This document shows positions 1-64,000 of a stretch of 64,000 bases of DNA, in pieces. The DNA comes from a virus. Within the stretch, counting starts at the first letter, position 1; the number at the start of each line of letters is the position of its first letter. The translations under genes were made by a program, and so were the position numbers. The notes under the pieces were generated by a model. The model was not told the DNA's origin. It saw only the letters and a list, made by a program, of their open reading frames with translations, and made no database searches. Location: positions 1 to 64,000 of the IMG/VR virus record IMGVR_UViG_3300024255_000011; one strand, written 5' to 3'.

Positions 1-1
1 A

Positions 2-2068
2 CAGGACCCTCTGGTGTTGAGTGCACTGAACTTCACTGCTAAGTCAACTGAAGAGAATAACAGGACAAGATTGAAGGGTCAGGATGGAAAGGCAGACTCA
101 CAGGATAATGCGTTTACAAAGGCAGAAGTTGGTGGAATCACAACACCAGGTAATGATAACAGAGACACACAAAGTGATGCAGATAAAGCAAGAGACACCC
201 ACCTAACTGACGCTGATGCAACAAAGTGTGGTAGCAAGGCAGAGTTGGAGAGTAAGAGATCAAAATCCATAAAGAATGACCCCCAGTCTAAACAAGCACC
301 CTGGGCACAAAGCACTAATGTCCAACAGGGTGATGGGATGTGTGGGACTATTGCCCATGCACAAGAGGACATCCAGAATAAACTTCAGGAGATGATACCT
401 CCACAGATGCGCAGGTTTATATTCAATGATGGTGTATGGGATGTGGTGACTGGTGACTGGACAGATATGAATGGTATCTACGCTCAGTTGGCAACCATCA
501 TCTGTAATGAGTTGAAGATGCCCATCAACTCCTCCAAGTCATTCAAAAATGAACTGAACAGGTCACTAAGGTCTGTCCTAATAGGAACCATGCCAGATAG
601 GGATGGGTTTGCTCGCGAGAAAGCAGAGAAGGCAATGTCCATAGTGGATGACTTGTTCAATGGCATCTTCCAGAAATCATTTATTGACATCCTCTGTTCA
701 TTGATAATGAACATGCTATCTGCAATGAATAACAATGGGGATGATAAAAACAATGACAACAGACAAGGCAACAGAGGTCCTAACACAAACACCTCACTCA
801 CCAATCTAGAAGCGAGATGTATCTCTGAAACCATTGTCAATAATGTTTCTATTATGACAGAGGCTGCCCTTGAAGCGGCGTATTCCAACGCAGAAGCAAT
901 GGGAGAAAGTGGAGGATCAGATGAAACATTAGAAGGCATCTTAAGTATCCTCGGTGGACTATCCAATGTAATGATGTTCCCTATGATACAGAAGTATACA
1001 TTGAGACCGGATGTATTCAATGCAGCAGGACCTGCTTCACAGGACATCCTGACAAAAATAACAGGTTGTCGTATGGATAGAACATACAACACAGAACTGG
1101 GTGCCTTGGGTTCCCTTATGGGGTTCTCTGGTGGTGGTTCTGGTAGTAGTGGCGGTGGCGGAGGTTCAGGTTCTGATAACAGCAGAGGACTTGACAGGTA
1201 TGAGAACACAGGGTTTGGTGGAGCTCCACTAAACAATGCGAACACAGAAATGACCAATGATATGTGTGACGAAGCATATCAAATACCTTATAAGGATGGT
1301 GACCCCATTCCTGATATGGTAAACACACCCATAAACTCAGGGGACAACAACAGATTGGATGACCCATACATCAAGTTGCCTGCAGGCAATAATGGTATGG
1401 CGAAACCCATTTCACTTCCTAGTTTGGACAAACAATGTGCTAAGAACTTTATCAATGGCACACCCAACCAGGTAGTTGTTATCAGGAAAGGACTTAAGTA
1501 TTTCTTCAATAATGATAAGGATTCAAACAAAACATTCCCATCTGTATTCATCAAAGGTTATGAAGGAACTCCTGTACCAGTAGTGGATAGAGAGAGTGGA
1601 GAACTGGTAGCAATCCTAACAAATTGTAAGGCTTTCAACCCCAACTTCCCCAACGCAAATGTGAGTATCATTTCTGACAATAATGAAACTGGCATCACCA
1701 CTGATGACCCTAACTATGATGTCACATTGGGTGGTTTCTTTATCGCCAACACTGGGTTTGAATATTGTGAGCCACAAATTGAAATCATTGACAGGGACAA
1801 GGGTATCAGCACCAATGCCAGCTGTAAACTGGTTGTTGTTGAGGGTAGGATTGTTGATTACGACATCATAAATAATGGTACGGGGTTCAAGAGAATTCCA
1901 GATATCAGAATAACTGATAGTGGCGTAACCTGTAACACCAAAGGTGGGTATGGGGCTAAGTTATATCCCATTATGTCAGTGGTTGAAAGAGAAAGTAAGG
2001 CAGCCAAACAGAAATTGCCACCCGTAAATATGTCATTCTGTCCCAGCAATCAAACTAATTTTTATTAA
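2..2068 (+). CDS. Baseplate hub / gp5-associated structural protein, 5'-truncated by the window
   Basis: Frame is open from base 2 (no stop upstream of the GTG at 14). C-terminal beta module 'KLVVVEGRIVDYDIINNGTGF' is typical of cyanophage baseplate proteins. TAATG-coupled to the gp5-like gene. Confidence 0.6.
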   Translation, partial: QDPLVLSALNFTAKSTEENNRTRLKGQDGKADSQDNAFTKAEVGGITTPGNDNRDTQSDADKARDTHLTDADATKCGSKAELESKRSKSIKNDPQSKQAPWAQSTNVQQGDGMCGTIAHAQEDIQNKLQEMIPPQMRRFIFNDGVWDVVTGDWTDMNGIYAQLATIICNELKMPINSSKSFKNELNRSLRSVLIGTMPDRDGFAREKAEKAMSIVDDLFNGIFQKSFIDILCSLIMNMLSAMNNNGDDKNNDNRQGNRGPNTNTSLTNLEARCISETIVNNVSIMTEAALEAAYSNAEAMGESGGSDETLEGILSILGGLSNVMMFPMIQKYTLRPDVFNAAGPASQDILTKITGCRMDRTYNTELGALGSLMGFSGGGSGSSGGGGGSGSDNSRGLDRYENTGFGGAPLNNANTEMTNDMCDEAYQIPYKDGDPIPDMVNTPINSGDNNRLDDPYIKLPAGNNGMAKPISLPSLDKQCAKNFINGTPNQVVVIRKGLKYFFNNDKDSNKTFPSVFIKGYEGTPVPVVDRESGELVAILTNCKAFNPNFPNANVSIISDNNETGITTDDPNYDVTLGGFFIANTGFEYCEPQIEIIDRDKGISTNASCKLVVVEGRIVDYDIINNGTGFKRIPDIRITDSGVTCNTKGGYGAKLYPIMSVVERESKAAKQKLPPVNMSFCPSNQTNFY

Positions 2069-2991
2069 TGGCTCATAAAATTAAAGATGAGAGACAGGAG
2101 TATCAATTCACAGGTGGATTCACCACACCATCTGGACACTCATTTGAGTACTATGACACTCCTGATAATGAAAGGCTCGTACTTCGTCATTCCTCTGGCT
2201 CACACTTAGAGTTCAAGGCAGATGGAAGTATAATTATCAAGTCCCTTAAGGACATTCACACCCAAGGGTCCATCTTATCTACTGGTAGTGGTGACGAACA
2301 GAGTGCAGATACCACAACCACTCGTTATGACACTGACCACACCCTTGAGGTGGGTGGAACACTGAACATCAAGTGCTCTAACCTAAACATTGAAACAGGT
2401 GGTAAGACCGCAATGTTCTCTGGCACTGACTTTGAGATCAAGGCAAACAACATTATGGAGAGAGCAACAGAAGGAATCTCTGTTGAAGCATCCAAATCAA
2501 TCTACCTCGACACAAATGAATTCAAACAAAGATCCGTTACCACTCGTCAAGAAACTGGTAATAAAGAAGATGGTACTCCTGGCGGTCTTAACGTGCTTAA
2601 TGTACATGGCAACGCCGTCATACAGAACAACGACCCCCTTGGAGGTATCACCATCAGTTCCAAAGGATACCTAAACCTGGTATGTGGTGCAGAAAGAGTT
2701 GATGTCACAGGTTTCTGGGTACCCACACCATCAGCGTTAGGTATGGCAACTTACACACACTATGTGTTACCTGGGGTTGGAGTAATGAATAAATCCAAAA
2801 CACCTGGTGATTCCATGACAATTGTCAGCACTAATAACACAGAAGTTGTAGGTCTTGCTGATACTAAAACTGTAGGCACTCACCTAACAGAGACAGTAGG
2901 ACTAAACAGAGTCAGAAATGTAGGACTCAATGAAGTAGTTAACATTGGTGGACTCCAGGCGACATTTGCTAAAAAGATATTTCTAAACTAA
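2068..2991 (+). CDS. gp5: gp5-like baseplate central spike, C-terminal beta-helix part (no lysozyme domain visible)
   Basis: 'TPSGHSFEYYDTPDNERLVLRHSSGSHLEF' motif and C-terminal VG-x6 repeats (TEVVGLAD TKTVGTHL TETVGLNR VRNVGLNE). PAAR gene lies downstream. Confidence 0.8.
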   Translation: MAHKIKDERQEYQFTGGFTTPSGHSFEYYDTPDNERLVLRHSSGSHLEFKADGSIIIKSLKDIHTQGSILSTGSGDEQSADTTTTRYDTDHTLEVGGTLNIKCSNLNIETGGKTAMFSGTDFEIKANNIMERATEGISVEASKSIYLDTNEFKQRSVTTRQETGNKEDGTPGGLNVLNVHGNAVIQNNDPLGGITISSKGYLNLVCGAERVDVTGFWVPTPSALGMATYTHYVLPGVGVMNKSKTPGDSMTIVSTNNTEVVGLADTKTVGTHLTETVGLNRVRNVGLNEVVNIGGLQATFAKKIFLN

Positions 2992-3923
2992 TGACTGGAA
3001 CTCCACCTCCCGCTCCCATTGTAACAAGCGGTTTCGAATATAATATTGTCCCTGGATCTATTGCTGAATCACCAAGTGGTTCATGGACAGGAGAAACTTT
3101 CAGTGACATTCCATCTGCCATTGTGTTGAATGGGTACAGAGTGTCATCAAGATATTATGTTGAGACATGTACACCCACAACAATTGATCCCAACAATGGA
3201 GAACAACTGTATAAGTGTACAAGATCATTCCCTGCATGGGAGTTGATAAGTCAAACCCTGGTAAAATCTTCACCATCAAGACAAGTTTTTGACACAGACA
3301 CTGGTGATGAACTCTTCACATCAACTCCAGGAATTTATATTGGATGGTCTGATGAAGGTGGAATCACTGATGGCACAAAGTATGAGTATGTGAGAGTGTT
3401 TGATCAATCAGACATCTCATACATCCCAAGAGCGTCAACAATCAATCAACCAGTGATTAATAAACCCACCACCATGCCAAGTGGTCCTGAAAAATATCTT
3501 ATTGATACCATTACTTCTTTTGTTCCTGACCCCAGAGAATCAGTGGATATAACTTATCTTCTGACAACTGTGTGGAGTTTGGGTGGCGTGGAGATGACAG
3601 AAAGTATGAGTATCACACATACCTTAAGTCAAAACCTTGGTGATGTTGCAGGCAAGTTGAGGTCATACCTAGAAAGATCTTATTACAGTTACGGATTGTA
3701 TCACATTCAGTTACACGAAATGGAAGAGGAAGATTTGTATGATGATGGTGGCAATCTTGTTAGACCTGAAGCATACAAGGTACCAGTTTACAACAACAAA
3801 AAATTATTAAACTCTGTGTCACCAGTAACAACAGATGACATTCTTGGTGAAGTATTAGGTACTGATGCTGGAACTATAGAAAACCTTATTCATATGATTG
3901 ACGACTACAAATTCCCGGAGTAA
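2991..3923 (+). CDS. Hypothetical protein, probably baseplate-associated
   Basis: 310-aa ORF TAATG-coupled to gp5, lying between gp5 and PAAR. Confidence 0.6.
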   Translation: MTGTPPPAPIVTSGFEYNIVPGSIAESPSGSWTGETFSDIPSAIVLNGYRVSSRYYVETCTPTTIDPNNGEQLYKCTRSFPAWELISQTLVKSSPSRQVFDTDTGDELFTSTPGIYIGWSDEGGITDGTKYEYVRVFDQSDISYIPRASTINQPVINKPTTMPSGPEKYLIDTITSFVPDPRESVDITYLLTTVWSLGGVEMTESMSITHTLSQNLGDVAGKLRSYLERSYYSYGLYHIQLHEMEEEDLYDDGGNLVRPEAYKVPVYNNKKLLNSVSPVTTDDILGEVLGTDAGTIENLIHMIDDYKFPE

Positions 3924-3925
3924 TT

Positions 3926-4222
3926 ATGTCAAGACCAGCAACTAGAATTGGCGACTTAGATATCGTCCACGACTGCGAAGTTCCTGTAAGAATAGTAGGC
4001 AGTGAAAATGTATTTGTAAATGGCATTCCATGGTCAAGGATGGGAGATGTTAACACTGCACACAGATATGGGCGCAAATGTGATAACATCCACTCAGCAC
4101 CTATTGCAACTGGTTCAACCTCTGTGTTTGTAAATGGCAGAGGAGCAGGTCGCATTGGCGACTCAGTTGCAGGGTGTACAATGGTTGCAACTGGTAGTGA
4201 CAATGTATTTGCGGGGGGTTAG
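3926..4222 (+). CDS. PAAR-repeat spike tip protein (T4 gp5.4-like)
   Basis: PATRIGD / WSRMGD / GAGRIGD repeats, GSxxVFVNG, Cys/His ligands, ends NVFAGG. Confidence 0.92.
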   Translation: MSRPATRIGDLDIVHDCEVPVRIVGSENVFVNGIPWSRMGDVNTAHRYGRKCDNIHSAPIATGSTSVFVNGRGAGRIGDSVAGCTMVATGSDNVFAGG

Positions 4223-5940
4223 GAGTATTGAGAGAACCCCTTGATGCGGTTCACTTCAATGCATCTGTCAAACTTATCCTTAAATCCTCCATTGAGAGTA
4301 TGGTCAATAACAACCACATTAGTACCTTCCAACTTATACCTGAGAATAGTAAGTAGACATTCCTTTCCCACCTCATCAAGTGAAGAGGAGAACACCTCAT
4401 CAAGAATAAGAAGGTTAGTATGAACTGAGTTCTTCATCTTACCAATCTCCCTCCAAGTAAAACACAATGCCAAATCTATTCTTGCCTTCTGCCCTTCTGA
4501 GAAGGAAGCGTAAGAGAAGTCTTGGTGCATGGGTGAAGATACAGACTCATTAAACTCCTCATCCAACACAAAGTGAATTGGGAAGTCCAGTTCTGTACAG
4601 TGTCTGCGGATACAATTGTTCATCACAGGCAGATACTTCTTAACAATCTGTGCTTTGATTCCACCATCCTTAAGTAAGTCCACAACAGTATTGTGCTCTA
4701 CAATATCTTCTTGTATTTTAAATATCTTTTCCTTTAGATCAGTCTGGTCCTCTTCCATGATCTCTAACTTACCCAGTTCCTTATCCACAGAACTTGTGTC
4801 TTGCATTAGATGACAAAGTTTATTATCCATAGTGGCGATCTCTCTCTGGTGAGAGTTTACTTCAGTTTGATACTGAAACACAGAGTTTTGCAGTGACTGA
4901 ACATGTTTCTGTCTCTGCTCACCAATCCTTATAAGGTACTGGAAGCTTTCCATTTGATCTGATGCCTGCACACATGCATCATTCAGTTTCTTTGCTTCAT
5001 TTATGTTACCTGAAATGATAAGTTGCTTGACAGCAAACTCAATGTCCTGCTTACACACAGGGCAGTTATCATGATCCTCATAGAACTTAGAGTCAAGATT
5101 AATTTTGTCAATCTTGGATTGCATCTTAACAACAATGTTATTAAGTTCTTTAAGTTTCTTACTTGGGTTAGTTTTTAATTCTTGTTGTGCAAGTTTGATG
5201 ACCTGTTTCTCATTCTCTCTTACTCTATCAATAGTAGATTGCAAGTGATCAACCTTTTTGTGTCTTTCCTCAAGTGAATCTTTAATCTCTTTGATGTTGA
5301 AGTTAGATTGATTATTGAGTTCTTCAATCCTATCTTTCTGTAAATCAATCTTATAACAGAGGTTACTTAGATCACCTGTGAGTTCCACCTGCCTGTCCTT
5401 CAGAGACCTTAGGCGATCCTTCGCCATAACAGACATAAGAGAGAACACTTTGATGTCTAGGAAGTCCTCAACACACTCACGACGACCCACAGTGGGGAGT
5501 TGCATGAAAGGAGTGTAAGAGGCAGAACCAAGGATAACAACCTGACAGAAACTCTTGAAGGTTAGTTTCAGGATGTTCTGTTCCAGGTGTGTCTGGTTGT
5601 CCTTATCTGCTGCCTTTGCTAACAACCTTTCACCATTCTTCCAAATCTCAAACACCTTAGGTTTAGCACCACGCACCACCATAAATTCATTCTTACCAAT
5701 GGTAAAAACAATTTCAGTCAACATCCCCTTCTTATTCTGAGTGTTGATGAGTTGTGGCAAACGAATTGCCCTGAACGGTTTATTGAACAGAGCAAAGGTT
5801 AGAGCATCAAGGATTGTGGACTTACCACTACCATTGGTGCCATGGATTAAAGTTGTTTTACTAGAGTTGAGATTGATGGTAACTGGAATGTTACCAGTTG
5901 AAAGAAAGTTCTTAAACGTCAGTGTCTTGAAGACGATCAT
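4219..5940 (-). CDS. gp46: Recombination exonuclease subunit, SbcC/Rad50-like ATPase
   Basis: KNFLSTGN, Walker A GTNGSGKST, zinc hook CPVC, signature FSEGQK, Walker B LILDEVF. Confidence 0.97.
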   Translation of the reverse strand: MIVFKTLTFKNFLSTGNIPVTINLNSSKTTLIHGTNGSGKSTILDALTFALFNKPFRAIRLPQLINTQNKKGMLTEIVFTIGKNEFMVVRGAKPKVFEIWKNGERLLAKAADKDNQTHLEQNILKLTFKSFCQVVILGSASYTPFMQLPTVGRRECVEDFLDIKVFSLMSVMAKDRLRSLKDRQVELTGDLSNLCYKIDLQKDRIEELNNQSNFNIKEIKDSLEERHKKVDHLQSTIDRVRENEKQVIKLAQQELKTNPSKKLKELNNIVVKMQSKIDKINLDSKFYEDHDNCPVCKQDIEFAVKQLIISGNINEAKKLNDACVQASDQMESFQYLIRIGEQRQKHVQSLQNSVFQYQTEVNSHQREIATMDNKLCHLMQDTSSVDKELGKLEIMEEDQTDLKEKIFKIQEDIVEHNTVVDLLKDGGIKAQIVKKYLPVMNNCIRRHCTELDFPIHFVLDEEFNESVSSPMHQDFSYASFSEGQKARIDLALCFTWREIGKMKNSVHTNLLILDEVFSSSLDEVGKECLLTILRYKLEGTNVVVIDHTLNGGFKDKFDRCIEVNRIKGFSQYS

Positions 5941-6217
5941 TATTAAGTGATGCTAGTAGGGTTTCCATTTTAGGAATAACAAAGTCACCTGGCTCAACTA
6001 TACAATAAGCATAACCAAGAACAGTACAAAGTTTTTCCAGTGATTCTATTTCGACTTCAGTCACATGTAGAGGTTGGTCTACAGCCTCCAGTTGTACATT
6101 ATAAGTGATGGCATCATCTTTGTCAATGAACATTTGAATCATTGCGTTGCCATCACCATCAAGCGTAGCAAAGGTACCAGAATCTATATCATCAATCTTT
6201 CTGGTTAGAATAAACAT
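5912..6217 (-). CDS. Conserved cyanophage protein, DUF3110-like
   Basis: 'MFIDKDDAITYNVQLEA...CTVLGY...PGDFVIP' resembles the cyanobacterial 'FE..DDA.RY..LLEA' family. Lies between gp47 and gp46. Confidence 0.65.
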   Translation of the reverse strand: MFILTRKIDDIDSGTFATLDGDGNAMIQMFIDKDDAITYNVQLEAVDQPLHVTEVEIESLEKLCTVLGYAYCIVEPGDFVIPKMETLLASLNNDRLQDTDV

Positions 6218-7257
6218 TACACCTCCTGGGCTTCTATGTAAAGAGACTTGAGAATACCAATAACATTTGTTTTATCTACACCACCCTCCATCGCATTCAC
6301 ATAGTTGGTGAGTGTGGTAAGCGTGTCCTCTGACTCAATCTCTACATCATCATCAATTGTGAGATCCTGATTCTCAATCACCTTAAGGTCATGGACACCT
6401 GCCTCATATAATTTATCCATCAACACAGACAACTTTCTTGGTGTGGATTTCTCTACAACCAATTTCACCTGTGTGTTGGAGTACTTATTTGGGTTAATTA
6501 GTTTTGGTTTATCTTCATTATAATAAATCTTCTGGAACATTTGGTAAGGGTTCTCAATGAACTCCAGTTCCTGTGACACCATATCAAAGATGTGGAATCC
6601 TCTGGTGTCACCCTCATCATTCCAGTACAACTGGTAAGGGTTACCCAAGTAAGTTACATTACCTGATGAGTTTTTCTTATGGAAGTGTCCAGAAAATACC
6701 TTATCAAACCTGGAGAAGATCTTAGAATCTGTACCATGCTGACACTGGTAATCTCTGTTAGCATAAAATCCAGCAAGTTCTAAATGACCCCAAGCCAATG
6801 ACGCGTTGGTTGAGTCCAGTTCGTTAACAAACTCTTCTGCGTTTCCTTCGCAGATCCAGGGGATGACAAGTACGGGAACCTCATGGAAAACCGCTGTTGT
6901 TGGTCTGTCATATACTGTGACATTTTCATACTCTTGGAGGTTGAGTCCAGGAGAGTTGATAGATAAGCTCTGCTTGTAGAAGATGTCATGGTTACCTACA
7001 ATAATGTGTGTGTCAATGTTGCGAGCGGCAAGGGGGTCAAAGAATACCCTCTTTGCCCAGTCAAGTGACCAGTAGTCAATGCCTTTCCTGACGTCGAAGC
7101 AGTCGCCAAGGTGTACAACAGTGTCAATGCCACGCTCATCAAGAGCAGGAAAAAATACTTCCTCATAAAATTTCTCAAAATAATCATGGAAGATTTGGTT
7201 GCCCTTACGTACACCGAAGTGAGTGTCCGTAATAATTGCTACTTTACTACTGGACAT
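6217..7257 (-). CDS. gp47: Recombination endonuclease subunit, SbcD/Mre11-like
   Basis: Metallophosphoesterase motifs TDTHFG, HLGD, VGNHD, SGHFH, YLGNPY. Confidence 0.97.
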   Translation of the reverse strand: MSSSKVAIITDTHFGVRKGNQIFHDYFEKFYEEVFFPALDERGIDTVVHLGDCFDVRKGIDYWSLDWAKRVFFDPLAARNIDTHIIVGNHDIFYKQSLSINSPGLNLQEYENVTVYDRPTTAVFHEVPVLVIPWICEGNAEEFVNELDSTNASLAWGHLELAGFYANRDYQCQHGTDSKIFSRFDKVFSGHFHKKNSSGNVTYLGNPYQLYWNDEGDTRGFHIFDMVSQELEFIENPYQMFQKIYYNEDKPKLINPNKYSNTQVKLVVEKSTPRKLSVLMDKLYEAGVHDLKVIENQDLTIDDDVEIESEDTLTTLTNYVNAMEGGVDKTNVIGILKSLYIEAQEV

Positions 7258-7259
7258 AA

Positions 7260-7481
7260 TCAGTTTATGTTTTCTGTCAATTTATTTTCAACTCTATCCA
7301 ACTCTAAGATTTGATTGACGTGATACTTACGCCAGTCATCAATCGCAAGTTTAAAACCAGAGATTAGATTATCACTTACTTCTGGTGACGTGTGTTGGAT
7401 GTCAGCAATAATGTCTGCAAATTGTTCTGCATAAAATTGAACTGTTCCATATTCAGGTCCAGGATAGTAAACTTTGTCCAT
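7260..7481 (-). CDS. Hypothetical protein
   Basis: 73-aa ORF in operon context, 2 nt upstream of gp47. Confidence 0.65.
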   Translation of the reverse strand: MDKVYYPGPEYGTVQFYAEQFADIIADIQHTSPEVSDNLISGFKLAIDDWRKYHVNQILELDRVENKLTENIN

Positions 7482-7498
7482 AATTAATAGAGTTGTGG

Positions 7499-8008
7499 TT
7501 ATGCCCTTCCAAACTTTTGGAGATAAGCTACATCCATATTATAATCGTCTTCTTCCTGTGTGTCAAGCTCCTCTCTAATCCCAGACTCAGCACCATCAGG
7601 TTGTTGAACATCTGTAGGGATCTCTTTCTCCATTGGTGTTCTCATGTCATCAGGGGTTACCTGATCCATTCTCTGCACCAGTTCATCCTTAGCTAAGATG
7701 GACAGATGATCAGCGTCCTTTTCAATTCTGATGTTCTTTTTATTATTATCTTTCTGTACTCTGCCTAAGGTGGCAGCAAGTTGTGCTTTCTGTTGTGGAT
7801 CTCCAGTGTCCACTTCACCATACACGTGCTCATGAGCACCTGTAGGATCCATCCCAGAAGCCCTGGCCAGATCTACTTTCTTTCTCTCTTGTGTGACAGG
7901 GTGCTCATAGTCATCCTCATTGGGACTCCCCACTGTAGGGGATGGTGGTTCCATTTCAGTCCCTAGAAGGCTTTCATATAAGTCCCACAGTTTGTTTAAT
8001 GGATCCAT
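7499..8008 (-). CDS. Hypothetical acidic protein, late-expressed
   Basis: 169-aa ORF with SD-like GAGGT, late promoter at 8090-8096 and a structured leader. Confidence 0.7.
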   Translation of the reverse strand: MDPLNKLWDLYESLLGTEMEPPSPTVGSPNEDDYEHPVTQERKKVDLARASGMDPTGAHEHVYGEVDTGDPQQKAQLAATLGRVQKDNNKKNIRIEKDADHLSILAKDELVQRMDQVTPDDMRTPMEKEIPTDVQQPDGAESGIREELDTQEEDDYNMDVAYLQKFGRA

Positions 8009-8092
8009 AATACCTCTTGGTGTGGGAGAAGGGGTCCAACAGGACCCTCACTTCTCCACCTACGGTAGCGAAAATACGATAGGCTCTGTTAT

Positions 8093-8578
8093 TTATTGCC
8101 TTCCTTGACGCTTCTGATCCACTACATCTTTGATGCTATTATATTCTGAGGAACTACCCAGTTGATCACTCTCAAAGAATTCCTCAAACCCAGATTTAGC
8201 AATAATTTTATCACAGATCTCAATCTGTTTCTTCTCTTTACCAATCCTTCTAATGAAGGCGTACCAACATACCTGTGTAAAATAAGAGAAAGGATTCTGA
8301 GACTTCTCTGGATCAAACCTGTGACAATACACCACACAATTCTCCACTGCATCCATCACCATGTCCTGTCTGTACATGTAGTTGGAGAAGTTAGGTCTCA
8401 TTGAGAGGTGCTCAGCAATGTCTAGGAAACACTTACCAATGTATCTGGGGATGATAGGTCTAGGTTGCTCAAGGTCCTTAGCCTCATCACATGCCTTTCT
8501 GAACTTTACCATTGCTGCATAGAACTCTTTATTGTCTATGAAGTTATTCTTTCTGCGCTTTGGTTTGATGTCACTCAT
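8093..8578 (-). CDS. gp55: Late-transcription sigma factor
   Basis: 'NNFIDNKEFYAAM', 'YIGKCFLDIAEHLS.RPNF.NY.Y..DMV.DAVENC', 'NPFSYFTQ...AFIRRI.KEKKQ'. Confidence 0.97.
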   Translation of the reverse strand: MSDIKPKRRKNNFIDNKEFYAAMVKFRKACDEAKDLEQPRPIIPRYIGKCFLDIAEHLSMRPNFSNYMYRQDMVMDAVENCVVYCHRFDPEKSQNPFSYFTQVCWYAFIRRIGKEKKQIEICDKIIAKSGFEEFFESDQLGSSSEYNSIKDVVDQKRQGRQ

Positions 8579-8628
8579 ATGGTCCTTTATTTGTTATTAT
8601 TATAATCCCTTTATTGAGATTAGTTAAC

Positions 8629-8694
8629 TTAACACACTTCATCATTAGTGTTATACTTGTAGTGTAACAACAAATGGGATGAGTAGCTTAGCTA
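8629..8694 (+). promoter_or_regulatory. Sigma70-type (early) promoter element, copy 1 of a duplicated 66-67 bp element
   Basis: TTAACA-17 bp-TATACT with extended -10 TG. About 88% identical to 39849-39915. Confidence 0.75.
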
Positions 8695-9116
8695 TCAGTT
8701 GATAAGTCAGGACTGCCATCAAAGATGCCCTCTAGTTTCTTTCTAAAGGAATCTATCTTATCAACAAACCCTGGATTCTTTTTGGTTTCAACCTTTCTTT
8801 TGATTGGAGAAGTTACTTTAGCAGCGATGAGAGCTTTCTCATAAAATTCAATACCGAATTTATCTAACTCTGACATCGTAACAACGTGTGTGCGATTCAC
8901 AATGGTGAGATCGTCATTAGAAAATAACATCCATCGTTTAGGAATAAGACCAGAGATTACAACTCCCTTCTCTGTGTCTATTGTAGTGTTCTCATTAATT
9001 GTTATGGGGTTAGACAATACATAAAAGTCTGTGCCATTTTCCTCTGTTGAATACACTTCTGCAAGAACTTCCTCACCAGTAATCATTTTGATTGTGGCGT
9101 GAAATGGATCTAACAT
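8688..9116 (-). CDS. Conserved T4-like hypothetical protein downstream of uvsW (Sm-like fold suspected)
   Basis: 'ATIKMITGEEVLAEV...LSNPI...PKRWMLFSNDD' pattern and position directly after uvsW. Confidence 0.7.
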   Translation of the reverse strand: MLDPFHATIKMITGEEVLAEVYSTEENGTDFYVLSNPITINENTTIDTEKGVVISGLIPKRWMLFSNDDLTIVNRTHVVTMSELDKFGIEFYEKALIAAKVTSPIKRKVETKKNPGFVDKIDSFRKKLEGIFDGSPDLSTDS

Positions 9117-10591
9117 AAATTTAAAACTCCCTCATTGGTATTTATTGCCACTTCAGAAATGCGATACTCGAAATTCTCATCACAATAATACTTGATTCTT
9201 TCTGCAAGGTGTGTCAAGGTAAAGTTATTCCTCCCTCCACTCTTTCTAAAGTCATCTGCAATATCATATAACTTTACTTTACTCTTTGACTTTGTCTTCC
9301 TCAGACCTCTGCCAATGCTCTGAAGGACACGTATACGAGACTTAGATGGAGAAGCAAAAATAACATGGTGGAGATTTTTGATATTAACACCAGTAGACAT
9401 AGTACCATAGCTACCAAGGATGATATTATTATCAGATCCTTCACACACCGAACGAACTTCCTCCCTCTTTTTAACATCCACATCTCCATGGATGAGATGA
9501 ACTGGTCTGTCAGTGATCGTATCGATAAGTTCCGCAAGTGGGATGCCATGCCCCTCCACTCTAGCGAAGAGAACCAACACGTTACCCTTGAGATCATCGG
9601 CAAGTTTGCAGATGAATTCGTTTCGTTCTTGTAGTAACCCAATTCTCTCAATCTCATCATTGTAAGTTTCGAAAACTTCTGGGGGGTGTTTGAGTTGGAT
9701 GATTTCGACTTTAAGTTTAGCAAGGAATCCCTTCTCCATTAAATCAGCAGAGGATGTGGTTTTATAAACAGGTCCAAAGTGTCCTTCTAATATTAACTTA
9801 TGAACGTTCTTTCCGTCAAGTGTACCAGTAAAACCATACCTCCACTTTGCATCAGGCATCTTCTTCATAATGCCACCCAAACACTTTGCCTTAAAGTTGT
9901 GGCACTCATCTCCTATCACCCCATCAAACTGCCTGAACCACTTCTTTTCCATACCATAGATGGATTGCCAGGTGGAAATGGTACAGGGTGCTGTGGTGTC
10001 CAGAGAGTGTCCCTGATAAATCTTATGCATATTATCCTCTTCCCAACCATAGTCCAGGAAGTCCTTATACATCTGTTCCACCAGTGACTTGGAGGGAACA
10101 ACCAACAACACTCTCTTACCAATAGACTTCAGGTATCTACAGATAGAGTAAATCATAAGAGACTTACCTGACCCTGTGGGGGACAGAATAGTCTTTCTGT
10201 GTTCCTTTAGTGCATGAAACACTGTCTCCACCTGGTACTCTCTTGGTGTTACAGAGGATATCTTATTCATAAACAACTCCACACCCTCATAGAACACCCT
10301 CTCATCCACCTCATAAGGGACTCCATAAAAAGAGTTGTCCTCAAACTCCCAAGTGTACCCATGCCTGTCTAACCACTTGCACAGTTGGTATGTGAGACCT
10401 GCTGGCATTGATTTGGTGTGAGTGGATAACAATCGCACCTTTCCATCCCAGTACTTCTTCCTGTAAGCAGGAGAAAAGGAAGCGCCCTCTACATCAAAAG
10501 AGAATGCTTCCTGTAATTCGTATAGGATGTGGGGTTCACAATCCAGAGTAATATCAATCTCGTTCTTCTTCTGAATAACGCAGTCAGTCAT
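9110..10591 (-). CDS. uvsW: UvsW SF2 RNA-DNA/DNA helicase
   Basis: SPTGSGKS, DECH, GFTGT, STGVNIKNLH, LQSIGRGLR; N-terminal 'WDGKVRL'. Confidence 0.97.
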   Translation of the reverse strand: MTDCVIQKKNEIDITLDCEPHILYELQEAFSFDVEGASFSPAYRKKYWDGKVRLLSTHTKSMPAGLTYQLCKWLDRHGYTWEFEDNSFYGVPYEVDERVFYEGVELFMNKISSVTPREYQVETVFHALKEHRKTILSPTGSGKSLMIYSICRYLKSIGKRVLLVVPSKSLVEQMYKDFLDYGWEEDNMHKIYQGHSLDTTAPCTISTWQSIYGMEKKWFRQFDGVIGDECHNFKAKCLGGIMKKMPDAKWRYGFTGTLDGKNVHKLILEGHFGPVYKTTSSADLMEKGFLAKLKVEIIQLKHPPEVFETYNDEIERIGLLQERNEFICKLADDLKGNVLVLFARVEGHGIPLAELIDTITDRPVHLIHGDVDVKKREEVRSVCEGSDNNIILGSYGTMSTGVNIKNLHHVIFASPSKSRIRVLQSIGRGLRKTKSKSKVKLYDIADDFRKSGGRNNFTLTHLAERIKYYCDENFEYRISEVAINTNEGVLNLC

Positions 10592-10622
10592 AACAAAGTG
10601 TTGCTATGACTATTTATTATGG

Positions 10623-12428
10623 TTACCAGACTCCAGTAATTATTACTTCAAGATCTGTGCCGGTAGGCCATTTGTCATGATTGGTCGCACCGGTTGAAAG
10701 AATGAGATCCGAGTCTCCATAAAACGATTCGATTTTGTTGATCTGACCTTTATATATGAGATTCTTATTCTTAGTCTGAACTGTGATCTCAGCATTATTG
10801 TAGGATCCTCTGTAGTCGCTAAATTGCTTGCCGCCTAATGTTCTCGCTCTTATTTTTCTACAATTTCCAGTCCAAACATTATATTTGTCGCCACTGGCCA
10901 AAGGACAAAAATAGTTCGCATTTATTGAAGTAGGGGACGTTGTTACCTTCCAGGTTGGGAGTGCCGGTGCTGGTGGGGAACTTACTGTAAAGGAAATCCG
11001 CTCAGTCACTGTATCTCCACCAACACCTGTGGCCTCAACGTAATATCCATACGAGCCCGCAACTGATGGCACTGCCCTATATGAACCCGAGAGATCAGTG
11101 CTGTAAGTGGTGCTGCCAGCATATAACCTAGCACTCACTGCATCTTCTGTGTCCCAATATACAGTGAAGGAGTTGCCGGTAGTAGGGCTACTAGGAGTCT
11201 TATAGAAGTTAGTGATTTTTGGTAATGGTGGTGGTGCAACAACCTTGACTGATGTAGATTGAGTCACTGTGACTCCATCAGTACCAACGGCGTTAAGAAT
11301 GTAAGTAAGAGTTCCTGTATTTCCTGGGCTGGTAAATGTGAGATTTGATTTACCAGTAAAAGATTGTACATCACCATTTGGTTGAGTAATCTCAACTGAT
11401 TTATAATCAACTACATCCCAAAAGAGTGTGTATGCATTTCCAGTAGTTACTTCACTGACGTTAATATTAAACTGATTCACCCTGGCTGGTAGACCAAAGA
11501 GTTCTTTAAACCTATCACCAGTTACTTTATAAGTTACATCATTTACATCAGTACAAACAAGGAAATCAGTGTCCAAAAGTTCTGGTAAACTAATGGGGTT
11601 ACCATCAATTTGATCAATTAAAATTTCATTTGACGCCTGAAATGAGGCAGTTGAAGTCAGTGTAAGAGTTCTATTTGACTCATTTACATCACCAATCACT
11701 CCAGTTACAGTACCACCAAACTGCTTCACTCTCATGTTAACCTTATACTTACTCATATCAGTACCTTGTGCCAATACGAGTTTTGTTGCGGTAACATTAC
11801 TCTTAAGTTTTGCTCCATCAAGGTTAATATAGTTGATAACTGCGGTACATGCTTGTCCCGCGTTGTTCTTTTGACGAATTGAAAACTCTTCAACCTGTCC
11901 AGAAAAAGGTACACTGAAAACTTCAGGCTCGGAGTCCCATGCACTTAGTTCTAATACAACAATATTGTTGATGAGCATCTGACCCAATCGTGAGGAGCTA
12001 TGGAACCCAGCTTTGATTTCGATGCTACCATATACATCAATAGGTTGAGGGAACTCAACAACTAAGTCATGTTTGATGCCATTGTTAGTGTATGACTTGA
12101 ACGAAGTACTTTCGTCTCCGTCAAACATATTCTCATACACCCTCAATTCCTGTTGTACAGGAGCAAAAGGAGGAGAGGTCTCATCTAACCTCAGCTCAGT
12201 ATTTCTATCTCTGATATAGGCATATTGTTCATAATTTAGATCTACTGTAACTGTAGAAACTGAACTAATGACATCAAGATTAAGAGGCAACTTGAATCCA
12301 TATTGAAGACCATCTCTCTCTAGGAGTAGTGTGTCATCCTGCCTCAACTTTTCCTTCAATTCAGTGGCAGGGCACCTGAATTGCTGGTCGCCTCTATTAA
12401 CCAGAAAATTAGAACTCCGAATGCCCAT
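10623..12428 (-). CDS. Putative fibre tip / adhesin: N-terminal docking motif, discoidin/CBM-like domain, two Ig-like repeats
   Basis: 'NMFDGDESTSF...VEFPQP' discoidin-like segment. Two repeats 'TTGNAYTLFWD' / 'TTGNSFTVYWD' followed by Pro linkers. Confidence 0.55.
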   Translation of the reverse strand: MGIRSSNFLVNRGDQQFRCPATELKEKLRQDDTLLLERDGLQYGFKLPLNLDVISSVSTVTVDLNYEQYAYIRDRNTELRLDETSPPFAPVQQELRVYENMFDGDESTSFKSYTNNGIKHDLVVEFPQPIDVYGSIEIKAGFHSSSRLGQMLINNIVVLELSAWDSEPEVFSVPFSGQVEEFSIRQKNNAGQACTAVINYINLDGAKLKSNVTATKLVLAQGTDMSKYKVNMRVKQFGGTVTGVIGDVNESNRTLTLTSTASFQASNEILIDQIDGNPISLPELLDTDFLVCTDVNDVTYKVTGDRFKELFGLPARVNQFNINVSEVTTGNAYTLFWDVVDYKSVEITQPNGDVQSFTGKSNLTFTSPGNTGTLTYILNAVGTDGVTVTQSTSVKVVAPPPLPKITNFYKTPSSPTTGNSFTVYWDTEDAVSARLYAGSTTYSTDLSGSYRAVPSVAGSYGYYVEATGVGGDTVTERISFTVSSPPAPALPTWKVTTSPTSINANYFCPLASGDKYNVWTGNCRKIRARTLGGKQFSDYRGSYNNAEITVQTKNKNLIYKGQINKIESFYGDSDLILSTGATNHDKWPTGTDLEVIITGVW

Positions 12429-12433
12429 AATTA

Positions 12434-12796
12434 TTAAGTGCTCAGCAGTGGTAGTGTGTTAATATTCCTTGGCATTTTTGTGTTAACTGAATCGTCAACA
12501 TATTTTTTGTTGGTGATGTGTTCATCGTCAGTGGCAACACCAGTGTAAGATACATAGTCCGGGCCACTATAAAATAAATTCTCACCATCAATATCAACAC
12601 CGGATTTCATAGCAAATCCGCCAGCAACTCTTAGAGCTACTCCAGATGATGGTTGTACGTCTACTCTACCAGTAAATTGTCCGCCTGTTTTAGGTACAAC
12701 ATTGTCTGTTTTTGCAATACCAGAATCAGTGAATGTTACATGGTAGGAGGTATCCCCCCTACCAACAAGAAGTTTATCAGAATTTTGGATAGCCAT
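12434..12796 (-). CDS. Short fibre segment
   Basis: N-term DKLLVGRG, fibre motifs 'PKTGGQFTG' and 'ITNKKYVD', C-term PRNINTLPLL. Confidence 0.65.
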   Translation of the reverse strand: MAIQNSDKLLVGRGDTSYHVTFTDSGIAKTDNVVPKTGGQFTGRVDVQPSSGVALRVAGGFAMKSGVDIDGENLFYSGPDYVSYTGVATDDEHITNKKYVDDSVNTKMPRNINTLPLLST

Positions 12797-12797
12797 A

Positions 12798-13763
12798 TCA
12801 TACAGGGAGAGCGGAAAGTGTGGTTAGATCCATTGGAACTCTAGATCCCAGATCTACTTTAGTGTAAGAGAAGGTACCATTAGAAGAATTGTAAGACAAC
12901 TCACCTTTACTTCCAGCGGTCTCAGTTACATTATCAACACTGAAGGAATCATAACTCAGTCCTCCACCAATTGCACCAACATAACTCCATACAGTACCAT
13001 TATAAGCAATAAACTCACCACCTGTGGCCCCAGCGGGAAGAGATGCCTGTACTTCTGCACCAAAGGAGGCGTCAACAGCTCCAACCCCTGTGTTTACAAA
13101 CAAAGTACCAGATGTCACATCATCTAAAGTTGGTGCGGTACCAGTGACATCAATGTTACCACTGAAGTCAAGGTTGGAGCTCAGTACAATCTCTTTAGCC
13201 TGCCACTCACCTGCTGATTCGTTGTAGTAAAGTACTTGATTGTTTGTGACGCCTGTGACTGTTACATCACTTACACCATCAAGAGTAAGAGCATCAAGAG
13301 CTGCAGCGTTTGCAGCGTCACCAGCAGCTCTGTCAATGGCTTCTTGAGTCAGATCATTACTAATCTGTTGCTCAGCTGCTTCAGCTCTGGTCTTCTCTGC
13401 CAGATCACCTGCAATTCTGTCAGCCTCTTCTTGAGTAATGTCATCAGAGAGACCAGATTCAACTGTTTGTGCTCTGGCTTTCTCAGTGGCAATGTCATCA
13501 GAGAGACCAGCCTCAGCTTGTTCTGCTCTGGCTTTCTCAGTGGCAACATCATCAGAGAGGTCAGATTCAGCTAGTTCTGCTCTGGCTTTCTCAGCAGCAA
13601 TGTCGGAAGAAAGTGCAGACTCTGCATTTTGTGCTCTAACCTTTTCTGCTTCTACAGCTGCAAGAGAGTCAGCTTCAATAGATTGTTTTACTTCGTTATA
13701 AGAAATATTATAGGATGATTGTCCTCTACCTACAAGGAGTAGGTCATTATTTTGGAGTGTCAT
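12798..13763 (-). CDS. Coiled-coil fibre segment with 18-aa repeats
   Basis: Repeats of the type AEKARAELAESDLSDDVA (54-nt period, about 13340-13660), 'LDGVSDV...NQVLYYN...WQ' motif, docking motifs at both ends. Confidence 0.7.
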   Translation of the reverse strand: MTLQNNDLLLVGRGQSSYNISYNEVKQSIEADSLAAVEAEKVRAQNAESALSSDIAAEKARAELAESDLSDDVATEKARAEQAEAGLSDDIATEKARAQTVESGLSDDITQEEADRIAGDLAEKTRAEAAEQQISNDLTQEAIDRAAGDAANAAALDALTLDGVSDVTVTGVTNNQVLYYNESAGEWQAKEIVLSSNLDFSGNIDVTGTAPTLDDVTSGTLFVNTGVGAVDASFGAEVQASLPAGATGGEFIAYNGTVWSYVGAIGGGLSYDSFSVDNVTETAGSKGELSYNSSNGTFSYTKVDLGSRVPMDLTTLSALPV

Positions 13764-13765
13764 AG

Positions 13766-14032
13766 TTAGAATCTAGATGCTGGGAGATGGTTTAGGGTAG
13801 ACAGGTTGCGTGGTACCACAACCTCTGAGGCATTAATTACAAGGTCTGTAATTGCACCAGCAATTACAGGAGTTGGTTCCTCGTCAGGTCCATTACTAAG
13901 ATAGAGTTCTGGGGCAGCTGGATCATAAAACATTTCACCAGCATTACCTTTGAACTCGTCAACTCCACGAGCACCCAACTTTTCTACTAAAAGTCTGTAT
14001 ACAGACTTAAGTGGTGTGAGTTGTGAGGCCAT
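13766..14032 (-). CDS. Small fibre adaptor protein
   Basis: 'GNAGEMFYDPAAPELYLSNG' motif and C-term VPRNLSTLNHLP. Late promoter at 14051-14057. Confidence 0.65.
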   Translation of the reverse strand: MASQLTPLKSVYRLLVEKLGARGVDEFKGNAGEMFYDPAAPELYLSNGPDEEPTPVIAGAITDLVINASEVVVPRNLSTLNHLPASRF

Positions 14033-14053
14033 AAAACCAAATGTTTCTTTTAT

Positions 14054-14254
14054 TTAGAAACCTTCGGATCTCAATTTTGTATCAATAACTTCTACATGAC
14101 TACAGGAACCCTTCCACTGGTACCAGTGGTATTTCATTTGGTCGTATGACTCAAAGGTAACTGACTTACCATTGGTAAGTGCTATTTTGTATTCGTGTCT
14201 GTCATAGTGTTTGTCACAGTACGTTGTGAATGTTTCGCCATCTTTATAGGCCAT
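14054..14254 (-). CDS. Conserved cyanophage hypothetical protein (start revised to MAYKDG)
   Basis: 'CDKHYDRHEYKI..TNGKSVTFESYDQM...WYQ' pattern. The longer ORF call overlaps uvsY. Confidence 0.6.
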   Translation of the reverse strand: MAYKDGETFTTYCDKHYDRHEYKIALTNGKSVTFESYDQMKYHWYQWKGSCSHVEVIDTKLRSEGF

Positions 14255-14316
14255 GTGAGTTCCATTGCAAAAGTTAGTAATCCAATAAAGGCAAAGATAA
14301 AAATATGTGATATCAT
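14182..14316 (-). CDS. Small membrane protein missing from the ORF track (44 aa)
   Basis: Hand-translated MISHIFIFAFIGLLTFAMELTWPIKMAKHSQRTVTNTMTDTNTK. Its ATG overlaps the uvsY stop (ATGA); hydrophobic N-terminus. Confidence 0.5.
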   Translation of the reverse strand: MISHIFIFAFIGLLTFAMELTWPIKMAKHSQRTVTNTMTDTNTK

Positions 14317-14738
14317 GTTCCGTTAACAAATCTACGCCATTCAATCATATTCTTGACATTGAATGACATTTGATGAATCTGTTTTAGAATCTCAGATAAT
14401 GAATTGAGTGTTGTCTCATACAACGCAACTTTCATTTCGACTTTATTAACAGTCTCATCAACCGCAACCCACGACGGAACCTCCGATCGAATGAGTTTGT
14501 AATTGAACGGAGCATCCTCATACATATCTGGAGTTCCTCTACCAGAATAATACAGAGTTCTAAGATGAACAAGTTTATTTTGTTCTTGCTTCGCCTTCTT
14601 AAGTAGGAGCGAGTATTCATTGTGAAGAGTAATATATTTTGAGTGTAGTTGAGGAATCTTCATGGACGTGGTATCCAACATCACATCATCAAATACACTA
14701 TCCTTGGCCCACATGTTTTGGATAGTTTCAAGGTCCAT
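14313..14738 (-). CDS. uvsY: Recombination mediator UvsY
   Basis: 'IQNMWAKDS..D...S.KIPQLHSKY...YYSGR...SFNVKNMIEWRRF'; follows gp3. Confidence 0.9.
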   Translation of the reverse strand: MDLETIQNMWAKDSVFDDVMLDTTSMKIPQLHSKYITLHNEYSLLLKKAKQEQNKLVHLRTLYYSGRGTPDMYEDAPFNYKLIRSEVPSWVAVDETVNKVEMKVALYETTLNSLSEILKQIHQMSFNVKNMIEWRRFVNGT

Positions 14739-15400
14739 TAAATCTGTACGCCCTCCTGAGAACGTCTGTAATTAGGTATCATGGAGCTGTCAGTTGATTG
14801 AGCAGCATCCCACACAAAATAATCATAGTAATTATAACGCATCACCACCTCTGCAGTAAAGTAGTTTACATCTGAAACACTAGAATCAAAATTTAGTGTG
14901 GTGAGTGAGATGGGGAAGGCATCTCTAAACACAAACTCACTGACTGGTTGGTAATTACTGGACAGAATAAACAAAGAACAATCACACTTCCACTGGTCAG
15001 GGTTGTACTTCAGTGCTGCATTGTCATCAGTTCTCTTATTAATGCTATCCAATGACCCTCTTCCATACTTAAATTCTTTACTGCTGTATGGTGTTGCAAT
15101 CTCCCTCATCCAGTCATGAACCTGGTAGTAGTTCTTCATGTTCTCATCCACCAGAAACTTGATGTACAAGTCCTCATAGTATAACTCATCACCAGGGTGG
15201 CGTAGTTTATTATACCTTGTGCCTGTATCTGCACTCTCCATAGTGATGGAAGGCACAGATGCAGACTGACAGAAGAAGTCTACCCCACGCATATTGCTAA
15301 TGGTAAACTTGAACCCAATGGGAGACAAGAAGTTTCTGTTCTCAATGGATACAAACTTCTGCTCCGGGGGCATTGAGTTGTTATTACTTTGTAATGCCAT
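14738..15400 (-). CDS. gp3: Tail tube completion / sheath stabilizer
   Basis: 'IENRNFLSPIGFKF...VDFFCQSASVPSI...PGDEL.YEDL..KFLVDENMKNY...FRDAFPISLTTLNFD'. Confidence 0.9.
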   Translation of the reverse strand: MALQSNNNSMPPEQKFVSIENRNFLSPIGFKFTISNMRGVDFFCQSASVPSITMESADTGTRYNKLRHPGDELYYEDLYIKFLVDENMKNYYQVHDWMREIATPYSSKEFKYGRGSLDSINKRTDDNAALKYNPDQWKCDCSLFILSSNYQPVSEFVFRDAFPISLTTLNFDSSVSDVNYFTAEVVMRYNYYDYFVWDAAQSTDSSMIPNYRRSQEGVQI

Positions 15401-15406
15401 ATCTTT

Positions 15407-16492
15407 TTAGGGGCATCCACAAGATCCAAAACAAGGTCTGGGTAGAACCCATGCATCACAGCCTTCGTCGAACCATGAGGAGTAAGAGAGGGTAGGCACA
15501 CACCATTCAGACAGGTCCGAGTTAAATGCTTTACAAGATTTGAACAAACTCAACATTTCCGTCACATTCGACACATCCCATTTACTAAGGTCTGACGTAA
15601 AGTGAGTCGCGTTCTGGAACATATTATTCATTAACGTCACATTCGACACATCCCAATTACTGAGATCCAAAGACAAAGAGGGGTTGTTGCAGCTGTAGAA
15701 CATGAGATCCATGTTTGTCACTTTTGACACGTCGAAACCACTAATGCCATTTTCAGTTATTTGCTTTTGGCCTTTAAACATAGCGAACATAATCGTCACC
15801 TTTGACGTGTCCCAACCACTAAGATCTTGGTTGAAAATGGCTCCCTTGTCACCAAAGAATGTATACGCCATGTTTGTCACGTTTGATGTATCATATCCAG
15901 AGACGTCTCCATTGAAAACTGGACAATTGCCGAACATTGATTGCATATTGGTCACACTAGATGTGTCAATATACTCTACTCCAATCCCAGTAAATTTCGG
16001 ACTCGTATTAACGAGTCCTTCCATACTCGTAACTTTATCAGTTTTTGTATATTCTCCAAATTCAAAATCAGGGCCGTCCGTAGGGTCGGGATCAAAATTA
16101 AATGAAAACAGACCTGATGAATCCACATTACCTACGAATACAACTTCTGCCCCCTTGGGGATCGAGCTGATCTCTCCATTATCCTGCCAATCGTCTTTGA
16201 TCTTTCTCCAAGATTTATAAGGGCCACGAATACCTAAAGAGACTTCATATCCCTTTAGTCCTACACTTTTATTAGTAACATGCCATACAATATCTTCGTT
16301 ATCCCATGGGAGAGGATCAGGTGTAGGATCTGGATCGGGATCGGCGGTCACCTTAACGTTGTAAGTAACACCCGATCTAGTGACCATCAATAAATCATCT
16401 TCTTTTAACTTATCTTTTAGTTCGTCACCCTTACAGGATGAAGGAATACCATTTCTTTGGACAGCAAATAGTAAGTCGTCGGCTTTAGTCAT
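15407..16492 (-). CDS. BspA/DUF285-type leucine-rich-repeat surface protein with N-terminal fibre-docking motif
   Basis: About 7 repeats of (W)D(T/V)S(N/K)VT.M..MF; C-terminal 'DLSEWCV...W..P.P..G.C'. Confidence 0.85.
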   Translation of the reverse strand: MTKADDLLFAVQRNGIPSSCKGDELKDKLKEDDLLMVTRSGVTYNVKVTADPDPDPTPDPLPWDNEDIVWHVTNKSVGLKGYEVSLGIRGPYKSWRKIKDDWQDNGEISSIPKGAEVVFVGNVDSSGLFSFNFDPDPTDGPDFEFGEYTKTDKVTSMEGLVNTSPKFTGIGVEYIDTSSVTNMQSMFGNCPVFNGDVSGYDTSNVTNMAYTFFGDKGAIFNQDLSGWDTSKVTIMFAMFKGQKQITENGISGFDVSKVTNMDLMFYSCNNPSLSLDLSNWDVSNVTLMNNMFQNATHFTSDLSKWDVSNVTEMLSLFKSCKAFNSDLSEWCVPTLSYSSWFDEGCDAWVLPRPCFGSCGCP

Positions 16493-16510
16493 AAGTCTAT
16501 AACTTTTTAG

Positions 16511-16642
16511 TTATTTATGAGTATCCTCCCTCAGAGTAACAACACATTTTTCCACACATTCTTTATCCTCTAAGTTGCATTCCACAACACACTCAAAGTA
16601 TTCTTCTACTGCGTCCCATGTTTGCTCGTGAGTTTTATTCAT
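16511..16642 (-). CDS. Small four-Cys protein missing from the ORF track (43 aa)
   Basis: Hand-translated MNKTHEQTWDAVEEYFECVVECNLEDKECVEKCVVTLREDTHK. It fills the gap after the gp23 terminator and has its own late promoter at 16668-16674. Confidence 0.75.
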   Translation of the reverse strand: MNKTHEQTWDAVEEYFECVVECNLEDKECVEKCVVTLREDTHK

Positions 16643-16686
16643 AAGTTTGTGTTAGTTTCAACACATTTATTTATTCACTCAGGCAT

Positions 16687-16711
16687 AAAAAAAGGAACCC
16701 CTAAGGGTTCC
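16687..16711 (-). terminator. Rho-independent terminator after gp23
   Basis: GGAACCC-TTAG-GGGTTCC followed by T7 on the - strand. Confidence 0.9.
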
Positions 16712-16734
16712 AGATGTGTTATTGAAACTTATCT

Positions 16735-18579
16735 TTACATCAAGTTCTCAATACGAACTCTTCTGTAGTAACGGTTGGTGTTGTCAGCCAAGCGTCCCAG
16801 ACCCTGGTTATATGGGCCACTAGGACCTTCAGCGAATGGGTTAGCGATGAGACCATATCTCGTTTTGAACCCGATGTTTGGTTGGAACGTTTGGTCAGAT
16901 ACACTACGAACCATCTGAAGAGGAACGTAAGGACAATAGAAGAGACCTGCGTCATAGGCGCTGGTGCCTTTATAACCCATCACATAGTAGTGACTGTTGC
17001 TGATGTTAGCAGAATAGGGGTCAATGTAGACCTTCATCTTACCGTTGATGGTACCTGCGAAGAGGTTACCGGTGTCGTCAACGTTGAGGTTGGCGTTCAG
17101 TGCTGGGGTGTAATCAAGCACACCAGCCATGGTCAGTGCGGAAGCAACGTCTGCGGAACAGATGATGATGTTTCCTTTGCCACGACGGGTAAGTTGAGCA
17201 ATTGCGTTAGCGTCACGCTCAATCTGGAAGAGAAGTCCTTTGAATTTCTCAACGGACCAACGACCATTGGAGTCAACGTCCAGGTCAAAGATACCAGGAG
17301 TTGCTACGTTGTTCTGTGCTCCGGGGAGTGCAGTTCTGTAAACAGTTCTAACAATCTCTCTGTTGATTTCAGAAAGAATCTCAGAGGAAAGGATGTTAGC
17401 CAATTCAGCTTCTGCATCCAGACCATGGATTGCTCTAAGGTCTTGTGCAAGTTCCAGTGAATACTGGGCCTTCAGTGCACGACCACGTGCTTCCACAACT
17501 GCCTTCTCGATGGTGAAACCCATCTGGCGGAACTCATTACCAGGTTCGCCAAGGCGCTCCATCTGAGCCTTGCCCATGCCACGCATGCCACTCAAAGTGG
17601 GATCGTAGTAAGAATCAGTAGCGTTTGTTCTGTGATCACCACCGCGGTAATCATATTCTGTACCATCGCGTCCACGTGATTTTTGGGGGTCATTTGTATA
17701 ACCACCTGTGGAGATTGCGTCACCTAGAAGACCAGGGTTAGCTCTGGTGTAGGCAGGATCTGCTGCTCTGTCAGTGTTGTAAGGAACTTCACCGGGAACG
17801 TAAGGGTGGTGAATTGACTTACCCTCAGCAATAGAACCCTGATCCTCTGGATAACCTTCGAAAGCGAAGTCAGATCCACCGGGGGTGTCATTGTCGAAGG
17901 GGGAATCCCAACCATCACCAGAAAGAGGTGCAGTACGACCATTCAAGTCATTAGGTTGCATGTAACCGGTTACCCGGTTCTTAGGATCTCCATCCCATGC
18001 AACAGTTGCACCTGATGAATCAGTCATGACGGGAACGAACTGACCGGGGACACCATCGGTACCATCAGATACTCTGTGTCCATGATATGCTGTTCCATTG
18101 GCAAACGTGTTAGCGCCTGCGGAGAAGGTAGGATCAGCTTCGTCAAAGAATGCTTCGTTAGGACCATCAGGACCATCATACTTCGAACGCATTGCGAAGA
18201 TCATGCCGGTAGGACCGGTCATGGGTTGAACGCCACAAATATCATAGGCGATCAGGTTAGGCATTGAGCGTCTGATCAGAGAGATCAGAACTGGGTCGAA
18301 ACCAGCGCGAGGGCCAGCATCAGCGTTGAGGCCGCCTTCTACTCCACCATTAACAGATCCACCTGTGAGACCTTGGAAACCGGAGCCACCAACGTTCATG
18401 GTGGGGGATTCTGTTAGTAGGCCAGAGGCGCTACCTTGTACGATTGCTTGCTCGTTGAGAAAACGTTCCTGGTTTTCCAGGAGTTGAGCGGTTACAGCCT
18501 TTCTGTATGGATCAGTGATCGGTTCAAGATCTTGATGTTGCAGAATGGGTGCCCACTTTTCGGTTAAGTAATTAGACAT
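16735..18579 (-). CDS. gp23: Major capsid protein, 614 aa, enlarged insertion region
   Basis: EKWAPIL, FDPVLISLIRRSMPNLIAYDICGVQPMTGPTG, RALKAQYSLELAQDL, YCPYVPLQM, GFKTRYG. Confidence 0.99.
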   Translation of the reverse strand: MSNYLTEKWAPILQHQDLEPITDPYRKAVTAQLLENQERFLNEQAIVQGSASGLLTESPTMNVGGSGFQGLTGGSVNGGVEGGLNADAGPRAGFDPVLISLIRRSMPNLIAYDICGVQPMTGPTGMIFAMRSKYDGPDGPNEAFFDEADPTFSAGANTFANGTAYHGHRVSDGTDGVPGQFVPVMTDSSGATVAWDGDPKNRVTGYMQPNDLNGRTAPLSGDGWDSPFDNDTPGGSDFAFEGYPEDQGSIAEGKSIHHPYVPGEVPYNTDRAADPAYTRANPGLLGDAISTGGYTNDPQKSRGRDGTEYDYRGGDHRTNATDSYYDPTLSGMRGMGKAQMERLGEPGNEFRQMGFTIEKAVVEARGRALKAQYSLELAQDLRAIHGLDAEAELANILSSEILSEINREIVRTVYRTALPGAQNNVATPGIFDLDVDSNGRWSVEKFKGLLFQIERDANAIAQLTRRGKGNIIICSADVASALTMAGVLDYTPALNANLNVDDTGNLFAGTINGKMKVYIDPYSANISNSHYYVMGYKGTSAYDAGLFYCPYVPLQMVRSVSDQTFQPNIGFKTRYGLIANPFAEGPSGPYNQGLGRLADNTNRYYRRVRIENLM

Positions 18580-18606
18580 TGTTCGGGGTTACCTTTCTTT
18601 TGAAAT

Positions 18607-19692
18607 TCATTTAATGGTTCTAGACAGCGCCTGTGCGTATGCTGCCATTGCTGGATTCATGCCGTCATAGAGACCGGGCTCAGGTGCTTCAGCTGACTCC
18701 TCTAGGTATTCGGTCTCATGCACAGAGGCTTGAGTAACGAAAGATTCTTTTAGGATGCCGAGCTTCTGGCGATAATTTGTTTCACTTTCAAACTCTACGT
18801 TCTCTGCAAGACCTGCCAGTTTCTCTTTACCTGCCTCAGACAGATCCCAAGAGATGTCACTAAGGACACTCTGTCTCTGGTGGTGAGACATTTGGTTAGA
18901 GAGACCAACGTTGGTCTGGATTTGCTCGTTAAGTTTGTTTTCCATATCATCAAGTTTTGCGACCATAGATTCAAAGATGTCGTACTTCTCATCAGGAAGT
19001 GTGACATAATGGTCTTCAAATAGTGATCTCAAGCCACCCATAAACGATTCTGAAAGTTCGTTACGGATGCCATTTTCGACCACAAGCTTGTTCTCTTCCA
19101 GCCATTGCTGAGATGTGTAGTTGAGGAAGGCTTCAACCTTCTCTGCAATTTCCACAATCTCAGACTCAAAGCGGGTTGAGAATTCTTCCTCCAGACGGGT
19201 TACTTCCATCTGAAGCTTTTGGTTGAGGGCAGATTCAAAGATGATTCTGGCTTTAGACTTAAAGTCATCAGAAGCATCATGATCTGTGGCCAACTCGTCC
19301 AGTGCCTGACCAGCAGAAGAATCAACTTCTGCGTGCTCATATGCCTTAGGCATCTGGGTTTTCCCAGTGGGCTTTTTCTGCTCACCAGGAACAACGTCAG
19401 GACCAATGGAATTGTCTGGACCTTCGTTGCTTCTACCCTTGGTGCCATCATGCTTGGCATTACCAGGGAGAACCTCACTACCAATCTTGCCCTCAGGGCT
19501 GGAGCTTACGCTGCCGGGTGCACCCTTGAAGGGGTCAAGTTTGGTGGAGTCATCTGTGGATCTTTCATTTTCCTGAGTGGATCCACCCAGATCATTTTTG
19601 GACTGCTTAGGAACTAGTGAAGTAGGAACCAATTCCTGCATCGGATCCCCAGCACCTCCCTTTGCATTAACAGCGGTACGAGATTGAGCCAT
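18607..19692 (-). CDS. gp22: Prohead core scaffolding protein
   Basis: 'FKSKARIIFESAL', 'WLEENKL.VENGIR.E..ESFM.GL..LFEDHY', C-term MAAYAQAL; lies between gp21 and gp23. Confidence 0.95.
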   Translation of the reverse strand: MAQSRTAVNAKGGAGDPMQELVPTSLVPKQSKNDLGGSTQENERSTDDSTKLDPFKGAPGSVSSSPEGKIGSEVLPGNAKHDGTKGRSNEGPDNSIGPDVVPGEQKKPTGKTQMPKAYEHAEVDSSAGQALDELATDHDASDDFKSKARIIFESALNQKLQMEVTRLEEEFSTRFESEIVEIAEKVEAFLNYTSQQWLEENKLVVENGIRNELSESFMGGLRSLFEDHYVTLPDEKYDIFESMVAKLDDMENKLNEQIQTNVGLSNQMSHHQRQSVLSDISWDLSEAGKEKLAGLAENVEFESETNYRQKLGILKESFVTQASVHETEYLEESAEAPEPGLYDGMNPAMAAYAQALSRTIK

Positions 19693-19771
19693 TTTTGATT
19701 ACTTAATTTTGGTTTTTATTCTGAGTTATTTAGAACATTGGTAGTTCTGTAAGTATTTCCTTTACGGAAAA

Positions 19772-20413
19772 TTATCCCATCAATAGTTGAGCGAAACCAT
19801 CTAAAATGGATTCATCCAACTTATTTGCTGGGCAGTTGTCAAGGGTGTTTTTAATTTTTTGGATGTCCTGTTCTTTCAGGAGACCATTGTCCCAGACCCA
19901 TTCCTTTCCTTCCATAATACCTTGGACGAAAGCATCTGGAGCGGAGGGATCTGCAACAATGTCAGCAGCAGTAGCCAACATAAAGTCCTCACCCACATAG
20001 TTAGCACCATTGCGCTGAACAAGAGATCCCATACCACGTGAAGAGACACCCAGTGTAACCCCATCATTGAGGAGGGCTCCGGCAATACGTCCCATTGGTG
20101 TTTCGAGAATCTTAGCTCTTCCAATGAAGTTACTCCCTTCTTGTTTTAGTGAAGTGATTTTATGAGACACGCGATCAAGATTAACAGTGGGCCCATCAGG
20201 GTGACCAAGCTCTCCCATCGCCCTATTTTTCGCGATGTATGATTCGTTATAACGATTAACTTCCTTTGCTAGAATTTTACTTTCATAAATTCTACCATTG
20301 CGGTTCTTCACATCACCTTGGAGGAAGGGTCCTTGAATATAGAAGTGTTTCTTACCACCCTTCTCTTCTACAAGAACCTCAACGGCCTCGACTTCTTCTC
20401 TAATCAGTTTCAT
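19772..20413 (-). CDS. gp21: Prohead protease
   Basis: MKLIREE, NRNGRIY, RAMGELGHP, GVSSRGMGS, ADIVADPSAPDAFV. Confidence 0.98.
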   Translation of the reverse strand: MKLIREEVEAVEVLVEEKGGKKHFYIQGPFLQGDVKNRNGRIYESKILAKEVNRYNESYIAKNRAMGELGHPDGPTVNLDRVSHKITSLKQEGSNFIGRAKILETPMGRIAGALLNDGVTLGVSSRGMGSLVQRNGANYVGEDFMLATAADIVADPSAPDAFVQGIMEGKEWVWDNGLLKEQDIQKIKNTLDNCPANKLDESILDGFAQLLMG

Positions 20414-20627
20414 CTGTTACCTCTAGTGCTTGGGGATCTTCAATGTTTGCAGTTTCGATGTCACCACCGAAATCAACCACTGGAGCGAAGTAGTTTGTCG
20501 CAACCTCTGGTTTAATTTCGTTAATTGCATCATAAGAACGAGTAAGTAATTCAGAGTTCAGAACATCTGACGCTTCTGCATTTTTACCTTGGACAATCAA
20601 ATCAATAAGCTCTGCAACTCTAGACAT
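20400..20627 (-). CDS. Small prohead core protein (gp67/gp68 position)
   Basis: 75-aa acidic ORF between portal and protease. Late promoter at 20646-20652. Confidence 0.65.
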   Translation of the reverse strand: MSRVAELIDLIVQGKNAEASDVLNSELLTRSYDAINEIKPEVATNYFAPVVDFGGDIETANIEDPQALEVTDETD

Positions 20628-20651
20628 AATTTTACGTGTTTTGATTATTTA

Positions 20652-22451
20652 TTACATTGGTGCAGTGCCTGCTCCAGCACCTAATCCACCTCCACCACCT
20701 GCTCCACCCATGGATCCACCACCTCCACCCATTGGGTCCTGTGGTGCTCCATCTAATCCCATGTCACCAGGAACTCCTCCACCTTGGAAATCACCAGACA
20801 TTTCTGGTGATCCTTGTCCTGGCATTTGTTGTTGTCTCTGCATCATTTGTGCATTAGGATCAGGAATAATTCCAACGTTACGCTCATAAGAAATCTGTTG
20901 ATCAATCTCTTTGATTTCTCCATCAGTGTAACCAAGAAGTCTGTTACGAACCTGATAAACACTGAAGTACTTACCAACATAAGGTTCAGCCATGGCTGCC
21001 AAGTTGAGTTTGTTAGTCATCATTTCCATCTCTCTAAGTTCAGAGAAATGGTTATCATAAATGAAGTCAAACTGCATGTGTTCCTTCATGGAGTCAAACT
21101 CCTTAGGAGAAACAACACCCTTCAAAACTAACTGAGTTTTGAGTAAGTCAACAAACAGGTAAGAGAACTTCTTCCTCATTCTTCCAACAAACTTGGAGAA
21201 CTTAACTTCATCGCGAGTGATGTTATCTGACTGACCAATTTGGAATCCATCACCAGAGTCCTGCCTTGACACAGGTACATTCAATGAGCGATAAAGTTTG
21301 TCCTGGAAGTACTTAAGGTCTTCCAAGTTACCAAGGTTCTGACCACCAGGAAGAGTAGAAACTTCAGTACCACGGCCACCTTCTCTACGAGGCAACCAGT
21401 AGTCTTCCAACATACTCATGTACTTTTTATCGTCACGAATCTCACCAGTTGCCTGGTCGTATGTGACTTTAGTTCTGTAACGTGCCATCACGTCACGCAA
21501 GTAATTCTCTGCCTTAGCTTTAGGTAGGTTACCCACATCAATGTAGAACAACCTTCTTTCAGGTGCTCTTGCCATTCTGTAGATAACAATGGCATCTTCC
21601 ATCCATCTCAGTTGGTTCAAAGACTTATTGGCTTTGTTGAGGTAGGACAACACCTGTCCAGAGTTACCATCAACCAAACCAGAAGTTACATATGTAACTG
21701 AGTCTTTTGCTAGTCTTACTGTCTCATTATGGTTACTTCCCCATGATGACCTACCCATGTAGTTCATACCCTTCTTGTTATACAAGAAGTATTCCATTAC
21801 CCTTGCTGGCATCTGGAGTGTTGCCTGTCCAAACACCTGTGGTTGATTACCACTCAAAGGTTTTTGTGTGTTCTTTAGATAAGGCTCAGGGAGTTTGGGT
21901 CTTTGGTACTCTCTGATTAATCTAATTTTGAGAGCATCAATGTTGCGGATGTCAGTGATTCCCCTTTCAGGATTGTTAAGGTCAATTACTTTATGATAAA
22001 ATAACCTTCCATCAATATACCACTTACGAAACATCTCATGAGCTTTATTATTAAAGTCAAGGAGGTGAAGAAGGTAAGAGAACTCTTCACGAATAATGGT
22101 TTTGATTCTTTCTGACACATCCAAATTGGATAAGTCAATGGCAATGGGTGTGTCATTAGTATCAGAGGTGATAGCCTCATTTACAATGTCTTCAATGGCA
22201 CTATCCACCTCAGGGTGAAGGGCCATACACCTGTAGTTTTTAATATTTGATTGGTCTTTCTGTGCGCTCTGGTCGAGGTCGACCCCATAACCAAAAACAC
22301 CACCAGCAGCAACAGTAACTCCATCATCCGCATTAGGCGGAATGGGAGAAACCTTAGATGTAATTTCATCTAAATCTGGTTGGTTATACGAAAAACCAAA
22401 TAATCTTCCGTCCTTTTTGTTATCACTAGACGCTAGTTGTTGATCTTGCAC
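20652..22451 (-). CDS. gp20: Portal vertex protein
   Basis: YRCMALHPEVDSAIEDIVNEAI, RAPERRLFYIDVGNLPK.KAE.YL, EDYWLPRREGGRGTE; GTG start. Confidence 0.98.
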   Translation of the reverse strand: MQDQQLASSDNKKDGRLFGFSYNQPDLDEITSKVSPIPPNADDGVTVAAGGVFGYGVDLDQSAQKDQSNIKNYRCMALHPEVDSAIEDIVNEAITSDTNDTPIAIDLSNLDVSERIKTIIREEFSYLLHLLDFNNKAHEMFRKWYIDGRLFYHKVIDLNNPERGITDIRNIDALKIRLIREYQRPKLPEPYLKNTQKPLSGNQPQVFGQATLQMPARVMEYFLYNKKGMNYMGRSSWGSNHNETVRLAKDSVTYVTSGLVDGNSGQVLSYLNKANKSLNQLRWMEDAIVIYRMARAPERRLFYIDVGNLPKAKAENYLRDVMARYRTKVTYDQATGEIRDDKKYMSMLEDYWLPRREGGRGTEVSTLPGGQNLGNLEDLKYFQDKLYRSLNVPVSRQDSGDGFQIGQSDNITRDEVKFSKFVGRMRKKFSYLFVDLLKTQLVLKGVVSPKEFDSMKEHMQFDFIYDNHFSELREMEMMTNKLNLAAMAEPYVGKYFSVYQVRNRLLGYTDGEIKEIDQQISYERNVGIIPDPNAQMMQRQQQMPGQGSPEMSGDFQGGGVPGDMGLDGAPQDPMGGGGGSMGGAGGGGGLGAGAGTAPM

Positions 22452-22486
22452 GCCATCCTGTATGTCTTATACATTATTTATGGCAC

Positions 22487-22511
22487 AAAAAAAGGAGGGG
22501 TAAACCCTCCT
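22487..22511 (-). terminator. Rho-independent terminator after gp19
   Basis: GGAGGG-TTTAC-CCCTCC followed by T7 on the - strand. Confidence 0.88.
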
Positions 22512-22530
22512 CGTCTGTTTTGTAAAAATA

Positions 22531-23133
22531 TTAGCTTGAAATTGCGTTAAGATCAGAGCTAGGATTGATGGGTACTGCTGAAGTGTTGGGGTCACCAACT
22601 TCGATTGCACTCCAGTATTGAACACAGAGTGTCACATCGTAATCTTCAACTGTGTCATTAGTGTCGAAGTCCAAATCAATTGGAGCGACAGTGGAAGGCC
22701 ACACACCCTCAAAGCGATAAGCTCTGAGTTGATTACCATCACGATCCAGTTGTCTCACAATGGCAGAGCCAAAGTAATCAACCAAAGTGTTAGAACCAAG
22801 TACGAAGTTATGGTTCTGAATACGCTCCGACCACTCCTCAAATGCCTTTCTTGTTCTGAAAGTAACATCATTGGTTACAGTGATGGACCAATCATCATAG
22901 CTTCTGTCACCAGAAACCTTGAGCTTACGCCCTCTGAATGGAACGTCGATGAAACCAACGTTAGAGCCGGGAAGTTGAGATGCCTTGATGAGGAAAGTTC
23001 CCTCTTGCGTCGCTAGATTTGAATCAGCAACAACTGTTTCGGGGTAGGTCATCTCAACCTGGAACATAGTTGGGCGAACCCCACCGCCCTGTAAGACTGC
23101 CTTAAAGTCTTCAATACTCTTTTGATATGCCAT
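22531..23133 (-). CDS. gp19: Tail tube protein
   Basis: GGGVRPTMFQV, PFRGRKLKVSGDR..DDW..TV.ND, QLDRDG...YRF.G.WP. Confidence 0.97.
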   Translation of the reverse strand: MAYQKSIEDFKAVLQGGGVRPTMFQVEMTYPETVVADSNLATQEGTFLIKASQLPGSNVGFIDVPFRGRKLKVSGDRSYDDWSITVTNDVTFRTRKAFEEWSERIQNHNFVLGSNTLVDYFGSAIVRQLDRDGNQLRAYRFEGVWPSTVAPIDLDFDTNDTVEDYDVTLCVQYWSAIEVGDPNTSAVPINPSSDLNAISS

Positions 23134-23156
23134 GGGTTATAACCTATTATGGGGGT

Positions 23157-25724
23157 TTAGAATGAGTTACGTCTGTGTAGACCAACGGCCTCATCAAACG
23201 TGACACCAGTCTTAGTTGCGACGAAGTTCAGGGTAATGAAGTTAATCGACCTTGCTGGTTTAATGTAGATGTCTGCAACGAATTCGTTGCGGTCTATGAT
23301 TTCAGGTGAGTTATTACTGTCGTCACAAACCACCAGGAAGTCATTCATGCCTCTCTTGGCCTGTACATTTCTCAGGAAAGGATTCACATTGTTCTTAAAC
23401 AGAGTTCTGGTAATCTCATCGTTGAACTCAAACAGAGTAGTTTTAGAAATCTTAGCGATTTCTTTCTCAACAATAAGGAACAGACGTCTGACATTGATAC
23501 GGTCAAAGGCAGAACTGTAAGCCAGTCCAGTCTTATCACCATACAGAACGGTACCTTCACCTGGGAAATCAACCACTGGATTGACTCTGTGGGTGTAGAG
23601 ATCGTCACGTTGCTTCCTACTGGGGTTGTAAGGAAGTTTAACAACGTTACGGATTTGTCCTCTGGAGAAACCAGCTGGTGAGAACCAGGGTTCTGCTCTA
23701 AAGGCTGCATAAACAAGTGTTCCAGCAACGTCACCATTGAGGGGAACGTATCTGTACTTGTCGTTGTATCTGTCATACTGATACTTGTAACCACTATCAA
23801 ACACAGAGTAAGAAGACGAAGAAAGTTCGTTTGCCCACTCGTTAATGTTAACAGTTACTTGTGTTGCAGATGACTGATTGACCACCATGTACTTGGGTGG
23901 TGAGAGGAAACACATACAATCTCTTCTCTCTTCCACAACAGAGATGATGAAGTTTGCCTTAGCAACTGCGTCATCAATGTTAGAACCTGCTGGTCCCTGA
24001 AGAATGTAATCAAGATCGAATACGTTCTCAATGCCAAACTTATTATAACCATACTGGACTTCGCCCAGTGTGGCCATCAAGTTGTCCACTCCACCTTTGA
24101 GTTGTCTACTGCCAGGTACAATGTATCCAGCGTCAACACCATCACCAATGGGGAATCCAATGGGAGACTTGCCCTGATTCAATCCACCTTTGGCCAATTC
24201 AAATGGGAAGTTGGCGTATATAAATCCAGAGAACTCATTGATCCGATCACTGTAGTAGTTCAACTCACCTTCAGGAGAAGTTGCTCCTTTAAGTTTTGAT
24301 ACACCAATGTATGCCTCTAGAACATTACCCTTAGATCCAGTAATGTCACCAGTGGCGTCATACACAATGACGTTCATCTCATCATTAGTGGCACCTCTGT
24401 CTTGGGCGTTCAGTGACGTACCAGGACGACTTGCGAATCTGTACCAGGGAAGACCTTGGAAGGCAATTTGGTTATTGTACCAGTCACCAATGTATTCGAT
24501 AGTGAAAACATTATCACCATCATAGAGAGTGTCTCCACCCGCTGGCTTGTAAGAGTTAGTCCAAAGCTCACTTCTGTTGTTGTAAATATAGGTTTCACCT
24601 AATTTACCTGGGCCAAGAAGGAATGCTTTCTGATTGTTACGTGGGTTTCTGGGCCAACCAAACATGTTGAATCCATCAAGAACGCCGTAAGTTTGAGGCT
24701 TCCAAATTGAAGAAACAATTCTATCAGTTGGTGCACCAGGTACAACGTACTCAGCAAGAAGTGTGTCAGTGTCCTGATCAGTGTCAAGAACAAGACCAGT
24801 CTCTGCCAACAGATCAGCGTCGATCAGGTTGGGGTTGTACAGAACGTGTGTTCCAACATCATAGATTTCATCAAGAATGCCGAACCCTTGATTAAGGGTG
24901 CGCTCATCGAACCTAACGGTGTCACCTTTCTGCCAATTACCAGTGGTAACCATCACTTGGAATACTCCATTGGAGTATGAGGTGATGTATCCTTTACCAT
25001 CTAACAAACCACCAGTCTCTGGGGGTTCAATTGCTTCAACATATACTGGGAAAACAGTATCATCGTCAGTCAGATAAGCATCCCAAGGATTTTGATCCAA
25101 GGTAAACTTGATGTACTTACCAATCTCTTCGCCATTGTCTAGAAGTTGAGAGAACTGAGTCTCATCAGCAACTGATACATCAAAATCACCATCTCTGATG
25201 TTAGTGACAGACAACACTGATTGATAATCAGCACCTGCGTCAATGGTAGCAATGCCAATTGCATTACCCCACTTACCTGGATCACGAGAAATAAATCTCG
25301 CTTCAGTTAGTCCCTGTTCAAATACATCCTGCAAGAAATGATCTTTATTCTTAACATAAACCGATTCAAGGTTAATGTCAAGAATATCAACCGCGTTTCT
25401 CATCTTCTGTGTGCCAACCTCTGTAAGTCCCAGAGCGTCAGCTGCTTCATCACCAATGGCGTCGTCTACACGAACCACATAACATACACCACCGTACTCA
25501 AGGAAGTTTGAGACGGTCCACCAGTATTCATAATTTTCATCAGTTGGGTCTCCAAATGTGGTTTGGAGTTCAGCTTCTGTGTTAATCTTAATGATCTGAT
25601 CAACAGGTCCTTTTTGGAAAGGACCACAGAGAGCACCGATGTTAGTAGTGATTGCATCACTTGTTCCCCTTGTTAGGTCAATCTCATTGATTAGGACCCC
25701 TGGAGAAGCGGTTTTGATAACCAT
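23157..25724 (-). CDS. gp18: Tail sheath protein (855 aa)
   Basis: SPGVLINEIDLT, PWFSPAGFSRGQI, SAFDRINVRRLFL, FEFND, IKPARSINFITLNFVAT. Confidence 0.98.
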   Translation of the reverse strand: MVIKTASPGVLINEIDLTRGTSDAITTNIGALCGPFQKGPVDQIIKINTEAELQTTFGDPTDENYEYWWTVSNFLEYGGVCYVVRVDDAIGDEAADALGLTEVGTQKMRNAVDILDINLESVYVKNKDHFLQDVFEQGLTEARFISRDPGKWGNAIGIATIDAGADYQSVLSVTNIRDGDFDVSVADETQFSQLLDNGEEIGKYIKFTLDQNPWDAYLTDDDTVFPVYVEAIEPPETGGLLDGKGYITSYSNGVFQVMVTTGNWQKGDTVRFDERTLNQGFGILDEIYDVGTHVLYNPNLIDADLLAETGLVLDTDQDTDTLLAEYVVPGAPTDRIVSSIWKPQTYGVLDGFNMFGWPRNPRNNQKAFLLGPGKLGETYIYNNRSELWTNSYKPAGGDTLYDGDNVFTIEYIGDWYNNQIAFQGLPWYRFASRPGTSLNAQDRGATNDEMNVIVYDATGDITGSKGNVLEAYIGVSKLKGATSPEGELNYYSDRINEFSGFIYANFPFELAKGGLNQGKSPIGFPIGDGVDAGYIVPGSRQLKGGVDNLMATLGEVQYGYNKFGIENVFDLDYILQGPAGSNIDDAVAKANFIISVVEERRDCMCFLSPPKYMVVNQSSATQVTVNINEWANELSSSSYSVFDSGYKYQYDRYNDKYRYVPLNGDVAGTLVYAAFRAEPWFSPAGFSRGQIRNVVKLPYNPSRKQRDDLYTHRVNPVVDFPGEGTVLYGDKTGLAYSSAFDRINVRRLFLIVEKEIAKISKTTLFEFNDEITRTLFKNNVNPFLRNVQAKRGMNDFLVVCDDSNNSPEIIDRNEFVADIYIKPARSINFITLNFVATKTGVTFDEAVGLHRRNSF

Positions 25725-25842
25725 TATTTGCTCCTGATATATTAGTTATATCCAGGATTATTTAGATAAACTCAATGTTACAAGTGGGTTACGGGATTAC
25801 TTGATAGTTATTAAGTAAATGGTAGAAGGGGGTAAAACCTTA

Positions 25843-27570
25843 TTACCACCAATCGGTATTAGGAGTACTCTGTCCATCAAACTCCCAAGGTGAAAATGGT
25901 AGTCCATATTCATCAATCTTATCTCTGAACTTATCATACCTTTCGTGTTGCCATTCTGTCTTCCACATCCTGCCATCAGAATCAATCTCCACATCATCAT
26001 CTCCACTACCAACAACAAATCCAAACGGTGACATGTCCTCTTCCAGCTGTGTCTTATCCCTTTCATATAACTCTTCCCTAACACTCTGGTCAGTCATCTC
26101 CTTGAAGTAGTCTTGCGCCACTGCCCAAGCGTAAATAACCATACACATCACAAGGTCATCGTGACATCCATCTTCCGCAGAAAACGAATCCCTCTTCTCC
26201 ACAAAGGTGGTAAGTTCGTTAATGATTTGGAAATCATTGAAAAGAATCTTATCAGATTCCACCATTTGTTTGAGGTTGGAACAACCAAGTTTCTTAGGGG
26301 CCTTCGCCATCTTCAAACCAAGTTGGGTCTTACCACCTGAGAAACCATGACCTAACACCTGACCATTCCTTCCTCTCATTGATGTCATCAACAGGTTCTC
26401 ATACTCCATATCATAGAAGATAATGGATGCAACCTGGTCACCAATGTCATTCACCTCACAGAGTATCCATGCTTTGTTATATTTCCTTGCTACCTGAACA
26501 ATAATATCAGGGAACAACATAGGTTTTATTTCATTACTCCTGTACTTACCAACTAACTTATGAGGATAAGCAGTGATATCTATAAGAATAAAGGCAGAGT
26601 AATCCATCCTCATTCCACGAGATACATCCACAGTCATCATATATTCGTGGCCAGGGATGGGTTCCTCAAACACATCTAACCCTGCAGATGATGTGATGGG
26701 GTCATTATATGATAGAGACTTTAGTTTAGAACCTGTAATAAGAGTGCCAGCAGAACCAATGAAGTCACACTCAAATTCCTGTGCAAACTGCTGTTCTGAA
26801 GTGTTTGCAATTGTCTCCTCTTTCCACTTCTCATCTCTCCCTGGCACCTCAGACCAGTGTGCTTCTGTGTGTCTGTAACTGTTTCTCCCCTTCTCAGCAT
26901 CATTCCACAACTTATAGAAGTGGTTCATCCCATTAGGGGTAGAAACAATGATTACCTTCGTTGACTTACCAGAAGAGATAGTAGGATATACAGAGCTAAA
27001 GAATTCGTCGGCGACGTTTGTTGGAACGAACGCAAATTCGTCCAACATAACAATGTTGTAGGAAAATCCACGAACGGCGGAGCTGGAAGTGGATGAAGCA
27101 GTAATTCGTGAGCCATTCTCAAGCTCAATAGATCCTTTGTTCCAGGCAAGTACACCTTGCTGTAACCACTTAGGCAAGTTTTCATAAGATGTCTGCAGTT
27201 TTGCCATCAATTCGAAGGCAGTCTCACGTTTGTTTGCGAGAATTGCCACGTTAATGTTGTCTCTAAACAATGCCTGATGAATCAGGTAAGCTGTAACTGT
27301 AACTGACTTTCCAGACTGACGTGGAAGTTTACAAATACTGAATCGATTGTTATGGAAACTATCAATCAGGTTGCGCTGGAAAGGATAAGGGATGAAAGGA
27401 ACAATACCGTCGTCCAGACTGATAACCTTAATATAGTTCTCAAGAAAATACTCGGGATCTTGTGAGCATTTAATAACCTCCTGGACCTGCTCTCTAGTAA
27501 AATCAATTGAAACTCCCCGCTGCTTAAGTAGGGGATTGGATTTGTAGGCGGTCGAATCATTTAGTTGCAT
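25843..27570 (-). CDS. gp17: Terminase large subunit (start revised to MQLNDS)
   Basis: Walker A PRQSGKS, LDEFAFV, STPNG, QEFEC, nuclease DVSRG...HDDLVM. Confidence 0.98.
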   Translation of the reverse strand: MQLNDSTAYKSNPLLKQRGVSIDFTREQVQEVIKCSQDPEYFLENYIKVISLDDGIVPFIPYPFQRNLIDSFHNNRFSICKLPRQSGKSVTVTAYLIHQALFRDNINVAILANKRETAFELMAKLQTSYENLPKWLQQGVLAWNKGSIELENGSRITASSTSSSAVRGFSYNIVMLDEFAFVPTNVADEFFSSVYPTISSGKSTKVIIVSTPNGMNHFYKLWNDAEKGRNSYRHTEAHWSEVPGRDEKWKEETIANTSEQQFAQEFECDFIGSAGTLITGSKLKSLSYNDPITSSAGLDVFEEPIPGHEYMMTVDVSRGMRMDYSAFILIDITAYPHKLVGKYRSNEIKPMLFPDIIVQVARKYNKAWILCEVNDIGDQVASIIFYDMEYENLLMTSMRGRNGQVLGHGFSGGKTQLGLKMAKAPKKLGCSNLKQMVESDKILFNDFQIINELTTFVEKRDSFSAEDGCHDDLVMCMVIYAWAVAQDYFKEMTDQSVREELYERDKTQLEEDMSPFGFVVGSGDDDVEIDSDGRMWKTEWQHERYDKFRDKIDEYGLPFSPWEFDGQSTPNTDWW

Positions 27571-27697
27571 AATTAAAAGCTTTAATAATGTATGGGGTCC
27601 CTTTGTTAACTGCAACCATCAGTTGCCTGTAAATCCTAGTTCGTTCTTCGTCTAGTAGTAGTGGTGGTTTGATTGGTGAATACCATACCCAATTCAT
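27557..27697 (-). CDS. Small hypothetical protein missing from the ORF track (46 aa)
   Basis: Hand-translated MNWVWYSPIKPPLLLDEERTRIYRQLMVAVNKGTPYIIKAFNYATK. TGATG overlap with the upstream stop; its stop overlaps the gp17 start. Confidence 0.5.
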   Translation of the reverse strand: MNWVWYSPIKPPLLLDEERTRIYRQLMVAVNKGTPYIIKAFNYATK

Positions 27698-29538
27698 CAG
27701 CAATTCCATCTCGATCTTGCTGCCTTACCTCTCTCACCATTCCAACTCTTGGACCTGGCACAGAAACTCTTGCGTCTTCCTGCTGCTTTACTACCTGCCT
27801 TCAGTTTAGATGGTGGTGTAGTAACTGCTGTCTTTAGGTTACCACCTGTTCTACTATTATACTTTGCAACACCCTTAGATGTCATCCCTGCACCACTGTC
27901 AGTGCTTCTCTTGTCACCAGACTTCTGTGACATACCACTCATATCTTCATTCACCTTTCTAGCAGCAATGTCTCTATCAAGTCTTGCTCGAGCGTCAGCA
28001 ACCTTCTTTGCCTTTGCCTCTCTTTCCATGTCTAATTTAGATTTTGCCTTTGCTGATTCTTTCTTATCGTCATCAGTAAGTTCATTTTCATAACCATCAT
28101 ACTTTCTATCTCTAATACCATCTCTCTGACCACCATAAGACTCTTTCATTGGGTTGGGTCTCTCCAATGAGAAGGAAGCAATCTTATCATAAGGTTTCTT
28201 CTTTGCAGGAACCTTAGGTGCCTTGTAGTTCTTATCTGATTTATATGTTTCATCAATGTCTAGGGTCTTAGGGTAATCCTTGCCACCTTTCTTAGCAGGT
28301 GATTCTCCTCTCTTACGCTTGGCGTGAATGTTATCCCACAATCCTCTCTTACCTTCACCAAACTGAATTAACTTCTCCTCACCTGTGTCATGGTCAGAGA
28401 CAAGAACCTCATAAGAATCTTCATCCTCAGTTAGATAAACAGGAGAGATGGGTTCACCAACTTCTGTTGCAATCTCATCATAAATTTCTGTGTCATCCTC
28501 AGACATAAACTCCCACACCTCATGGTCAGAGACTTCAAAGTTTTCTGACATTGCTGGGAGAATAACCATCTGGTTATACTGGTTGTCACCTGGATCAATT
28601 GATGGATAGAATGCAAGAAGTTTAGCACCAGGCCAAAATTTCTCACATGCTTTTTGCATGCTTTCTCTGGTTGGTCTTCCAACCTCAGGCCAGAAGAACT
28701 TCAATCTCTGACGCCCACCTCTGAACAAAAAGGTAACTTCATAAACTTGTCCAAGTTGGTTGATTCTAACCATCTCATCCAAAGGGAACCAACCCACTGA
28801 CTCCACCATCTGGTGCTCCTTAGCCCACACATCAGGAATCATTCCATGCTTAGATTTGAATTCTTTATGGAGTTCCTTAGGAGTGATGCCTTCTTTATAA
28901 CAAATCTCCCTCATCATTTTATCAATGGACTGCCAGGAGAGATCTTCCATGGCAAGAAGTGCATCTTCTAGTTCTACAACTGCATCATGATTCTCAGTAA
29001 TCTGTTCCTCATTAACCTGAGGCTCATGAACCTCTTCCTCTACTTCAGTTGTTTCAGATAAACCCCACTTAGATTTAAGGTGGTCTTGAAACTCCTCTGT
29101 GCTCATTGTGGAAGTGAGAGCAAAGTAATTACTAGAACCTGGAACACCTGTGTTACCACCATTAGGACCAGCAGGCAAGGATAACTTACCAACATCTCCT
29201 CCATTGCGAATTCCAATAAGAGAGTTTGTTAATGCCCTTGCGTTTGCACGTGATGCAATGGTGTCGGGTACTGTTACTGGCTTCTTCTTCTTAGTCTCAA
29301 CTTCTTCCTCAACGATTGGATTAACTTTATTTCTGTAGATATTACGAGCGACATCAGCTAATTCATTTTGAGTATAACGAGCAGTATAACTTTCCTTTTC
29401 TGTTGGAGCAGATTCCTTTACTACCTTGATGTCTAAGTTTGCCAACTTGGACGTAATATTATTAAGACCCTCAGAGATTTTCTGCTCTCGAATCTTTTTA
29501 GTGCTGTCCGAGGACAGGAAATCGAAATTCTTGCTCAT
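27697..29538 (-). CDS. Multi-segment late protein with basic C-terminal 'RRKSFCAR' (DUF6321-like) domain; candidate internal head protein
   Basis: 'GLWDNIHAKRKRGE' and 'GAGMTSKGVAKY...RRKSFCARS...RWNC' motifs. Lies between gp16 and gp17; late promoter at 29561-29567. Confidence 0.6.
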   Translation of the reverse strand: MSKNFDFLSSDSTKKIREQKISEGLNNITSKLANLDIKVVKESAPTEKESYTARYTQNELADVARNIYRNKVNPIVEEEVETKKKKPVTVPDTIASRANARALTNSLIGIRNGGDVGKLSLPAGPNGGNTGVPGSSNYFALTSTMSTEEFQDHLKSKWGLSETTEVEEEVHEPQVNEEQITENHDAVVELEDALLAMEDLSWQSIDKMMREICYKEGITPKELHKEFKSKHGMIPDVWAKEHQMVESVGWFPLDEMVRINQLGQVYEVTFLFRGGRQRLKFFWPEVGRPTRESMQKACEKFWPGAKLLAFYPSIDPGDNQYNQMVILPAMSENFEVSDHEVWEFMSEDDTEIYDEIATEVGEPISPVYLTEDEDSYEVLVSDHDTGEEKLIQFGEGKRGLWDNIHAKRKRGESPAKKGGKDYPKTLDIDETYKSDKNYKAPKVPAKKKPYDKIASFSLERPNPMKESYGGQRDGIRDRKYDGYENELTDDDKKESAKAKSKLDMEREAKAKKVADARARLDRDIAARKVNEDMSGMSQKSGDKRSTDSGAGMTSKGVAKYNSRTGGNLKTAVTTPPSKLKAGSKAAGRRKSFCARSKSWNGERGKAARSRWNC

Positions 29539-29563
29539 TTTAGCGTTTATTCTATGGTATTAT

Positions 29564-30160
29564 TTAGGGGTTGTATGTGCCACGCTTAGCGCTGGTGACC
29601 TTGGCGTCTTGCATTTGCTCACCTTTGTTTTGTTGAGTGCCCTGTGCTTGTTGGCCAACAGTAGTTGCAACAGCTCCAGCTGCCTTTTTGGCCCACCTTC
29701 CATACCTACCTTTTTTAGAGTCTTCTTTGTCTAATCTATTCTCCATATTTCTTTGAGCTCTTGCTTTATCATAGCTGGGACCACCTGGTTTTTGTGAGTT
29801 CTTTGAAGTTGTGGTTCCATGAACAGGGTTCTTACTTTTCCCTGGGTTGTTTGGTTTTCTGATTCCATCTGGAGATGTCATGTATCCTTTCTGTGCTGGG
29901 GCCCTTTTGCCAACTGCCTCTCTTGATGGAGCTCCCTGTCTGGTCCTCACAATGGCTCCAGCTTTACTAAGAACTTTGTCACCAGCTGCACTCAGAGCCT
30001 TTTTGCCAGCAGACTGAGCTACTTGTCTTAAAGCACTAGGTTTCTTTTTGGGTGATAACTTATTCTGAACTGTTATGGCGTTACGGCGGGCATCATTATC
30101 GGGAGTGTACTTACCCTGAAATCCCTCTGCCTCCGCAAACCATTTTGTGTAAGTTTTCAT
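29564..30160 (-). CDS. Basic protein with T4-type capsid targeting sequence; putative internal protein
   Basis: N-term MKTYTKWFAE resembles the T4 IPIII CTS MKTYQEFIAE. K/R-rich; late promoter at 30172-30178. Confidence 0.65.
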   Translation of the reverse strand: MKTYTKWFAEAEGFQGKYTPDNDARRNAITVQNKLSPKKKPSALRQVAQSAGKKALSAAGDKVLSKAGAIVRTRQGAPSREAVGKRAPAQKGYMTSPDGIRKPNNPGKSKNPVHGTTTSKNSQKPGGPSYDKARAQRNMENRLDKEDSKKGRYGRWAKKAAGAVATTVGQQAQGTQQNKGEQMQDAKVTSAKRGTYNP

Positions 30161-30170
30161 AACTTTTTAG

Positions 30171-30590
30171 TTATTTATTTTGAGAGTCTTTTAGCATTTT
30201 CATGAGGTCATTTGTGGACCCTGACATAAAAACATTATTAGTGGTGTTGTTTTGTTGAACCTTTACCTCCTCAATTTCAATGTCCTTCATCTTCTTGTGT
30301 AAGTCATTGATTTTATCCACAACATCTGCTGCGTGTTTGGCACCAGCAAATACAACTTCATATGCTCTTGGGTGGTCTGATTGTTGTGCCACTTCCATAG
30401 CACCATCCAAACTCTCCTGCATTTTATCCACCAGATTATAAAGTTGAGCTCTGGTGTAATTGTAATCCTTCTCTCTGTCCTCAGTTTTATTACCAACCTT
30501 CACAGGTTTCTCCGCCTTAACCCTCTCAATCTTTACAGGTTCAGTTGGTTCAATGTCAAATGTTTCATTGAGATTATCGAAAGTAGACAT
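30171..30590 (-). CDS. gp16: Terminase small subunit (start revised to MSTFDN)
   Basis: 'KDYNYTRAQLY', 'SDHPRAYEV', 'NNVFMSGSTNDLMKML'. Confidence 0.93.
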   Translation of the reverse strand: MSTFDNLNETFDIEPTEPVKIERVKAEKPVKVGNKTEDREKDYNYTRAQLYNLVDKMQESLDGAMEVAQQSDHPRAYEVVFAGAKHAADVVDKINDLHKKMKDIEIEEVKVQQNNTTNNVFMSGSTNDLMKMLKDSQNK

Positions 30591-30591
30591 G

Positions 30592-31428
30592 CTATGAAAG
30601 CCCGAAGAAATCTTGGTCATCTGACAAAATATCCTCATACTTTTCGATCACTTTATAAGTGTCTTTAGTTGGGTCTACTTTATCTCTCTGTTTGGGTGGT
30701 TTTGCTGTTGACTCTACCTCTGCAGAGTAACGAAGTTCTGCGGGACGTCGAACAACATCTGAACGATAGTCCAGAGTAACCTTGCGAATGTCTCTTTGAG
30801 CATCCACAGGACCAAACAAATAAGTTTTTACTGTAAAGTTTAGAGTCCAAAGAAGTGTTCTTCTTTGTGAGTAGTCTCCTTCATAATCATCAGTGTAACC
30901 AACCCCATTGAGAACAATGGCGATGTCACGCTCTTCGTGTGTTTCATCAATAACCTCAATTGAAACATTGAGTGAAGGATGGAAATTAGGAAGAACTTGT
31001 TCCAGGATTTGGAGACCATCATCCTGGTTCTTACACATAATGTTTAGTTCAACATCCAAATTATAAGGAACAGGAAGGAACTGACTGTACTGAACAGGTC
31101 TTCCTTCTGCATCCTTACCTTGTGGTGGTACAGTTTTTGAAAACTGAGTAGGAACTAACTTCCTTGACCCATCATAGTGCAAACCTTTAATCTCAAAAGA
31201 GATTCGAGGCAAGGTCATCTGAAATGCCTGCCTCTCTGGAGTGGGTTCTGCAGCAATGATAGCCAAATACTTTTGTATGGGGCCATACTGACAAGGCACC
31301 TTGTAACTTTCTAAAGGTTCACCCTTGCGGTCTGATGTCTTTCTCTTTACAATGATATTGTTGAAGACAGTTCCGAACGCAATAATGGACTTACGAAATA
31401 TTTGGTGGTAGTAATATTGACCTAGCAT
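30592..31428 (-). CDS. gp15: Tail sheath stabilizer / completion protein
   Basis: 'YYYHQIFRKSIIAFGTVFNNI', 'TLPRISFE', 'PVPYN', 'QILEQVLP.F.P', 'DDYEGD...RR'. Confidence 0.96.
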   Translation of the reverse strand: MLGQYYYHQIFRKSIIAFGTVFNNIIVKRKTSDRKGEPLESYKVPCQYGPIQKYLAIIAAEPTPERQAFQMTLPRISFEIKGLHYDGSRKLVPTQFSKTVPPQGKDAEGRPVQYSQFLPVPYNLDVELNIMCKNQDDGLQILEQVLPNFHPSLNVSIEVIDETHEERDIAIVLNGVGYTDDYEGDYSQRRTLLWTLNFTVKTYLFGPVDAQRDIRKVTLDYRSDVVRRPAELRYSAEVESTAKPPKQRDKVDPTKDTYKVIEKYEDILSDDQDFFGLS

Positions 31429-31452
31429 AATAAAGGGTTTTTTGTTATTTAG

Positions 31453-32643
31453 TTACACGAACCCAAACGGGTTTTCATCTCCAAGATCTAGAATCTTAAT
31501 CTGATCAAATTCTTCTTGGATAATCTCCTCATCATTGGAGTAAGCAGGTCTTGTATATGCGTTCTGTGAAACATATCTGGCACCACTTGTTTGTCCATAA
31601 ATGAGCACTGTGTCATGCTTATTTACTGTAAGGTCTCCATAATCATCCTGCTGTTGTGGATCAATCTCATCCATATCACCCAAAGTAAGCACTCCAGTGG
31701 TGATGTCCCAGTCCATTACAGTTGCTTGGGTTGTCATCACTCTTCTTACAAACCCTGGGTCTTTGTAGAGTCTGAAGACTGTGGTGTTATCTGTACTCAA
31801 GAAGAACATTCTGTCACTAGTAACTAATGCTTCATCCATTTCAGTTGCAAGTTCAAGGAAGGTGTCATCATAGAATGGTGTGCCTGTTACCCAGTCACTC
31901 TCCTCATTCAGAATTCTCCTGCCCTTACCATCAACAATGTTCATTGGGTCTGCTTCTGTGAGATCATACATCACAACCCTCTCACCCTTCTCAAATGTCC
32001 CATCACCACTCAACATCAGATCAAAATTCATTCTGTAGTATTCAGTGGTTCTTTGTGCCTCATCCACATCATCATAACCAGTGGTGAAGGTTTCACCTGA
32101 GTACTCAAACTTCTCACACTGAATTTCAAACACATACCCTCTCCCTAACTGGAAGAATGGTTGATCAAACAACACATATTTAATTTCAAAAATGGTGTTA
32201 TCAAAAGGAAGGAAGATTAGATCTCCCTCTTTAGGTCTGGAATCAATCTCACCCTTTAGTGGATCAAGTGCAGATCCTGGCGGTTCTTCATTGATATCAT
32301 TGTAATAAGATTTAAGATAAGGAGAATAGTAAGTTGTGAATTCTGATCTTGACATCACAAATGTAACTTCATCAGAACTCCTCACACCAAATTTGGTTAG
32401 AACTTCCATTCCATTATCAAATCCATCCACTGTTTTCAAATACATTGGAATGGGCATTGCAAATTCAAAAGCATTCTTACTGCTCTCATGTAGCAACTTA
32501 TCTAAGTTCAGGTGCCTTCTTGGCATGTAAAGAATGTCAAGACCATACATCTTGATCTGTTCCCTTACCAAGTCATCAATTAATGATTGCTCACTGGTTT
32601 GACCTGGATAAGTGCTGTTAAAATATGGATTTGTGTAGGGCAT
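31453..32643 (-). CDS. gp14: Neck protein
   Basis: 'EQSLIDDLVREQIKMYG', 'RPKEGDLIFLP', 'PFFQLGR.YV', C-term ENPFG. Confidence 0.95.
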   Translation of the reverse strand: MPYTNPYFNSTYPGQTSEQSLIDDLVREQIKMYGLDILYMPRRHLNLDKLLHESSKNAFEFAMPIPMYLKTVDGFDNGMEVLTKFGVRSSDEVTFVMSRSEFTTYYSPYLKSYYNDINEEPPGSALDPLKGEIDSRPKEGDLIFLPFDNTIFEIKYVLFDQPFFQLGRGYVFEIQCEKFEYSGETFTTGYDDVDEAQRTTEYYRMNFDLMLSGDGTFEKGERVVMYDLTEADPMNIVDGKGRRILNEESDWVTGTPFYDDTFLELATEMDEALVTSDRMFFLSTDNTTVFRLYKDPGFVRRVMTTQATVMDWDITTGVLTLGDMDEIDPQQQDDYGDLTVNKHDTVLIYGQTSGARYVSQNAYTRPAYSNDEEIIQEEFDQIKILDLGDENPFGFV

Positions 32644-33863
32644 TATCCTACCTCATCCAAACAGGGGTCAGCCCAATCCATAGCGAATCTTGTTCTAATG
32701 GTTTCTAATTCTTGCTGGGCATCTTGGAGAATCCTATCACCATTAATAACAATACCACCAGGTAATTGAACCTGATTATATTTTGTTAAGTTTCTCCCCC
32801 ATTGAGCTTTCACCAAAGCGTAACTAAACTCTTTGAGCCACATATCATTCCACAAATCAGGATACACATCAGGTGAAGGTTTCACCATAGTTTCTAAAAC
32901 AATTGTATCTCCTACGCTTCCTAAGTTGCCATCAATGTGTAAGTGATGGGTTCTCTGATTAAAGTTATACATCCTTGGTGGATTGAACATAAAGTTAATC
33001 AATGAAAGATAACCCTGCATCACCCAGAAGTGAGACAATCCAAATCCAGAAGAGTCACAATTACCTCCACCCATTCCACCCATTAACATTGGGAACAATG
33101 AACCTGGTGGGATCATTCCTCCACCAATGCCTGAACTTCCAGTTAGAACTTTAGTGACTCCCACAACATCATCAGGGAGGACAAAAAAGTTTCTCTGTTG
33201 TCTGATTGGTTGGGATCCCCAAGTTGGAGCAGAGGTCTTAACTTTAGTAACCTGGAAGACTGCGTCATTATTACCACCATTGATTGTGATGTAATCTCCA
33301 ACCTGGTAACCCACCCCAGTATAATGAACACCCACATTTATGATGCCACAGGTAGTGGTCCTGTCTGGATACACCTTCAGAGTTAACCCTGTGCCCTGTC
33401 CAGAGGTGGTTGAACCCACTCCAATGGTGTTACCATCAGGAGTTGTCTCTAACTCTCCCCACGTGTAATCTACCTTATTGTTTTCTTCAGTGTGAATATC
33501 AGGTTGCTTAGATGTGGTTCTTGCACTAACAAGTTTATCTGATGTGGGATATCCAGTTCCAGGTTGTGCAAGGGTGAGTTCCTCAACCATACCTTGAGCA
33601 CAGGTTTGACCAGAGGCTTCTTGATCAACATAATCTACCTCATAACTTCTCCAGTTATTAAGGAATTCATTAGTAATAGTTGTTGATAGATATGCTCTCT
33701 CCACTCCATTGAAATGATTTCGCTCATTGAAGAACTGAAATGCATCCTCAATGGCTACATCCATCTGCTCATCAGCTACATTGATTTCAAGTACAGGCGC
33801 ACCTAACTTGGTAAGGATATGTTTTTTGAACTCTTGGCGGTTCTGAGGTCTTGCTACACTCAT
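32643..33863 (-). CDS. gp13: Neck protein with inserted beta module
   Basis: 'KLGAPVLEINV..EQ', 'WLKE...ALVK.QWGRNLTKY..VQLPGGI..NG'. Confidence 0.95.
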   Translation of the reverse strand: MSVARPQNRQEFKKHILTKLGAPVLEINVADEQMDVAIEDAFQFFNERNHFNGVERAYLSTTITNEFLNNWRSYEVDYVDQEASGQTCAQGMVEELTLAQPGTGYPTSDKLVSARTTSKQPDIHTEENNKVDYTWGELETTPDGNTIGVGSTTSGQGTGLTLKVYPDRTTTCGIINVGVHYTGVGYQVGDYITINGGNNDAVFQVTKVKTSAPTWGSQPIRQQRNFFVLPDDVVGVTKVLTGSSGIGGGMIPPGSLFPMLMGGMGGGNCDSSGFGLSHFWVMQGYLSLINFMFNPPRMYNFNQRTHHLHIDGNLGSVGDTIVLETMVKPSPDVYPDLWNDMWLKEFSYALVKAQWGRNLTKYNQVQLPGGIVINGDRILQDAQQELETIRTRFAMDWADPCLDEVG

Positions 33864-33896
33864 CTTCCAGCTGCTTTCTTTTATTTAGAATGCATT

Positions 33897-33920
33897 AAAA
33901 AAGGAGACCCGAAGGTCTCC
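33897..33920 (-). terminator. Rho-independent terminator with cUUCGg tetraloop
   Basis: GGAGACC-TTCG-GGTCTCC followed by T6 on the - strand. Confidence 0.92.
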
Positions 33921-33942
33921 AGTAAAGTTATTTACTTTATAA

Positions 33943-34860
33943 TCAACCGCCAGCAGAGTTGTTTGCGGTAAGAGAAGCACTGATAACTGCTTCAAGTCTA
34001 ACAGCCAATTCTTCTACAGTCTCACCTACAACCACATTAGCCAATTCAGCTGCGAGTTGAGTGAGAGTCAGTCTGTAATCATCATTGGTTGCACTTGCTT
34101 TACCCAGAGCACTGTTGGCTGTGGTCTGAGCTTGACCCACATCAGTTTGAAGTGTTGCAATGTCATCTTCGTTAGTTGCAACTCTTGTAGTAAGACCTAC
34201 TACGTCATTTGACAATCCAGTGATATCATCATTGATACCATTAACACCATTTACAGCTGTCTCAAGATCAGTGATTCTGTTTTCGTGACCATTAACCTGA
34301 GTACCAAGGGCCGCAAATTCTCCAGTAATGTGAGTGTTGAGTTGCTGTCCAACATTAGCAATTGCTGCAGTGTTCTGAGCGATTGATGCAGTGTTAGTAG
34401 TACCTACACCGATAACATTGGTTACTTGAGATTCAATCTTTTGAAGAACCTGAAGGTTATTTCTGTTGATGCCATCGTTGAGGAAGGATCCTACAGCGAA
34501 GTCACCCGTGAAATAATTTGAACGACCTTTGGGTACACCAGTAAGTGCAACCAAGTTCACGATGTCAGTTGCATTCTGAGCGATGCCTGCTTCGTGATCT
34601 GCTTCAGTTTCAGCAATTAGATCGTTTACTTCTTGCTTGGTGTAAAGATTAGTATTGGCACTGGTTACTTCAACACTCACTTCACCAGTGAATCTGACAC
34701 TACCATTAAAGGTCAAGTTGTCATCAGTGATTCCACTGACGAGCTCTGTGTAGCTAAGTCTGGACGTTGTCTGGTTCTCATCATTAACAATAAACTGATC
34801 AAGACCAGTAAGTCTGTCAGCAGTTAGAACCGGAAGATTTGAAATCTTAATGCTTGCCAT
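33943..34860 (-). CDS. Coiled-coil fibre (collar/whisker-like, at the T4 wac position)
   Basis: N-term KISNLP...DQFIVND motif, long heptad segments, immediately upstream of gp13. Confidence 0.6.
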   Translation of the reverse strand: MASIKISNLPVLTADRLTGLDQFIVNDENQTTSRLSYTELVSGITDDNLTFNGSVRFTGEVSVEVTSANTNLYTKQEVNDLIAETEADHEAGIAQNATDIVNLVALTGVPKGRSNYFTGDFAVGSFLNDGINRNNLQVLQKIESQVTNVIGVGTTNTASIAQNTAAIANVGQQLNTHITGEFAALGTQVNGHENRITDLETAVNGVNGINDDITGLSNDVVGLTTRVATNEDDIATLQTDVGQAQTTANSALGKASATNDDYRLTLTQLAAELANVVVGETVEELAVRLEAVISASLTANNSAGG

Positions 34861-34908
34861 TGTTTTGTTGGAAGTTTACTTTTACTTATTTATTGTTTAG
34901 TTGGTTTA

Positions 34909-36141
34909 TTATGCACTAAACATGTTAGTTCTGATCAGTCCATCAGAAAGTTGACCAGTTGGACTTTGAACATAAGTCCCACCAATGGATACACCATTAG
35001 CCGCGGCGTCAGTTTCAGTGATGTACGCTCTGGGATATCCCAAGAGTTGGAATATAAATGTTCTGTCATACAAAGCTGGGTTGTCATCATTGAAACTTAG
35101 GATTCGTTCATACCTACCAGCTGCAGATACATACCCTGCGTTTTGAGTGGCAGAGTAAGCGAACTCACCTAGATTGTAATCGAAATCCGTTAATCCAGGG
35201 AAATCAGTCTTATCATTATAATAAACTGGAACTCTGTTTGCTACAAGTGGGGGAGCTGTAATTTTAGTAGTGAATACTGGATTATCAATTGGTGCCTTAG
35301 TATCAACCTCAGTTACAATTTCTTGTAGCACCTTTTTAGTTGGTTGATTATCCTGAACAAATCCAGTGCCAGTAAAAGCACCCATGTCCTGTGACAATGT
35401 AGGCATTCCACTCTGAATAATCAGAGCGTTAACCTTATCACTATTAGTAGTAGAAAGAGTTTCTAAGTCAGTGATTCTGACTTCATGATTATCAACATCA
35501 GTTCTAAGGTTAAAGATTTGGAGTTCGTGTTGATTGATTCTGACCTCATGGTCCACAGTCAGCAGTTGTAACTCATTAACATCTTTAACAAGACCACTGG
35601 TTACATCACCAACTGTTACTTCTAGTTGCTCAACCCTGAAAGTCAAACTTGAAAGTTCCCCTTCCAAATCATTGATGCTATCTGAACTCCCTCCAATAAG
35701 AGTTCTGTTATCACTACAGTAAAGTTCTAAGTCAGTTAGTGCAGCTCTGGTGGTTGCTTCAGTTCTAATGATTCCCTTAGGAAAATCTCTGAAGTAAATT
35801 GACTTTTCAGTTTCTCCAGTCAATTCAATGAGAGGTACAATCCTTTCGTCTTGGAAAGTGTCGTAATCTTCCAACTGAGAAACGATATTATCTACTTCTT
35901 GTTTGTTGTAAGTTTCATCTTTGTTATAGAAATCACCTGTTACATTATCACCAAGATTCACAGAACCATTGAATTGAATGTCTCCACTGAATTCAATGTC
36001 TCTTTCACCAATCCCTAAAACAATTTGCCTAAAACTTACCTTGGAAGTAGTGATGTCACCGTCATTAACGATGTAATAATCATCATCTGTGATTCTATCT
36101 ACCTTGATTTCAGGCAGAGAACTAATCCTTATGGTAGCCAT
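34909..36141 (-). CDS. Coiled-coil fibre protein, paralog of 33943-34860
   Basis: N-term RISSLP...DYYIVND and shared 'F.G...F.G.V...Y.KQEV' segment; HEVRI heptad repeats. Confidence 0.65.
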   Translation of the reverse strand: MATIRISSLPEIKVDRITDDDYYIVNDGDITTSKVSFRQIVLGIGERDIEFSGDIQFNGSVNLGDNVTGDFYNKDETYNKQEVDNIVSQLEDYDTFQDERIVPLIELTGETEKSIYFRDFPKGIIRTEATTRAALTDLELYCSDNRTLIGGSSDSINDLEGELSSLTFRVEQLEVTVGDVTSGLVKDVNELQLLTVDHEVRINQHELQIFNLRTDVDNHEVRITDLETLSTTNSDKVNALIIQSGMPTLSQDMGAFTGTGFVQDNQPTKKVLQEIVTEVDTKAPIDNPVFTTKITAPPLVANRVPVYYNDKTDFPGLTDFDYNLGEFAYSATQNAGYVSAAGRYERILSFNDDNPALYDRTFIFQLLGYPRAYITETDAAANGVSIGGTYVQSPTGQLSDGLIRTNMFSA

Positions 36142-36159
36142 CTGTTTATGCTTTGGAGT

Positions 36160-36167
36160 TATTTATA
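36160..36167 (-). promoter_or_regulatory. T4-type late promoter (representative of about 23 in the window)
   Basis: Perfect TATAAATA here. (A/C)TAAATA boxes just upstream of - strand genes also start at 8090, 10611, 14051, 16512, 16668, 19727, 20646, 22475, 25759, 29561, 30172, 31446, 33882, 34887, 36236, 39828, 41962, 43965, 48174, 57976, 61171 and 63014, many overlapping the previous TAA stop. Confidence 0.85.
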
Positions 36168-36206
36168 AAAAAAGGAGGGATCCCTGGTTTTTGCCAGGGC
36201 CCTCCT
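36167..36206 (-). terminator. Long GC-rich terminator hairpin
   Basis: GGAGGG-CCCTGG-CAAAAA-CCAGGG-AT-CCCTCC followed by T7; a perfect TATAAATA late promoter follows at 36160-36167. Confidence 0.85.
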
Positions 36207-36238
36207 TGCGACGACTGATTAGGGGGTAGCCATCTTAT

Positions 36239-38983
36239 TTAGAGGGCAGCCACTCTAGACTGGAAGTCTGCGAAGTCAGAAGAGGCGGCAACCACAGCCT
36301 GGAAGGCGGTGAGTGTAATCGTCTCAGATGCCAACTTAGCATCCAACTGAGTCTGGATGTTAGAAGTAACACCATCAACATAATTCAGTTCTTCAGGTGT
36401 TGCAGTAACAGCTGTGTTGCTGTCTGCAGCCAGGACAGGAAGACAACCAGACTGATTAGGCAGTTTGATTGTTCTGTCGGCGTCAGGATCAACAATGGTC
36501 AGTGTGGTCTCATTGCTGTCAGCAGTAGCACCTTCGAATACGATGGCGTTAGACGCCTGCATCGTCACAGTGTCAACTGTGGTGGTGGTTCCCTGAACAA
36601 CCAGATCAACACAAGTCAGTTGGTTGATACCAGAGATAGACTTACCAGCATCCAAGACCATAGCCTTAGAAGCTTCAGCTGTACCAACAGCTGCAACGTC
36701 TGTGTAGTTGAGCTCAGCAGTGGTGGCGGTTACTCCATCCAACAGGTTGAGTTCAGTTGCAGTTGAGGTAACACCATCAAGGATGTTAAGTTCTGCTGCA
36801 GTTGAGGTAACACCGTCAAGGATGTTGAGTTCAGCTGCAGTTGAAGTAACAGCAGTTGAACCAAGGGTAAGTGTTCCACCAACAACCAGGTTAGTAGAGA
36901 AGTGGCCATCACCACCAACGTCCAGGGTGTAGTCTGGATCAGTCATGTTGATGGCGAACCTCTGTCTCTCATCAAAGTGAGCGACAACTTGTCCGTTTGC
37001 CAGAACTGTCAGAACTTCTTTGCTGGAGCTGACGTAAGAAGGTGAGATCTTCCACACCACGTTCATATCAGAGTGGTCTGCTCTGCTCAGAATCAGAGAC
37101 ACTGCAGAACCATCACTCTTTCTAAGAGTAAGATCACCTGTCAGAACACCACCAAGTTTTGACAATCTCGACTCAGTGTCAGTCTCCAGTTCTTGGAGAA
37201 GAGCACGGACTGTGGTGTTGTCACTAAGTGTAGAACCAGTAAAGGTTCCCATCGCAGTAGCACTCTCAGCAGATGTACCGAGAGCGGTATAGATGTTGGT
37301 ACGAGCGGTATCGATTTCAGTTTCCACTGAATCAATACGAACACCCAGAGCAGCGTCAGCTGCATCAGCGTCCGTCTCATTCTGATCCACATCAGCCTGT
37401 ACGACAGCAACAGCTGCCAACATTGCTGTGTTCTCAGCGGCAATAGCGGCGTCAGCGTCCGTCTCATTCTGATCAACATCAGCCTGTACGACAGCAACAG
37501 CTGCCAACATTGCTGTGTTCTCTGCTGTTACCAGACCAGCTGCAGTAACTTCGTTGGCATCAACATCTGCTTGCACAGCTGCGATGGCAGCGTCTGCGTC
37601 AATCTCGTTCTGGTTTACATCAGACTGGACAGCAGCGATGCTGTTAGTGATGGTAGTGGAGAAGTTAGCGTCATCACCAATAGCGGCGGCCAACTCATTC
37701 AGAGTGTCAAGAGCACCTGGTGAGGAATCAATCAGGTTAGCAACTGCAGTATCCACATAAGCAGTGGTTGCAATCTGGGTAGTACCAGCACCCTGTGAAG
37801 CTGTGGGTGATGTAGGTGTTCCTGTAAGAGCAGGAGAAGCAAGAGGTGCTTTCAGTGCCAGTGAGGCAATAGAGGCTGCTTCGTTAGCATCCACATCAGA
37901 CTGAACTGCTGCAATGGCAGCGTCTGCATCTGATTCATTCTGATCCACATCTGCCTGAACAGCTGCCACAGCTGCAGTACGAGCAGTAGTTTCTGCTGCA
38001 ATAGCTACATCAGCGTCGGATTCATTCTGATCTACATCAGCCTGGATGGCGTTACGAGCAGCCAGTGCGGCGGCTTCGTTAGCATCTACGTCTGCTTGAA
38101 CTGCGGCAATCGCAGTGTCGGCATCGGCTTCGTTCTGATCTACATCTGCTTGCACAGCAGCAACTGCGGTGGCAGTTGTGGGGTCAGCTTCCAGTGTGTT
38201 CAGACGACCGTCGTAGGCGTTGATGTTGGTGAAGCTAGTCAGAATGACACCAGCACCATCAATAACGTCCGTTTGGTTGTCGAGCAGGAGGTCTCCCTCG
38301 ATTTCTACACGACCACCTGCAGCAGGGTGAATTGCGATGTTGTTTCCAACTTCGATACTCGTTCCACGAACAGCGTTCTTGACACTGGTGATGTTGGACT
38401 GAATGTCGACAACCGCTTTGCGGGCGACCTCGTTGGCGTCAACATCTGCCTGGACAGCTGCGATAGCAATGTCGGCATCTGATTCGTTCTGATCTACATC
38501 AGCCTGAACTGCTGCAATAGCTGCATCAGCATCTGATTCATTCTGATCTACATCAGCCTGAATTGCATTCTCAGCAGCAACTGCACGACCAGACTCAGCG
38601 TTGATGAGTGCTGTGTTAGCAGCTGTAGATGCGGCAGCGTCAGTGAAATAGTTGGGGTTGTCATTCAGTGCATCACTGATTTCCCCAAGTGTGTCGAGAA
38701 CTTCAGGAGCGTCACCCACAAGGGCTCCGATCTGAGCATCGATGTAAGCTCTGGTCGCTGCGTCAGCGAGGTCCAGAGAGGATGTGGACTCGTTATAAAC
38801 AAGGAGTCCCTGGTCACCTGTCAAACAGGCGTTGAGTTTCCCTGCAACAGGGGCCCAGGAAGAGTCTGCGAGTGCAGCGTCTGCCTCTGCCTTGGTTGCA
38901 AAGAATCGATTGATGTAATTATACTCGTCACCGGCACCTTTCAAAGCAAGGTTAGAGGTGGAGAGTTGCGTAAGTGTTGCCAT
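36239..38983 (-). CDS. Long Ala/Asp-rich fibre protein with tandem repeats
   Basis: About 12 copies of AVQADVDQNE-type repeats, two 'AP..LDTL.E...A' motifs, KAPLASPALTGTPT, and TAAELNILDGV repeats. Confidence 0.8.
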   Translation of the reverse strand: MATLTQLSTSNLALKGAGDEYNYINRFFATKAEADAALADSSWAPVAGKLNACLTGDQGLLVYNESTSSLDLADAATRAYIDAQIGALVGDAPEVLDTLGEISDALNDNPNYFTDAAASTAANTALINAESGRAVAAENAIQADVDQNESDADAAIAAVQADVDQNESDADIAIAAVQADVDANEVARKAVVDIQSNITSVKNAVRGTSIEVGNNIAIHPAAGGRVEIEGDLLLDNQTDVIDGAGVILTSFTNINAYDGRLNTLEADPTTATAVAAVQADVDQNEADADTAIAAVQADVDANEAAALAARNAIQADVDQNESDADVAIAAETTARTAAVAAVQADVDQNESDADAAIAAVQSDVDANEAASIASLALKAPLASPALTGTPTSPTASQGAGTTQIATTAYVDTAVANLIDSSPGALDTLNELAAAIGDDANFSTTITNSIAAVQSDVNQNEIDADAAIAAVQADVDANEVTAAGLVTAENTAMLAAVAVVQADVDQNETDADAAIAAENTAMLAAVAVVQADVDQNETDADAADAALGVRIDSVETEIDTARTNIYTALGTSAESATAMGTFTGSTLSDNTTVRALLQELETDTESRLSKLGGVLTGDLTLRKSDGSAVSLILSRADHSDMNVVWKISPSYVSSSKEVLTVLANGQVVAHFDERQRFAINMTDPDYTLDVGGDGHFSTNLVVGGTLTLGSTAVTSTAAELNILDGVTSTAAELNILDGVTSTATELNLLDGVTATTAELNYTDVAAVGTAEASKAMVLDAGKSISGINQLTCVDLVVQGTTTTVDTVTMQASNAIVFEGATADSNETTLTIVDPDADRTIKLPNQSGCLPVLAADSNTAVTATPEELNYVDGVTSNIQTQLDAKLASETITLTAFQAVVAASSDFADFQSRVAAL
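37365..37522. repeat. Near-exact in-frame tandem duplication (87-bp period) in the fibre gene
   Basis: 37365-37435 and 37452-37522 differ at one base. Confidence 0.85.
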
Positions 38984-39769
38984 TTAGCCTCCGAAAAGTG
39001 TGTCGGCGTAGAGATAACCTTCGGCCAAACTGGCCTCCAGATTCCTTGCCTCAATGTGTGCAATGTAATCAGTCAATTGAGACTGAAGATTTGTGATGAT
39101 TTGTGGGTCATCTCCCAGTGCCTGTGCCAACTCATCAATAGAGTTAAGAGTTTCAGGTGCAATGTCAATGTCAAGGTTACCGATAGTCGTCTGCAAAGCA
39201 GAGATGTCAGTTGCATTCTGTGTGACATTATCAGACAACGACCCAAGGGAGGTTGTAAGACTCTGATTAACAGCGTCCACTGCTGCCTGGGTAGTTGGAT
39301 CGACTTCAAGAGCGGAAACTCTTGTGTTAATGTCTGTGATGAGATTGGGGTTATCACCCATCGCATCTGCTAACTCACTTAAGGAGTCGAGAGTGTCAGG
39401 TGCTCCACCAATGACCTCTGAAACCTTAGTGTCAACATAGGTTTTGGTGACTGGATCAATTTCCAGTACATCAATCCTGTCACTAAGTGCAGTGTCTCCT
39501 ATATTAAATGACGAAGTATTACCATCTATAGATGCCCGTAAGGCAACTCTAACGGTTTCAATAAGGGTTTCTGCATCTGTTCTGTTCTGAGAAACAATGC
39601 TTTCGAGACTTGACAGTGCACTTGCCGTGTCCGTAATAACATTAGACTTCAGGTTGTTATAACTAATCTTTCGAGATGTTCCTGTTTCCATGTCTGAGAC
39701 AAGGAACAGATCAACATCCGTAAGATCGGTTAGTGAGTTTAGCTCACTAATCTTTATGGATGCTGCCAT
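38984..39769 (-). CDS. Fibre protein
   Basis: N-term KISELNSL..DLFLVSD motif; two 'APDTLDSL.ELA.A.GD' motifs. Confidence 0.7.
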   Translation of the reverse strand: MAASIKISELNSLTDLTDVDLFLVSDMETGTSRKISYNNLKSNVITDTASALSSLESIVSQNRTDAETLIETVRVALRASIDGNTSSFNIGDTALSDRIDVLEIDPVTKTYVDTKVSEVIGGAPDTLDSLSELADAMGDNPNLITDINTRVSALEVDPTTQAAVDAVNQSLTTSLGSLSDNVTQNATDISALQTTIGNLDIDIAPETLNSIDELAQALGDDPQIITNLQSQLTDYIAHIEARNLEASLAEGYLYADTLFGG

Positions 39770-39848
39770 AGTTTTTTCTGAAGAACGTTCTTCACTCCAC
39801 TTTCAATGATGTATTATTATCTTTAGGTATTTAGGTTTTATGGGGTGC

Positions 39849-39915
39849 TTTACACACTACCTTATTAATGTTATACTTGTAGTGTCAACAACAAATGGGA
39901 TAACTAGCTTAGCTA
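39849..39915 (+). promoter_or_regulatory. Sigma70-type promoter element, copy 2 of the duplicated element
   Basis: TTTACA-17 bp-TATACT with extended -10 TG. About 88% identical to 8629-8694. Confidence 0.75.
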
Positions 39916-39948
39916 CCATAAATACATCACTGACACTCATCTCTCGTT

Positions 39949-40161
39949 ATGGCTATACCTAAAGGTACTAAGAGGTACCAACACTTACAAACAAAAGAGG
40001 TTAGATATTTTCGTAATCCCCCTAATCTAAATGCATGGGAAAAGATTGGAACACCAGGATCCAAGAATTGGAGATGGGTCAATAACAATTCACAAGAAAA
40101 ATATATCAGCTCGAATGACCCTATCCCTGAGGGATATTCATTGGGTCGTATGAAGGGCTAA
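39949..40161 (+). CDS. Small basic protein resembling homing-endonuclease-associated DNA-binding modules, without a nuclease domain
   Basis: 'WRWVNNNSQEKYI....PIPEGYSLGRM' motif. + strand late promoter ATAAATA at 39918-39924. Confidence 0.55.
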   Translation: MAIPKGTKRYQHLQTKEVRYFRNPPNLNAWEKIGTPGSKNWRWVNNNSQEKYISSNDPIPEGYSLGRMKG

Positions 40162-40686
40162 TTAATCGTACTGTTCTACTTCAATGGGTACGTTACGATG
40201 TTCTAGAATAAACAACTCATTAGATTCTGAGTATATATTGGCTAGAGTATCAGAAGATTCAATGAAGTCTGTATTGTCTTCAGGTATGATTGACATACCA
40301 AATTCTTCAGTAGTAAGTTTAAAGGAAACCCCATCTTGTCTTAATTCAAAGAATAGATCTACTTCATCAACAACAAAACCAGTAGTGTAAGAAACACCCG
40401 TATCATATACGGTAGAGTCATGTTGATATGGATATACAGGCCTTATTGTGTTATCAACATACCTTGCTTCCCATAGCATATTCTCATAATCACTACACAA
40501 AAAAGTGGCGGTTGGACCAGGGTATCCATCAGTCCTTGTAAAGTTAACTGGATTGCAATCTACATCATTTGAGTTATAGTCACCACACCAGTCATCATAA
40601 GTGTTACCATAAGCGTCTGTTCTATTGACACTGATTGGTTGTGGTGAGACGGGATTGCCATCAACGTCGCGTTTTACGTAAGCCAT
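40162..40686 (-). CDS. Hypothetical structural protein
   Basis: 174-aa acidic ORF, TAATG-coupled to the upstream fibre gene. Confidence 0.6.
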   Translation of the reverse strand: MAYVKRDVDGNPVSPQPISVNRTDAYGNTYDDWCGDYNSNDVDCNPVNFTRTDGYPGPTATFLCSDYENMLWEARYVDNTIRPVYPYQHDSTVYDTGVSYTTGFVVDEVDLFFELRQDGVSFKLTTEEFGMSIIPEDNTDFIESSDTLANIYSESNELFILEHRNVPIEVEQYD

Positions 40687-41948
40687 TAGTCGTCAGTAAA
40701 AACTGTTGATTTAAATTCTTCAAATGTTGTTGATGTTTCCAGTGCGTTGAACAGTGATACTCCTATAAAAGATCCTTCTGCTGCTTCATTAGCAATTGAC
40801 TCTACTCTTGTAATGTCATTAGAAGTGGCAATTCGTGATCTTCCTTTAAATCCAGTTTCAGGATCCTCATATCCATTATATGCCTGCGCCCCATCCTTTA
40901 GAGTAACACTGTCTTTAAGTAAATCATTTGAAGATGAAGCTTGATAGATTACTGATTCCAGAAATTGAATTCTTTGGAGAAGTTGTGCGTTTAGATCTTT
41001 CTGAGAAGAAATAAGAGAAGATGTATATGTACCATTCTCATCAATAATATTGCCATAACTTACATCAAGATTTACCGAAGTTTCGGTTGGTTCTGGATTA
41101 TATGACCTGACATATGTTAGTTCTCCAGTATTAATGTTATATCCTAGACCACCACCATGATTTTGTGTGCCATCATTCTCCTGAATGACCACATCAATCT
41201 CTGGGACGACTTCTAATGCCCAAGACTTGACATCTGATTGAAGACTTTCTGCAGAAAACTTGACCGGTCCTCCACTTTCAACTTCCAGTACACTCTGTAC
41301 ATTGGATTCGATATGAACACCACCTCTGGTCTTATTCGCAAGGATGTGAACTCCCTCTCCTACTTTGAACTTATCTCCACCGAACTCAGTGTCTGAGTCA
41401 AAAGTTTTAGCCCCGACAAATGATCCTATAACTTGACTGGCTTCAACTTTAATATCGACAAAGTTACCAGTACTTTCACCACCCTCTAAAGGAGGTTCAA
41501 CATTCATCAAAGTTTCATGATATCCAAATGGGAAGTCAGTTAAAAGTCCAGAGGTAATTGAGTATCCGCCCTCACCTGAGTACAATGAAGATGCAGTAAC
41601 TCCACCCACTTCATTAATTGAGTCTACCTTTATTACTTGATCTCCACCATCAACTCTTACCAATTCACCCACCAAATATCCAAATCCGCTGGCCACAACA
41701 TACATTTCTAGGATGACGCCTGTCCTAACTTTGATGTTAACAGTCAATCCCTGACCTACACTATCTGTGTCTAGGGTACTATTGTCATCCTGAAGAACTG
41801 AGTTCTCAGGGGTGGTTCCGACAGAATAGGCCTCACCAGTGTCATTTACCAGATCAGAGAAGTTGATATTGTCTTTTAGTAAAGTAGATACAAACCCAGT
41901 TTCGGGTTTGTATACCACTAATAGATCTGAAGATTGCAGTATTGCCAT
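40686..41948 (-). CDS. Fibre/structural protein
   Basis: N-term LQSSDLLVV docking half-motif; 'GQGLTV..GFGYLVGE' beta module. Confidence 0.6.
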   Translation of the reverse strand: MAILQSSDLLVVYKPETGFVSTLLKDNINFSDLVNDTGEAYSVGTTPENSVLQDDNSTLDTDSVGQGLTVNIKVRTGVILEMYVVASGFGYLVGELVRVDGGDQVIKVDSINEVGGVTASSLYSGEGGYSITSGLLTDFPFGYHETLMNVEPPLEGGESTGNFVDIKVEASQVIGSFVGAKTFDSDTEFGGDKFKVGEGVHILANKTRGGVHIESNVQSVLEVESGGPVKFSAESLQSDVKSWALEVVPEIDVVIQENDGTQNHGGGLGYNINTGELTYVRSYNPEPTETSVNLDVSYGNIIDENGTYTSSLISSQKDLNAQLLQRIQFLESVIYQASSSNDLLKDSVTLKDGAQAYNGYEDPETGFKGRSRIATSNDITRVESIANEAAEGSFIGVSLFNALETSTTFEEFKSTVFTDD

Positions 41949-41967
41949 GATACTTTATGGTTATTTA

Positions 41968-43593
41968 TCAGTAGTTGGGGAGAAGGTAGAAGTTGTTGGG
42001 TAGGAAGAAATCAACAGTTTGATGAGAGTTGGCCACCAAACTTGGCATCTTAGTAGATACCTCATCAACCCTGTTGTGTTTCTGACTTAGTGAGGTTGAC
42101 AACTCAGTGTTTGAGACGATTGATGTCAATCCAGATGCACCTATGTCAGCAGTCTTACCGCTGATTGAAATTCTCCCTTCAAGTTCCTCAACTTTGAGTG
42201 CACTGTATGTTCTGCCTGTTACAGTATTGAGTGTACTTGTAGTTACAATTTCAGGAATATCGTCATCAGTCAAGCTATCAAGTTTCTGTTTGTCTGATGC
42301 AGACATAAACCCACTATAACTTGAGTATATGTCTAGGTCACCAGTATCAGTCAGGATTACTTTTGCGTCCTTGATTGAGATGTTGTATACATTTTCATCA
42401 GTACTACTTCGTTGAGTAATTATTGAATAGTGAGGATTGCCATATCCCTCATTATTACCTGGAACATAAACAGGTACTTGAATACTTGTAATTTGTGAGT
42501 TGGAAACGCTGTCCTTGATAAGAACAAACTCATTGTATCTAAGAGTATCAATTATTTTTTCAGTCCAAATGATCTTATCATTTTTGGTTACTGTAATCGT
42601 ACCAGTTGCTGCAGTTTCGTCAATCTTTACACCGACTATTGCTTCTCCTACATTACCAATTGTTTCGTTTACAATAAAGAGTTTGTCACCATCTTTATAA
42701 GCAATATGACTTGAATTCGTTGAGATAGTTGCATTAACAACCTCACCTTGAACCATTGTCAAGTCCAGTCGCATTCCACTGCCTTGGATATTGTTGCGAC
42801 GAGGTATTGTTTCAACACCGTAACTGTAACTTTCAAGAGAAGAACTAGCAAAGTAATATCCACCAACTAATTCTCGATCATTTGATTCTCCGTCTTCATT
42901 CTGAACAAACTCAAAATCTGTTACTGCTCCAACGGAACTAACATCCGTGATCTTAACATAAACTCGATCACCTACTTCAGGTGTCTTCTGTCTAAACTCA
43001 ATAATATCATCTACTTCATAATTAAATCCACCCTGACTAATTACTGCGTCAGTAGTCCTAATGAATCCATCGATAACTGAAACCGTTAACAAAAACCCAT
43101 AAGATTTGGAGGCGTCTGTTAGATTTCTCTGTCCAGTTTCAACTCCCTCACCAAAGGTTGGGATTGTACCATTCAGTCCTCTGTAGTTATTTCCACCTTC
43201 AAACAATTCAACACTGGTAAATTCATCATCAGAAACACCTTTCCACTCAGATGTCTTCAGAGTGAGTTTGCCATCTGGATGTTCAGCTAGGTCTGGATTG
43301 ACAATATAAAAGTCACCAGTGTTGAGATTCTGTGTGTCTGCGGGTGGTTGTAGGTCTTCTGTTACCTCTCCAACAAAGTTTAGTGTGTTGGGGAAGTTAA
43401 CATCAAGGTATCCCGTTTTCTCGTCATAGACGAAGTTTTTAGATGGGAATACTTTACCTGCCACTCCACTGATCTGATCTCCCTGTTTGGCATTGGGTAC
43501 TGTCAGACCTTCAACTACTGTATTTCTCTTAGCTGTAAAATACGAGTCACCCCTTTTAACAATAAACTGATCGGTATCTTGAATAGTGGACAT
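41968..43593 (-). CDS. Fibre/structural protein
   Basis: N-term IQDTDQFIVKRG, fibre motif SGFMSASDKQKLDSL, C-term LPNNFYLLP. Confidence 0.65.
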   Translation of the reverse strand: MSTIQDTDQFIVKRGDSYFTAKRNTVVEGLTVPNAKQGDQISGVAGKVFPSKNFVYDEKTGYLDVNFPNTLNFVGEVTEDLQPPADTQNLNTGDFYIVNPDLAEHPDGKLTLKTSEWKGVSDDEFTSVELFEGGNNYRGLNGTIPTFGEGVETGQRNLTDASKSYGFLLTVSVIDGFIRTTDAVISQGGFNYEVDDIIEFRQKTPEVGDRVYVKITDVSSVGAVTDFEFVQNEDGESNDRELVGGYYFASSSLESYSYGVETIPRRNNIQGSGMRLDLTMVQGEVVNATISTNSSHIAYKDGDKLFIVNETIGNVGEAIVGVKIDETAATGTITVTKNDKIIWTEKIIDTLRYNEFVLIKDSVSNSQITSIQVPVYVPGNNEGYGNPHYSIITQRSSTDENVYNISIKDAKVILTDTGDLDIYSSYSGFMSASDKQKLDSLTDDDIPEIVTTSTLNTVTGRTYSALKVEELEGRISISGKTADIGASGLTSIVSNTELSTSLSQKHNRVDEVSTKMPSLVANSHQTVDFFLPNNFYLLPNY

Positions 43594-43946
43594 TAGAGGC
43601 TCTCCAATTCTGGAACGTTATCAAAGTTTAAAGTATGAGTGATCATTCGAACTTCTTCTTGTCCAATTATCTGTGGTCCTGGATCTTCAACATTAACACC
43701 AGTGGATGCTGCGAACTCAAGTTTAGGCCCACTTGTGCCTCCACCAGATCCACCAGAACCATCGCCACTAGGAGTACCAAAATCGAAGCTAAGTACCCAC
43801 CTTCCCACTAAGTGTCTTTCTGACACTGGGAGATCTTGTTTTTGGTCACTATCACTAGTGATGTAAGTCCAGACTTTGTATCCATCTCCTGTGGAAAGTG
43901 CCTGTCCCTCAGTGGCGGGTAATGCGACTGGGTATAAGATCGACAT
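43593..43946 (-). CDS. Small adaptor protein
   Basis: N-term YP...P..G...WTY...W anchor motif, Gly/Ser linker, C-term NFDNVPEL. Late promoter at 43965-43971. Confidence 0.6.
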   Translation of the reverse strand: MSILYPVALPATEGQALSTGDGYKVWTYITSDSDQKQDLPVSERHLVGRWVLSFDFGTPSGDGSGGSGGGTSGPKLEFAASTGVNVEDPGPQIIGQEEVRMITHTLNFDNVPELESL

Positions 43947-43974
43947 GGTATCAACTTTTATTATTATTTATCAC

Positions 43975-44024
43975 GACAAGATCCATTGTGAACATGTTAG
44001 ACAAGATCCATTGTGAACATGTTA
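43975..44024. repeat. Exact 25-bp tandem duplication
   Basis: GACAAGATCCATTGTGAACATGTTA at 43975-43999 and 44000-44024. Confidence 0.95.
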
Positions 44025-45199
44025 CCTGGATTGCGATAGTACTCTACTGCTTCATTTATATGGTCGCCGGGTCTGAATATTCTAACAAATTTTCGATCCT
44101 CCTCTCCACCAGCGGAGTCAAAATTGCATTGACCTTTATATTCCATTTCTAATAATTTTACATCCCACATATCAAGCCACATAGAACTACCAACATAACC
44201 AGATTGCCTGGATGAGTGAACCGAAGTGGCAATGAACCCAACACATATCATCTTTTCATCCCAGACCTTATTGGCTGCGTTCTTGCTTATGGTAAGTGTA
44301 GCCACGCCTTGAACCCGCGGGTTCCATGTACTATTGCCTTTTGGGCCATGTTCTTCCCAAATCTTCCCACCTCTTGAGTGGGTGGTAAGATTATATTCTC
44401 TTATCTTGTTATTAGCGATCCAGTACGACCCCGATTTTGTTGGCCAATCTGGTGTACCACTTTGACTCCAATCTTTAGTGACAGTGATACACTCTGCCAA
44501 GTATATTTTGGCGTCACCACTTTTAACATATGCAAGACAGAAAGCTTCAATTGGATTCCCCCCATGTTGATTATTTAAAGAAGGAAGTAAGGATTTTTTA
44601 TCTTCATTGAAGTGACATTCATACCTAAAGGTTATCGCTGATGCTCTGATATGATGGGATATTTTATCAGAATCGATGGTTGTATATGAATCTTTTCCAA
44701 ACTTGGCACCTTCCATCACACCCCACATAAACCTGTTTGAAACATTATTGTCTTGTCTTTGATATGCTCTAAACTTTACGGAACCATATTGTATACCCCT
44801 ACCATTATTAAAAAGTGTTTTGGCATTAATACCTTGTGAACTTATTTTGTTATTTTTATTGGTATCATTAATTGACCAATTGCTCCTACTCCATTCCAGC
44901 GGTTTATCATTGCCACTGAAGGCTTCACTCTCACCCATCAAATACTTAAATTTCCATTTTTTAGTCTTATTGGTACAATCTTCATAATTATAGTCAGTAA
45001 ACCCATCAGAGGTCCCGCTAAACTTTGAATTGTCGTTGCCTTTAGGACTAAAGTATCCCCCTCCCACATCGAATTCGGGTTTGGCCATTTCGAGAGCAGA
45101 ATTCAGGGGGGGATTGATTGTACTGTGTCTAAAATTTGAGGATATTCTTACAGATCGAAATGTTGCAAGACCCGTTTGACTAACGTTTGAATCTGTCAT
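43997..45199 (-). CDS. Putative fibre tip / receptor-binding protein
   Basis: 400 aa, aromatic- and beta-rich; TAATG-coupled to the 910-aa fibre. Confidence 0.5.
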   Translation of the reverse strand: MTDSNVSQTGLATFRSVRISSNFRHSTINPPLNSALEMAKPEFDVGGGYFSPKGNDNSKFSGTSDGFTDYNYEDCTNKTKKWKFKYLMGESEAFSGNDKPLEWSRSNWSINDTNKNNKISSQGINAKTLFNNGRGIQYGSVKFRAYQRQDNNVSNRFMWGVMEGAKFGKDSYTTIDSDKISHHIRASAITFRYECHFNEDKKSLLPSLNNQHGGNPIEAFCLAYVKSGDAKIYLAECITVTKDWSQSGTPDWPTKSGSYWIANNKIREYNLTTHSRGGKIWEEHGPKGNSTWNPRVQGVATLTISKNAANKVWDEKMICVGFIATSVHSSRQSGYVGSSMWLDMWDVKLLEMEYKGQCNFDSAGGEEDRKFVRIFRPGDHINEAVEYYRNPGNMFTMDLV

Positions 45200-47931
45200 T
45201 AGCTGACCCTCAATTGTAATTGAGAACTACTACTACTGTAGTAAAATCCACCCACCTCGACGTTACTTTGTTGGCTTTCTCCCAGATAACAAACTTGATC
45301 ACCTGGGATAAATGGAGTGGCTTTTGTTGAAGTAGGTACCCATGCGCCCCCTTCACCCTTTTCAGGGTCCCAAATTAAACTGTGGCCATCTTGAAGGTCT
45401 TTTCCGTCACCATAATCAAAATCTTGTAATTCGTTCGCTGAAATCTTGTAAACATCAACAGAGACCTGACCATTCTCATCGGTCGACATCTTCAGATTGT
45501 TAGACCGCGATACTAAGTATGATGTCTTGTTGGCTAGCCCGCTTCCGCCACCGCCGGTTTGAGGGTATTCACACCATAAGAAATCCTTATTAACAGCATC
45601 GGTGCCAAAGATACATCGATCCACATTTTGGATTGTCTTACCTAAAACATTTAAAATTTTATCTCGGATTTCCAGTGTAGGGGTTTCTGAGAATGAGAAG
45701 GTAAAGTTTTGACTGTTAGTGTTAACAAAGGTTACACCATTCGCATTTGCCACCGCTGGATAGTAAGTTGAAGTCGCTTTCTCTCCGTCGAATTTAAAGA
45801 AGGTTCTATCTCCATTATCCTCATGTAATAAAAGGTCCCTATGTCCAATTGTAGTTTTACCAGTATTTTCAACTGAGAATAACTTATAACCTTCTGTGGT
45901 GTGTATTTTGAGTCCGTCCTCAGCAGTAGCACTTGGGATTCTGATGTGCAAACGACCTGTCATATTATCACCTGACTTGAATACAAACAAGTCATTGACA
46001 TCATCAAGGGTCAGACCAGAGGTTTTATCATAGAACTTAATTTTGTAATTAAATCCCTGTTGGATAACATCAGAGTTCTTAAAGAGTTCAACACCAGTGA
46101 TGATCATTACACCATTAGGCTTCACCTCCATTGCTACAGATCTATAAACTGCGTATGCAGTCGTTCTTGCATCTGAAGATGAGATTTCAAAATAATCACC
46201 AACCTTTAGGAGTGCACCAAAATCAAGTGTAACAGGATCATCAGAACCAATCACTGATGTCCTGGGATCAATAACAACAACGTCTACGTCTCTTTGTTCT
46301 GTATTACCACCATCAACCTGGTAATCTTGAACAAAAGTTTTCCAATCAAAGATCTTACTTTCTGAGTAAAGAGGATCATTTGAATCTGCAGGTTTAATAG
46401 TTGCCGCAATACATTGAGCCCAAAAAAGACCATTTTCGTATTCAGTTGGGTCATAACTACTAGCGTCGCCCACGTCATATCCTGGATAATGTTTGGACGT
46501 ATTTGTTGGATCCTCAATATCATATCCTATATTAAGACTATCATCACATTCTGATGACTCTCCATCTAAAAGCATCCTATACTGGAAGACATCAGTGGCG
46601 TTTGCCAGTGTATCGATTCTCTGACTGACGTCTGTAATCTTATTATCCAACAATGAATCCATCAGATCCACATAGGCTCTAGGAGGGATAATACCAGGGT
46701 TAGCAGAATACTCTGGACTAATCAGGTTAGGGGGGAATAGATATTCTGAGGCTTTCTCAAGTACTACTCTGTCAGTGATAGTGGTGAACGCTGGGGTTGT
46801 AATGGCTCCCAGGTCATCAAATACTTCTGGTTCATACTTAATTTTTGTTGCACCATTGTGGTTAATGTGCCATGGTCCATTGAAATTGAATTTAGTTATT
46901 TCATTGGTAACAATATTAACAATATTCTCTTTAGGATTTGTGATTTCCAAGACTGGAAAATTCTGATCTAACTGAGAGAATCCAGTGATTTTGAAGGTTG
47001 GTCCAATGACTGGGTTTGTCGTTTGGATACCAGTTGTAAGTGCAGCTTGAATTGGGTTATTTACATCAGTGATGGATACAAACAACCCTCCACTCATAGA
47101 GTCACCAATCTTATTGACATATACTTTATCTAACGTGCTCTGTAGATCGATGACTAGCTTTACAAGATATCTGTTATCGCCATCTTGTACAGAAGGTTTT
47201 CCTAACAGAGGTTGTGATGCAACATGCTCAACATCAAACTGATACAGATAAGAAGGATCAGACTGTGTGCTGTTGGCCTCAAGAACTTTTGGGCCAATGT
47301 TTATGATCTTATAAAAACCATAATTAAAATTATCAACAACATCATTACCATTACCATCCTTAGTAATGTTTATAATCTCAATTAGAGACCCGAGGGTAGC
47401 TAGATCTAGATCGATCTTTTCGCCAACTGCTGGGGTGTCACTGATGAACACAGACAGTACATCTTGCCATAGATAATTAGATGTAGCGAGATAGAATTTT
47501 TTTCTGGAATCCTCAATCGTACTACCTGCAATGCTGTCACTATAGACAGGCAAGATAGATCTCTTACAAGCATCAAATTCTTCACCGATTGTGCCTGCAC
47601 AATTATTGGCACTCAGAACCTCAAAGTTTCCTGCGGCAACTGCATCAATCGCGTATGTGTACTCGTGTTGGATAAGAGTATCATAAAGTTCATTAGAGAT
47701 CTTGACAATTCTGTCAGTCAACCCATCAATCTGGGCGTAAATTTCAGAATCTCCATCCTTTCTGTCTTGAATTTCTCCTTCAATCTTTTGATCTAGTTCA
47801 CTCAGATCTGTATTGAAATCGTCAAGTACGTATCCTGCGATATCAGAAAGGGTAGTAGTTCCTTTTTTATATCGTTTGGATCCGCCATCACCTCTTTGAA
47901 CGTAAAACTGATCGTTTGGTAAAAGTGCCAT
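45199..47931 (-). CDS. Tail-fibre-like protein (910 aa)
   Basis: N-term NDQFYVQRG; YVNKIGDSMSG and KSGDNMTG fibre motifs; 'DAVNKDF'; C-term GGFYY...LQLR. Confidence 0.7.
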   Translation of the reverse strand: MALLPNDQFYVQRGDGGSKRYKKGTTTLSDIAGYVLDDFNTDLSELDQKIEGEIQDRKDGDSEIYAQIDGLTDRIVKISNELYDTLIQHEYTYAIDAVAAGNFEVLSANNCAGTIGEEFDACKRSILPVYSDSIAGSTIEDSRKKFYLATSNYLWQDVLSVFISDTPAVGEKIDLDLATLGSLIEIINITKDGNGNDVVDNFNYGFYKIINIGPKVLEANSTQSDPSYLYQFDVEHVASQPLLGKPSVQDGDNRYLVKLVIDLQSTLDKVYVNKIGDSMSGGLFVSITDVNNPIQAALTTGIQTTNPVIGPTFKITGFSQLDQNFPVLEITNPKENIVNIVTNEITKFNFNGPWHINHNGATKIKYEPEVFDDLGAITTPAFTTITDRVVLEKASEYLFPPNLISPEYSANPGIIPPRAYVDLMDSLLDNKITDVSQRIDTLANATDVFQYRMLLDGESSECDDSLNIGYDIEDPTNTSKHYPGYDVGDASSYDPTEYENGLFWAQCIAATIKPADSNDPLYSESKIFDWKTFVQDYQVDGGNTEQRDVDVVVIDPRTSVIGSDDPVTLDFGALLKVGDYFEISSSDARTTAYAVYRSVAMEVKPNGVMIITGVELFKNSDVIQQGFNYKIKFYDKTSGLTLDDVNDLFVFKSGDNMTGRLHIRIPSATAEDGLKIHTTEGYKLFSVENTGKTTIGHRDLLLHEDNGDRTFFKFDGEKATSTYYPAVANANGVTFVNTNSQNFTFSFSETPTLEIRDKILNVLGKTIQNVDRCIFGTDAVNKDFLWCEYPQTGGGGSGLANKTSYLVSRSNNLKMSTDENGQVSVDVYKISANELQDFDYGDGKDLQDGHSLIWDPEKGEGGAWVPTSTKATPFIPGDQVCYLGESQQSNVEVGGFYYSSSSSQLQLRVS

Positions 47932-47935
47932 TTTA

Positions 47936-48157
47936 TTAAATCTCGGTTAAATCCTGAACATCAAAGTCGGTAATAATATTACCTTTAGATGCAATGTGAG
48001 TAATTGGTAAGTTTGCCACGAACTCTACAGAATCGAATCCGACAAGTTCCCAACGGTTCTTGCCTTCACTATACTGCCAAGTTCTGTTGATTTGGGTACC
48101 ATTTACGATGTTGGTACCATTATCAACTGAGGGGTCTGTTGGAAACGGTAGTGCCAT
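47936..48157 (-). CDS. Small adaptor protein
   Basis: N-term FPTDP..G...WQY.....W anchor motif; C-term FDVQDLTEI. Late promoter at 48174-48180. Confidence 0.65.
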   Translation of the reverse strand: MALPFPTDPSVDNGTNIVNGTQINRTWQYSEGKNRWELVGFDSVEFVANLPITHIASKGNIITDFDVQDLTEI

Positions 48158-48183
48158 GTTTTTTAGTTTTAGTTATTTATTAG

Positions 48184-51100
48184 TTATTCATCGGGATGAG
48201 GTGGGTTGTCATATTGATGTATTGGTGCCAAATTAGAAATGACGAAAGTCCTACCAGTTTTAACATTATCCTCACCAACCCAGATACATGCCGAAATACC
48301 TTTAAAGTGAACTCCAGCTGGGATCTTTTGATCACCCATAAGTCTCATATGAATGAGGTTATTGTTTTTATTGAGTTGGTTCATCTGATGATTAGATGAA
48401 GTATTATCGAAGCTGTTTCTGAACTTGTAGTTTGTAGAGCTGTCTGGAGTAAGTTTAACTGCAACACTCTTAAGAATTGTGTCGGGTTCCAAAAGATCTG
48501 GAACATCAAAACTTAGATGCATCTGAACAATCTGCCAGTTTCCTGCGTTTTCTGTTTTGCTATTGTAATCATAGAATAACATGTCAAACTCGATACCAGG
48601 TATGAATTCTCCATTGGGTATCTTAAAACCAAATGGGTCTTTCTCGGTACCATTAAGTATCTCCCAACCATAGCAGTGGTTAGATGAATTAGATGAATAC
48701 ATCACATCTGTGGTTAACCCAGCTCCTCTGACACTAAAGATATTGTCAATATTATTAGCGGAACCAAAAGTGGTTGGATAAGAAGTGACATTGCGTCCAC
48801 TATCATAGTTGGAAGCTAACTTGTATTGGGCTCCTGCGTATGATTTCCAGAAACCTTGTTTACCCATTTGAGGTGAGTATGTCAAGCTAGGTTGGAACCA
48901 CTTCTTTCTGATATCAAATCCAGTCAATTGACGATTTTCATCAATCGAAGTGTCAATGGCATATGATCGATATGAAGTAGTACTAGTTTTGTAGGGGTCA
49001 TCAAGTTCTACGTTTCTGAACCCAGTATCACCGTCCCATGGAACATATTTACGTAATGCCTTTCTGACATTGCCACCATCCAACTGAGTGTAATTGAATC
49101 CATGAGTTGCAGTCAAGTTCATGACTTCGAACTCTTTTTTGAGCGTGTTATCACCAGTAGATTTGACACACTTTGCATTTGTCAAATGGAACAAGTATCC
49201 ATTGTGTCTGACTCTCATTATTCTAGCCCACGCTCTGACAGCATGGTCTGCAACAAAGTTGAAATATATTGGATCATTACTTAACCCAGTATAGAACTCT
49301 TCATCATTTGTAATGTACTCTGGGTTAAATGGATCACCATATGTACGTTTATTATCTTCAGTAATCTCAATCTTTTTCCTTCTGATTGGATACTTGTTTC
49401 CAGGTCCTTCATCTACCATCTCAAGTAGAGTTTCGAATGGTGCCATCGCGGCGAAGTATAGCAAGAACCCAAGTAGAGCCGCCAACAGTGCTGCAATTGC
49501 CATGAGGATTTCCTTCAGGAAGGGAATATCATCAAGGTGAAGATCTTTATGTACCCTCTTATATTTCCAAGGACTTAAGTGACCATCTGGACTCCAAGTT
49601 TTTGGGTTAATACCACTCGTTGGCGTGTTTTTATTACTCTTGTCGCAAACAACAAAGAATATATAATCATACCCTATTGGAGCTGTAAGAGTAAACTTTT
49701 TGTCTACTTTTGAATTTGGATCCAATACTCTACTATTATACTTGAAATCAGTCTTAGTCGGCCGCTTATCACCAAAGGGATTGTTGGGCCCGTCTCCAAC
49801 AGATTTACACCACACAACTTGATACCTAAGATCTTTTGATTTCGTGTTGTTGTTATAAGACGGAACACCACTTTCCATCCATGAAGCATACTTAAACTCA
49901 TAAGTACTACCACCAATAATCTTACCACCATTTTTAGGAGGTTGTGCGGCACTATATCTCCATCTTGTTTCTGAGAGATCGAACTCTTTGCCTGATACTA
50001 GATTTTTGTTTCCAGGGAAAGACGGACCTCTTTGCCACTCTTTCTTTTTGATACGAACAGGTACTTCCTCTCCGCGTGGACTCCAGTCTTCAAATGATCT
50101 ACCGGAATCAGCATCGAAGTTACCAACACCAAAGATAATATACTTCGGATGTACATCCTCGTGAGGCTCAATTGGAACGGTACTTCCCTTTGCTGAGCGT
50201 TTAGCGAATGTGCCTTGATAATGGAAATAGAATCTATCATTATTATCATTCGGACTCAAATGCTTTCTCTCCTCAACCACAAACACGGACAGAGCGAAAT
50301 CGATATTTTGTGTGAGTTCAACATAGAAGTCATCAAGGTGAGCATCACCATTGATACTCAATGTATTCAGTGGTTTGATCCACTTAGAATCCGTAAACTC
50401 TGGTAAATATTGTTTCCCCGGTGCTCCTGGTTGGTCCCAAGTATGACCAGTATCACCCCAATAGGCGGGCCCAGTTATTGAATCTACCTCTCTGAAGGTC
50501 AATGGTGAAGGTTCTCCCTTAGGACTCCAATCAGTAACTAGAGGAGTTTCGTGTATGGCCTTGATGTATGTTGCAGACAGGATGAGGCCATCCTTGGAAA
50601 CGTCGATATTGATTTCCTGTTGGGTGTCCTGAAAATTTGCAATCTTCTTAAATTGTAGATCAACCCTATTTGTTAATGGATTTAAGGGATCTGGATTTTG
50701 GGTTGGATCAAACTCATAAATTTGGATTTCTTGGAAGTGAGCGAGCGCAGTCGCTGATTTTGGTTTAACTTGGTATCTACGACCAGCTTTGACCTTAATG
50801 TATCTCAGAGGTGATTCGAAATGAGTGTTACCAAATTCAGGAGGATCTACAGCTTCTTGTTCACCACCCCAATACAGGGGCCCTTCAGTTTTCCACTTTT
50901 CTTGTTCTTTAAATTTAAAACGAACAGGTTCCCCATCTCTATTAAATTTTCCAATAGCTTGCTTGCCATACCAACCATAGAATATCCTTGTTACTCCCTT
51001 AGGAGTCTTAAAGGTCATGCCATCACTCTGAGTGTCGGTTGTAATTACTGGACCCTTTTCATAGAACATATCCCTTACTTTGTCGGGTATATGATAGCTA

Positions 51101-54100
51101 TTATCGACAATGAGCCAACGAAGTAGATCCTCTGGGTGTGTACCTTGTAGTGGGATGGGAGGCCAAGACTTCGTATTATCACTTTCATCCTCAGCCCATT
51201 GTTGCATTTGGGCCCAGTTATTTTTGTTATCGTCTTTGATGTACCATATCTGATACGTACCACCTGATGAATTGAAGTCTGTATTCTTTTCAATAGTGTA
51301 GTAGGTTTCTGCCTTGACAGAATGTGTATTGAGACCTTTATAAAAATGGGGATCTGCTACAGATGGGAAGGTGTCCTTGCCCGATGAGTAGTATGCTGGC
51401 CCACTATAGGGCATCTCAGTCAGTGCCTCAAACTTGTGGTTGGTGGGTTCACCACTCTTACTCCAACTGTCTGGTCCTCTTTCAGAAGCATCGAAGTCAA
51501 ATGCACCAAAGACAATGGTGTCATTTTCTGCAGTGAAATCAAAGTGAGACAATTGTCTGTTTACATATCTACCAGCAACCCAATCTCTAAAGTTTGATGC
51601 ATCAGGCTTCAACTGTTTGATTTTATTTGAACTCCACATACGCATCTCATGAGGAAGATGGAGTTTATAATCATCAGGTTTGTAGATGTTATTATTGTAT
51701 ACATCATTTTGAAGTTTAGTGATCCTATACCTTCTACCTTTCCTGATGTTTGGTTCATCGTTCTTTTCGCCTAGAACAAAAGTATCACCATAGTAGTAAT
51801 CATTTTGTCCACCAGCAGAATGTGTTGGGTCTTCACCCCTCTCAATGTTAGGATACGCGTAGTAGTCAGTTACGTGCGCTCCTGGTTGGAATCCAGGGTT
51901 TGGAAGGTGTCCCTCCTGATCATACCCAGCCCAGTAAGCGGGACCTTGGAGCTCCTCAAGAGGCTCCTCTTTCCAGTAGACTCTAAGGTTTTCTCCTCTT
52001 GGATTCCATCCAGTTAGACCTGTACCTCCTTCTGATACTCTCCTTGCTCCAGTATGCCATGCACCTGATACTACCACACTCCAATTGTAGTCAATAATTT
52101 CTGGGAAGGTGAAATAAATTGCATTATCCTCACCATTGAAACTTCTATTATTGCGTTGGTGCCAGGCCCATCTATCTTCAACAGGAACATCCTGGTTACC
52201 ACAAACACCCATCATCCTAAAGTCTTTATTACCTGGTACGTTTAGGTCTCTTGGTGCTTGACCAAGAAGGAAAACGTGCATGTAGTTGGGGTTTGGTTTT
52301 TCAAGAGTAGGGTCAGCGGATGTCCATATCTTATACCTCTTACCTGGTTGCCATTGTACAGCAGTGCCTTCGTCAGTTGGTACCGCACCATTCAGAGGGT
52401 TAACCCAATGATTATTCTTAAGTTGATCAGTTGTTACGAGTGAGTACTTATTTGGATATGTCGCATCATTTTCCCAGTCAATCCAGTACTGAGACATATC
52501 ATTCGCATCTTTTTTGACCTCTCTGTACAATTCCAAGTAAAGAGGTTCACCTTTTTTAGACCACTGTTCCTCAGATTTGCCAGCAGCATATACCTTATAT
52601 TGAATATATTCTGATTGACAGAAGATGGTAACTACCTGCTCATCGTTAAGCCCTGATCTCCATACAAACTCCTCCATCTGGAATTCTTGAGCATCATTCT
52701 GAGACAGACCCTCCCTCTTAATGAATCTAAAGACAATATCAACGTTTGGTGTTCTGGCAGTTTTCTTAAATGCATATAGAATGCGTTGATTGGCGGGAGG
52801 TGGATTCTTAACGTCTATGATATCATCAGAGTTAATGTCAAATACACGTTCATATTGTTTTTTGGTTTGATCACTTTCATATAATTGACCCTCTAATTCT
52901 GACTGTGTTTGTCCGTCTAACCTTAGGATCTCTTTCATCTCTTGTGTGAGATGTATCATTGGTTTGTCGTACCTTGACCAGTTAGGTTCTTTGGGGTTAT
53001 TGCTGCTGTAAACTTCTTCGGAAGCCCAGAATCCACAACCTGTAACATCAGGCACTTCAGTGATTTCTACATCAATCCCTTCACCAAATCTACTCCAATA
53101 TTCATTAATGGGTCTGTCTACTAGGGGATTGCCCTTGTCATCATCTGTTTGGTCATAACGGAATGCACCAAAGAATAGGTAGTCTCCTTGAGCTTCAACC
53201 TCAATTGTTTTTGAAGCCCCTGAGTGTTTTGGTCTCAGAAGCAAAGAGTTATCATCTTCGTAGTGGTAAAACTTTCTGTTGGGATCACTACCAATTTCTT
53301 TATTTCCGAAACTAGGATCTTCGTAGTAATTAGGTTGAATACATCTATCATCTGTCCCCCAAATTATTCTATGGGTGTAGATCATGTTATCCCCAGGTGT
53401 GATATGGTATTTTCTACCTTTCCTTACCCTAATTGAGTTGTATGTCTCATTGTAATCATTCAAAGGGAAGTTATAATATGCACTATTGAAGTCTGGATAT
53501 CCTCTAAATCCCTTTCTGACATCAGTAACTGATCCAAAATCTCCAAATGCCCAGTAAGCAGGACCTTTTCTCAAGTCTCTGTTGCCCCTCGCACCACCCA
53601 TGTGCTCAATTGATACCTCTGGGGCTTGATTTACATGGTCACTTGTACTGATAGACACTGGCTCACCATTATTTTTCCAGTCTGCCTTAACACGGTTCGT
53701 GTTTCTGGCATGAAAGATCATATGACTAGAAGGAGGTGTGACAACAAACCCATTGTAATCATTCTTAAGTATAGTTCCACCGTAAATGAAGTTTACATGA
53801 TCATCTGGGAGATCTTTTTCTGGGAAGTTGTCAACATCAAGTCCGTGATTTGTCTCAAGTACAAAGTAAATGTCATAATCATACTTGGTTCTAGTGTCTA
53901 GTTCACCAGTATTAACATCACCTGAGTACGCAGAAACTTTTAATCTTTCGCCTTCTTCTACACGCACATTATTTGGTCTCTGACCAAAGAGACCATCAAA
54001 ATCTTCGCCAGGCAGATATCTATTAAAATGATTCAGTGGTGTTTGCCACACATCATCATGGAAATTGGGTCTTTCTCTGTTGATATGGAGCTCACCCCAG

Positions 54101-57100
54101 TATCCTGGACCATGAATCCATTTTGCTCTGTCAATTTTTTCTGTAATCGTCCAAGGTTCACCTCGGTTACCCCAATCCTCTTGATCTATTCTATCAGGAG
54201 CTATAGCACCAAGCAGTATCTGAGCGTCTCTATTGGCCAACTGAAATGTTCTGTAGTTTTCGTATCCAGTTCCCTTAACAAAGGTTCTTTCTGTCCACTC
54301 ACGTCTCCAAGAATCATCACCATCATTGGAAATATCAGTACCCTCTGGGTACTCTGAGACCCATAACTTCTGTTTAATTGGTGCTGGTCTCGATCTCAAC
54401 TCCTCGTAAATATTATCTTCTGGTGGAATACCATAAATTCTGTAGTATCCAGGTTGACCAACATATTGCTGACCTTTACCTGCCGACTCATGTGAAATTG
54501 GCTTAATCCAATATTCATCATTCAAGTCTGGCAGTTGACCAATACTCCAACCATATGGTTTGGTGTCAAGTACCGCGGCAGTCTGAACGTCGGAATAATA
54601 TGTGGCACCTTTGATCTCCGTTCCATCATATCCATCATAAGGATCGCCCTTAATTTTTGGTGTTACAAGTACATCAATATACTTACCCTCATTAAGTTTA
54701 CCTTCATAGTCAATACCCATGTAATTATATCCAGGTGGGTAGTATTCCCTCTTTACTTTCGATCCTTTTTTGGTGTTGTTGACCCCAAACCACTGCCAGA
54801 ATGAAGCACGCATGTACCTTTTCTTGGGTTTATACGATTTGTATCCTGTAGCGTTCCTCTTGTCGCAGTTATATCCCTCAACGGTTGGGCCTTGACTATC
54901 TCCAGCAACCCAAGGACCATCTTTAGTGCTTGCAAACCACCAAGTAATACCAAAGTCAGACGGACCTTTATGTTCGCACTTTGGTACAATGAAATTGTAA
55001 TAGATACTCATTTCATCGTCACTAAATGGCCCATAAGTATGACAAATATTAGTAGGAAGTTTGTCGTACATTGACCAATCTGGCATGGCTGCAGTACTTC
55101 CAGATGGAACACAGTACAATCCACGCCATTCTTGTGCAGTAAAATCTGGTCTATTATCATAGTAGTTGGTCACCAGAATGTCTACACCAGGTTCAGCTTC
55201 AGTGGCTACTCTGTTTCTTGCGTCGAATGTGGCAGGCTCTGGTGCTGGCCCATCATACAGTGAGTACACATCAAAATTTACACTACCATCGTGTTCGTGT
55301 CTGTCCAACACAGTGATAATTTCTTGTCCATTACTATCATATGTGCGGTATTCGCACTCTGAATATTTGAAATAGTTAGAGATTTGTCCGCCTGCATCCA
55401 TGCAAGCATCGCACCATCCGAAATGTCCTTTATTATATTGATCTGATGTGTATACAAATCCTGTTTCCAGAACTACAGCCAAAGCTCCATTGACATATCT
55501 GAACTTTGATGCTCTCTTTTCTTTTGTAACATCACGAATGAAGTTAATAAGATTCAGTTGATCGTTGTCAGTATTTCTATCAAGTAAATACTCACCAATT
55601 TGCTCAAAGTCGAAGTCTTGATTGAGTACCCTTGTGGCCTCTCTATTTCTGATGATATATCCTGTCAGAAGGTTATTGATAACCTCCCTCCAGCTGAGAT
55701 CTTCACCATTCTTAATTTTTTGAGAAATGTTATCAACAGATACAATTACTTTATGATCGTATTCTTTTTCTACACCAAGTTGTTTATTGATATAGAAGTT
55801 GGTCATATCATACAGAACAGCAAGTGCAGTATGAGTTTGTGGGTCATCAGTAATTTTGCGTGCAGATAATTTCCTAAACGATCCACGTTTGATAATTTCT
55901 TTGAGGTTAAATCCAAACTCACTAAAGTTATTTGAAATGGATTTCTGAATCGCATTGCACTTATCGATGGCATTTTGAATGATTGCCTTGTCGTGATCGT
56001 TATACTCGCCTGTCCCGCCACCTGTTGGGTCCTCTAACTCATCAAGATTGAAAGACCCAACGCCTTCGGCTTCGGGAGTTTCTGAAGGTGGTCTCCAGTC
56101 AGGCCTGTCCCCAGTAATTTCACTAATGAGCTCAATTAGAGTCATGTCCTCAAGGGCTTCCATTGCTTCTTGAAGTTTTTTGACATTAGCTTCAAGAAGA
56201 CCAGAAGAGGTGTCAATCCTATTCATTGTATAGGCAAACTTTATACCTACGTTTGATTTCGTTTCCGCAGAGACGTTATAGTGTGATCTAAAAAATCCTG
56301 ACATGCCAACGACGCCATAGTCAAGACCTTCCGTTGGTTGATTTGGATATCCCATTTGATCCCTGCCCCTACTGTTTCCAAGGACAAACACCCATTTTCG
56401 ATCCGATTCATTATCTTCATAAACCATACCAGAACCTTTCGGTTGATCGGCGAACGCATTGTTTCCACCAGGCATGGAATGGAATCCAGCTCTTAGATAT
56501 AAATCGCAGTTACTTGGGCCATTGGTCAGCTTACCAGACTGCCATTTGTCCATGGACTTATGGATAGTAGTTCCAACTCTATCCATAGCATCGACTGCAT
56601 CTTCCTTTTTATCTAAGAAAGGGTGCACCCAAATAAACTTCTTTGGTTCTGCAGTAATAAACTTAACTACCTTTTCTGGTAAGTTCAAAATCCTGTGGGG
56701 ATTCATTGGTTCATTATCAATACCATCTGGCATACCCAGTTTTACGAGTCTAACCTTGAGTGAATTCTGAGTTTGGTATCCATTTTCTGGGGCTACAGTA
56801 TAATTCTTATAATCCCATCCAGACCTATACCAGATTTCTAATCCTGGACATTCTGGAAATTGATGTATACTATCAACATTGATATTTTCTGGGCTCCAAG
56901 GTTGACTTTCATCTAGTTTAATTTGACCACCGTGACAAAAGATAACATCCCTCAATATATCACCAGGCAACCATGCTGCTTCTTCTAGTAACTCATTGAG
57001 TGTTTCTTCGTCAATATCAATGTTATCGAATATCGGGTTACTGACAGTAGACACACCACTACCTATAGTGGATACTGTGACGTCGTCTACAATTTGATAA

Positions 57101-57207
57101 TTGAGGTCGTTTAACTGTTGGTTATTAGAATCGCTGGACGAGTCGTTGGTGTCCTGATCTTCGTACTGAGAGTCTCCACCACTCCCATAATTATATGAGT
57201 AAGTCAT
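48184..57207 (-). CDS. Giant 3007-aa repeat protein, probably virion-associated
   Basis: Uninterrupted 9-kb ORF with about 11 degenerate W..xGEP...GPAYW repeats, one hydrophobic helix and a C-terminal domain shared with neighbouring tip proteins. Confidence 0.75.
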   Translation of the reverse strand: MTYSYNYGSGGDSQYEDQDTNDSSSDSNNQQLNDLNYQIVDDVTVSTIGSGVSTVSNPIFDNIDIDEETLNELLEEAAWLPGDILRDVIFCHGGQIKLDESQPWSPENINVDSIHQFPECPGLEIWYRSGWDYKNYTVAPENGYQTQNSLKVRLVKLGMPDGIDNEPMNPHRILNLPEKVVKFITAEPKKFIWVHPFLDKKEDAVDAMDRVGTTIHKSMDKWQSGKLTNGPSNCDLYLRAGFHSMPGGNNAFADQPKGSGMVYEDNESDRKWVFVLGNSRGRDQMGYPNQPTEGLDYGVVGMSGFFRSHYNVSAETKSNVGIKFAYTMNRIDTSSGLLEANVKKLQEAMEALEDMTLIELISEITGDRPDWRPPSETPEAEGVGSFNLDELEDPTGGGTGEYNDHDKAIIQNAIDKCNAIQKSISNNFSEFGFNLKEIIKRGSFRKLSARKITDDPQTHTALAVLYDMTNFYINKQLGVEKEYDHKVIVSVDNISQKIKNGEDLSWREVINNLLTGYIIRNREATRVLNQDFDFEQIGEYLLDRNTDNDQLNLINFIRDVTKEKRASKFRYVNGALAVVLETGFVYTSDQYNKGHFGWCDACMDAGGQISNYFKYSECEYRTYDSNGQEIITVLDRHEHDGSVNFDVYSLYDGPAPEPATFDARNRVATEAEPGVDILVTNYYDNRPDFTAQEWRGLYCVPSGSTAAMPDWSMYDKLPTNICHTYGPFSDDEMSIYYNFIVPKCEHKGPSDFGITWWFASTKDGPWVAGDSQGPTVEGYNCDKRNATGYKSYKPKKRYMRASFWQWFGVNNTKKGSKVKREYYPPGYNYMGIDYEGKLNEGKYIDVLVTPKIKGDPYDGYDGTEIKGATYYSDVQTAAVLDTKPYGWSIGQLPDLNDEYWIKPISHESAGKGQQYVGQPGYYRIYGIPPEDNIYEELRSRPAPIKQKLWVSEYPEGTDISNDGDDSWRREWTERTFVKGTGYENYRTFQLANRDAQILLGAIAPDRIDQEDWGNRGEPWTITEKIDRAKWIHGPGYWGELHINRERPNFHDDVWQTPLNHFNRYLPGEDFDGLFGQRPNNVRVEEGERLKVSAYSGDVNTGELDTRTKYDYDIYFVLETNHGLDVDNFPEKDLPDDHVNFIYGGTILKNDYNGFVVTPPSSHMIFHARNTNRVKADWKNNGEPVSISTSDHVNQAPEVSIEHMGGARGNRDLRKGPAYWAFGDFGSVTDVRKGFRGYPDFNSAYYNFPLNDYNETYNSIRVRKGRKYHITPGDNMIYTHRIIWGTDDRCIQPNYYEDPSFGNKEIGSDPNRKFYHYEDDNSLLLRPKHSGASKTIEVEAQGDYLFFGAFRYDQTDDDKGNPLVDRPINEYWSRFGEGIDVEITEVPDVTGCGFWASEEVYSSNNPKEPNWSRYDKPMIHLTQEMKEILRLDGQTQSELEGQLYESDQTKKQYERVFDINSDDIIDVKNPPPANQRILYAFKKTARTPNVDIVFRFIKREGLSQNDAQEFQMEEFVWRSGLNDEQVVTIFCQSEYIQYKVYAAGKSEEQWSKKGEPLYLELYREVKKDANDMSQYWIDWENDATYPNKYSLVTTDQLKNNHWVNPLNGAVPTDEGTAVQWQPGKRYKIWTSADPTLEKPNPNYMHVFLLGQAPRDLNVPGNKDFRMMGVCGNQDVPVEDRWAWHQRNNRSFNGEDNAIYFTFPEIIDYNWSVVVSGAWHTGARRVSEGGTGLTGWNPRGENLRVYWKEEPLEELQGPAYWAGYDQEGHLPNPGFQPGAHVTDYYAYPNIERGEDPTHSAGGQNDYYYGDTFVLGEKNDEPNIRKGRRYRITKLQNDVYNNNIYKPDDYKLHLPHEMRMWSSNKIKQLKPDASNFRDWVAGRYVNRQLSHFDFTAENDTIVFGAFDFDASERGPDSWSKSGEPTNHKFEALTEMPYSGPAYYSSGKDTFPSVADPHFYKGLNTHSVKAETYYTIEKNTDFNSSGGTYQIWYIKDDNKNNWAQMQQWAEDESDNTKSWPPIPLQGTHPEDLLRWLIVDNSYHIPDKVRDMFYEKGPVITTDTQSDGMTFKTPKGVTRIFYGWYGKQAIGKFNRDGEPVRFKFKEQEKWKTEGPLYWGGEQEAVDPPEFGNTHFESPLRYIKVKAGRRYQVKPKSATALAHFQEIQIYEFDPTQNPDPLNPLTNRVDLQFKKIANFQDTQQEINIDVSKDGLILSATYIKAIHETPLVTDWSPKGEPSPLTFREVDSITGPAYWGDTGHTWDQPGAPGKQYLPEFTDSKWIKPLNTLSINGDAHLDDFYVELTQNIDFALSVFVVEERKHLSPNDNNDRFYFHYQGTFAKRSAKGSTVPIEPHEDVHPKYIIFGVGNFDADSGRSFEDWSPRGEEVPVRIKKKEWQRGPSFPGNKNLVSGKEFDLSETRWRYSAAQPPKNGGKIIGGSTYEFKYASWMESGVPSYNNNTKSKDLRYQVVWCKSVGDGPNNPFGDKRPTKTDFKYNSRVLDPNSKVDKKFTLTAPIGYDYIFFVVCDKSNKNTPTSGINPKTWSPDGHLSPWKYKRVHKDLHLDDIPFLKEILMAIAALLAALLGFLLYFAAMAPFETLLEMVDEGPGNKYPIRRKKIEITEDNKRTYGDPFNPEYITNDEEFYTGLSNDPIYFNFVADHAVRAWARIMRVRHNGYLFHLTNAKCVKSTGDNTLKKEFEVMNLTATHGFNYTQLDGGNVRKALRKYVPWDGDTGFRNVELDDPYKTSTTSYRSYAIDTSIDENRQLTGFDIRKKWFQPSLTYSPQMGKQGFWKSYAGAQYKLASNYDSGRNVTSYPTTFGSANNIDNIFSVRGAGLTTDVMYSSNSSNHCYGWEILNGTEKDPFGFKIPNGEFIPGIEFDMLFYDYNSKTENAGNWQIVQMHLSFDVPDLLEPDTILKSVAVKLTPDSSTNYKFRNSFDNTSSNHQMNQLNKNNNLIHMRLMGDQKIPAGVHFKGISACIWVGEDNVKTGRTFVISNLAPIHQYDNPPHPDE

Positions 57208-57956
57208 ATTGTCTCCCTAATTGTAACATATAGTGTTCCGTCAGATTCTGTTAAATACAGTCTACCTGGTGGTCCTGAACTTGGTACATAAGGAATGACC
57301 TGTGCGTTAGCTCCCCCATGAGCACCATTGAGTCCATTAACACCATTCTGTCCACCTGGCCCTGTGGGTCCAGGTCCACCTTGTGGTCCGTTTCCACCTG
57401 CAGGTCCTTGAGTTGCACCAAAGGTACCAGCGTATTTCCATTCGAATGAAATGTCCCAGAAGAATACTGAAGATGTGTCATATCCGCTTGCGCCAGGAAG
57501 ACCCCCTTCAACAAAATTGTCATCGGGCCCCGAACAAAGTGCACAATCACCAATAGTTGGACTATAATCGTTTAGATAATATGGGTACAAATTGCTGGTT
57601 ATATCTGGTGTACCTCCTTTCCCGTCAGTGATACCGTTCTTTGTAACTTCTTCAAACAATTGTTTAGAATTATTGACAACAATCCTAAGGTCTAAACCTT
57701 GGCCTGCAGGTCCAACTGGACCTTGGTCACCCTTATCACCTTGCTTACCAGGAGTTCCATCCACGCCTCTGCTTCCTGCAGGTCCCGCGGGCCCAACAGT
57801 TCCTGGAGTACCTGGCGATCCGACTGCACCAGGAACTGGCACATACTGAAGATTACCCCAAAGGTTCCATGTGGATCCATCCCAGACCCACAATCTATTT
57901 CCGTCGACAAAGTGTTGATTTTGTCCGGGTGATGATGGAAATACTGTTTCTGACAT
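57204..57956 (-). CDS. Collagen-like fibre protein
   Basis: Two G-X-Y tracts, N-term FPSSP...WVWDGSTW, C-term PPGRLYLTESDGTLYV. Confidence 0.85.
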   Translation of the reverse strand: MSETVFPSSPGQNQHFVDGNRLWVWDGSTWNLWGNLQYVPVPGAVGSPGTPGTVGPAGPAGSRGVDGTPGKQGDKGDQGPVGPAGQGLDLRIVVNNSKQLFEEVTKNGITDGKGGTPDITSNLYPYYLNDYSPTIGDCALCSGPDDNFVEGGLPGASGYDTSSVFFWDISFEWKYAGTFGATQGPAGGNGPQGGPGPTGPGGQNGVNGLNGAHGGANAQVIPYVPSSGPPGRLYLTESDGTLYVTIRETI

Positions 57957-57985
57957 TGTATTAATACTTTATTGTTATTTAGATG

Positions 57986-59089
57986 TTACGAATCAGTGTC
58001 GACTGTGCTTGTCTGATGTAGGGTGATAAGTGGGTCCTTTTTACTGATTGAGTTATATATACTATACAACTCTGGCCTGATAATATTATATGGAGAGGCT
58101 TTAGCATTAAACCCATGGTATGAAGGATCATCATAGAAAACTTTTGCACTAGCTGGATCAATAACTTGTACGTCGCTAACATTAAACATTCTGTTTTTAC
58201 TGCTGCTGCTGTTTCCATATGAGTGTTGCCAGTGGAAACCCAGAAAAATTGAGTTAGCTGGTGGAGACTCGTGCTGATTAATCATAGCGCGGATTCTAAA
58301 GGGTCTGTCGAGTAAATCAAGATCTTGATTCGCGCCATTCTCCGGCTCCATGATCTCGTCCCCTGCACCCTTCGTGAAGGAACCGGTGTTTCTAAAAATG
58401 TATTTGCCATTCGCTGGATCGCAGTTGGCTTTGCCATTCCAATTATCTCCATTGGGTGTCAATTTATTACAGATGTACCGGCCATATTCAAATGAGTACC
58501 ATATCCCCCAAATTTGATTGATTTGTTGCCTTGTGTAAAATTCTTGCTTGGAGGAAGATGAGAGCTTATGGTTTGTTCCTGCCCCAGAAATAGCTCCCAT
58601 AGATTTACTTACATAATAAGTAAAGCTAATACCCCTCACTGGATAAGGGTATCCTTTCTCCCCTCTACATGTGAAACCACCTCCAAAAGAATTCGCCGAA
58701 TTCTTTGCATCGGAGAAACATACAATTGACGTGGGGTACATTTCCTCCGCGTCATCAAAGTTAGCTGACATATTATTAATATGGGTTCTTACTTTAGATC
58801 CCACTTTATAAAAGATGCTGTAATCAGAATGCCTGTGTTTACTATTTTTGTGTCCTGTATATCCATTTCCATAAATCACAGTCTGATTTCCACCAAATCC
58901 ACCGCTTCCACCAGTGTTATTGTTAATGCCAGTTCCATCCATTAGTGTGTAGTCATTACCAATATTTTCATAGTAGATTTCCCCACCCCATGGAGTAAAG
59001 AGATCATCGTTAAAACTTTTTGGAGCTACTTTGTTGTTACTTTCGGCTTTGATTGGAGTAAAGCCGTGAATTGTTCCTACATATCCCAT
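57986..59089 (-). CDS. Putative fibre tip / receptor-binding protein (start revised to MGYVGT)
   Basis: TAATG overlap with the upstream stop at 59089. C-terminal half resembles the giant protein's C-terminus. Confidence 0.55.
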   Translation of the reverse strand: MGYVGTIHGFTPIKAESNNKVAPKSFNDDLFTPWGGEIYYENIGNDYTLMDGTGINNNTGGSGGFGGNQTVIYGNGYTGHKNSKHRHSDYSIFYKVGSKVRTHINNMSANFDDAEEMYPTSIVCFSDAKNSANSFGGGFTCRGEKGYPYPVRGISFTYYVSKSMGAISGAGTNHKLSSSSKQEFYTRQQINQIWGIWYSFEYGRYICNKLTPNGDNWNGKANCDPANGKYIFRNTGSFTKGAGDEIMEPENGANQDLDLLDRPFRIRAMINQHESPPANSIFLGFHWQHSYGNSSSSKNRMFNVSDVQVIDPASAKVFYDDPSYHGFNAKASPYNIIRPELYSIYNSISKKDPLITLHQTSTVDTDS

Positions 59090-60612
59090 TATCTTTGATT
59101 CCAGTAAAGAGTGCCGCCATCTGACCACAATGCTCCAGGCAAATTAGGATCTTCTTCAGGAACTACAAGTGGTCTTGAATCCACGTAGGCCTTGTTCGCT
59201 GCGTGCTGAGGAGCAGTAGGATCTTGTTCCAACAAATATAATTGTCCCGTCATAGAATTCGACTGACCACCGGCCTTCGGTAGATAAGTTGATAAATCAG
59301 CTTTGATCTGATCTTCGATGGCCTTTTTGGGCATCAAGGACTTGTCATTATTATAAGATCCCTCAAAATGAATCTCGTCACCAGAACTTTTATGATAAAC
59401 ATACAGAAGATCCTGTGTGTTAATGTCGGTTCCCTTCTTCCTTCCTTGAACTATAAAAGTACCTGCGTTGTTATTCGCCTCACCTGATCTATTGATAGTT
59501 AGGGCGGTAGTTCCATTTAAAGTGCCGCCTTTTATTTGTAAATATGGTCCCTTAGTATTATCACTGACACTTATACTACCAAGACGCCTGTTAAGATGAC
59601 CCTTTGTCACCACTGCAGTGTCTGTCTTATCATTATCATAATCTAGATCATGATCATGCTCACTGTTTAAATTGACATCATTGTCTGAAGTGTTAACAAT
59701 AAAAAGGTGTTCAGTTTCATTGATACCCTTAACGGATAGTACTTCAGGGTCGGTATTGGTGAGTCTTAGATATCCACTGATGTCACCACCTTCGGCACTA
59801 AAGGACTTTTTGTAATTTGTAAATCTATAATAGGTATTAGTGGATGTGAACAGCATCTCCTTCTCAGGAGACGAAGAAGAATGGTACTCTACTCTGATAC
59901 CTAGGTACTCTGTATCACCAGAAGAATTTTCGTCTCTGTCCTTATACTCCGTAACCTGTTTGACTTTGTAAATGCTGTAGTCAAAATTACCATCAGATCC
60001 TTCAAATGACACTTCAAGAGTGTCACCGATACCCATGTTGTTAAAGATATCAGAGAAAACTCCTTCTCTATCGTTCTGGTGAATGAAAAATTCTACAATA
60101 TCTCTGTACTGAGTACTAAAGACGTTGACACCTGGATCAGAAATTCCCTGATCTAGACTATCGTCAACAATTCTTTTGTTGATACCTGCGATTGTAAAGG
60201 CAGTGGCACCAGGTACGCTTGCTTCATATGTTACATGTTCCCAGTCGTCAAGTTGGGTGGCCAGAGCAACATCATAGTCAATAAGATCTTCAAGAACACT
60301 GCCTCGTATTCCAGACTCCAGATTGCTATTTGCCGCCGCGTTACCGGAAACGTAATTATAATTAGAATCAATTGTAATATCACTGGTTGCACTGACAAGA
60401 TCATAACCCCTCTCTAGGGCTGTCTTGTCGTCATCAAGCTGGGCGAGTACCCAGTCTGTACTTGCGACGTTATCTGGTCCAACAATGTTCCAGCTATTTG
60501 TTAGCGGATCATATTGGTATACGATCCCACCTGTCTTTTCGAGTTCAGCGATATCACCTGGCTTAGGATAAATTGCACCCGGACTAGGATTTCTTGGAAA
60601 GTAAATTGACAT
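59089..60612 (-). CDS. Tail-fibre-like protein
   Basis: N-term FPRNPSPG...YQYD....W; YLPKAGG...MTGQL...DPTAPQHAANKAYVD; C-term PGALWSDGGTLYW. Confidence 0.75.
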   Translation of the reverse strand: MSIYFPRNPSPGAIYPKPGDIAELEKTGGIVYQYDPLTNSWNIVGPDNVASTDWVLAQLDDDKTALERGYDLVSATSDITIDSNYNYVSGNAAANSNLESGIRGSVLEDLIDYDVALATQLDDWEHVTYEASVPGATAFTIAGINKRIVDDSLDQGISDPGVNVFSTQYRDIVEFFIHQNDREGVFSDIFNNMGIGDTLEVSFEGSDGNFDYSIYKVKQVTEYKDRDENSSGDTEYLGIRVEYHSSSSPEKEMLFTSTNTYYRFTNYKKSFSAEGGDISGYLRLTNTDPEVLSVKGINETEHLFIVNTSDNDVNLNSEHDHDLDYDNDKTDTAVVTKGHLNRRLGSISVSDNTKGPYLQIKGGTLNGTTALTINRSGEANNNAGTFIVQGRKKGTDINTQDLLYVYHKSSGDEIHFEGSYNNDKSLMPKKAIEDQIKADLSTYLPKAGGQSNSMTGQLYLLEQDPTAPQHAANKAYVDSRPLVVPEEDPNLPGALWSDGGTLYWNQR

Positions 60613-60616
60613 AGTA

Positions 60617-61153
60617 TCAAGGATTAATAATTGACTCTAGTTGAGCAACTTGCTCTGTAAGTTGATTAACCTGAGACTGAAGATCGTTAACCAGTGAGGC
60701 AGTAGACTCTGTAAGGTAATGAGCTGTTGTGACACTAACCCAGTTACCTGTGTATGGATCTACAGTATTGCCATCATCATCAACAACAGGTGAAGCGTTT
60801 GGGGTTACATAATAAATCTTCAGGAGACTATTTTTAGTATCATACCAACAGGTTCCAGGAAGTGGATCAATTGGGATGTCAATATTATATTGGTCTAGGT
60901 TTGGATAAACATCGGCCAACGTTGGAGGAGTATCACCACTGTAAATAATTGATCCGGTGTTTTGACCAGAGGTGACTCCAATCCAACCAGGAGTACCTTG
61001 TGAATCAATATCAGATGAAAATACGTACATCTGCAGAGAGGATGAACTGACCCAAAGTTCTCCATCTCGTCTGAGAGGAGAATTAACATCAGGTTCTACC
61101 GGCCTAAGAAGTACCGTGTTTCTAAGTTCTGTTACTCCGGGAGTGCTAGTCAT
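60617..61153 (-). CDS. Structural protein with G.LW/G..WYD motifs and C-terminal coiled coil
   Basis: RDGELWV, PGTCWYD motifs. Late promoter at 61171-61177. Confidence 0.6.
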   Translation of the reverse strand: MTSTPGVTELRNTVLLRPVEPDVNSPLRRDGELWVSSSSLQMYVFSSDIDSQGTPGWIGVTSGQNTGSIIYSGDTPPTLADVYPNLDQYNIDIPIDPLPGTCWYDTKNSLLKIYYVTPNASPVVDDDGNTVDPYTGNWVSVTTAHYLTESTASLVNDLQSQVNQLTEQVAQLESIINP

Positions 61154-61176
61154 TGTATTACCCTTTTTGTTATTTA

Positions 61177-61851
61177 TTACTCAACCAAACCAACCTGACT
61201 TCTCAGAGTATCTACTCTGGCTTGTAGAGAGTTTGTTGAGGTGTGTAAGTTTCTAAGTGATGATGCAGGAAGTTGATTATTAAAGTTTTCCTTTGGATTC
61301 TCAATTGCCTCAATAGATCTTTGAGTAATTGAAGCCCACTGCCAACCAATCATATCCCCGTCATCGTCACGAAGTTCAACTCTCACCTTAAGATCCACAT
61401 CTTCTCTGTTAAAGTACATATGACTTTGTTTGAAGATATCAATTCTATTTTCAGGTGTAGGGATAGTGATGTCATCACCATCTGAAGCTGTTGGAAGAAT
61501 CAGATAGTCATAAGCTCGTTTGTTAGTTGTCAACGCATACCATCTATTAGGTTGTGCGTCTTCAAACGTCATTTCGTTCTCATTGTACACATACATCAAG
61601 TACATGTTGTTGGGGTCAATCCACAAGTTGCCACCATCTGGATCCAGTGGTGGGTTTGGAATATCGGTACCTGGAATGTAGAAGAGCCAAGAATTTCTTT
61701 CGAAATCGTAATAGTAAGGCCCAGATGTGTACTCGTTATTTGTGATTTGATAGTTTACTGGAGCATTTACAAAATACTTTGGTGCCGGTTTGTTAGTGCT
61801 TTGAGCAGCCGCAGAGTATTCAGTTGCTTCTGTGTTATAGGAATTTGTCAT
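61177..61851 (-). CDS. Structural protein with GNLWID motif and C-terminal coiled coil
   Basis: YYYDFERNSW and GGNLWIDP..MYVY motifs. Confidence 0.6.
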   Translation of the reverse strand: MTNSYNTEATEYSAAAQSTNKPAPKYFVNAPVNYQITNNEYTSGPYYYDFERNSWLFYIPGTDIPNPPLDPDGGNLWIDPNNMYLMYVYNENEMTFEDAQPNRWYALTTNKRAYDYLILPTASDGDDITIPTPENRIDIFKQSHMYFNREDVDLKVRVELRDDDGDMIGWQWASITQRSIEAIENPKENFNNQLPASSLRNLHTSTNSLQARVDTLRSQVGLVE

Positions 61852-61853
61852 GG

Positions 61854-62996
61854 TTATGTGAGGATGAGCTCACCTTGTAAGGTTGAATCTAGATCATTCC
61901 AAACGTAAATAGTTTGTTGGTTATTAATATTCAAATTACCAATTGAAAGGAGGTAGCCAAAAGCATCACCTGTTTGACCCTCAGTTGGAATATCCACAAT
62001 TGGACCATACTCAATTCTCTCTGTGCTGATTATGTCATTCTGTGTTGCTTGGCCAAATGGCTTAGTTGCAAACTTGAATGCAAAGGCGGTGTCATCTTGA
62101 AGAGAATTAATTGGGATGACAAAGAACTGAGGACTCAGTAATGTTGAATCCACTGAGAAGTTACCATCACCTGTAATGACTTGAGTCGATCCGTCGTTAA
62201 ACGCAAGGAATTCTTCGCTGACACCATCTTGATTCACAAGGCCAATTCTCATTCCAATGTATTGTAAAGGATCAACCTCAAGAGGTACTGGTCTCAATCT
62301 AATAGCAGGAGAGCTCTTAGACTCAGAAACAAACTGATCTGAGTATTCTTCCTTAGCTGAAAGTTTACAAGAAACGTTAAATGTTACTTGAAAGTCTCCA
62401 TCAAAAATTGCAGTTCCTGGTTGAGCGGTTACGTTAGTGATAGCAGAATTAGGATTACTGAATGTAATGTAATGCTTTGTTAGTACTCCATCGACATTCC
62501 TTTCGACATACTCAGGTGCCGATCTCCACTCGTAATTGATATATGACTCTGGTGCACCACCTTGTGGTCTGGTGATTTGGAACATAGTCTCTTCACCTTC
62601 GAAGGGAGTAGACTTACCAGAAATCTCAATTTTACCAATAACAAGATTACGATTTGGATCTTCGGGTGACATCTCTGGGTTGGTAGAGGATACCCACCTA
62701 CCCTGTACAGGATCAGAAGAATCGAGAGTTGGAGGTTTATGATACACTCTCAACTCGCATAGTCTTTGATCCCACCACAAGTCACCATCAAGAAGTTGAA
62801 CACCCTCGAGCGCAGGATCAATGGTGTCACTATACATCTTAGCGCCAGGGCTATTCAAAGTCTTCCAGGAATTCTTTCCTGGATCCCAAAAATACACAAC
62901 CTTAGTTTGTGGATGAACCCAAGTGGAGTAACTTTCTACTCCTAGACCGCCTGGTCCACTTGGGAAATCATCAGAATCTAACCAACTATCTGTCAT
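61854..62996 (-). CDS. Structural protein with anchor motif, GDLWWD motif and Ig-like segment
   Basis: FPSGP...YFWD....SW, DGDLWWD...LRVY, 'YINYEW...FSNPNSA.T.VT'. Late promoter at 63014-63020. Confidence 0.6.
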   Translation of the reverse strand: MTDSWLDSDDFPSGPGGLGVESYSTWVHPQTKVVYFWDPGKNSWKTLNSPGAKMYSDTIDPALEGVQLLDGDLWWDQRLCELRVYHKPPTLDSSDPVQGRWVSSTNPEMSPEDPNRNLVIGKIEISGKSTPFEGEETMFQITRPQGGAPESYINYEWRSAPEYVERNVDGVLTKHYITFSNPNSAITNVTAQPGTAIFDGDFQVTFNVSCKLSAKEEYSDQFVSESKSSPAIRLRPVPLEVDPLQYIGMRIGLVNQDGVSEEFLAFNDGSTQVITGDGNFSVDSTLLSPQFFVIPINSLQDDTAFAFKFATKPFGQATQNDIISTERIEYGPIVDIPTEGQTGDAFGYLLSIGNLNINNQQTIYVWNDLDSTLQGELILT

Positions 62997-63016
62997 AATC
63001 CTAGTGTTTTAGTTAT

Positions 63017-64000
63017 TTATTGGTTTTCTTGGGACTCTAGGATAGAGAGTCTAGCACTCATTCTAGAAATCTCATTTTTCAGTTCCTCAACCTCTGCATT
63101 TACTTCAAATGCCGTTGTTGCGGGAATTGATTTATATCCAGTACCCTGAACAGGAACCCATACAAAGTCAGTGGATCCAGATGGGATGTAAGCGACTCTC
63201 ATTTCAGCGGAGTCAGTATCAAACCAAAGATCACCAGACTTCGTAGTGCCCTTTAGAGGTTGAATTGAGTCGACATGTACCTCAAATCTGTTATCAAGGA
63301 CAGCCTTAAGGTCACCTGTCACAGAAATCCAAGACTTAGCTGAGAAGTTGTATGTGTATATTATGTAAGTCTCTGCGTCAATCCAGAGATCACCATTCTT
63401 AGCTATTGAAATAGGAGGCTCAGAGTCCTGTAACCAGATGTTACTGAAAGACTGAGTTACATTATCTTCTCCACCACCAGATGCTGCACCCAATTCAATC
63501 CAGAAGACATTTTCATCTGGCTTGTTGATTAGGTCATCATCAGAAGGATTAACGGTTCTGAATTCACAAACATAGATGGAGTAGTCAGTTGGATCGATCC
63601 AAAGATCACCCCTCTGAGGTACATAGTGACCCTTGACATCATTGATATCTGGGATAATATGTACTGTTGGTTTCAGTGTGTGAAGTTCATTCAGAATGTC
63701 AAGGTTCAGGATATTGGCCTGTTCCTGAGTTTCATATCTGATCAGTTCACCATCAGGTCCAACAATATCACTGGTACCTTGAGGACCATCACCTAGGGCC
63801 CCTCTCGAATCACCAAAGAACCTTTTGCTAGTCTCGACCGCACGAGGAGTGTTAACGAGAACAACATCTCTAGTAGTTACTCTGCCCAGTGGGTTGTCGA
63901 TACAAACAGATCCCGACGCGGCTCTCATAAAGGTCCCTTCAGGACCCTGAGGACCTGATCTACCATAAACCTTAGTCAGGCTGTTAGTGCCATTCAGGTT
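63017..64000 (-). CDS. Structural protein with three GDLW.D repeats, 5'-truncated by the window
   Basis: Frame stays open from 63928 to 64000 (NLNGTNSLTKVYGRSGPQGPEGTF-M). Motifs RGDLWID, NGDLWID, SGDLWFD. Confidence 0.65.
   Translation of the reverse strand, partial: NLNGTNSLTKVYGRSGPQGPEGTFMRAASGSVCIDNPLGRVTTRDVVLVNTPRAVETSKRFFGDSRGALGDGPQGTSDIVGPDGELIRYETQEQANILNLDILNELHTLKPTVHIIPDINDVKGHYVPQRGDLWIDPTDYSIYVCEFRTVNPSDDDLINKPDENVFWIELGAASGGGEDNVTQSFSNIWLQDSEPPISIAKNGDLWIDAETYIIYTYNFSAKSWISVTGDLKAVLDNRFEVHVDSIQPLKGTTKSGDLWFDTDSAEMRVAYIPSGSTDFVWVPVQGTGYKSIPATTAFEVNAEVEELKNEISRMSARLSILESQENQ

Follow-up and report, generated by a model that had tools for sequence, protein, structure and literature searches.

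What is the function of a promoter that has no gene of its own, faces against all of its neighbours and recurs, together with its leader, elsewhere in the same viral genome? The question is raised by the short gap between an Sm-like gene and the gene for the late sigma factor gp55 in the window, the stretch of 64,000 nucleotides analysed here, positions 1-64,000 of an IMG/VR virus contig that measures 108,850 bp and has an estimated completeness of 62%. The UvsW protein of the window shares 72% amino acid identity with those of Synechococcus phages S-B68 and S-N03 and 67% with that of S-CRM01, indicating that the window phage is a T4-like cyanomyovirus (Kyanoviridae).

Two copies of a host-type promoter

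The duplication recognized in the initial annotation is real: copy 1 (8629-8694, plus strand, 66 nt) and copy 2 (39849-39915, plus strand, 67 nt) differ by seven substitutions and one 1-nt indel, a C absent after position 8665 in copy 1, and the segments 8644-8694 and 39864-39915 are 92% identical (blastn-short against the whole 108,850-bp contig, E = 7e-13). Five of the seven substitutions are located in the -35/spacer region, in line with the original description of the spacer as the place of most differences. The reported arrangement of a -35 element, a 17-bp spacer and an extended -10 was likewise found in both copies (TTNACA-17-TGnTATACT). Copy 1 carries TTAACA, a 17-bp spacer and the TGn-extended -10 TATACT (8629-8657, plus strand), and copy 2 carries TTTACA-17-TGnTATACT (39849-39877, plus strand; E = 2e-16 with the family model R1 described below). 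By sigma-70 criteria, each copy has five of six matches in both hexamers, a 17-bp spacer and the TG extension, and the two are recognizable as near-consensus host-type sigma-70 promoters. Searches of the 108,850-bp contig with blastn-short and the family model revealed no third copy.

The promoter of copy 1 is followed by the predicted start (~8664) and the shared leader, comprising TGTAGTGT(-)AAC, AACAACAAATGGGATGA and TAGCTTAGCTA (8658-8694, plus strand). In copy 2, the predicted start (~39884) and a leader of about 65 nt (39878-39948, plus strand) precede a 70-aa gene, and the first 32 nt of this leader, with ATG-GGA-TAA and TAGCTTAGCTA, are common to copy 1. The imperfect inverted repeat described over the -10 and start is present, but owes its better form in copy 1 solely to a private 1-nt deletion, the family consensus having an extra C. 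Related strains seen in DNA sequencing runs have a C or an A inserted after 8665. The leaders of the two copies showed no significant RNA fold (z from -0.75 to +0.88) and nothing resembling an sRNA.

Gene neighbourhood of copy 1

Every gene surrounding copy 1 is encoded on the minus strand. On one side are gp47 (6217-7257), an ORF of 169 aa with unknown function (7499-8008) and gp55 (8093-8578; phrog_234, E = 1.8e-61), and on the other the Sm-like gene (8688-9116; PF16243, E = 9e-11; phrog_471, E = 2e-32) and the uvsW helicase gene (9110-10591; domains PF21241 UvsW_N, ResIII and Helicase_C), which overlaps the start of the Sm-like gene and forms an operon with it. The Sm-like gene is annotated elsewhere as "methylamine utilization." The Sm-like stop is separated from the gp55 start by 109 nt, and copy 1 is located in this gap. 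The promoter of gp55 itself, a sigma-70-like TTAACT-17-TATAAT (8599-8627, minus strand), stands back-to-back with copy 1, the two -35 elements being 1 bp apart, and its -10, TGTTATAAT, is kept in relatives.

The initial description of copy 1 as a promoter without a plus-strand gene, antisense to the uvsW operon, back-to-back with gp55 and lying over the stop codon of 8688-9116, is thus borne out. Its leader overlaps the last codons and the stop (8688-8690) of the opposite-strand Sm-like gene, and the promoter faces overlapping coding genes, first the Sm-like gene and then uvsW; the 3' end of the Sm-like gene is the predicted first target of transcription from copy 1. No terminator-like site was found on the plus strand 3' of copy 1 between 8664 and 10178, so that no discrete antisense RNA can be defined. 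In one metatranscriptome, containing 26% of the sequence words, short unstranded contigs fell within the Sm-like and uvsW genes and none covered 8621-8705.

Copy 2 and the 70-aa gene

Copy 2 stands before a conserved 70-aa gene (39949-40161, plus strand), the sole plus-strand gene in this part of a tail-fibre block encoded on the minus strand. Its product has 103 homologous clusters with 57-97% identity, nearly all of 69-77 aa, and the S-CRM01 homologue, g28, is likewise a lone opposite-strand gene adjoining gp13. No Pfam or PHROG family was assigned to this protein even at an E-value of 10. A protein atlas gave a weak NUMOD3 lead for it (0.83, under the reliable range). As judged from this arrangement, copy 2 is the promoter and 5' leader driving a real, conserved 70-aa gene.

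A tail-fibre-like gene with matches to tail-fibre PHROGs (38984-39769, minus strand) diverges from copy 2. The N terminus of its product (KISEL...) matches the "minor tail protein" of S-N03 (BLASTP, E = 7e-5), and the gene for the latter has a family copy upstream. In S-CRM01 and the relatives L099, L100 and L101, the 70-aa gene has a different, short upstream region. Whereas the element is placed upstream of the 70-aa gene in the window, L099 and L100 have it on the downstream side: in L099 it lies just past the 70-aa gene, and in L100 it follows a cassette of the 70-aa gene and a 201-aa gene. In both of these relatives it is directed into the adjoining minus-strand gene from the 3' end of that gene. 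Since L100 and the window have the same left and right flanking genes, with the element on the other side, this fits an exchange of places between the 70-aa cassette and the element within otherwise syntenic DNA.

A promoter family in related cyanophages

A megablast search of the region against cultured phages gave no match, and relatives were reached via the encoded proteins. In an alignment of the Sm-like/gp55 intergenic regions of seven relatives, the TTNACA -35, the extended -10 and the next 12 bases are kept in place; the last two form the core TGTTAYACTTGTAGTGTCAAC, which comprises the extended -10, the predicted start and the first 12 transcribed bases. Searched as a 21-mer with up to three mismatches, this core has two matches each in S-N03 and S-B68, four in S-H34, five in MA10 (terminal redundancy accounting for two) and a single one in S-CREM2. 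The sequence-only model R1, built from 22 copies, identified 3-6 sites per complete relative genome, two in the window contig and one weak site in S-CRM01. Further copies, for which the initial annotation proposed a search, are found in the relatives and not in the contig, which has two only. Among 50,697 cultured-phage records, the element is confined to a small clade of Synechococcus phages and has never been annotated there. Nearly all copies are intergenic; the match in L099 and L100 overlaps the end of the preceding ORF.

Ordinary copies directly precede small early ORFs, with the ATG at +14 to +26, as in S-H34 (gp077 and gp141), S-N03 (gp095), S-B68 (54822) and S-CREM2 (13613). Two other positions are occupied by antisense copies. 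The first is the gp55 junction, where a copy always antisense to its flanks is present in the window, S-N03, MA10, S-H34, S-CREM2 and, as a weak match, S-CRM01, as well as in about 16 IMG/VR contigs with a gp55 identity of 75% or more; a few additional contigs carry sequence variants of this promoter. The gp55-junction copy is absent from S-B68, some marine contigs with short junctions and a group with about 50% gp55 identity. The second position is the tail-fibre module, in which S-N03, MA10, S-H34, S-B68, S-CREM2, L099 and L100 carry a copy antisense to the flanking structural genes; in S-N03, MA10 and S-H34 this copy lies upstream of the "minor tail protein" gene. The two window copies thus correspond to the two conserved antisense sites of the clade. 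Any ordinary copies that the window phage may have would be expected in the 38% of its genome that the contig does not include.

The main early promoters of this genome belong to another class (TTRCAA, 29-31 bp, TATRAT), represented by eight minus-strand copies at 100-108.6 kb. The objection foreseen in the initial annotation, that the element might be no more than a genome-wide early-promoter consensus preceding ordinary genes, holds in part: the core does head early genes in relatives and copy 2 drives the 70-aa gene, but the class is small, with 3-6 members per genome, and distinct from the main early-promoter type. Some members are associated with a stem-loop overlapping the -35, as in L045 and L007 (GAGGTG..CACCTC followed by a T run), L047, L068 (11-bp stem) and the fibre-site copies of S-N03 and MA10 (GCCCTA..TAGGGC). 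No convincing stem-loop was found in either window copy.

Conservation of promoter parts and leaders

Among 17 antisense-site copies, mean information content is 1.78 bits in the -35, 0.78 in the spacer, 1.82 in the TGn plus -10 and 1.57 at +1 to +12, with 0.28 in the 20 nt upstream and 0.58 further downstream. The spacer is 17 or 18 bp long throughout the family alignment, and conservation of the leader across relatives is limited to its first ~12 nt. This distribution indicates that selection acts on the -35, the -10 and positions +1 to +12, and not on the spacer or flanks. With the hexamers held at a set distance while the spacer between them has diverged freely, the pattern is the footprint expected of a working promoter rather than of a relic maintained by conversion. 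Inspection of the +1 to +12 block by eye revealed no convincing match to NtcA (GTA-N8-TAC), HLR1, Pho box or LexA sites.

The downstream leaders behave differently: a genome's own pair of antisense copies have similar leaders, but the leaders vary from one genome to another. In the window, the leader past the core reads AACAACAAATGGGAT.A.TAGCTTAGCTA, about 30 nt common to both copies; MA10 and S-H34 have the leader gataagaacagtaatgattaat, identical over 23 nt, and S-N03 has ATTAATCATT blocks. No IMG/VR sequence matched the exact pattern of core plus leader, so the window-specific leader is private to this phage. Likeness of this kind within genomes is the pattern of concerted evolution, through recent duplication or conversion. 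Gene conversion could keep non-functional copies alike as well; preservation of the -35 across diverged spacers points to selection.

Possible role of the orphan copy

On balance, both copies are probably members of a small family of promoter cassettes that is specific to this clade, resembling the PeSL (promoter-early stem-loop) modules of T4-type phages and subject to similar intragenomic recombination, copy 1 being an orphan and copy 2 a gene promoter. The cassette would consist of a host sigma-70-type promoter (TTNACA, 17-18 bp, TGnTAYACT), the first ~12 transcribed bases TGTAGTGTCAAC and a short leader, terminating in ordinary copies with the ATG that opens a small early gene. The orphan copy 1 is probably functional, because it is conserved at the same place in relatives.

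As for what it does, the UvsW protein of T4 is deliberately held back until late in infection (PMC3016281), and cyanomyoviruses carry early and late genes on one strand and lack MotA and AsiA (PMC2984593), so that strand separation cannot serve to time early versus late expression. Transcription from copy 1 could fill this role. Unmodified host RNA polymerase would start at ~8664 early in infection, and the resulting non-coding antisense transcription would collide or pair with transcripts of the uvsW/Sm-like operon, so as to oppose transcription or translation of these genes. Early expression of uvsW and the Sm-like gene, along with read-through into gp55, would thereby be held down, and the interference would fade once the polymerase is redirected to late promoters. 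Action of copy 1 by antisense transcription or interference is put forward tentatively as the preferred reading, a possible rather than a probable role, and appears to explain the gp55 site better than the fibre site, because the genes faced by the fibre-site orphans of relatives are late ones, for which early silencing has no obvious use. About a third of the likelihood is left to other roles, for example coupling by supercoiling with the divergent gp55 promoter.

In the main rival reading, the two conserved orphans would be replication origins of the R-loop type, MotA-independent cyanophage counterparts of T4 oriF (uvsY) and oriG (gene 34), in which the early transcript would stay hybridised past the promoter and prime leading-strand synthesis until the hybrid is removed by the adjacently encoded UvsW. 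By analogy with T4 this is conceivable, if unlikely. Both orphan sites are conserved, gene-less and point against the surrounding genes; according to the T4 record AF158101, the primer RNA of oriG has the opposite direction to tail-fibre gene 34, and uvsY, the site of oriF, neighbours uvsW, and the cyanophage sites likewise belong to the fibre module and the uvsY-uvsW-gp55 block. A promoter and an unwinding element suffice for T4 origins, oriE using an early promoter (PMC3016281), and a host-type promoter would be expected at an origin in cyanomyoviruses, which have no MotA (PMC2984593). However, no AT-rich unwinding element was found downstream of either copy: the GC content of +1 to +60 is 0.40 in copy 1 and 0.38 in copy 2 as compared with 0.414 for the genome, at the 27th-38th percentile of windows. 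Cumulative GC skew is monotonic through both sites, with no inflection; the skew tracks gene orientation. In addition, the same cassette heads ordinary early genes, copy 2 of the window is simply the promoter of a gene, and S-B68 does without a copy at the gp55 site.

Alternatively, the orphans might be non-functional remnants of early-gene or moron cassettes that have lost their gene by deletion, kept alike by frequent gene conversion in a highly recombinogenic phage. Several orphans indeed retain a leader with an ATG where a start codon would normally be, the side of the fibre-site element on which the 70-aa cassette is found varies among phages, and the identity of leaders within genomes shows that conversion occurs. 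This explanation is nevertheless improbable, since the -35 and the 17-18 bp spacing are kept over a diverged spacer and conversion tracts would homogenise the spacer too. Also against it, orphans persist at two syntenic sites even where the neighbouring Sm-like protein has no more than 53-78% identity with that of the window.

Much less probable is a function of the minus strand, with the element serving in regulation or processing, at the level of the mRNA or the DNA, upstream of both gp55 and the fibre gene. Both antisense copies do lie 70-100 nt upstream of the start of a minus-strand gene, at nearly equal distances in S-N03 and S-H34 (84-88 nt), and in several relatives the -35 is inside a terminator-like hairpin of the sense strand followed by a T run. 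Against this, the block is used elsewhere in the sense orientation directly before early genes, and the conservation pattern is exactly that of a plus-strand -35, 17 bp and -10; the alignment of relatives shows on the minus strand neither a conserved -10 at 16-18 bp from TTGACA nor a late-promoter motif.

The two-codon ORF and the palindrome

The leader shared by the window copies contains ATG-GGA-TGA in copy 1 and ATG-GGA-TAA in copy 2, each followed by TAGCTTAGCTA, and the change of TGA to TAA, one of only two substitutions in the leader, keeps the stop, as originally noted. The suggestion built on these observations, that the element includes a minigene, did not survive the comparison with relatives. 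ATG-GGA-stop and TAGCTTAGCTA are not conserved in the Sm-like/gp55 alignment of seven relatives, the closest gp55-site homologues having ACAAATCAC and ACATATCC in place of ACAAATGGG of the window. Twenty antisense-site copies of relatives were scanned over the 75 nt that follow the -10 hexamer: seven have no ATG at all (among them L034, L036, L044, L045, L068 and the fibre-site copy of S-B68), and in two more the first ATG appears only at +37 (L047) or +61 (L059). The rest have ORFs of 2, 4, 5, 14, 20, 28 or 54 codons. The minigene is thereby refuted as a conserved feature by the condition set in the initial annotation, namely homologous copies without the ATG or stop.

No Shine-Dalgarno motif was found before the window ATG (CAACAACAA), but many cyanobacterial and cyanophage genes do without one, so that its absence alone is not decisive. 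The main early leaders of this genome read GGTAAACAAATGGGA or GGTAACCAAGGGAG just 5' of the start codon, and ATGGGA occupies the position of the AAGGGAG-type ribosome-binding region in these leaders; most simply, ATGGGA may be seen as a relic or variant of an early-leader ribosome-binding/start region. The window copies are recent duplicates, and therefore their agreement in ATG-GGA-stop counts as one observation. In terms of the cassette reading, the additional ~30 nt of identity between them would stem from recent intragenomic recombination or gene conversion and not from selection for Met-Gly.

The palindrome TAGCTTAGCTA was also considered as a conserved protein site and rejected, as relatives carry other short AT-rich palindromes (AATGATTAATCATT, TAAGCTTA and AATGATCATT). 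All of these palindromes in relatives overlap the stop codon of the convergent gene. Both the minigene and the palindrome thus appear to be private to the window phage and incidental.

A translated two-codon minigene of the lambda bar type, which would sequester tRNA-Gly by peptidyl-tRNA drop-off and alter host translation, is accordingly the least credible explanation: besides the two window copies and the stop-preserving substitution, only ATG-ACT-TAG at a similar place in the relative L058 speaks for it, while ATG-GGA-stop is missing from every other homologous copy.

Comparison with known systems

Two known kinds of element stand behind this one, the PeSL-like cassette and the orphan antisense promoter. 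PeSL cassettes have been described in the T4-type phages RB49/phi1, T4/PST and KVP40/nt-1 (Arbiol et al., 2010, PMC2839356; Comeau et al., 2014, PMC4122927), where recombination between repeated modules of early promoter and stem-loop shuffles small genes. The cyanophage family shares with them repeated intergenic cassettes, a strong sigma-70-like early promoter, similarity sufficient for recombination and small genes of unknown function alongside. Gene cassettes also appear to have been inserted, lost or moved beside the element, to judge from the 70-aa gene on either side of it, and in some relatives a stem-loop or terminator lies over the -35. In contrast to the dense PeSL arrays of hyperplastic regions, the cyanophage element is present in 3-6 copies per genome, includes two conserved orphans directed against flanking core genes and has conservation running 12 nt into the transcript; the window copies, moreover, lack the stem-loop that defines PeSLs. 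PeSLs are not established in cyanomyoviruses, and a study of S-PM2 judged PeSL-mediated acquisition of its ORFanage genes unlikely (PMC4503421). The family described here would extend the PeSL idea to this group, with promoter cassettes serving as recombination points for small genes.

At the level of sequence, the T4 origins oriF and oriG resemble the orphans in having a pre-replicative promoter whose transcript need not encode anything, and the two cyanophage sites are in comparable neighbourhoods. The T4 origins differ in using MotA-dependent middle promoters with a downstream AT-rich unwinding element (PMC3016281), whereas the cyanophage sites have host-type promoters and no AT-rich element.

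An antisense RNA in a T4-like cyanophage has a precedent in CfrI of the cyanomyovirus S-PM2, a discrete cis-antisense RNA of ~225 nt at psbA and a homing-endonuclease gene, which is described as experimentally shown (Millard et al., 2010, as cited in PMC2984593 and PMC5931967). Like CfrI, the transcript predicted for copy 1 is non-coding and antisense to coding genes, but it has another location, no terminator and no definable discrete RNA.

The lambda bar minigene consists of a start, one sense codon and a stop near a promoter. The window element similarly has a two-codon ORF close to its promoter; however, this ORF lacks a Shine-Dalgarno motif, is not conserved and is found in two copies derived from one duplication.

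In T4-like cyanophages, almost all genes are located on one strand, and published findings are limited to a single skew-predicted origin, in Syn9, and one antisense RNA, CfrI (PMC2984593). The separation of early and late expression and the start of replication are poorly known in these MotA/AsiA-less phages, and the two orphans provide precise, testable sites: they are candidates for antisense timing control or origin function, and one of them adjoins uvsW and the late sigma factor gene. The carriers are in culture, S-H34, S-N03 and MA10 on Synechococcus MW02 and S-B68 on WH7803. Compared with the systems above, what appears to be new is a rare, strongly conserved promoter class with two backward-facing orphans at fixed places in a clade of cultured cyanophages.

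Leader sequences and terminator-like elements

A short AT-rich palindrome, different in each phage, lies about 20–35 nt past the predicted start of the host sigma-70-type promoter element. It reads TAGCTTAGCTA, AATGATTAATCATT, TAAGCTTA or AATGATCATT in the copies of the window, of the related cultured Synechococcus phages S-N03, MA10 and S-B68, and of the related loci L059 and L060; the palindromic character recurs across phages despite the differing sequence. Within the window, the palindromes occupy positions 8684–8694 and 39905–39915, after the predicted starts of copies 1 and 2, respectively, and at the gp55 junction the convergent Sm-like gene ends in a stop codon that overlaps the palindrome of copy 1. 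Metagenome contigs from closely related strains contain an extra C (or A) after window position 8665, and this inserted base restores the family consensus GTGTCAAC, indicating that a 1-nt deletion, around position +2 of the predicted transcript, is private to copy 1 of the window contig.

Several relatives have the −35 of the antisense promoter embedded in a hairpin followed by a T run on the gene-sense strand of the Sm-like/gp55 junction (L007:2912–3020, L006:2906–3020 and others), for example GAGGTG-TTAAGT-CACCTC-TTTTTTT. Located immediately before the gp55 promoter, this hairpin looks like an intrinsic terminator of the uvsW/Sm-like operon. The window phage has lost it.

Other promoters of the genome

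A perfect TTGACA-17-TATAAT site (7538–7566, minus strand) lies within the stretch annotated as the start of the 169-aa ORF 7499–8008; either the true start of this ORF is farther downstream, or the site is an internal promoter serving the next gene.

A larger early-promoter class, with the pattern TTRCAA, 29–31 bp, TATRAT, is represented by eight minus-strand copies at positions 100018–108616 of the contig, past the window end. These copies have a conserved TGTAACGGTTTACAACA block upstream and lack a −35 box, and each of the eight is followed by a GGTAAMCAARGGAG leader and then a small ORF.

The opposite-strand cassette

The 70-aa protein encoded downstream of copy 2 (39949–40161, plus strand) belongs to a conserved family of 103 clusters, including g28 of phage S-CRM01, with no match in Pfam or PHROG. 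Its gene is always the sole opposite-strand gene within the neck/tail-fibre module. The cassette can hold more than one gene, as evidenced by a 201-aa ORF (L100:1715–2320, plus strand) located between the 70-aa gene and the following promoter element in a related contig. The C terminus of the 70-aa protein carries the motif W.W.NN...P.GY.LGR, for which a protein atlas provides a weak lead, scored below the reliable range, to NUMOD3; by this resemblance, the protein may be a free-standing DNA-binding module.

What the first reader, a model, noticed from the sequence alone, without database searches (positions are those of the whole stretch)
10623..14032. Plug-and-socket fibre chain: a docking motif split across consecutive genes
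Seen: three fibres (33943, 34909, 38984) start with an intact motif, KIS.Lp.l--(l)..D.f.V.D...(T)..isy (e.g. KISELNSL-TDLTDVDLFLVSDMETGTSRKISY). Elsewhere the motif appears in halves. First-half-like C-termini are 13766 (PRNLSTLNHL), 12798 (PMDLTTLSAL), 12434 (PRNINTLPLL), 47936 (FDVQDLTEI), 43593 (NFDNVPEL) and 41968 (PNNFYLLP). In all six cases the next gene transcribed starts with the second half: 12798 LQNNDLLLVGRGQSSYNISY, 12434 IQNSDKLLVGRGDTSYHVTF, 10623 SNFLVNRG, 45199 LPNDQFYVQRG, 41968 IQDTDQFIVKRG, 40686 LQSSDLLVV. ORF 10623 also has a fused internal copy (ISLPELLDTDFLVCTDVNDVTYKVT). The junctions are out of frame, so this is not readthrough. Inference: strand/domain complementation links separate trimers head-to-tail into a modular fibre whose gene order is its assembly order (13766>12798>12434>10623).
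Basis: partly seen in the sequence, partly recalled or inferred. Interest (0 to 1): 0.88.

Follow-up and report, generated by a model that had tools for sequence, protein, structure and literature searches.

The report
Split docking motif joins cyanophage fibres
In a T4-like cyanophage, neighbouring fibre genes end and begin with the two halves of one small fibre domain, which most likely lets the separate proteins click together end to end; this is predicted rather than shown, and it is a new variant of a joint already solved in a few other phages.

Summary
In this 109-kb T4-like cyanomyovirus contig, six proteins end in a peptide of the form [ND]-hydrophobic-x-x-L-x-x-hydrophobic. Each is followed within -1 to 19 nt, always out of frame, by one of exactly six genes that start with only the D-x-L-L-V hairpin half of a ~40-aa domain. 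That domain is intact at the N-terminus of at least six other fibre proteins of the genome.

The four-gene chain 13766>12798>12434>10623 is a late-promoter-led insertion between uvsY and uvsW. It is conserved in five metagenome contigs, where shafts are swapped between near-invariant ends. The ends are kept at protein level (11 synonymous against 4 non-synonymous codon changes in one plug).

A 3+3 complex model places the last 15 residues of 12798 on residues 1-25 of 12434 (ipSAE 0.82, best control 0.28). Cultured relatives carry matching numbers of sockets and plugs (S-CRM01 2/2, S-N03 1/1, S-CREM2 1/1, S-CAM7 0/0). In S-CREM2 both proteins are in the published virion proteome.

Adjacency is not obligatory, so gene order is not always assembly order. 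Binding is unproven. Solved precedents exist (Tuc2009 BppU-BppA; KP32 RBP1-RBP2), and this scan has noted similar split joints on other phage DNA. I class it as a new variant of a known kind.

The parts
14050..14057 (-). Late-promoter-like box CTAAATAA, 18 nt upstream of the start of 13766. There is no further copy inside the chain.
   Evidence: There are 8 copies on the - strand of the window against 2.3 expected (0 of 100 shuffles reach 8). All lie just upstream of late structural genes; sequence read.
13766..14032 (-). Chain initiator, 88 aa: an N-terminal anchor-type domain plus C-terminal socket A. It has no plug.
   Evidence: ORF. Its N-terminal ~50 aa resemble the N-terminus of a 351-aa S-CAM7 fibre-like protein and phrog_36222. 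It is conserved in L005, L007, L008 and L010.
13769..13813 (-). Socket A: the last 15 residues of the 88-aa protein (P-R-N-L-S-T-L-N-H-L-P plus a 4-aa tail).
   Evidence: Against L010, over 12 codons: 2 identical, 5 synonymous, 5 non-synonymous, with the L-x-x-L-x-x-L-P frame kept.
12798..13763 (-). Link 1, 321 aa: plug A', a coiled-coil shaft, a beta-rich C-terminal part and socket B.
   Evidence: It has coiled-coil-type matches to Vibrio phage tail-fibre proteins.
13698..13763 (-). Plug A': residues 1-22 of link 1 (second half of the motif only).
   Evidence: Conserved in 5 contigs.
12801..12845 (-). Socket B: residues 307-321 of link 1.
   Evidence: Residues 307-309, 311-314 and 316-321 form the modelled interface. 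The motif is kept, with 4 synonymous and 5-7 non-synonymous codon changes, in L007 and L010.
12434..12796 (-). Link 2, 120 aa: plug B', a short shaft and socket C.
   Evidence: Homologues of 120-358 aa keep both ends while the middle differs.
12731..12796 (-). Plug B': residues 1-22 of link 2.
   Evidence: Residues 1-3, 7-20 and 24-25 form the modelled interface. Against the 505-aa protein of L007, over 20 codons: 5 identical, 11 synonymous, 4 non-synonymous.
12437..12478 (-). Socket C: the last 14 residues of link 2.
   Evidence: Invariant from position 107 on in 4 homologues that are 49-84% identical overall. Also present on P0005, P0006 and P0008.
10623..12428 (-). Tip protein, 601 aa: a double plug C', a beta-sandwich domain, an internal intact motif, two Ig/FN3-like domains and a poorly modelled C-terminal domain. 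It has no socket.
   Evidence: AF2 model, mean pLDDT 78. Foldseek matches are to jelly-roll plus Ig ectodomains and adhesins. Homologues of ~313 aa stop right after the internal motif.
12291..12428 (-). Plug C': hairpin-helix-hairpin, residues 1-46 of the tip.
   Evidence: Strands 7-12, 15-20, 32-38 and 41-45, and helix 21-27, in the model. The same double module starts 15407.
11496..11597 (-). Internal intact copy of the motif in the tip protein, residues 278-311.
   Evidence: Strands 289-293 and 299-303, helix 304-311. Weak match to the intact-motif profile.
47939..47968 (-). Socket of the 73-aa adaptor 47936-48157; the next gene, 45199, starts with a plug at 47869-47931.
   Evidence: spacing as in 38984.
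43596..43628 (-). Weaker socket of the 117-aa adaptor 43593-43946; the next gene, 41968, starts with a plug at 43537-43593.
41971..41997 (-). Weakest socket-like C-terminus (protein 41968, 541 aa); the next gene, 40686, starts with a plug at 41892-41948.
34726..34860 (-). Intact N-terminal motif of 33943. The same motif is at 36007-36141 (gene 34909) and 39635-39769 (gene 38984).
   Evidence: A profile of these finds 309 cluster representatives, nearly all at residues 1-45.
16349..16492 (-). Double plug at the N-terminus of the DUF285 protein 15407-16492, with no adjacent socket gene.

Best explanation
The four late genes 13766>12798>12434>10623 encode one segmented virion fibre. The fibre has an 88-aa anchor piece, a 321-aa coiled-coil link, a 120-aa link and a 601-aa adhesin-like tip.

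Each joint is non-covalent. The last 10-15 residues of the upstream protein (the 'socket' peptide, [ND]-phi-x-x-L-x-x-phi) lie along the N-terminal beta-hairpin of the downstream protein (the 'plug', D-x-L-L-V-G-R-G-x-x-x-Y-x-V). Together the two pieces have the sequence pattern and the spacing of a ~40-aa domain that is widespread and uncharacterised, and that normally sits intact at the N-terminus of phage fibre proteins. The joint therefore looks like that domain nicked in the loop between its first segment and its hairpin.

The three joints are of three sequence types (A/A', B/B', C/C'). No link carries its own cognate ends, which would give an ordered chain. Shafts and tips can be exchanged between conserved ends, and an extra tip with the same plug can compete for one socket (contig L007).

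Shown here:
- the sequence pattern and its statistics;
- its conservation at protein level;
- co-occurrence of sockets and plugs in other phages;
- presence of the corresponding proteins in S-CREM2 virions.

Inferred:
- binding itself (one complex model only);
- type specificity;
- trimeric state;
- where the anchor piece sits on the virion.
For: (1) Pattern and statistics. There are 6 socket C-termini in 100 ORFs against 0.52 expected. All six are followed at -1 to 19 nt by the only six plug-type N-termini. A strict pattern built from intact N-termini alone finds only two other sites in 33,118 aa, and both are chain C-termini.

(2) Same nick position. The residues between the L-x-x-L segment and the conserved hydrophobic residue four before the D number 4 in intact 33943. 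They are 2+2 across the 12798/12434 junction.

(3) Conservation.
- The chain sits at the same uvsY/uvsW site in five metagenome contigs. In S-CRM01 uvsY and uvsW are adjacent; in S-CREM2 only two short hypothetical ORFs (228 and 198 nt) lie between them. Neither phage has fibre genes there.
- Homologues of link 2 range from 120 to 358 aa and have near-invariant ends.
- The plug of the 505-aa L007 protein differs from that of 12434 by 11 synonymous and 4 non-synonymous codons out of 20. This is protein-level constraint, not DNA-level constraint.

(4) Complex model.
- Three copies of 12798[262-321] were modelled with three copies of 12434[1-95].
- The score was 0.82 and the best of 3 controls was 0.28.
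- That mark was reached by 58 of 80 solved complexes and 2 of 110 mismatched pairs. These counts hold only roughly, because my own alignments and a 3+3 design were used.
- The runs agree in at least 93% of contacts, and the partner's pLDDT is at least 81.
- The interface is residues 307-321 against residues 1-3, 7-20 and 24-25, which are exactly the two half-motifs.
- No solved relative was found by sequence or fold, so a pass from memory is unlikely.

(5) Other genomes, scanned whole.
- S-CRM01 has 2 sockets and 2 plugs; one pair is adjacent with a 27-nt gap.
- S-N03 has 1 and 1.
- S-CREM2 has 1 and 1.
- S-CAM7 has none of either.

(6) Virion proteome. S-CREM2 ORF115 (plug, 56 unique peptides) and ORF128 (socket, 93 unique peptides) are in the virion proteome (PMC10665884, Table 3).

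(7) Expression signal. A late-promoter-like box lies only in front of the first gene of the chain.
Against: - No experiment shows binding. Only one pair was modelled, and no non-cognate pair or intact-domain trimer could be run (the cap is one complex job).
- The AF2 monomer model of the intact domain shows the hairpin and a helix but leaves the first half as coil at pLDDT 66-79. 'Rebuilding the intact fold' is therefore inferred from sequence only.
- Some plug-type proteins have no neighbouring socket: 15407; the 120-aa gene of L007, which follows a socket-less gene; S-N03 gp015; and S-CREM2 ORF115.
- The intact motif also occurs at the C-terminus of ~313-aa homologues of the tip and as internal tandem repeats (P0089, P0149). 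It is therefore not always a joint.
- In L009 the ends of the 120-aa gene are 100% and 98% identical in DNA to the window while the middle is about 44% identical in protein. Part of the end conservation therefore reflects recent recombination.
- Types A' and B' are similar (about 50% identity), so strict order is uncertain.
- The generalised socket pattern was written after seeing the six cases.
Confidence: 0.65

Rival explanations
1. The conserved gene ends are only recombination handles. They would be short homology arms that let phages swap fibre cassettes, and the resemblance to the intact motif would be a by-product of common descent, with no socket-plug contact.
For: - The L009 copy of the 120-aa gene has a replaced middle (44% identity) between ends that are 100% and 98% identical in DNA.
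- Link-2 homologues of 120-358 aa share both ends.
- P0007 fuses a link-2 body to a link-1 body.
Against: - Divergent copies keep the peptide while the codons differ (11 synonymous against 4 non-synonymous changes).
- In S-N03 and S-CREM2 the socket and plug genes are 24-31 kb apart, so there is no junction to act as a handle.
- The complex model passes its controls at exactly these residues.
- The two roles are compatible with each other.
Confidence: 0.12
2. Plug and socket do not bind each other. Each would bind a third component. For example, the N-terminal hairpin could dock on a baseplate or collar protein, and the C-terminal peptide could be a chaperone or assembly signal.
For: - Plug proteins occur without an adjacent socket (15407, S-N03 gp015, S-CREM2 ORF115, the L007 120-aa gene).
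- The intact domain is an N-terminal module of hundreds of fibre families and presumably anchors them to something.
- S-CRM01 has a tail-fibre-assembly-like gene in the same cluster.
Against: - Sockets and plugs occur in equal numbers in four genomes and are both absent in a fifth.
- Adjacency is 6 of 6 in this genome.
- The halves match one intact motif with the right spacing.
- The complex model supports a direct contact.
Confidence: 0.13
3. The neighbouring ORFs are translated as one fused protein, by frameshifting, read-through or bypassing, so that the motif is intact in the product.
For: The spacers are very short (1-5 nt, or 4-nt overlaps), and the joined sequence mimics the intact motif.
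Against: - Every junction has a stop codon and its own ATG.
- The frame relation differs between junctions (+1 or +2) and, for junction B, between contigs (window +1, L007 +2).
- In other phages the partner genes are kilobases apart.
- Termination-reinitiation coupling explains the short spacers.
Confidence: 0.03
4. Chance resemblance of short low-information peptides.
For: The motifs are short, and two of the six C-termini (43593, 41968) are weak matches.
Against: -: the strict pattern hits nowhere else in 33,118 aa.
- 6 sockets observed against 0.52 expected, all paired with the six plug genes.
- The pattern is conserved in five contigs and recurs in three cultured phages.
Confidence: 0.02

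Closest known systems
Lactococcus phage Tuc2009 baseplate tripod, BppU-BppA joint (crystal structure, PMC4742702; read)
   Same: The products of consecutive genes are joined because a ~25-residue C-terminal extension of the upstream protein completes a beta-sheet of a domain of the next protein. It is a non-covalent, modular add-on to the receptor-binding apparatus.
   Different: - There the extension is a hairpin that completes an Ig-like sandwich at the C-terminus of BppA. Here a single C-terminal peptide would lie on an N-terminal hairpin.
- There is no sequence or fold relation.
- Here the joints form a linear chain of three typed joints in a myovirus.
- This joint is not solved.
Branched receptor-binding proteins of Klebsiella podophages KP32/K11/KP34: the T4gp10-like branching domain of RBP1 plus the N-terminal conserved docking peptide of RBP2 (PMC13352976, PMC6872550)
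   Same: A short conserved terminal peptide of one RBP docks on a domain of the RBP encoded next to it. The peptide is portable and allows tips to be exchanged.
   Different: - There the peptide is N-terminal on the downstream protein and the domain is internal in the upstream protein. Here the peptide is C-terminal on the upstream protein and the folded element is N-terminal on the downstream one.
- No T4gp10-like domain was detected here.
- Here peptide plus hairpin equal a split copy of one domain.
T4 long tail fibre, gp34-gp35-gp36-gp37 (PMC3004832, PMC5537660; established knowledge)
   Same: A fibre built from separately encoded segments joined end to end, with the genes contiguous and in spatial order, in a T4-type phage.
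   Different: - No homology was detected.
- The T4 joints are not known to be a split domain.
- T4 needs a monomeric hinge protein and chaperones.
- This chain lies in a different genome position (the uvsY/uvsW gap).
Donor-strand complementation in chaperone-usher pili
   Same: Subunits polymerise because a terminal strand of one subunit fills a gap in the fold of the next.
   Different: Pilins have an Ig fold that lacks its last strand, and they need a chaperone and an usher. Here the element is a hairpin plus helix, probably in a trimeric fibre, with no dedicated machinery evident.
Docking domains of modular polyketide and non-ribosomal peptide synthases (own knowledge)
   Same: Matched C-terminal and N-terminal short modules of different types set the order in which separately encoded subunits line up, usually co-linear with gene order.
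   Different: This is an analogy of logic only: helical docking domains in cytoplasmic enzymes, with no relation in sequence or structure.

Membership tests
Intact ~40-aa N-terminal fibre domain (I-S-x-L-P ... D-x-phi-phi-V ...; no Pfam family) | The socket and plug halves, joined, match the domain's conserved positions and spacing. | tested here: met
   Alignment of six intact copies and of 42 family members (S8, L10 and D20 are nearly invariant). Junction spacing was read. The strict pattern from intact copies hits two chain C-termini only. The profile matches the second half in plug proteins of S-CREM2 and in 10623.
Intact ~40-aa N-terminal fibre domain | The two halves in trans adopt the same three-dimensional arrangement as the intact domain. 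| tested here: inconclusive
   The complex model puts the socket along the second strand of the hairpin. The monomer model of the intact domain leaves the first half unstructured. A trimer of the intact domain could not be folded.
Tuc2009 BppU-BppA type joint | A C-terminal extension of the upstream gene product completes a beta-sheet of the next gene product. | tested here: inconclusive
   Only a model exists: the interface is 307-321 with 1-25, and the closest pairs are 316-319 with 17-20. No coordinates were available to confirm sheet hydrogen bonding.
Tuc2009 BppU-BppA type joint | Homology to BppU or BppA. | tested here: not met
   No Pfam, PHROG or PDB sequence match to these proteins.
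KP32-type branched RBP system | A T4gp10-like branching domain in the primary RBP. | tested here: not met
   Pfam scans of the chain proteins and of further fibre proteins of this genome and related contigs gave no such domain at E <= 0.1 or E <= 0.01.
KP32-type branched RBP system | An N-terminal conserved peptide on the secondary RBP that is needed for incorporation. | not testable with these tools
   Needs deletion mutants. The N-terminal 22 residues are conserved.
T4 long tail fibre proteins gp34-gp37 | Sequence homology to gp34, gp35, gp36 or gp37 families. | tested here: not met
   No Pfam or PHROG hit to these families. tblastn against 50,697 phage records gave only coiled-coil matches.
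Chaperone-usher donor-strand complementation | An incomplete Ig-like pilin fold plus a periplasmic chaperone and an usher. | tested here: not met
   The plug is a hairpin, or hairpin-helix-hairpin. This is a phage virion context.
Virion structural proteins | Detected in purified particles. | tested here: inconclusive
   Shown for analogous plug and socket proteins of S-CREM2 (ORF115 and ORF128; PMC10665884 Table 3), not for this uncultured phage. A late-promoter-like box lies in front of the chain.

The most novel reading that the evidence does not exclude
The widespread intact N-terminal fibre domain would be the cis form of a general trans joint. At least 309 cluster representatives carry this domain, and it has no Pfam family and no solved structure. 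On this reading, cluster-C cyanomyoviruses, and possibly many other phages, use a small code of typed socket peptides and plug hairpins (A/A', B/B', C/C' and adaptor types). The code would program ordered, branchable and exchangeable fibre assemblies, so that fibre architecture and tip choice could be read from gene termini alone and re-wired by swapping 15-25-residue ends.
Probability: 0.3. Interest if true: 0.75.

Novelty: new variant of a known kind. Interest (0 to 1): 0.6.

Why it matters
T4-like cyanophages carry tens of kilobases of unannotated fibre-like genes, and no one can say how their products are arranged on the virion. A readable connector rule would help in three ways.
- It would turn gene termini into an assembly map, saying which piece sits on which.
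- It would explain how shafts and tips are exchanged in nature without breaking assembly.
- It would point to small portable tags for attaching new receptor-binding tips in laboratory phage-host systems.

The idea is directly testable in cultured phages that carry one or two such pairs (S-CRM01, S-N03, S-CREM2). It also adds a further, structurally different case to the few known phage joints made by sharing a domain between two proteins.

Tried and rejected
- DNA and protein searches of the chain against 50,697 phage records found nothing for 10623, 47936 or 41968. For 12798 they found only coiled-coil matches.
- Four IMG/VR protein scans found no relatives: the 120-aa protein, its alignment, the 314-aa tip homologue and 41968. 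A DNA-pattern scan of IMG/VR for the B' plug also found none.
The genomic context of P0002-P0021, including the 192-kb contig that holds P0013, could therefore not be seen.
- No solved structure was found for the intact domain by sequence, by Foldseek or by VIA-align. The best VIA-align match had Z 5.2, was dominated by the long helix and is not meaningful. The ESM Atlas gives only unnamed viral clusters.
- An 8-column scoring matrix for the halves was too noisy to find sockets in other genomes. It was replaced by anchored patterns.
- A MAFFT alignment of plugs mixed with full-length proteins was unusable.
- Literature searches for strand complementation or donor strands in tail fibres gave no description of this motif.
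- Frameshift or read-through fusion was rejected because the frames vary.
It was redone with short anchors.

Full report
WHAT THE WINDOW IS

The window is the first 64 kb of a 108,850-bp IMG/VR contig. The contig is a T4-like cyanomyovirus. Its large terminase is 75-79% identical to those of Synechococcus phages S-N03, S-H34, S-B68, S-CRM01 and S-CREM2. Nearly all genes are on the - strand.

The finding covers four tightly packed genes:
- 13766-14032 (88 aa)
- 12798-13763 (321 aa)
- 12434-12796 (120 aa)
- 10623-12428 (601 aa)

They lie between uvsY (14313-14738, plus one small ORF) and uvsW (9110-10591). In S-CRM01 uvsY and uvsW are adjacent. In S-CREM2 only two short hypothetical ORFs (228 and 198 nt) lie between them. 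Neither phage has fibre genes there, so the chain is an inserted island.

A box CTAAATAA lies 18 nt upstream of the first gene. The window has 8 such boxes on the - strand against 2.3 expected, all in front of late structural genes such as the sheath and scaffold genes. There is none inside the chain. I read this as one late operon. That is an inference from the motif only.

CHECKING THE OBSERVATION

Intact motif. Three proteins (33943, 34909, 38984) start with it: I-S-x-L-P-x-L, a 2-4-residue linker, a hydrophobic residue, then D-x-phi-phi-V, a turn, and a second strand ending in an aromatic or hydrophobic pair. The rest of the genome adds three more N-terminal copies, at 70050, 72355 and 96886. 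10623 has an internal copy at residues 278-311.

Half motifs. Six proteins start with the second half only, and the gene before each of them ends in a first-half-like peptide. The spacers are 2, 1, 5, 4, -1 and 19 nt, never in frame.

Spacing. Joining the last residues of 12798 to the first residues of 12434 puts the conserved D at position 16 and the V at position 20, counted from the first hydrophobic residue of the peptide. The intact motifs of 33943 and 34909 have exactly this spacing. 47936 plus 45199 reproduces the shorter spacing of 38984.

Chance is excluded.
- A pattern written only from the five intact N-termini hits 7 times in 33,118 residues. Five hits are the seeds. The other two are the last 12 residues of 13766 and 12434.
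- A generalised C-terminal pattern hits 6 of 100 ORFs against 0.52 expected. The next gene of all six is one of the only six plug-type N-termini. That last pattern was written after seeing the cases, so its specificity counts, not its sensitivity.
- I rate three junctions strong, one good (47936>45199) and two weak (43593>41968, 41968>40686).

CONSERVATION ELSEWHERE

The 120-aa protein has few relatives, but they are telling. Four proteins of 120-141 aa are 49-84% identical overall. They are invariant over the first 22 residues and from residue 107 to the end. Three proteins of 232-358 aa carry the same two ends around much longer, different shafts.

A metagenome scan gave five further contigs with the chain at the same uvsY/uvsW site. 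In all of them the three joint types are kept:
- Type A: a peptide with a four-to-six-residue tail after L-P, followed by a plug beginning M-T/S-L-Q-N-N-D.
- Type B: followed by M-A/T-I-x-x-x-D-K-L-L.
- Type C: ending L-L-S-T, followed by the double hairpin of the tip.

- L007 has a fifth gene (505 aa) between the 322-aa and 120-aa genes. It has a type-B' plug, but its C-terminus is not a socket, and a 41-nt spacer follows it. Two plug proteins would therefore compete for one socket. That points to alternative tips or branching rather than a strict one-to-one chain.
- In L009 the 120-aa gene has a replaced middle (about 44% identity), while its first 66 nt are identical and its last 60 nt differ by one base from the window. 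This is a recent cassette swap by recombination within the ends.

End conservation is therefore partly recombinational. It is also selective. The plug of the 505-aa protein and that of 12434 differ in 15 of 20 codons, and 11 of those changes are synonymous. The sockets of L007 and L010 keep the L-x-x-L-x-x-L-P frame through 4-5 synonymous and 5-7 non-synonymous changes.

P0007 joins a link-2 body to a link-1 body between an A'-like plug and a B socket. Bodies can therefore fuse without a joint.

THE INTACT DOMAIN

A profile of six intact copies found 309 cluster representatives at E <= 0.001 among 1.84 billion. Nearly all matches are at residues 1-45 of proteins of 44 to 1,666 aa. A few proteins carry it as internal tandem repeats (P0089, P0149).

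The domain has no Pfam family. It has no solved relative by sequence and no meaningful fold match.

An AF2 monomer model of the first 80 residues of 38984 has mean pLDDT 88. It gives two strands (21-25, 32-36) and a long helix. The first half is coil at pLDDT 66-79. The first half is nevertheless the best-conserved part of the family (S8 and L10 nearly invariant in 42 sequences). It probably packs only in the oligomer. I could not test that.

Homologues of the N-terminal half of 10623 stop right after the intact motif (about 313 aa; one of them is on a 192-kb contig). The motif is therefore a small domain that can be N-terminal, internal or C-terminal, and 10623 is a fusion.

DOES THE SOCKET BIND THE PLUG?

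Result:
- The score was 0.82, and the best of three controls was 0.28.
- That mark was reached by 58 of 80 solved complexes and 2 of 110 mismatched pairs in the tool's calibration. The calibration holds only roughly here, because my own alignments and a 3+3 design were used.
- The runs agree in at least 93% of contacts, and the partner's pLDDT is at least 81.
- The confident interface is residues 307-309, 311-314 and 316-321 of 12798 against residues 1-3, 7-20 and 24-25 of 12434. These are the two half-motifs and nothing else.
- The tightest pairs put 316-319 along 17-20 (the second hairpin strand) and L313 against 8-10 and 19. Some contacts go to a neighbouring plug chain, which suggests an intertwined trimeric joint.

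Since no similar solved complex was found, the pass is unlikely to come from memory. This supports binding and does not show it. Non-cognate pairs were not tested.

OTHER GENOMES

I fetched four cultured relatives whole and called ORFs by script.

- S-CRM01 has two socket C-termini and two plug-only fibre proteins. The sockets are on a 205-aa and an 82-aa adaptor-like protein, both ending in I-x-x-L-x-x-L-P. The plug proteins are 254 and 325 aa. The 82-aa and 254-aa genes are adjacent (27-nt gap), and the other two are 3 kb apart.
- S-N03 has one socket (a 94-aa adaptor) and one plug protein (gp015, annotated as tail fiber protein). They are about 31 kb apart on the circular map.
- S-CREM2 has one socket and one plug protein, 24 kb apart. 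The socket is on ORF128 (609 aa), which also starts with an intact motif. The plug protein is ORF115 (795 aa).
- S-CAM7 has neither.

Expected chance C-terminal matches are 0.3-1.0 per genome, and a few hydrophobic C-termini of small membrane-like proteins are false hits. Equal counts in four genomes and joint absence in a fifth fit a cognate pair. Adjacency is common but not required.

The published S-CREM2 virion proteome lists ORF115 with 56 unique peptides and ORF128 with 93 (PMC10665884, Table 3). Proteins of both kinds are therefore in particles.

WHAT THE PIECES LOOK LIKE

- 13766 has an N-terminal ~50-aa module shared with the N-terminus of a 351-aa S-CAM7 protein. It is presumably the end that sits on the virion.
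- 12798 is a coiled coil followed by a beta-rich part.
- 12434 is a short shaft ending in the K-K-Y-V-D-D motif common in fibres.
- 10623 was modelled at mean pLDDT 78. It has a hairpin-helix-hairpin N-terminus, a beta-sandwich (residues 52-260), the internal motif, two Ig/FN3-like domains and an uncertain C-terminal domain. It resembles jelly-roll plus Ig ectodomains and bacterial adhesins. It is probably the host-binding tip.

RIVALS

- Pure recombination handles: this explains L009 and the swapped shafts. It does not explain the synonymous-rich conservation, the non-adjacent pairs or the complex model.
- Binding of each motif to a third partner: this is the most serious rival, because several plug proteins lack a neighbouring socket. 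It leaves the equal counts and the split-motif match unexplained.
- Translational fusion: rejected, because every junction has a stop and an ATG, and the frame offset differs between junctions and contigs.
- Chance: rejected by the counts.

COMPARISON WITH WHAT IS KNOWN

The principle has solved or tested precedents.
- In Tuc2009 a 25-residue C-terminal hairpin of BppU completes a beta-sheet of BppA, which is encoded by the next gene (PMC4742702). I took the lead to this paper from earlier notes of this scan and read it myself.
- The T4 long tail fibre is the classic end-to-end chain with co-linear genes.

None of these families is homologous to the proteins here, and the polarity and the fold element differ. 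Earlier agents of this scan have also reported split-domain joints in fibres of other uncultured phages, so the general idea is recurring.

What is new here:
- this particular domain;
- three typed joints in series;
- exchange of shafts between fixed ends;
- the presence of one or two pairs in cultured, testable cyanophages.

VERDICT

I class the finding as a new variant of a known kind, with interest 0.6.

Noticed in passing
window 14050-14057, 19726-19733, 25758-25765, 29560-29567, 31445-31452, 33881-33888, 36235-36242, 57975-57982 (all - strand): CTAAATAA occurs 8 times against 2.3 expected, each just upstream of a late structural gene. It is a likely late-promoter core, a variant of the T4 late-promoter box TATAAATA.
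   Followed up: partly
window 15407-16492 (-): A DUF285 (BspA-like repeat) protein (Pfam E 3e-53) starts with the same hairpin-helix-hairpin module as the tip 10623, but has no socket gene next to it. It sits between the major capsid gene and gp3, where contigs L005 and L007 have an HNH-like 118-aa ORF instead.
   Followed up: partly
window 43975-44024: A perfect 25-nt tandem duplication spans the stop codon of gene 43997-45199.
   Followed up: no
L014 (S-N03 5710-23781) and L015 (S-CREM2 64000-76000): Other shared C-terminal peptides occur on fibre-like proteins. Five S-N03 proteins end in A-D/E-A-E-L, and three end in a T-W-T-P-x-N-G-A-T-V motif. Three consecutive S-CREM2 proteins end in one shared ~20-aa motif (P-N/D-G-x-x-Y/F/W-R-I/V-T ...). 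These may be further connector or cap modules.
   Followed up: no
G000:C1:96886-98478 (-), locus L012: This 530-aa protein has an intact-like motif at its N-terminus and a second-half hairpin motif as its very last 20 residues.
   Followed up: no
window 16735-18579 (-): The gp23-like major capsid ORF is 614 aa here and 605-608 aa in L005/L007. It is 456-469 aa in S-CREM2 and S-CRM01. This may be an insertion or an extension.
   Followed up: no
L009 225-590 compared with window 12434-12796: A natural cassette swap: the middle of the 120-aa gene is replaced (about 44% identity), while 66 nt at the start and 60 nt at the end are identical or differ by one base.
   Followed up: yes
G000:C1:70050-73446 (-), locus L011: Two intact-motif proteins (363 and 762 aa) have x-T-L-P near their C-termini. 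These may be further, divergent sockets. They were not captured by my patterns.
   Followed up: no

Follow-up and report, generated by a model that had tools for sequence, protein, structure and literature searches.

Picocyanobacteria of the sea and of fresh water are killed in large numbers by T4-like cyanophages, which to our knowledge lack gp9, gp10 and gp11, the T4 proteins that hold fibres on the baseplate. In T-even phages, the long tail fibre (gp34-gp35-gp36-gp37) is assembled in gene order, and in phages of the T2 and S16 type the most variable component, the gp38 adhesin, is encoded directly downstream. A different arrangement was reportedly described by Leiman et al. in 2007 for phages K1-5, K1E and SP6, in which the virion-binding N-terminal domain is split off as a gp37-type adaptor and carries receptor-binding proteins that are without that domain. 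Branched receptor-binding complexes that give multivalent adsorption occur in the Ackermannviridae phage CBA120 (TSP1-4) and in G7C and Klebsiella phages (PMC11414711, PMC8825819, PMC10253068). Branching has been solved for the baseplate tripod of the lactococcal phages Tuc2009 and TP901-1, where several receptor-binding trimers are carried on a single baseplate protein by N-terminal insertion (PMC4742702).

Here we analyse the fibre region of an uncultured cluster-C T4-like Synechococcus myovirus, in a window of 64,000 nucleotides (64 kb) drawn from a 108.8-kb contig (IMG/VR record IMGVR_UViG_3300024255_000011). The region is flanked by gp8 and a gp12-like gene on one side and by gp13 on the other. 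A first-pass annotation had read it as a multi-armed adsorption apparatus, a tree of hub genes bearing four branches (A to D); the fibre sets and their shared connectors stand, and the hub-and-branch architecture is conjectural. Most likely, sets of fibres built on a shared module let one baseplate bear many host-binding tips.

As in CBA120, G7C and the Klebsiella phages, receptor-binding genes are clustered here, their distal parts vary and their N-terminal attachment elements are conserved. Unlike those phages, this one has no gp10-like (XD) or other docking domain detectable in sequence: when every protein from gp8 to gp13 was scanned against Pfam and PHROG, no gp10-, gp9- or gp11-type family turned up. 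In sequence, therefore, the connectors are distinct from the CBA120 and G7C ones, which is the sense in which the earlier claim of 'different' connectors holds; the connector is instead a small beta-meander module, and any branching here is putative. The K1-5/K1E/SP6 layout recurs in adaptors C and D and in the adaptor after the gp12-like gene, but the sequences are unrelated, no family hit points to the N-terminal domain of T7 gp17, those phages are podoviruses, and the hand-over here would use a short C-terminal tail beside a truncated N-terminal domain. The T-even fibre likewise shares with this locus an assembly-like gene order and a separate, variable, adhesin-like gene directly 3' of a fibre gene, but there is no homology to gp34-38, and three or four such sets run in parallel, with a late promoter for each. 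T4 gp12 has the Collar domain and the receptor-binding-region fold in common with the gp12-like protein but not its anchor or modules, and this phage lacks gp10 and gp11, the partners found in T4. Tuc2009 and TP901-1 are siphoviruses with sequences unrelated to those of this phage. A weak, sub-threshold match to BppL_N was seen in a neighbouring gene.

Gene layout and transcription

The ORF coordinates of the first-pass annotation check out, and every ORF lies on the minus strand (Table 1). One of its hub genes, 'ORF 63017', is really just the C-terminal 303 residues of a protein of 2,266 aa cut by the window edge; this protein carries Cys-rich DUF7107 repeats (Pfam) upstream of its C-terminal part. 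The late promoters proposed for arms B, C and D were found as (A/C)TAAATAA, 16-33 nt 5' of the ATG, and the core ATAAATA is biased towards the coding strand (27 occurrences versus 2 on the opposite strand). Arm A lacks a promoter of its own and shares a transcript with the 178-aa gene, whose promoter lies at 61171-61177. Arm D consists of two transcription units, because a separate promoter serves the gene at 41948. The distal genes of arms A, B and C do each begin with a stop/start overlap (TAATG at 59089, ATGA at 57204-57207 and TAATG at 45199).

Table 1. Features of the fibre region, in window coordinates unless marked (T1 and T2 are the domain families described in the text)
Feature	Coordinates	Strand	Characteristics
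gp12-like protein	74141-75487 of contig		Conserved anchor bearer; Collar domain PF07484, E 1.4e-9
2,266-aa giant, 3' end	63017..64000 (63017-69817 in contig)	-	C-terminus: three tandem T2, then coiled coil
Late promoter core ATAAATA	63014..63020	-	24 nt 5' of ATG of 62996
380-aa 'hub' 1	61854..62996	-	Degenerate N-terminal anchor, one T2, beta-rich body; 51% identity to sister
224-aa 'hub' 2	61177..61851	-	One T2, C-terminal coiled coil; no promoter of its own
178-aa protein	60617..61153	-	Two T2, C-terminal coiled coil; first gene of fibre A/tip A unit
Fibre A, 507 aa	59089..60612	-	N-terminal T2 anchor, GD.MTG-type shaft motif, C-terminal half module PGALWSDGGTLYW
Tip A, 367 aa	57986..59089	-	Start overlaps fibre A stop (TAATG); 30% identity to sister orthologue
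Late promoter variant CTAAATAA	57975..57982	-	Ahead of fibre B
Fibre B, 250 aa	57204..57956	-	N-terminal T2 anchor, collagen-like stalk, C-terminal half module PGRLYLTESDGTLYV
Giant B, 3,007 aa	48184..57207	-	Start overlaps fibre B stop (ATGA)
Late promoter core ATAAATA	48174..48180	-	Ahead of adaptor C
Adaptor C, 73 aa	47936..48157	-	N-terminal T2 anchor; C-terminal tail FDVQDLTEI
Fibre C, 910 aa	45199..47931	-	N-terminal 'head' M..LP.DQF.V.RGD (second part of T1); degenerate C-terminal half module
Tip C, 400 aa	43997..45199	-	Start overlaps fibre C stop (TAATG); 33% identity to sister
Perfect 25-bp tandem duplication	43975..44024	.	Spans last 8 codons of tip C
Late promoter core ATAAATA	43965..43971	-	Ahead of adaptor D
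Adaptor D, 117 aa	43593..43946	-	Position and C-terminal tail (FDNVPELESL) as adaptor C; anchor without HMM match
Fibre D1, 541 aa	41968..43593	-	N-terminal T1 'head'; tail-like C-terminus (..FYLLPNY)
Late promoter of fibre D2	41962-41968	-	
Fibre D2, 420 aa	40686..41948	-	N-terminal T1 'head'; own late promoter
174-aa protein	40162..40686	-	Start overlaps D2 stop (TAATG); 72% identity to sister

A recurrent module in anchors, repeats and fibre ends

What had been described as a grammar of three connectors collapses to two domain families. The N-terminal anchor, the internal G.LW.D repeat and the C-terminal motif before the tip are one beta-meander module of ~45 residues, here named T2, because the models detect each other: an anchor HMM built from other phages matches the internal G.LW.D modules, and a module HMM matches the anchors of S-CRM01. 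The split docking motif, the other family, corresponds to a second N-terminal domain, T1. The G.LW.D modules are genuine, with 15 copies in the contig (iE 1e-8 to 1e-18); T2 has the consensus P..P..G.LW.D...G.LY.Y...W and is usually in tandem. AF2 modelling gives each module four strands, a pattern that the anchor of the gp12-like protein shares in its model. The gp7-like wedge protein carries three T2 copies, and the profile matches 4,438 representative proteins (>4,400 protein clusters) at 3-17 copies per protein. T2 is an unnamed module that grazes Pfam DUF7360, Phage_Gene47 and DUF2793, and its profile could annotate fibre genes that are now without a family. The motif at the end of the gene before the tip survives in part: as a loose pattern it is at background, occurring in 8/675 ORF C-termini versus 1.3% of random internal positions, and it gains weight from the close likeness of arms A and B and from conservation in a sister phage (PGSLYSRNGTLYW, PGKLYLYSGDMTLYI, GGFWLNTSTGTLLI), the last of these, at the C-terminus of the sister's fibre C, being nearer the consensus than the half module here.

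The N-terminal anchor was searched with an HMM built from 87 N-termini, all from other phages, with a noise floor of E ~0.5-1. An anchor common to all four branches is upheld for A (E 6.8e-8) and B (8.7e-6) and marginally for C, where residues 1-40 of the adaptor align (0.072; 8e-4 in the sister), but not for D, whose candidate anchor gene (43946>43593) has no HMM match in this phage or the sister. The N-terminus of the 380-aa protein also matches marginally (0.15; 0.002 in the sister), and the matches in A, B, C and this protein all rank above the noise floor. The same element begins an 89-aa adaptor and the gp12-like short tail fibre, a relative of T4 gp12 that combines the Collar domain with the gp12 receptor-binding fold (Foldseek 5iv5_AI, 3.2e-6; 1pdi, 6.3e-6; 1ocy, 1.3e-4). 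Several putative receptor-binding proteins thus have a conserved N-terminal attachment element in common. That the short tail fibre itself begins with this element suggests that mounting is directly on conserved components of the baseplate. Across 50 IMG/VR loci we found 81 anchor-first ORFs of 70-1,434 aa, in which the MALNFP start and the extreme N-terminal placement are kept across unrelated protein bodies; in most loci, small adaptors consisting only of anchor and tail directly follow the gp12-like gene. The N-terminal 40 residues are also the part best conserved against the sister, at 97% versus 81% in the gp12-like protein, 60% versus 39% for the middle of A and 80% versus 48% in B.

Adaptors and truncated fibres

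In arm C, and probably in arm D, the attachment domain is encoded as a small protein just 5' of a fibre without that domain. The tail of adaptor C resembles the first strand of T1, of which the fibre 'head' contains the second part, and a tail-bearing gene lies within 27 nt upstream in 11/11 'head' genes. The S-CRM01 genes 22285/22561 form the same adaptor/fibre pair, and the virion proteome of S-CREM2 includes both ORF127 (adaptor) and ORF128 (T1 fibre) (PMC10665884). The duplication at the end of tip C supplies that gene's stop codon from its second copy and adjoins the arm D promoter.

Conservation and the distal genes

Every arm is kept in the sister phage, with conserved synteny, and identity drops outwards, from 83% in the gp12-like protein to 41-53% in the stalks and 30-33% in the tips. 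The overlapping downstream genes are thus more variable than the stalks, a gp37/gp38-type layout. Tip N-termini are poorly kept (25%), and in the sister tip A does not overlap its fibre. A simpler form of the layout occurs in S-CRM01, S-B68 and S-CREM2, and a stalk with an overlapping downstream gene is also present in S-CRM01 and S-B68. Fibre B matches Collagen and tail-fibre PHROGs; Pfam and PHROG scans assigned no family to fibres A and C, tips A and C or giant B, and so gave no sign of gp37/gp38 homology, and tip C has no assignable fold either. The proposed paralogy of fibres A and C was not borne out: the best BLASTP segment is not significant (E 0.56), and what the two have in common is a generic fibre motif, Y.K.GD.MTG.L. 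The tip A model (pLDDT 49, low confidence) is a beta-sandwich resembling carbohydrate-binding modules at Z 4-5.8, all structural matches falling below Z 8. Weak repeats (W-S-x-x-G-E-P / GPAYW) occur within giant B, and its residues 2567-2585 form a hydrophobic segment that is conserved; at 3,007 aa and with this membrane-like segment, the protein is an odd 'tip'.

A cassette model and its alternatives

With moderate confidence, we favour a reading of the locus as a variable fibre arsenal, a parallel series of cassettes that use a common attachment module, small adaptors and separately encoded adhesin-like tips. Each cassette would begin with a T2 module, fused to the stalk in A and B or placed on a separate adaptor of 70-120 residues in C and probably D, where the adaptor's C-terminal tail would hand over to a stalk whose own N-terminal domain is missing its first strand. 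A trimeric stalk would follow, and then a translationally coupled, fast-evolving distal protein. The N-terminal T2 is presumably the virion-attachment end, by which the fibres would be mounted in parallel on conserved components at the baseplate periphery; the gp7-like wedge protein, with its array of three T2 copies, may be the likeliest acceptor. The distal proteins are candidate adhesins, which would be gripped by the C-terminal hairpins of the stalk as gp38 sits on gp37 in T2-type phages. Parallel mounting of this kind could thereby let a single particle, or the particles of a mixed population, display several receptor specificities. The 6-7 anchor-bearing species exceed the three T2 per gp7-like chain, so the model has to assume either further acceptors or competition for the available sites. 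A shared N-terminal module, adaptors and fast-evolving distal genes together amount to a concrete model in which cassettes are the units that make up host range and by which it is exchanged; the model is open to testing in the culturable phages S-CRM01, S-B68 and S-CREM2.

A true branched tree would instead have anchors dock into the internal T2 copies of the 'hubs' (the C-terminus of the 2,266-aa protein and the 380-, 224- and 178-aa proteins), so that fibres hang from fibres. Internal T2 copies do outnumber N-terminal ones (13 versus 6-7) and exceed what the gp7-like protein alone provides; three proteins have T2 modules followed by a coiled coil, each succeeded by an anchor- or module-bearing gene; and the 178-aa gene shares a transcript with fibre A and tip A. 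Yet the 380-, 224- and 178-aa proteins have no homologues in S-CRM01, S-B68 and S-CREM2, which carry 2-7 anchor-bearing proteins; anchors therefore do not need them, and the hub role given to them in the first-pass annotation lacks support. Plug (N-terminal) and socket (internal) counts are moreover unequal in 5/5 genomes (6/13, 7/13, 7/10, 3/8+ and 2/5), and the short tail fibre, which in T4 is seated directly on the baseplate, starts with the same anchor. We consider a tree of this kind unlikely. A related idea makes T2 a self-recognising docking code, in which an anchor trimer would pack on a triple tandem T2 array borne by one chain (the gp7-like protein, the gp12-like protein or the 2,266-aa giant at its C-terminus) and distal arrays would act as new sockets, yielding a true tree; this, too, seems doubtful to us. 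Were it true, at least six different tips could sit on one cyanophage baseplate without gp9-gp11.

T2 may be merely structural, because it is such a common tandem repeat. Its motifs would then be generic fibre blocks or foldon-like trimerization nucleators, with fibres attaching through other surfaces, a reading in keeping with the long arrays found in thousands of proteins, with the position of T2 beside collagen-like stalks, which require a registration domain, with its loose likeness to choline-binding and YD hairpin repeats, and with the background frequency of the loose C-terminal pattern. We nevertheless hold it to be quite improbable. The 70-120-aa adaptors consist of anchor and tail only and, having no stalk, have nothing to nucleate; they are conserved beside the gp12-like gene, and one is found in virions. 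The constancy of the MALNFP start at the extreme N-terminus of unrelated bodies also argues against generic blocks, and the T4 fibritin foldon (wac) gave no positive score with the T2 or anchor HMMs, fibritin being absent as well from the matches listed in a PDB profile search. A narrower alternative concerns the tip A, tip C and 174-aa genes, which would encode fibre assembly chaperones (Tfa or gp57-type) and not distal virion adhesins. Chaperone genes of this kind typically lie directly 3' of the fibre gene they serve, with coupled translation; the corresponding region of S-CRM01 includes a gene annotated as tail-fibre-assembly-like; and a fused fibre-tip form was looked for and not found. 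Several features nonetheless make chaperones very unlikely here: at 367-400 aa the two tips are large, they are the most divergent genes of the cluster, as receptor-binding parts should be, the tip A model resembles carbohydrate-binding beta-sandwiches, and arm B has a protein of 3,007 aa in the corresponding place.

Conservation and setting of the fibre block

The multi-fibre pattern reported by the first-pass annotation is real and conserved. A 63-kb sister phage, IMGVR_UViG_3300024581_003413, is fully syntenic and holds every arm, adaptor and hub gene (the hub proteins being those of 380, 224 and 178 aa). N-terminal anchors are more conserved between the two phages than stalk bodies, and tip N-termini show no conservation. 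The C-terminal half modules of the genes preceding the tips are kept, that of fibre C being nearer the consensus in the sister than here. The resulting identity gradient, from the gp12-like short tail fibre to the tips (see table), is the one expected if the genes run from proximal to distal parts and end with those that bind receptors.

The IMG/VR contig measures 108,850 bp (CheckV completeness 62%), and the window takes up its first 64 kb. Among the contig's T4-like genes are those for portal, sheath, terminase and major capsid, together with gp13 and gp14. Portal identity to the Synechococcus phages S-B68, S-CREM2, S-H34, S-N03 and S-CRM01, which constitute 'cluster C' within the T4-like cyanophages (PMC10665884), is 71-75%. 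Every gene of the fibre finding lies on the minus strand, and the gene order past the window edge places them in a block with the baseplate wedge genes on one side and gp13 on the other. What had been taken for a gene of its own at 63017 is the last 303 residues of a 2,266-aa giant that continues past the window. Nearly all proteins of the block lack a Pfam or PHROG family; the region gave no megablast match to phage records, fibre A gave no tblastn match to phages and no related loci in a locus search, and no tRNA was found in the region.

Two small genes nearby have relatives elsewhere. The 68-aa ORF, in both phages a gene of its own ahead of the 2,266-aa giant (the giant having its own promoter), is homologous to the N-termini of a 3,105-aa giant of S-B68 and a 578-aa collagen fibre of S-CRM01. 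The conserved 123-136-aa protein starts MA..YQVN..I.AG.DF.Q.F.L.NPD, and at most of the related loci its gene comes next after that of the small adaptor.

Features of the fibre block and other genes discussed (W, window position; C, contig position; anchor E values and protein identities compare this phage with the sister phage)
Feature	Position	Strand	Anchor E, here; sister	Identity
Tail/head gene chain, 88, 321, 120, 601 aa	W 10623-14032
BspA-like protein	W 15407-16492
Two fibre genes, 261 and 914 aa	W 36239-39769
54-bp tandem repeat	W 38442-38562
D2	W 40686	minus
D1	W 41968	minus
Adaptor D	W 43593	minus	undetected; undetected
25-bp tandem duplication	W 43975-44024
Tip C	W 43997	minus		33%
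Fibre C	W 45199	minus		43%
Adaptor C	W 47936	minus	0.072; 8e-4
Giant B, 3,007 aa	W 48184-57207	minus		37%
Fibre B	W 57204	minus	8.7e-6; 2.2e-8	53%
Tip A	W 57986	minus		30%
Fibre A	W 59089	minus	6.8e-8; 1.2e-9	41%
178-aa hub protein	W 60617	minus		51-68% (all hubs)
224-aa hub protein	W 61177	minus		51-68% (all hubs)
380-aa hub protein	W 61854	minus	0.15; 0.002 (N-terminus)	51-68% (all hubs)
2,266-aa giant, cut by window edge	C 63017-69817	minus
68-aa ORF	C 69835-70041
762-aa gene, then 363-aa gene
123-aa gene (123-136-aa protein)	C 73473-73844
89-aa adaptor			2e-13; 1e-15
gp12-like short tail fibre, after 89-aa gene	C 74141-75487		7e-21; 6e-22	83%
Coiled-coil protein, ~68 aa	C ~75490-75700
Then 2,584-aa DUF4815 giant, gp8, gp7-like giant, gp6

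A single shared module

Three separate connectors had been proposed, and these collapse into one module of about 45 residues (T2), with the pattern P..P..G.LW.D...G.LY.Y, a variable loop and then W..V. An HMM seeded on G.LW.D sites found 15 copies in the contig (iE 1e-8 to 1e-18): three each in the gp7-like wedge protein, the gp12-like protein and the C-terminus of the 2,266-aa giant, two in the 178-aa protein, and one each in the 380-, 224-, 89- and 68-aa proteins. It also matches the N-terminal 'MALNFP' anchors of S-CRM01 (3e-7 and 2e-4) and, conversely, an anchor HMM built solely from S-CRM01, S-B68 and S-CREM2 N-termini matches internal modules of this phage. In the pre-tip genes, the C-terminal motif is this module's first hairpin. 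The anchor is the N-terminus of the gp12-like protein itself, whose AF2 model (pLDDT 74) gives it three strands, ordered as in the four-stranded modules.

Among 1.84 billion proteins, the T2 profile matches 4,438 representatives (E up to 1e-3), usually with 3-17 copies each, and Pfam merely grazes it with DUF7360, Phage_Gene47 and DUF2793. A PDB profile search yielded no sequence match to solved structures except the borderline 6sjl_D (E 0.037), which we take as chance; likeness to foldon was ruled out by HMM.

For the anchors, we scored an HMM of 87 N-termini from other phages, with this phage and its sister left out, on all 648 contig ORFs; noise begins at about E 0.5-1. Judged against that noise, three of the four arms said to share an anchor (A, B and C) do so, and arm D is placed by position and gene layout alone. 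By tblastn, the gp12-type anchor is confined to the 12 cluster-C records, and the fibre B type gives weak matches, 23 of 25 in T4-like cyanophages including P-SSM2 and S-CAM4. An anchor opens 81 ORFs (70-1,434 aa) across 50 IMG/VR loci.

Coiled-coil C-termini recur immediately 5' of anchor-bearing genes. Just upstream of the gp12-like gene, a conserved coiled-coil protein ending ..EIDEIKSLLQQLINK overlaps its start by TAATG. The sister, S-B68, S-CREM2 and S-CRM01 all have this protein, and in S-CRM01 its annotation is virion structural protein.

Mounting of the fibres

In the hub proteins, and likewise at the C-terminal end of the 2,266-aa giant, T2 modules are followed by a coiled coil, and the first-pass annotation had the fibres hang from hub genes as a branched tree. 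S-CRM01, S-B68 and S-CREM2 hold no homologues of the hubs or of the giant's C-terminus beyond module-level matches and yet carry 2-7 anchor-bearing proteins. Constant in all five genomes are the triple T2 array of the gp7-like protein, a single small adaptor, and the gp12-like protein with its anchor and 2-3 modules; N-terminal and internal T2 copies are unequal in every one of them, at 6/13, 7/13, 7/10, 3/8+ and 2/5. Both the adaptor of S-CREM2 (ORF127) and the fibre encoded after it (ORF128, 93 peptides) are found in the virion (PMC10665884). We therefore favour parallel mounting, in which each fibre would sit directly on conserved baseplate parts, over the hub-gene tree, to which the surplus of anchors over gp7-like modules still leaves a low probability.

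The finding offers a testable model for how cyanomyoviruses mount fibres. The logic resembles that of the branched or multivalent receptor-binding systems of CBA120, G7C and RaK2 (PMC11414711, PMC8825819, PMC10253068), that of K1-5 and SP6, where adaptors are split off as separate proteins, and that of T-even fibre chains whose adhesin is of the gp38 type; the domains that define these systems are not detectable here.

A split docking motif in arms C and D

Beside T2 there is a second domain, the docking motif T1, and five genes in the contig have it intact as their N-terminus, I.IS.LP......D.F.V.D....T.K.S. In fibre C, D1 and D2, as well as in three genes at 10.6-13.8 kb and two of S-CRM01, the N-terminus reads M..L..D.F.V.RG instead. 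From position 14-17 on, such 'heads' align in register with the intact-T1 HMM, at weak E values; the tails were too short to be scored. The split proposed for arms C and D is borne out: 11 of 11 heads have, within 27 nt 5', a gene ending in a tail that resembles the missing first strand (such as FNIASLAVLP, FDVQDLTEI or FDNVPELESL). Tail-head adjacency is no strict rule, because tails also precede intact-domain or unrelated genes. Testing tails against the heads of the following genes in a regex-based contingency table proved too permissive, and we used the 11/11 listing instead.

Far from the main block, between replication and head genes, lie a further tail/head gene chain and a BspA-like protein whose N-terminus is related.

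Late transcription and gene overlaps

A single exact copy of the T4 late promoter TATAAATA was found, as chance would give, and (A/C)TAAATAA was used as the motif instead. ATAAATA is found 27 times on the coding strand against 2 on the other, and lies 16-33 nt 5' of the starts of gp6, gp8, 62996, 61153, 48157, 43946, 41948, 36141 and 34860; 57956, gp13 and others have the variant CTAAATAA in front of them. Arms B, C and D thus each have their own late promoter, as had been noticed (5' of 57956, 48157 and 43946), and these positions define six late units: 62996 with 61851; 61153 with fibre A and tip A; fibre B with giant B; adaptor C with fibre C and tip C; adaptor D with D1; and D2 with a 174-aa gene. 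Sigma-70 and terminator scans stayed at background. The overlap of distal and stalk genes holds in arms A, B and C alike, by TAATG or ATGA, and stalks with overlapping partners also occur in S-CRM01 (20791/21501, 28846/29973) and S-B68 (23801/24541).

The last 8 codons of tip C fall within a perfect 25-bp tandem duplication. Its second copy supplies the stop and directly abuts the arm D late promoter; it may be the scar of a cassette insertion or duplication.

Distal proteins

Six homologues of tip A share ~60% identity with it and a further one 33%; closer homologues of it and of the gp12-like protein sit together on one 192-kb JGI contig. Its AF2 model is poor (pLDDT 49, pTM 0.59), and the modelled core's likeness to many carbohydrate-binding-module beta-sandwiches (Z 4-5.8) is suggestive only. 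Searches of viral and metagenome contigs with the single protein and an alignment found no related loci, and no fused fibre-tip forms longer than tip A were found, a search that gives weak evidence. For tips A and C the ESM Atlas returned no usable result, and tip C matched no family or fold. No similarity links these two tips to one another or to the C-terminus of giant B.

Residues 2567-2585 of giant B are strongly hydrophobic and membrane-helix-like (mean Kyte-Doolittle 2.65 over 19 residues), a segment unexpected in a fibre component and kept in the sister orthologue. Two more fibre genes, of PHROG tail-fibre families, have segments that are highly repetitive and rich in Ala, Asp and Gln, along with a 54-bp tandem repeat; their sister counterparts measure 371 and 1,481 aa.
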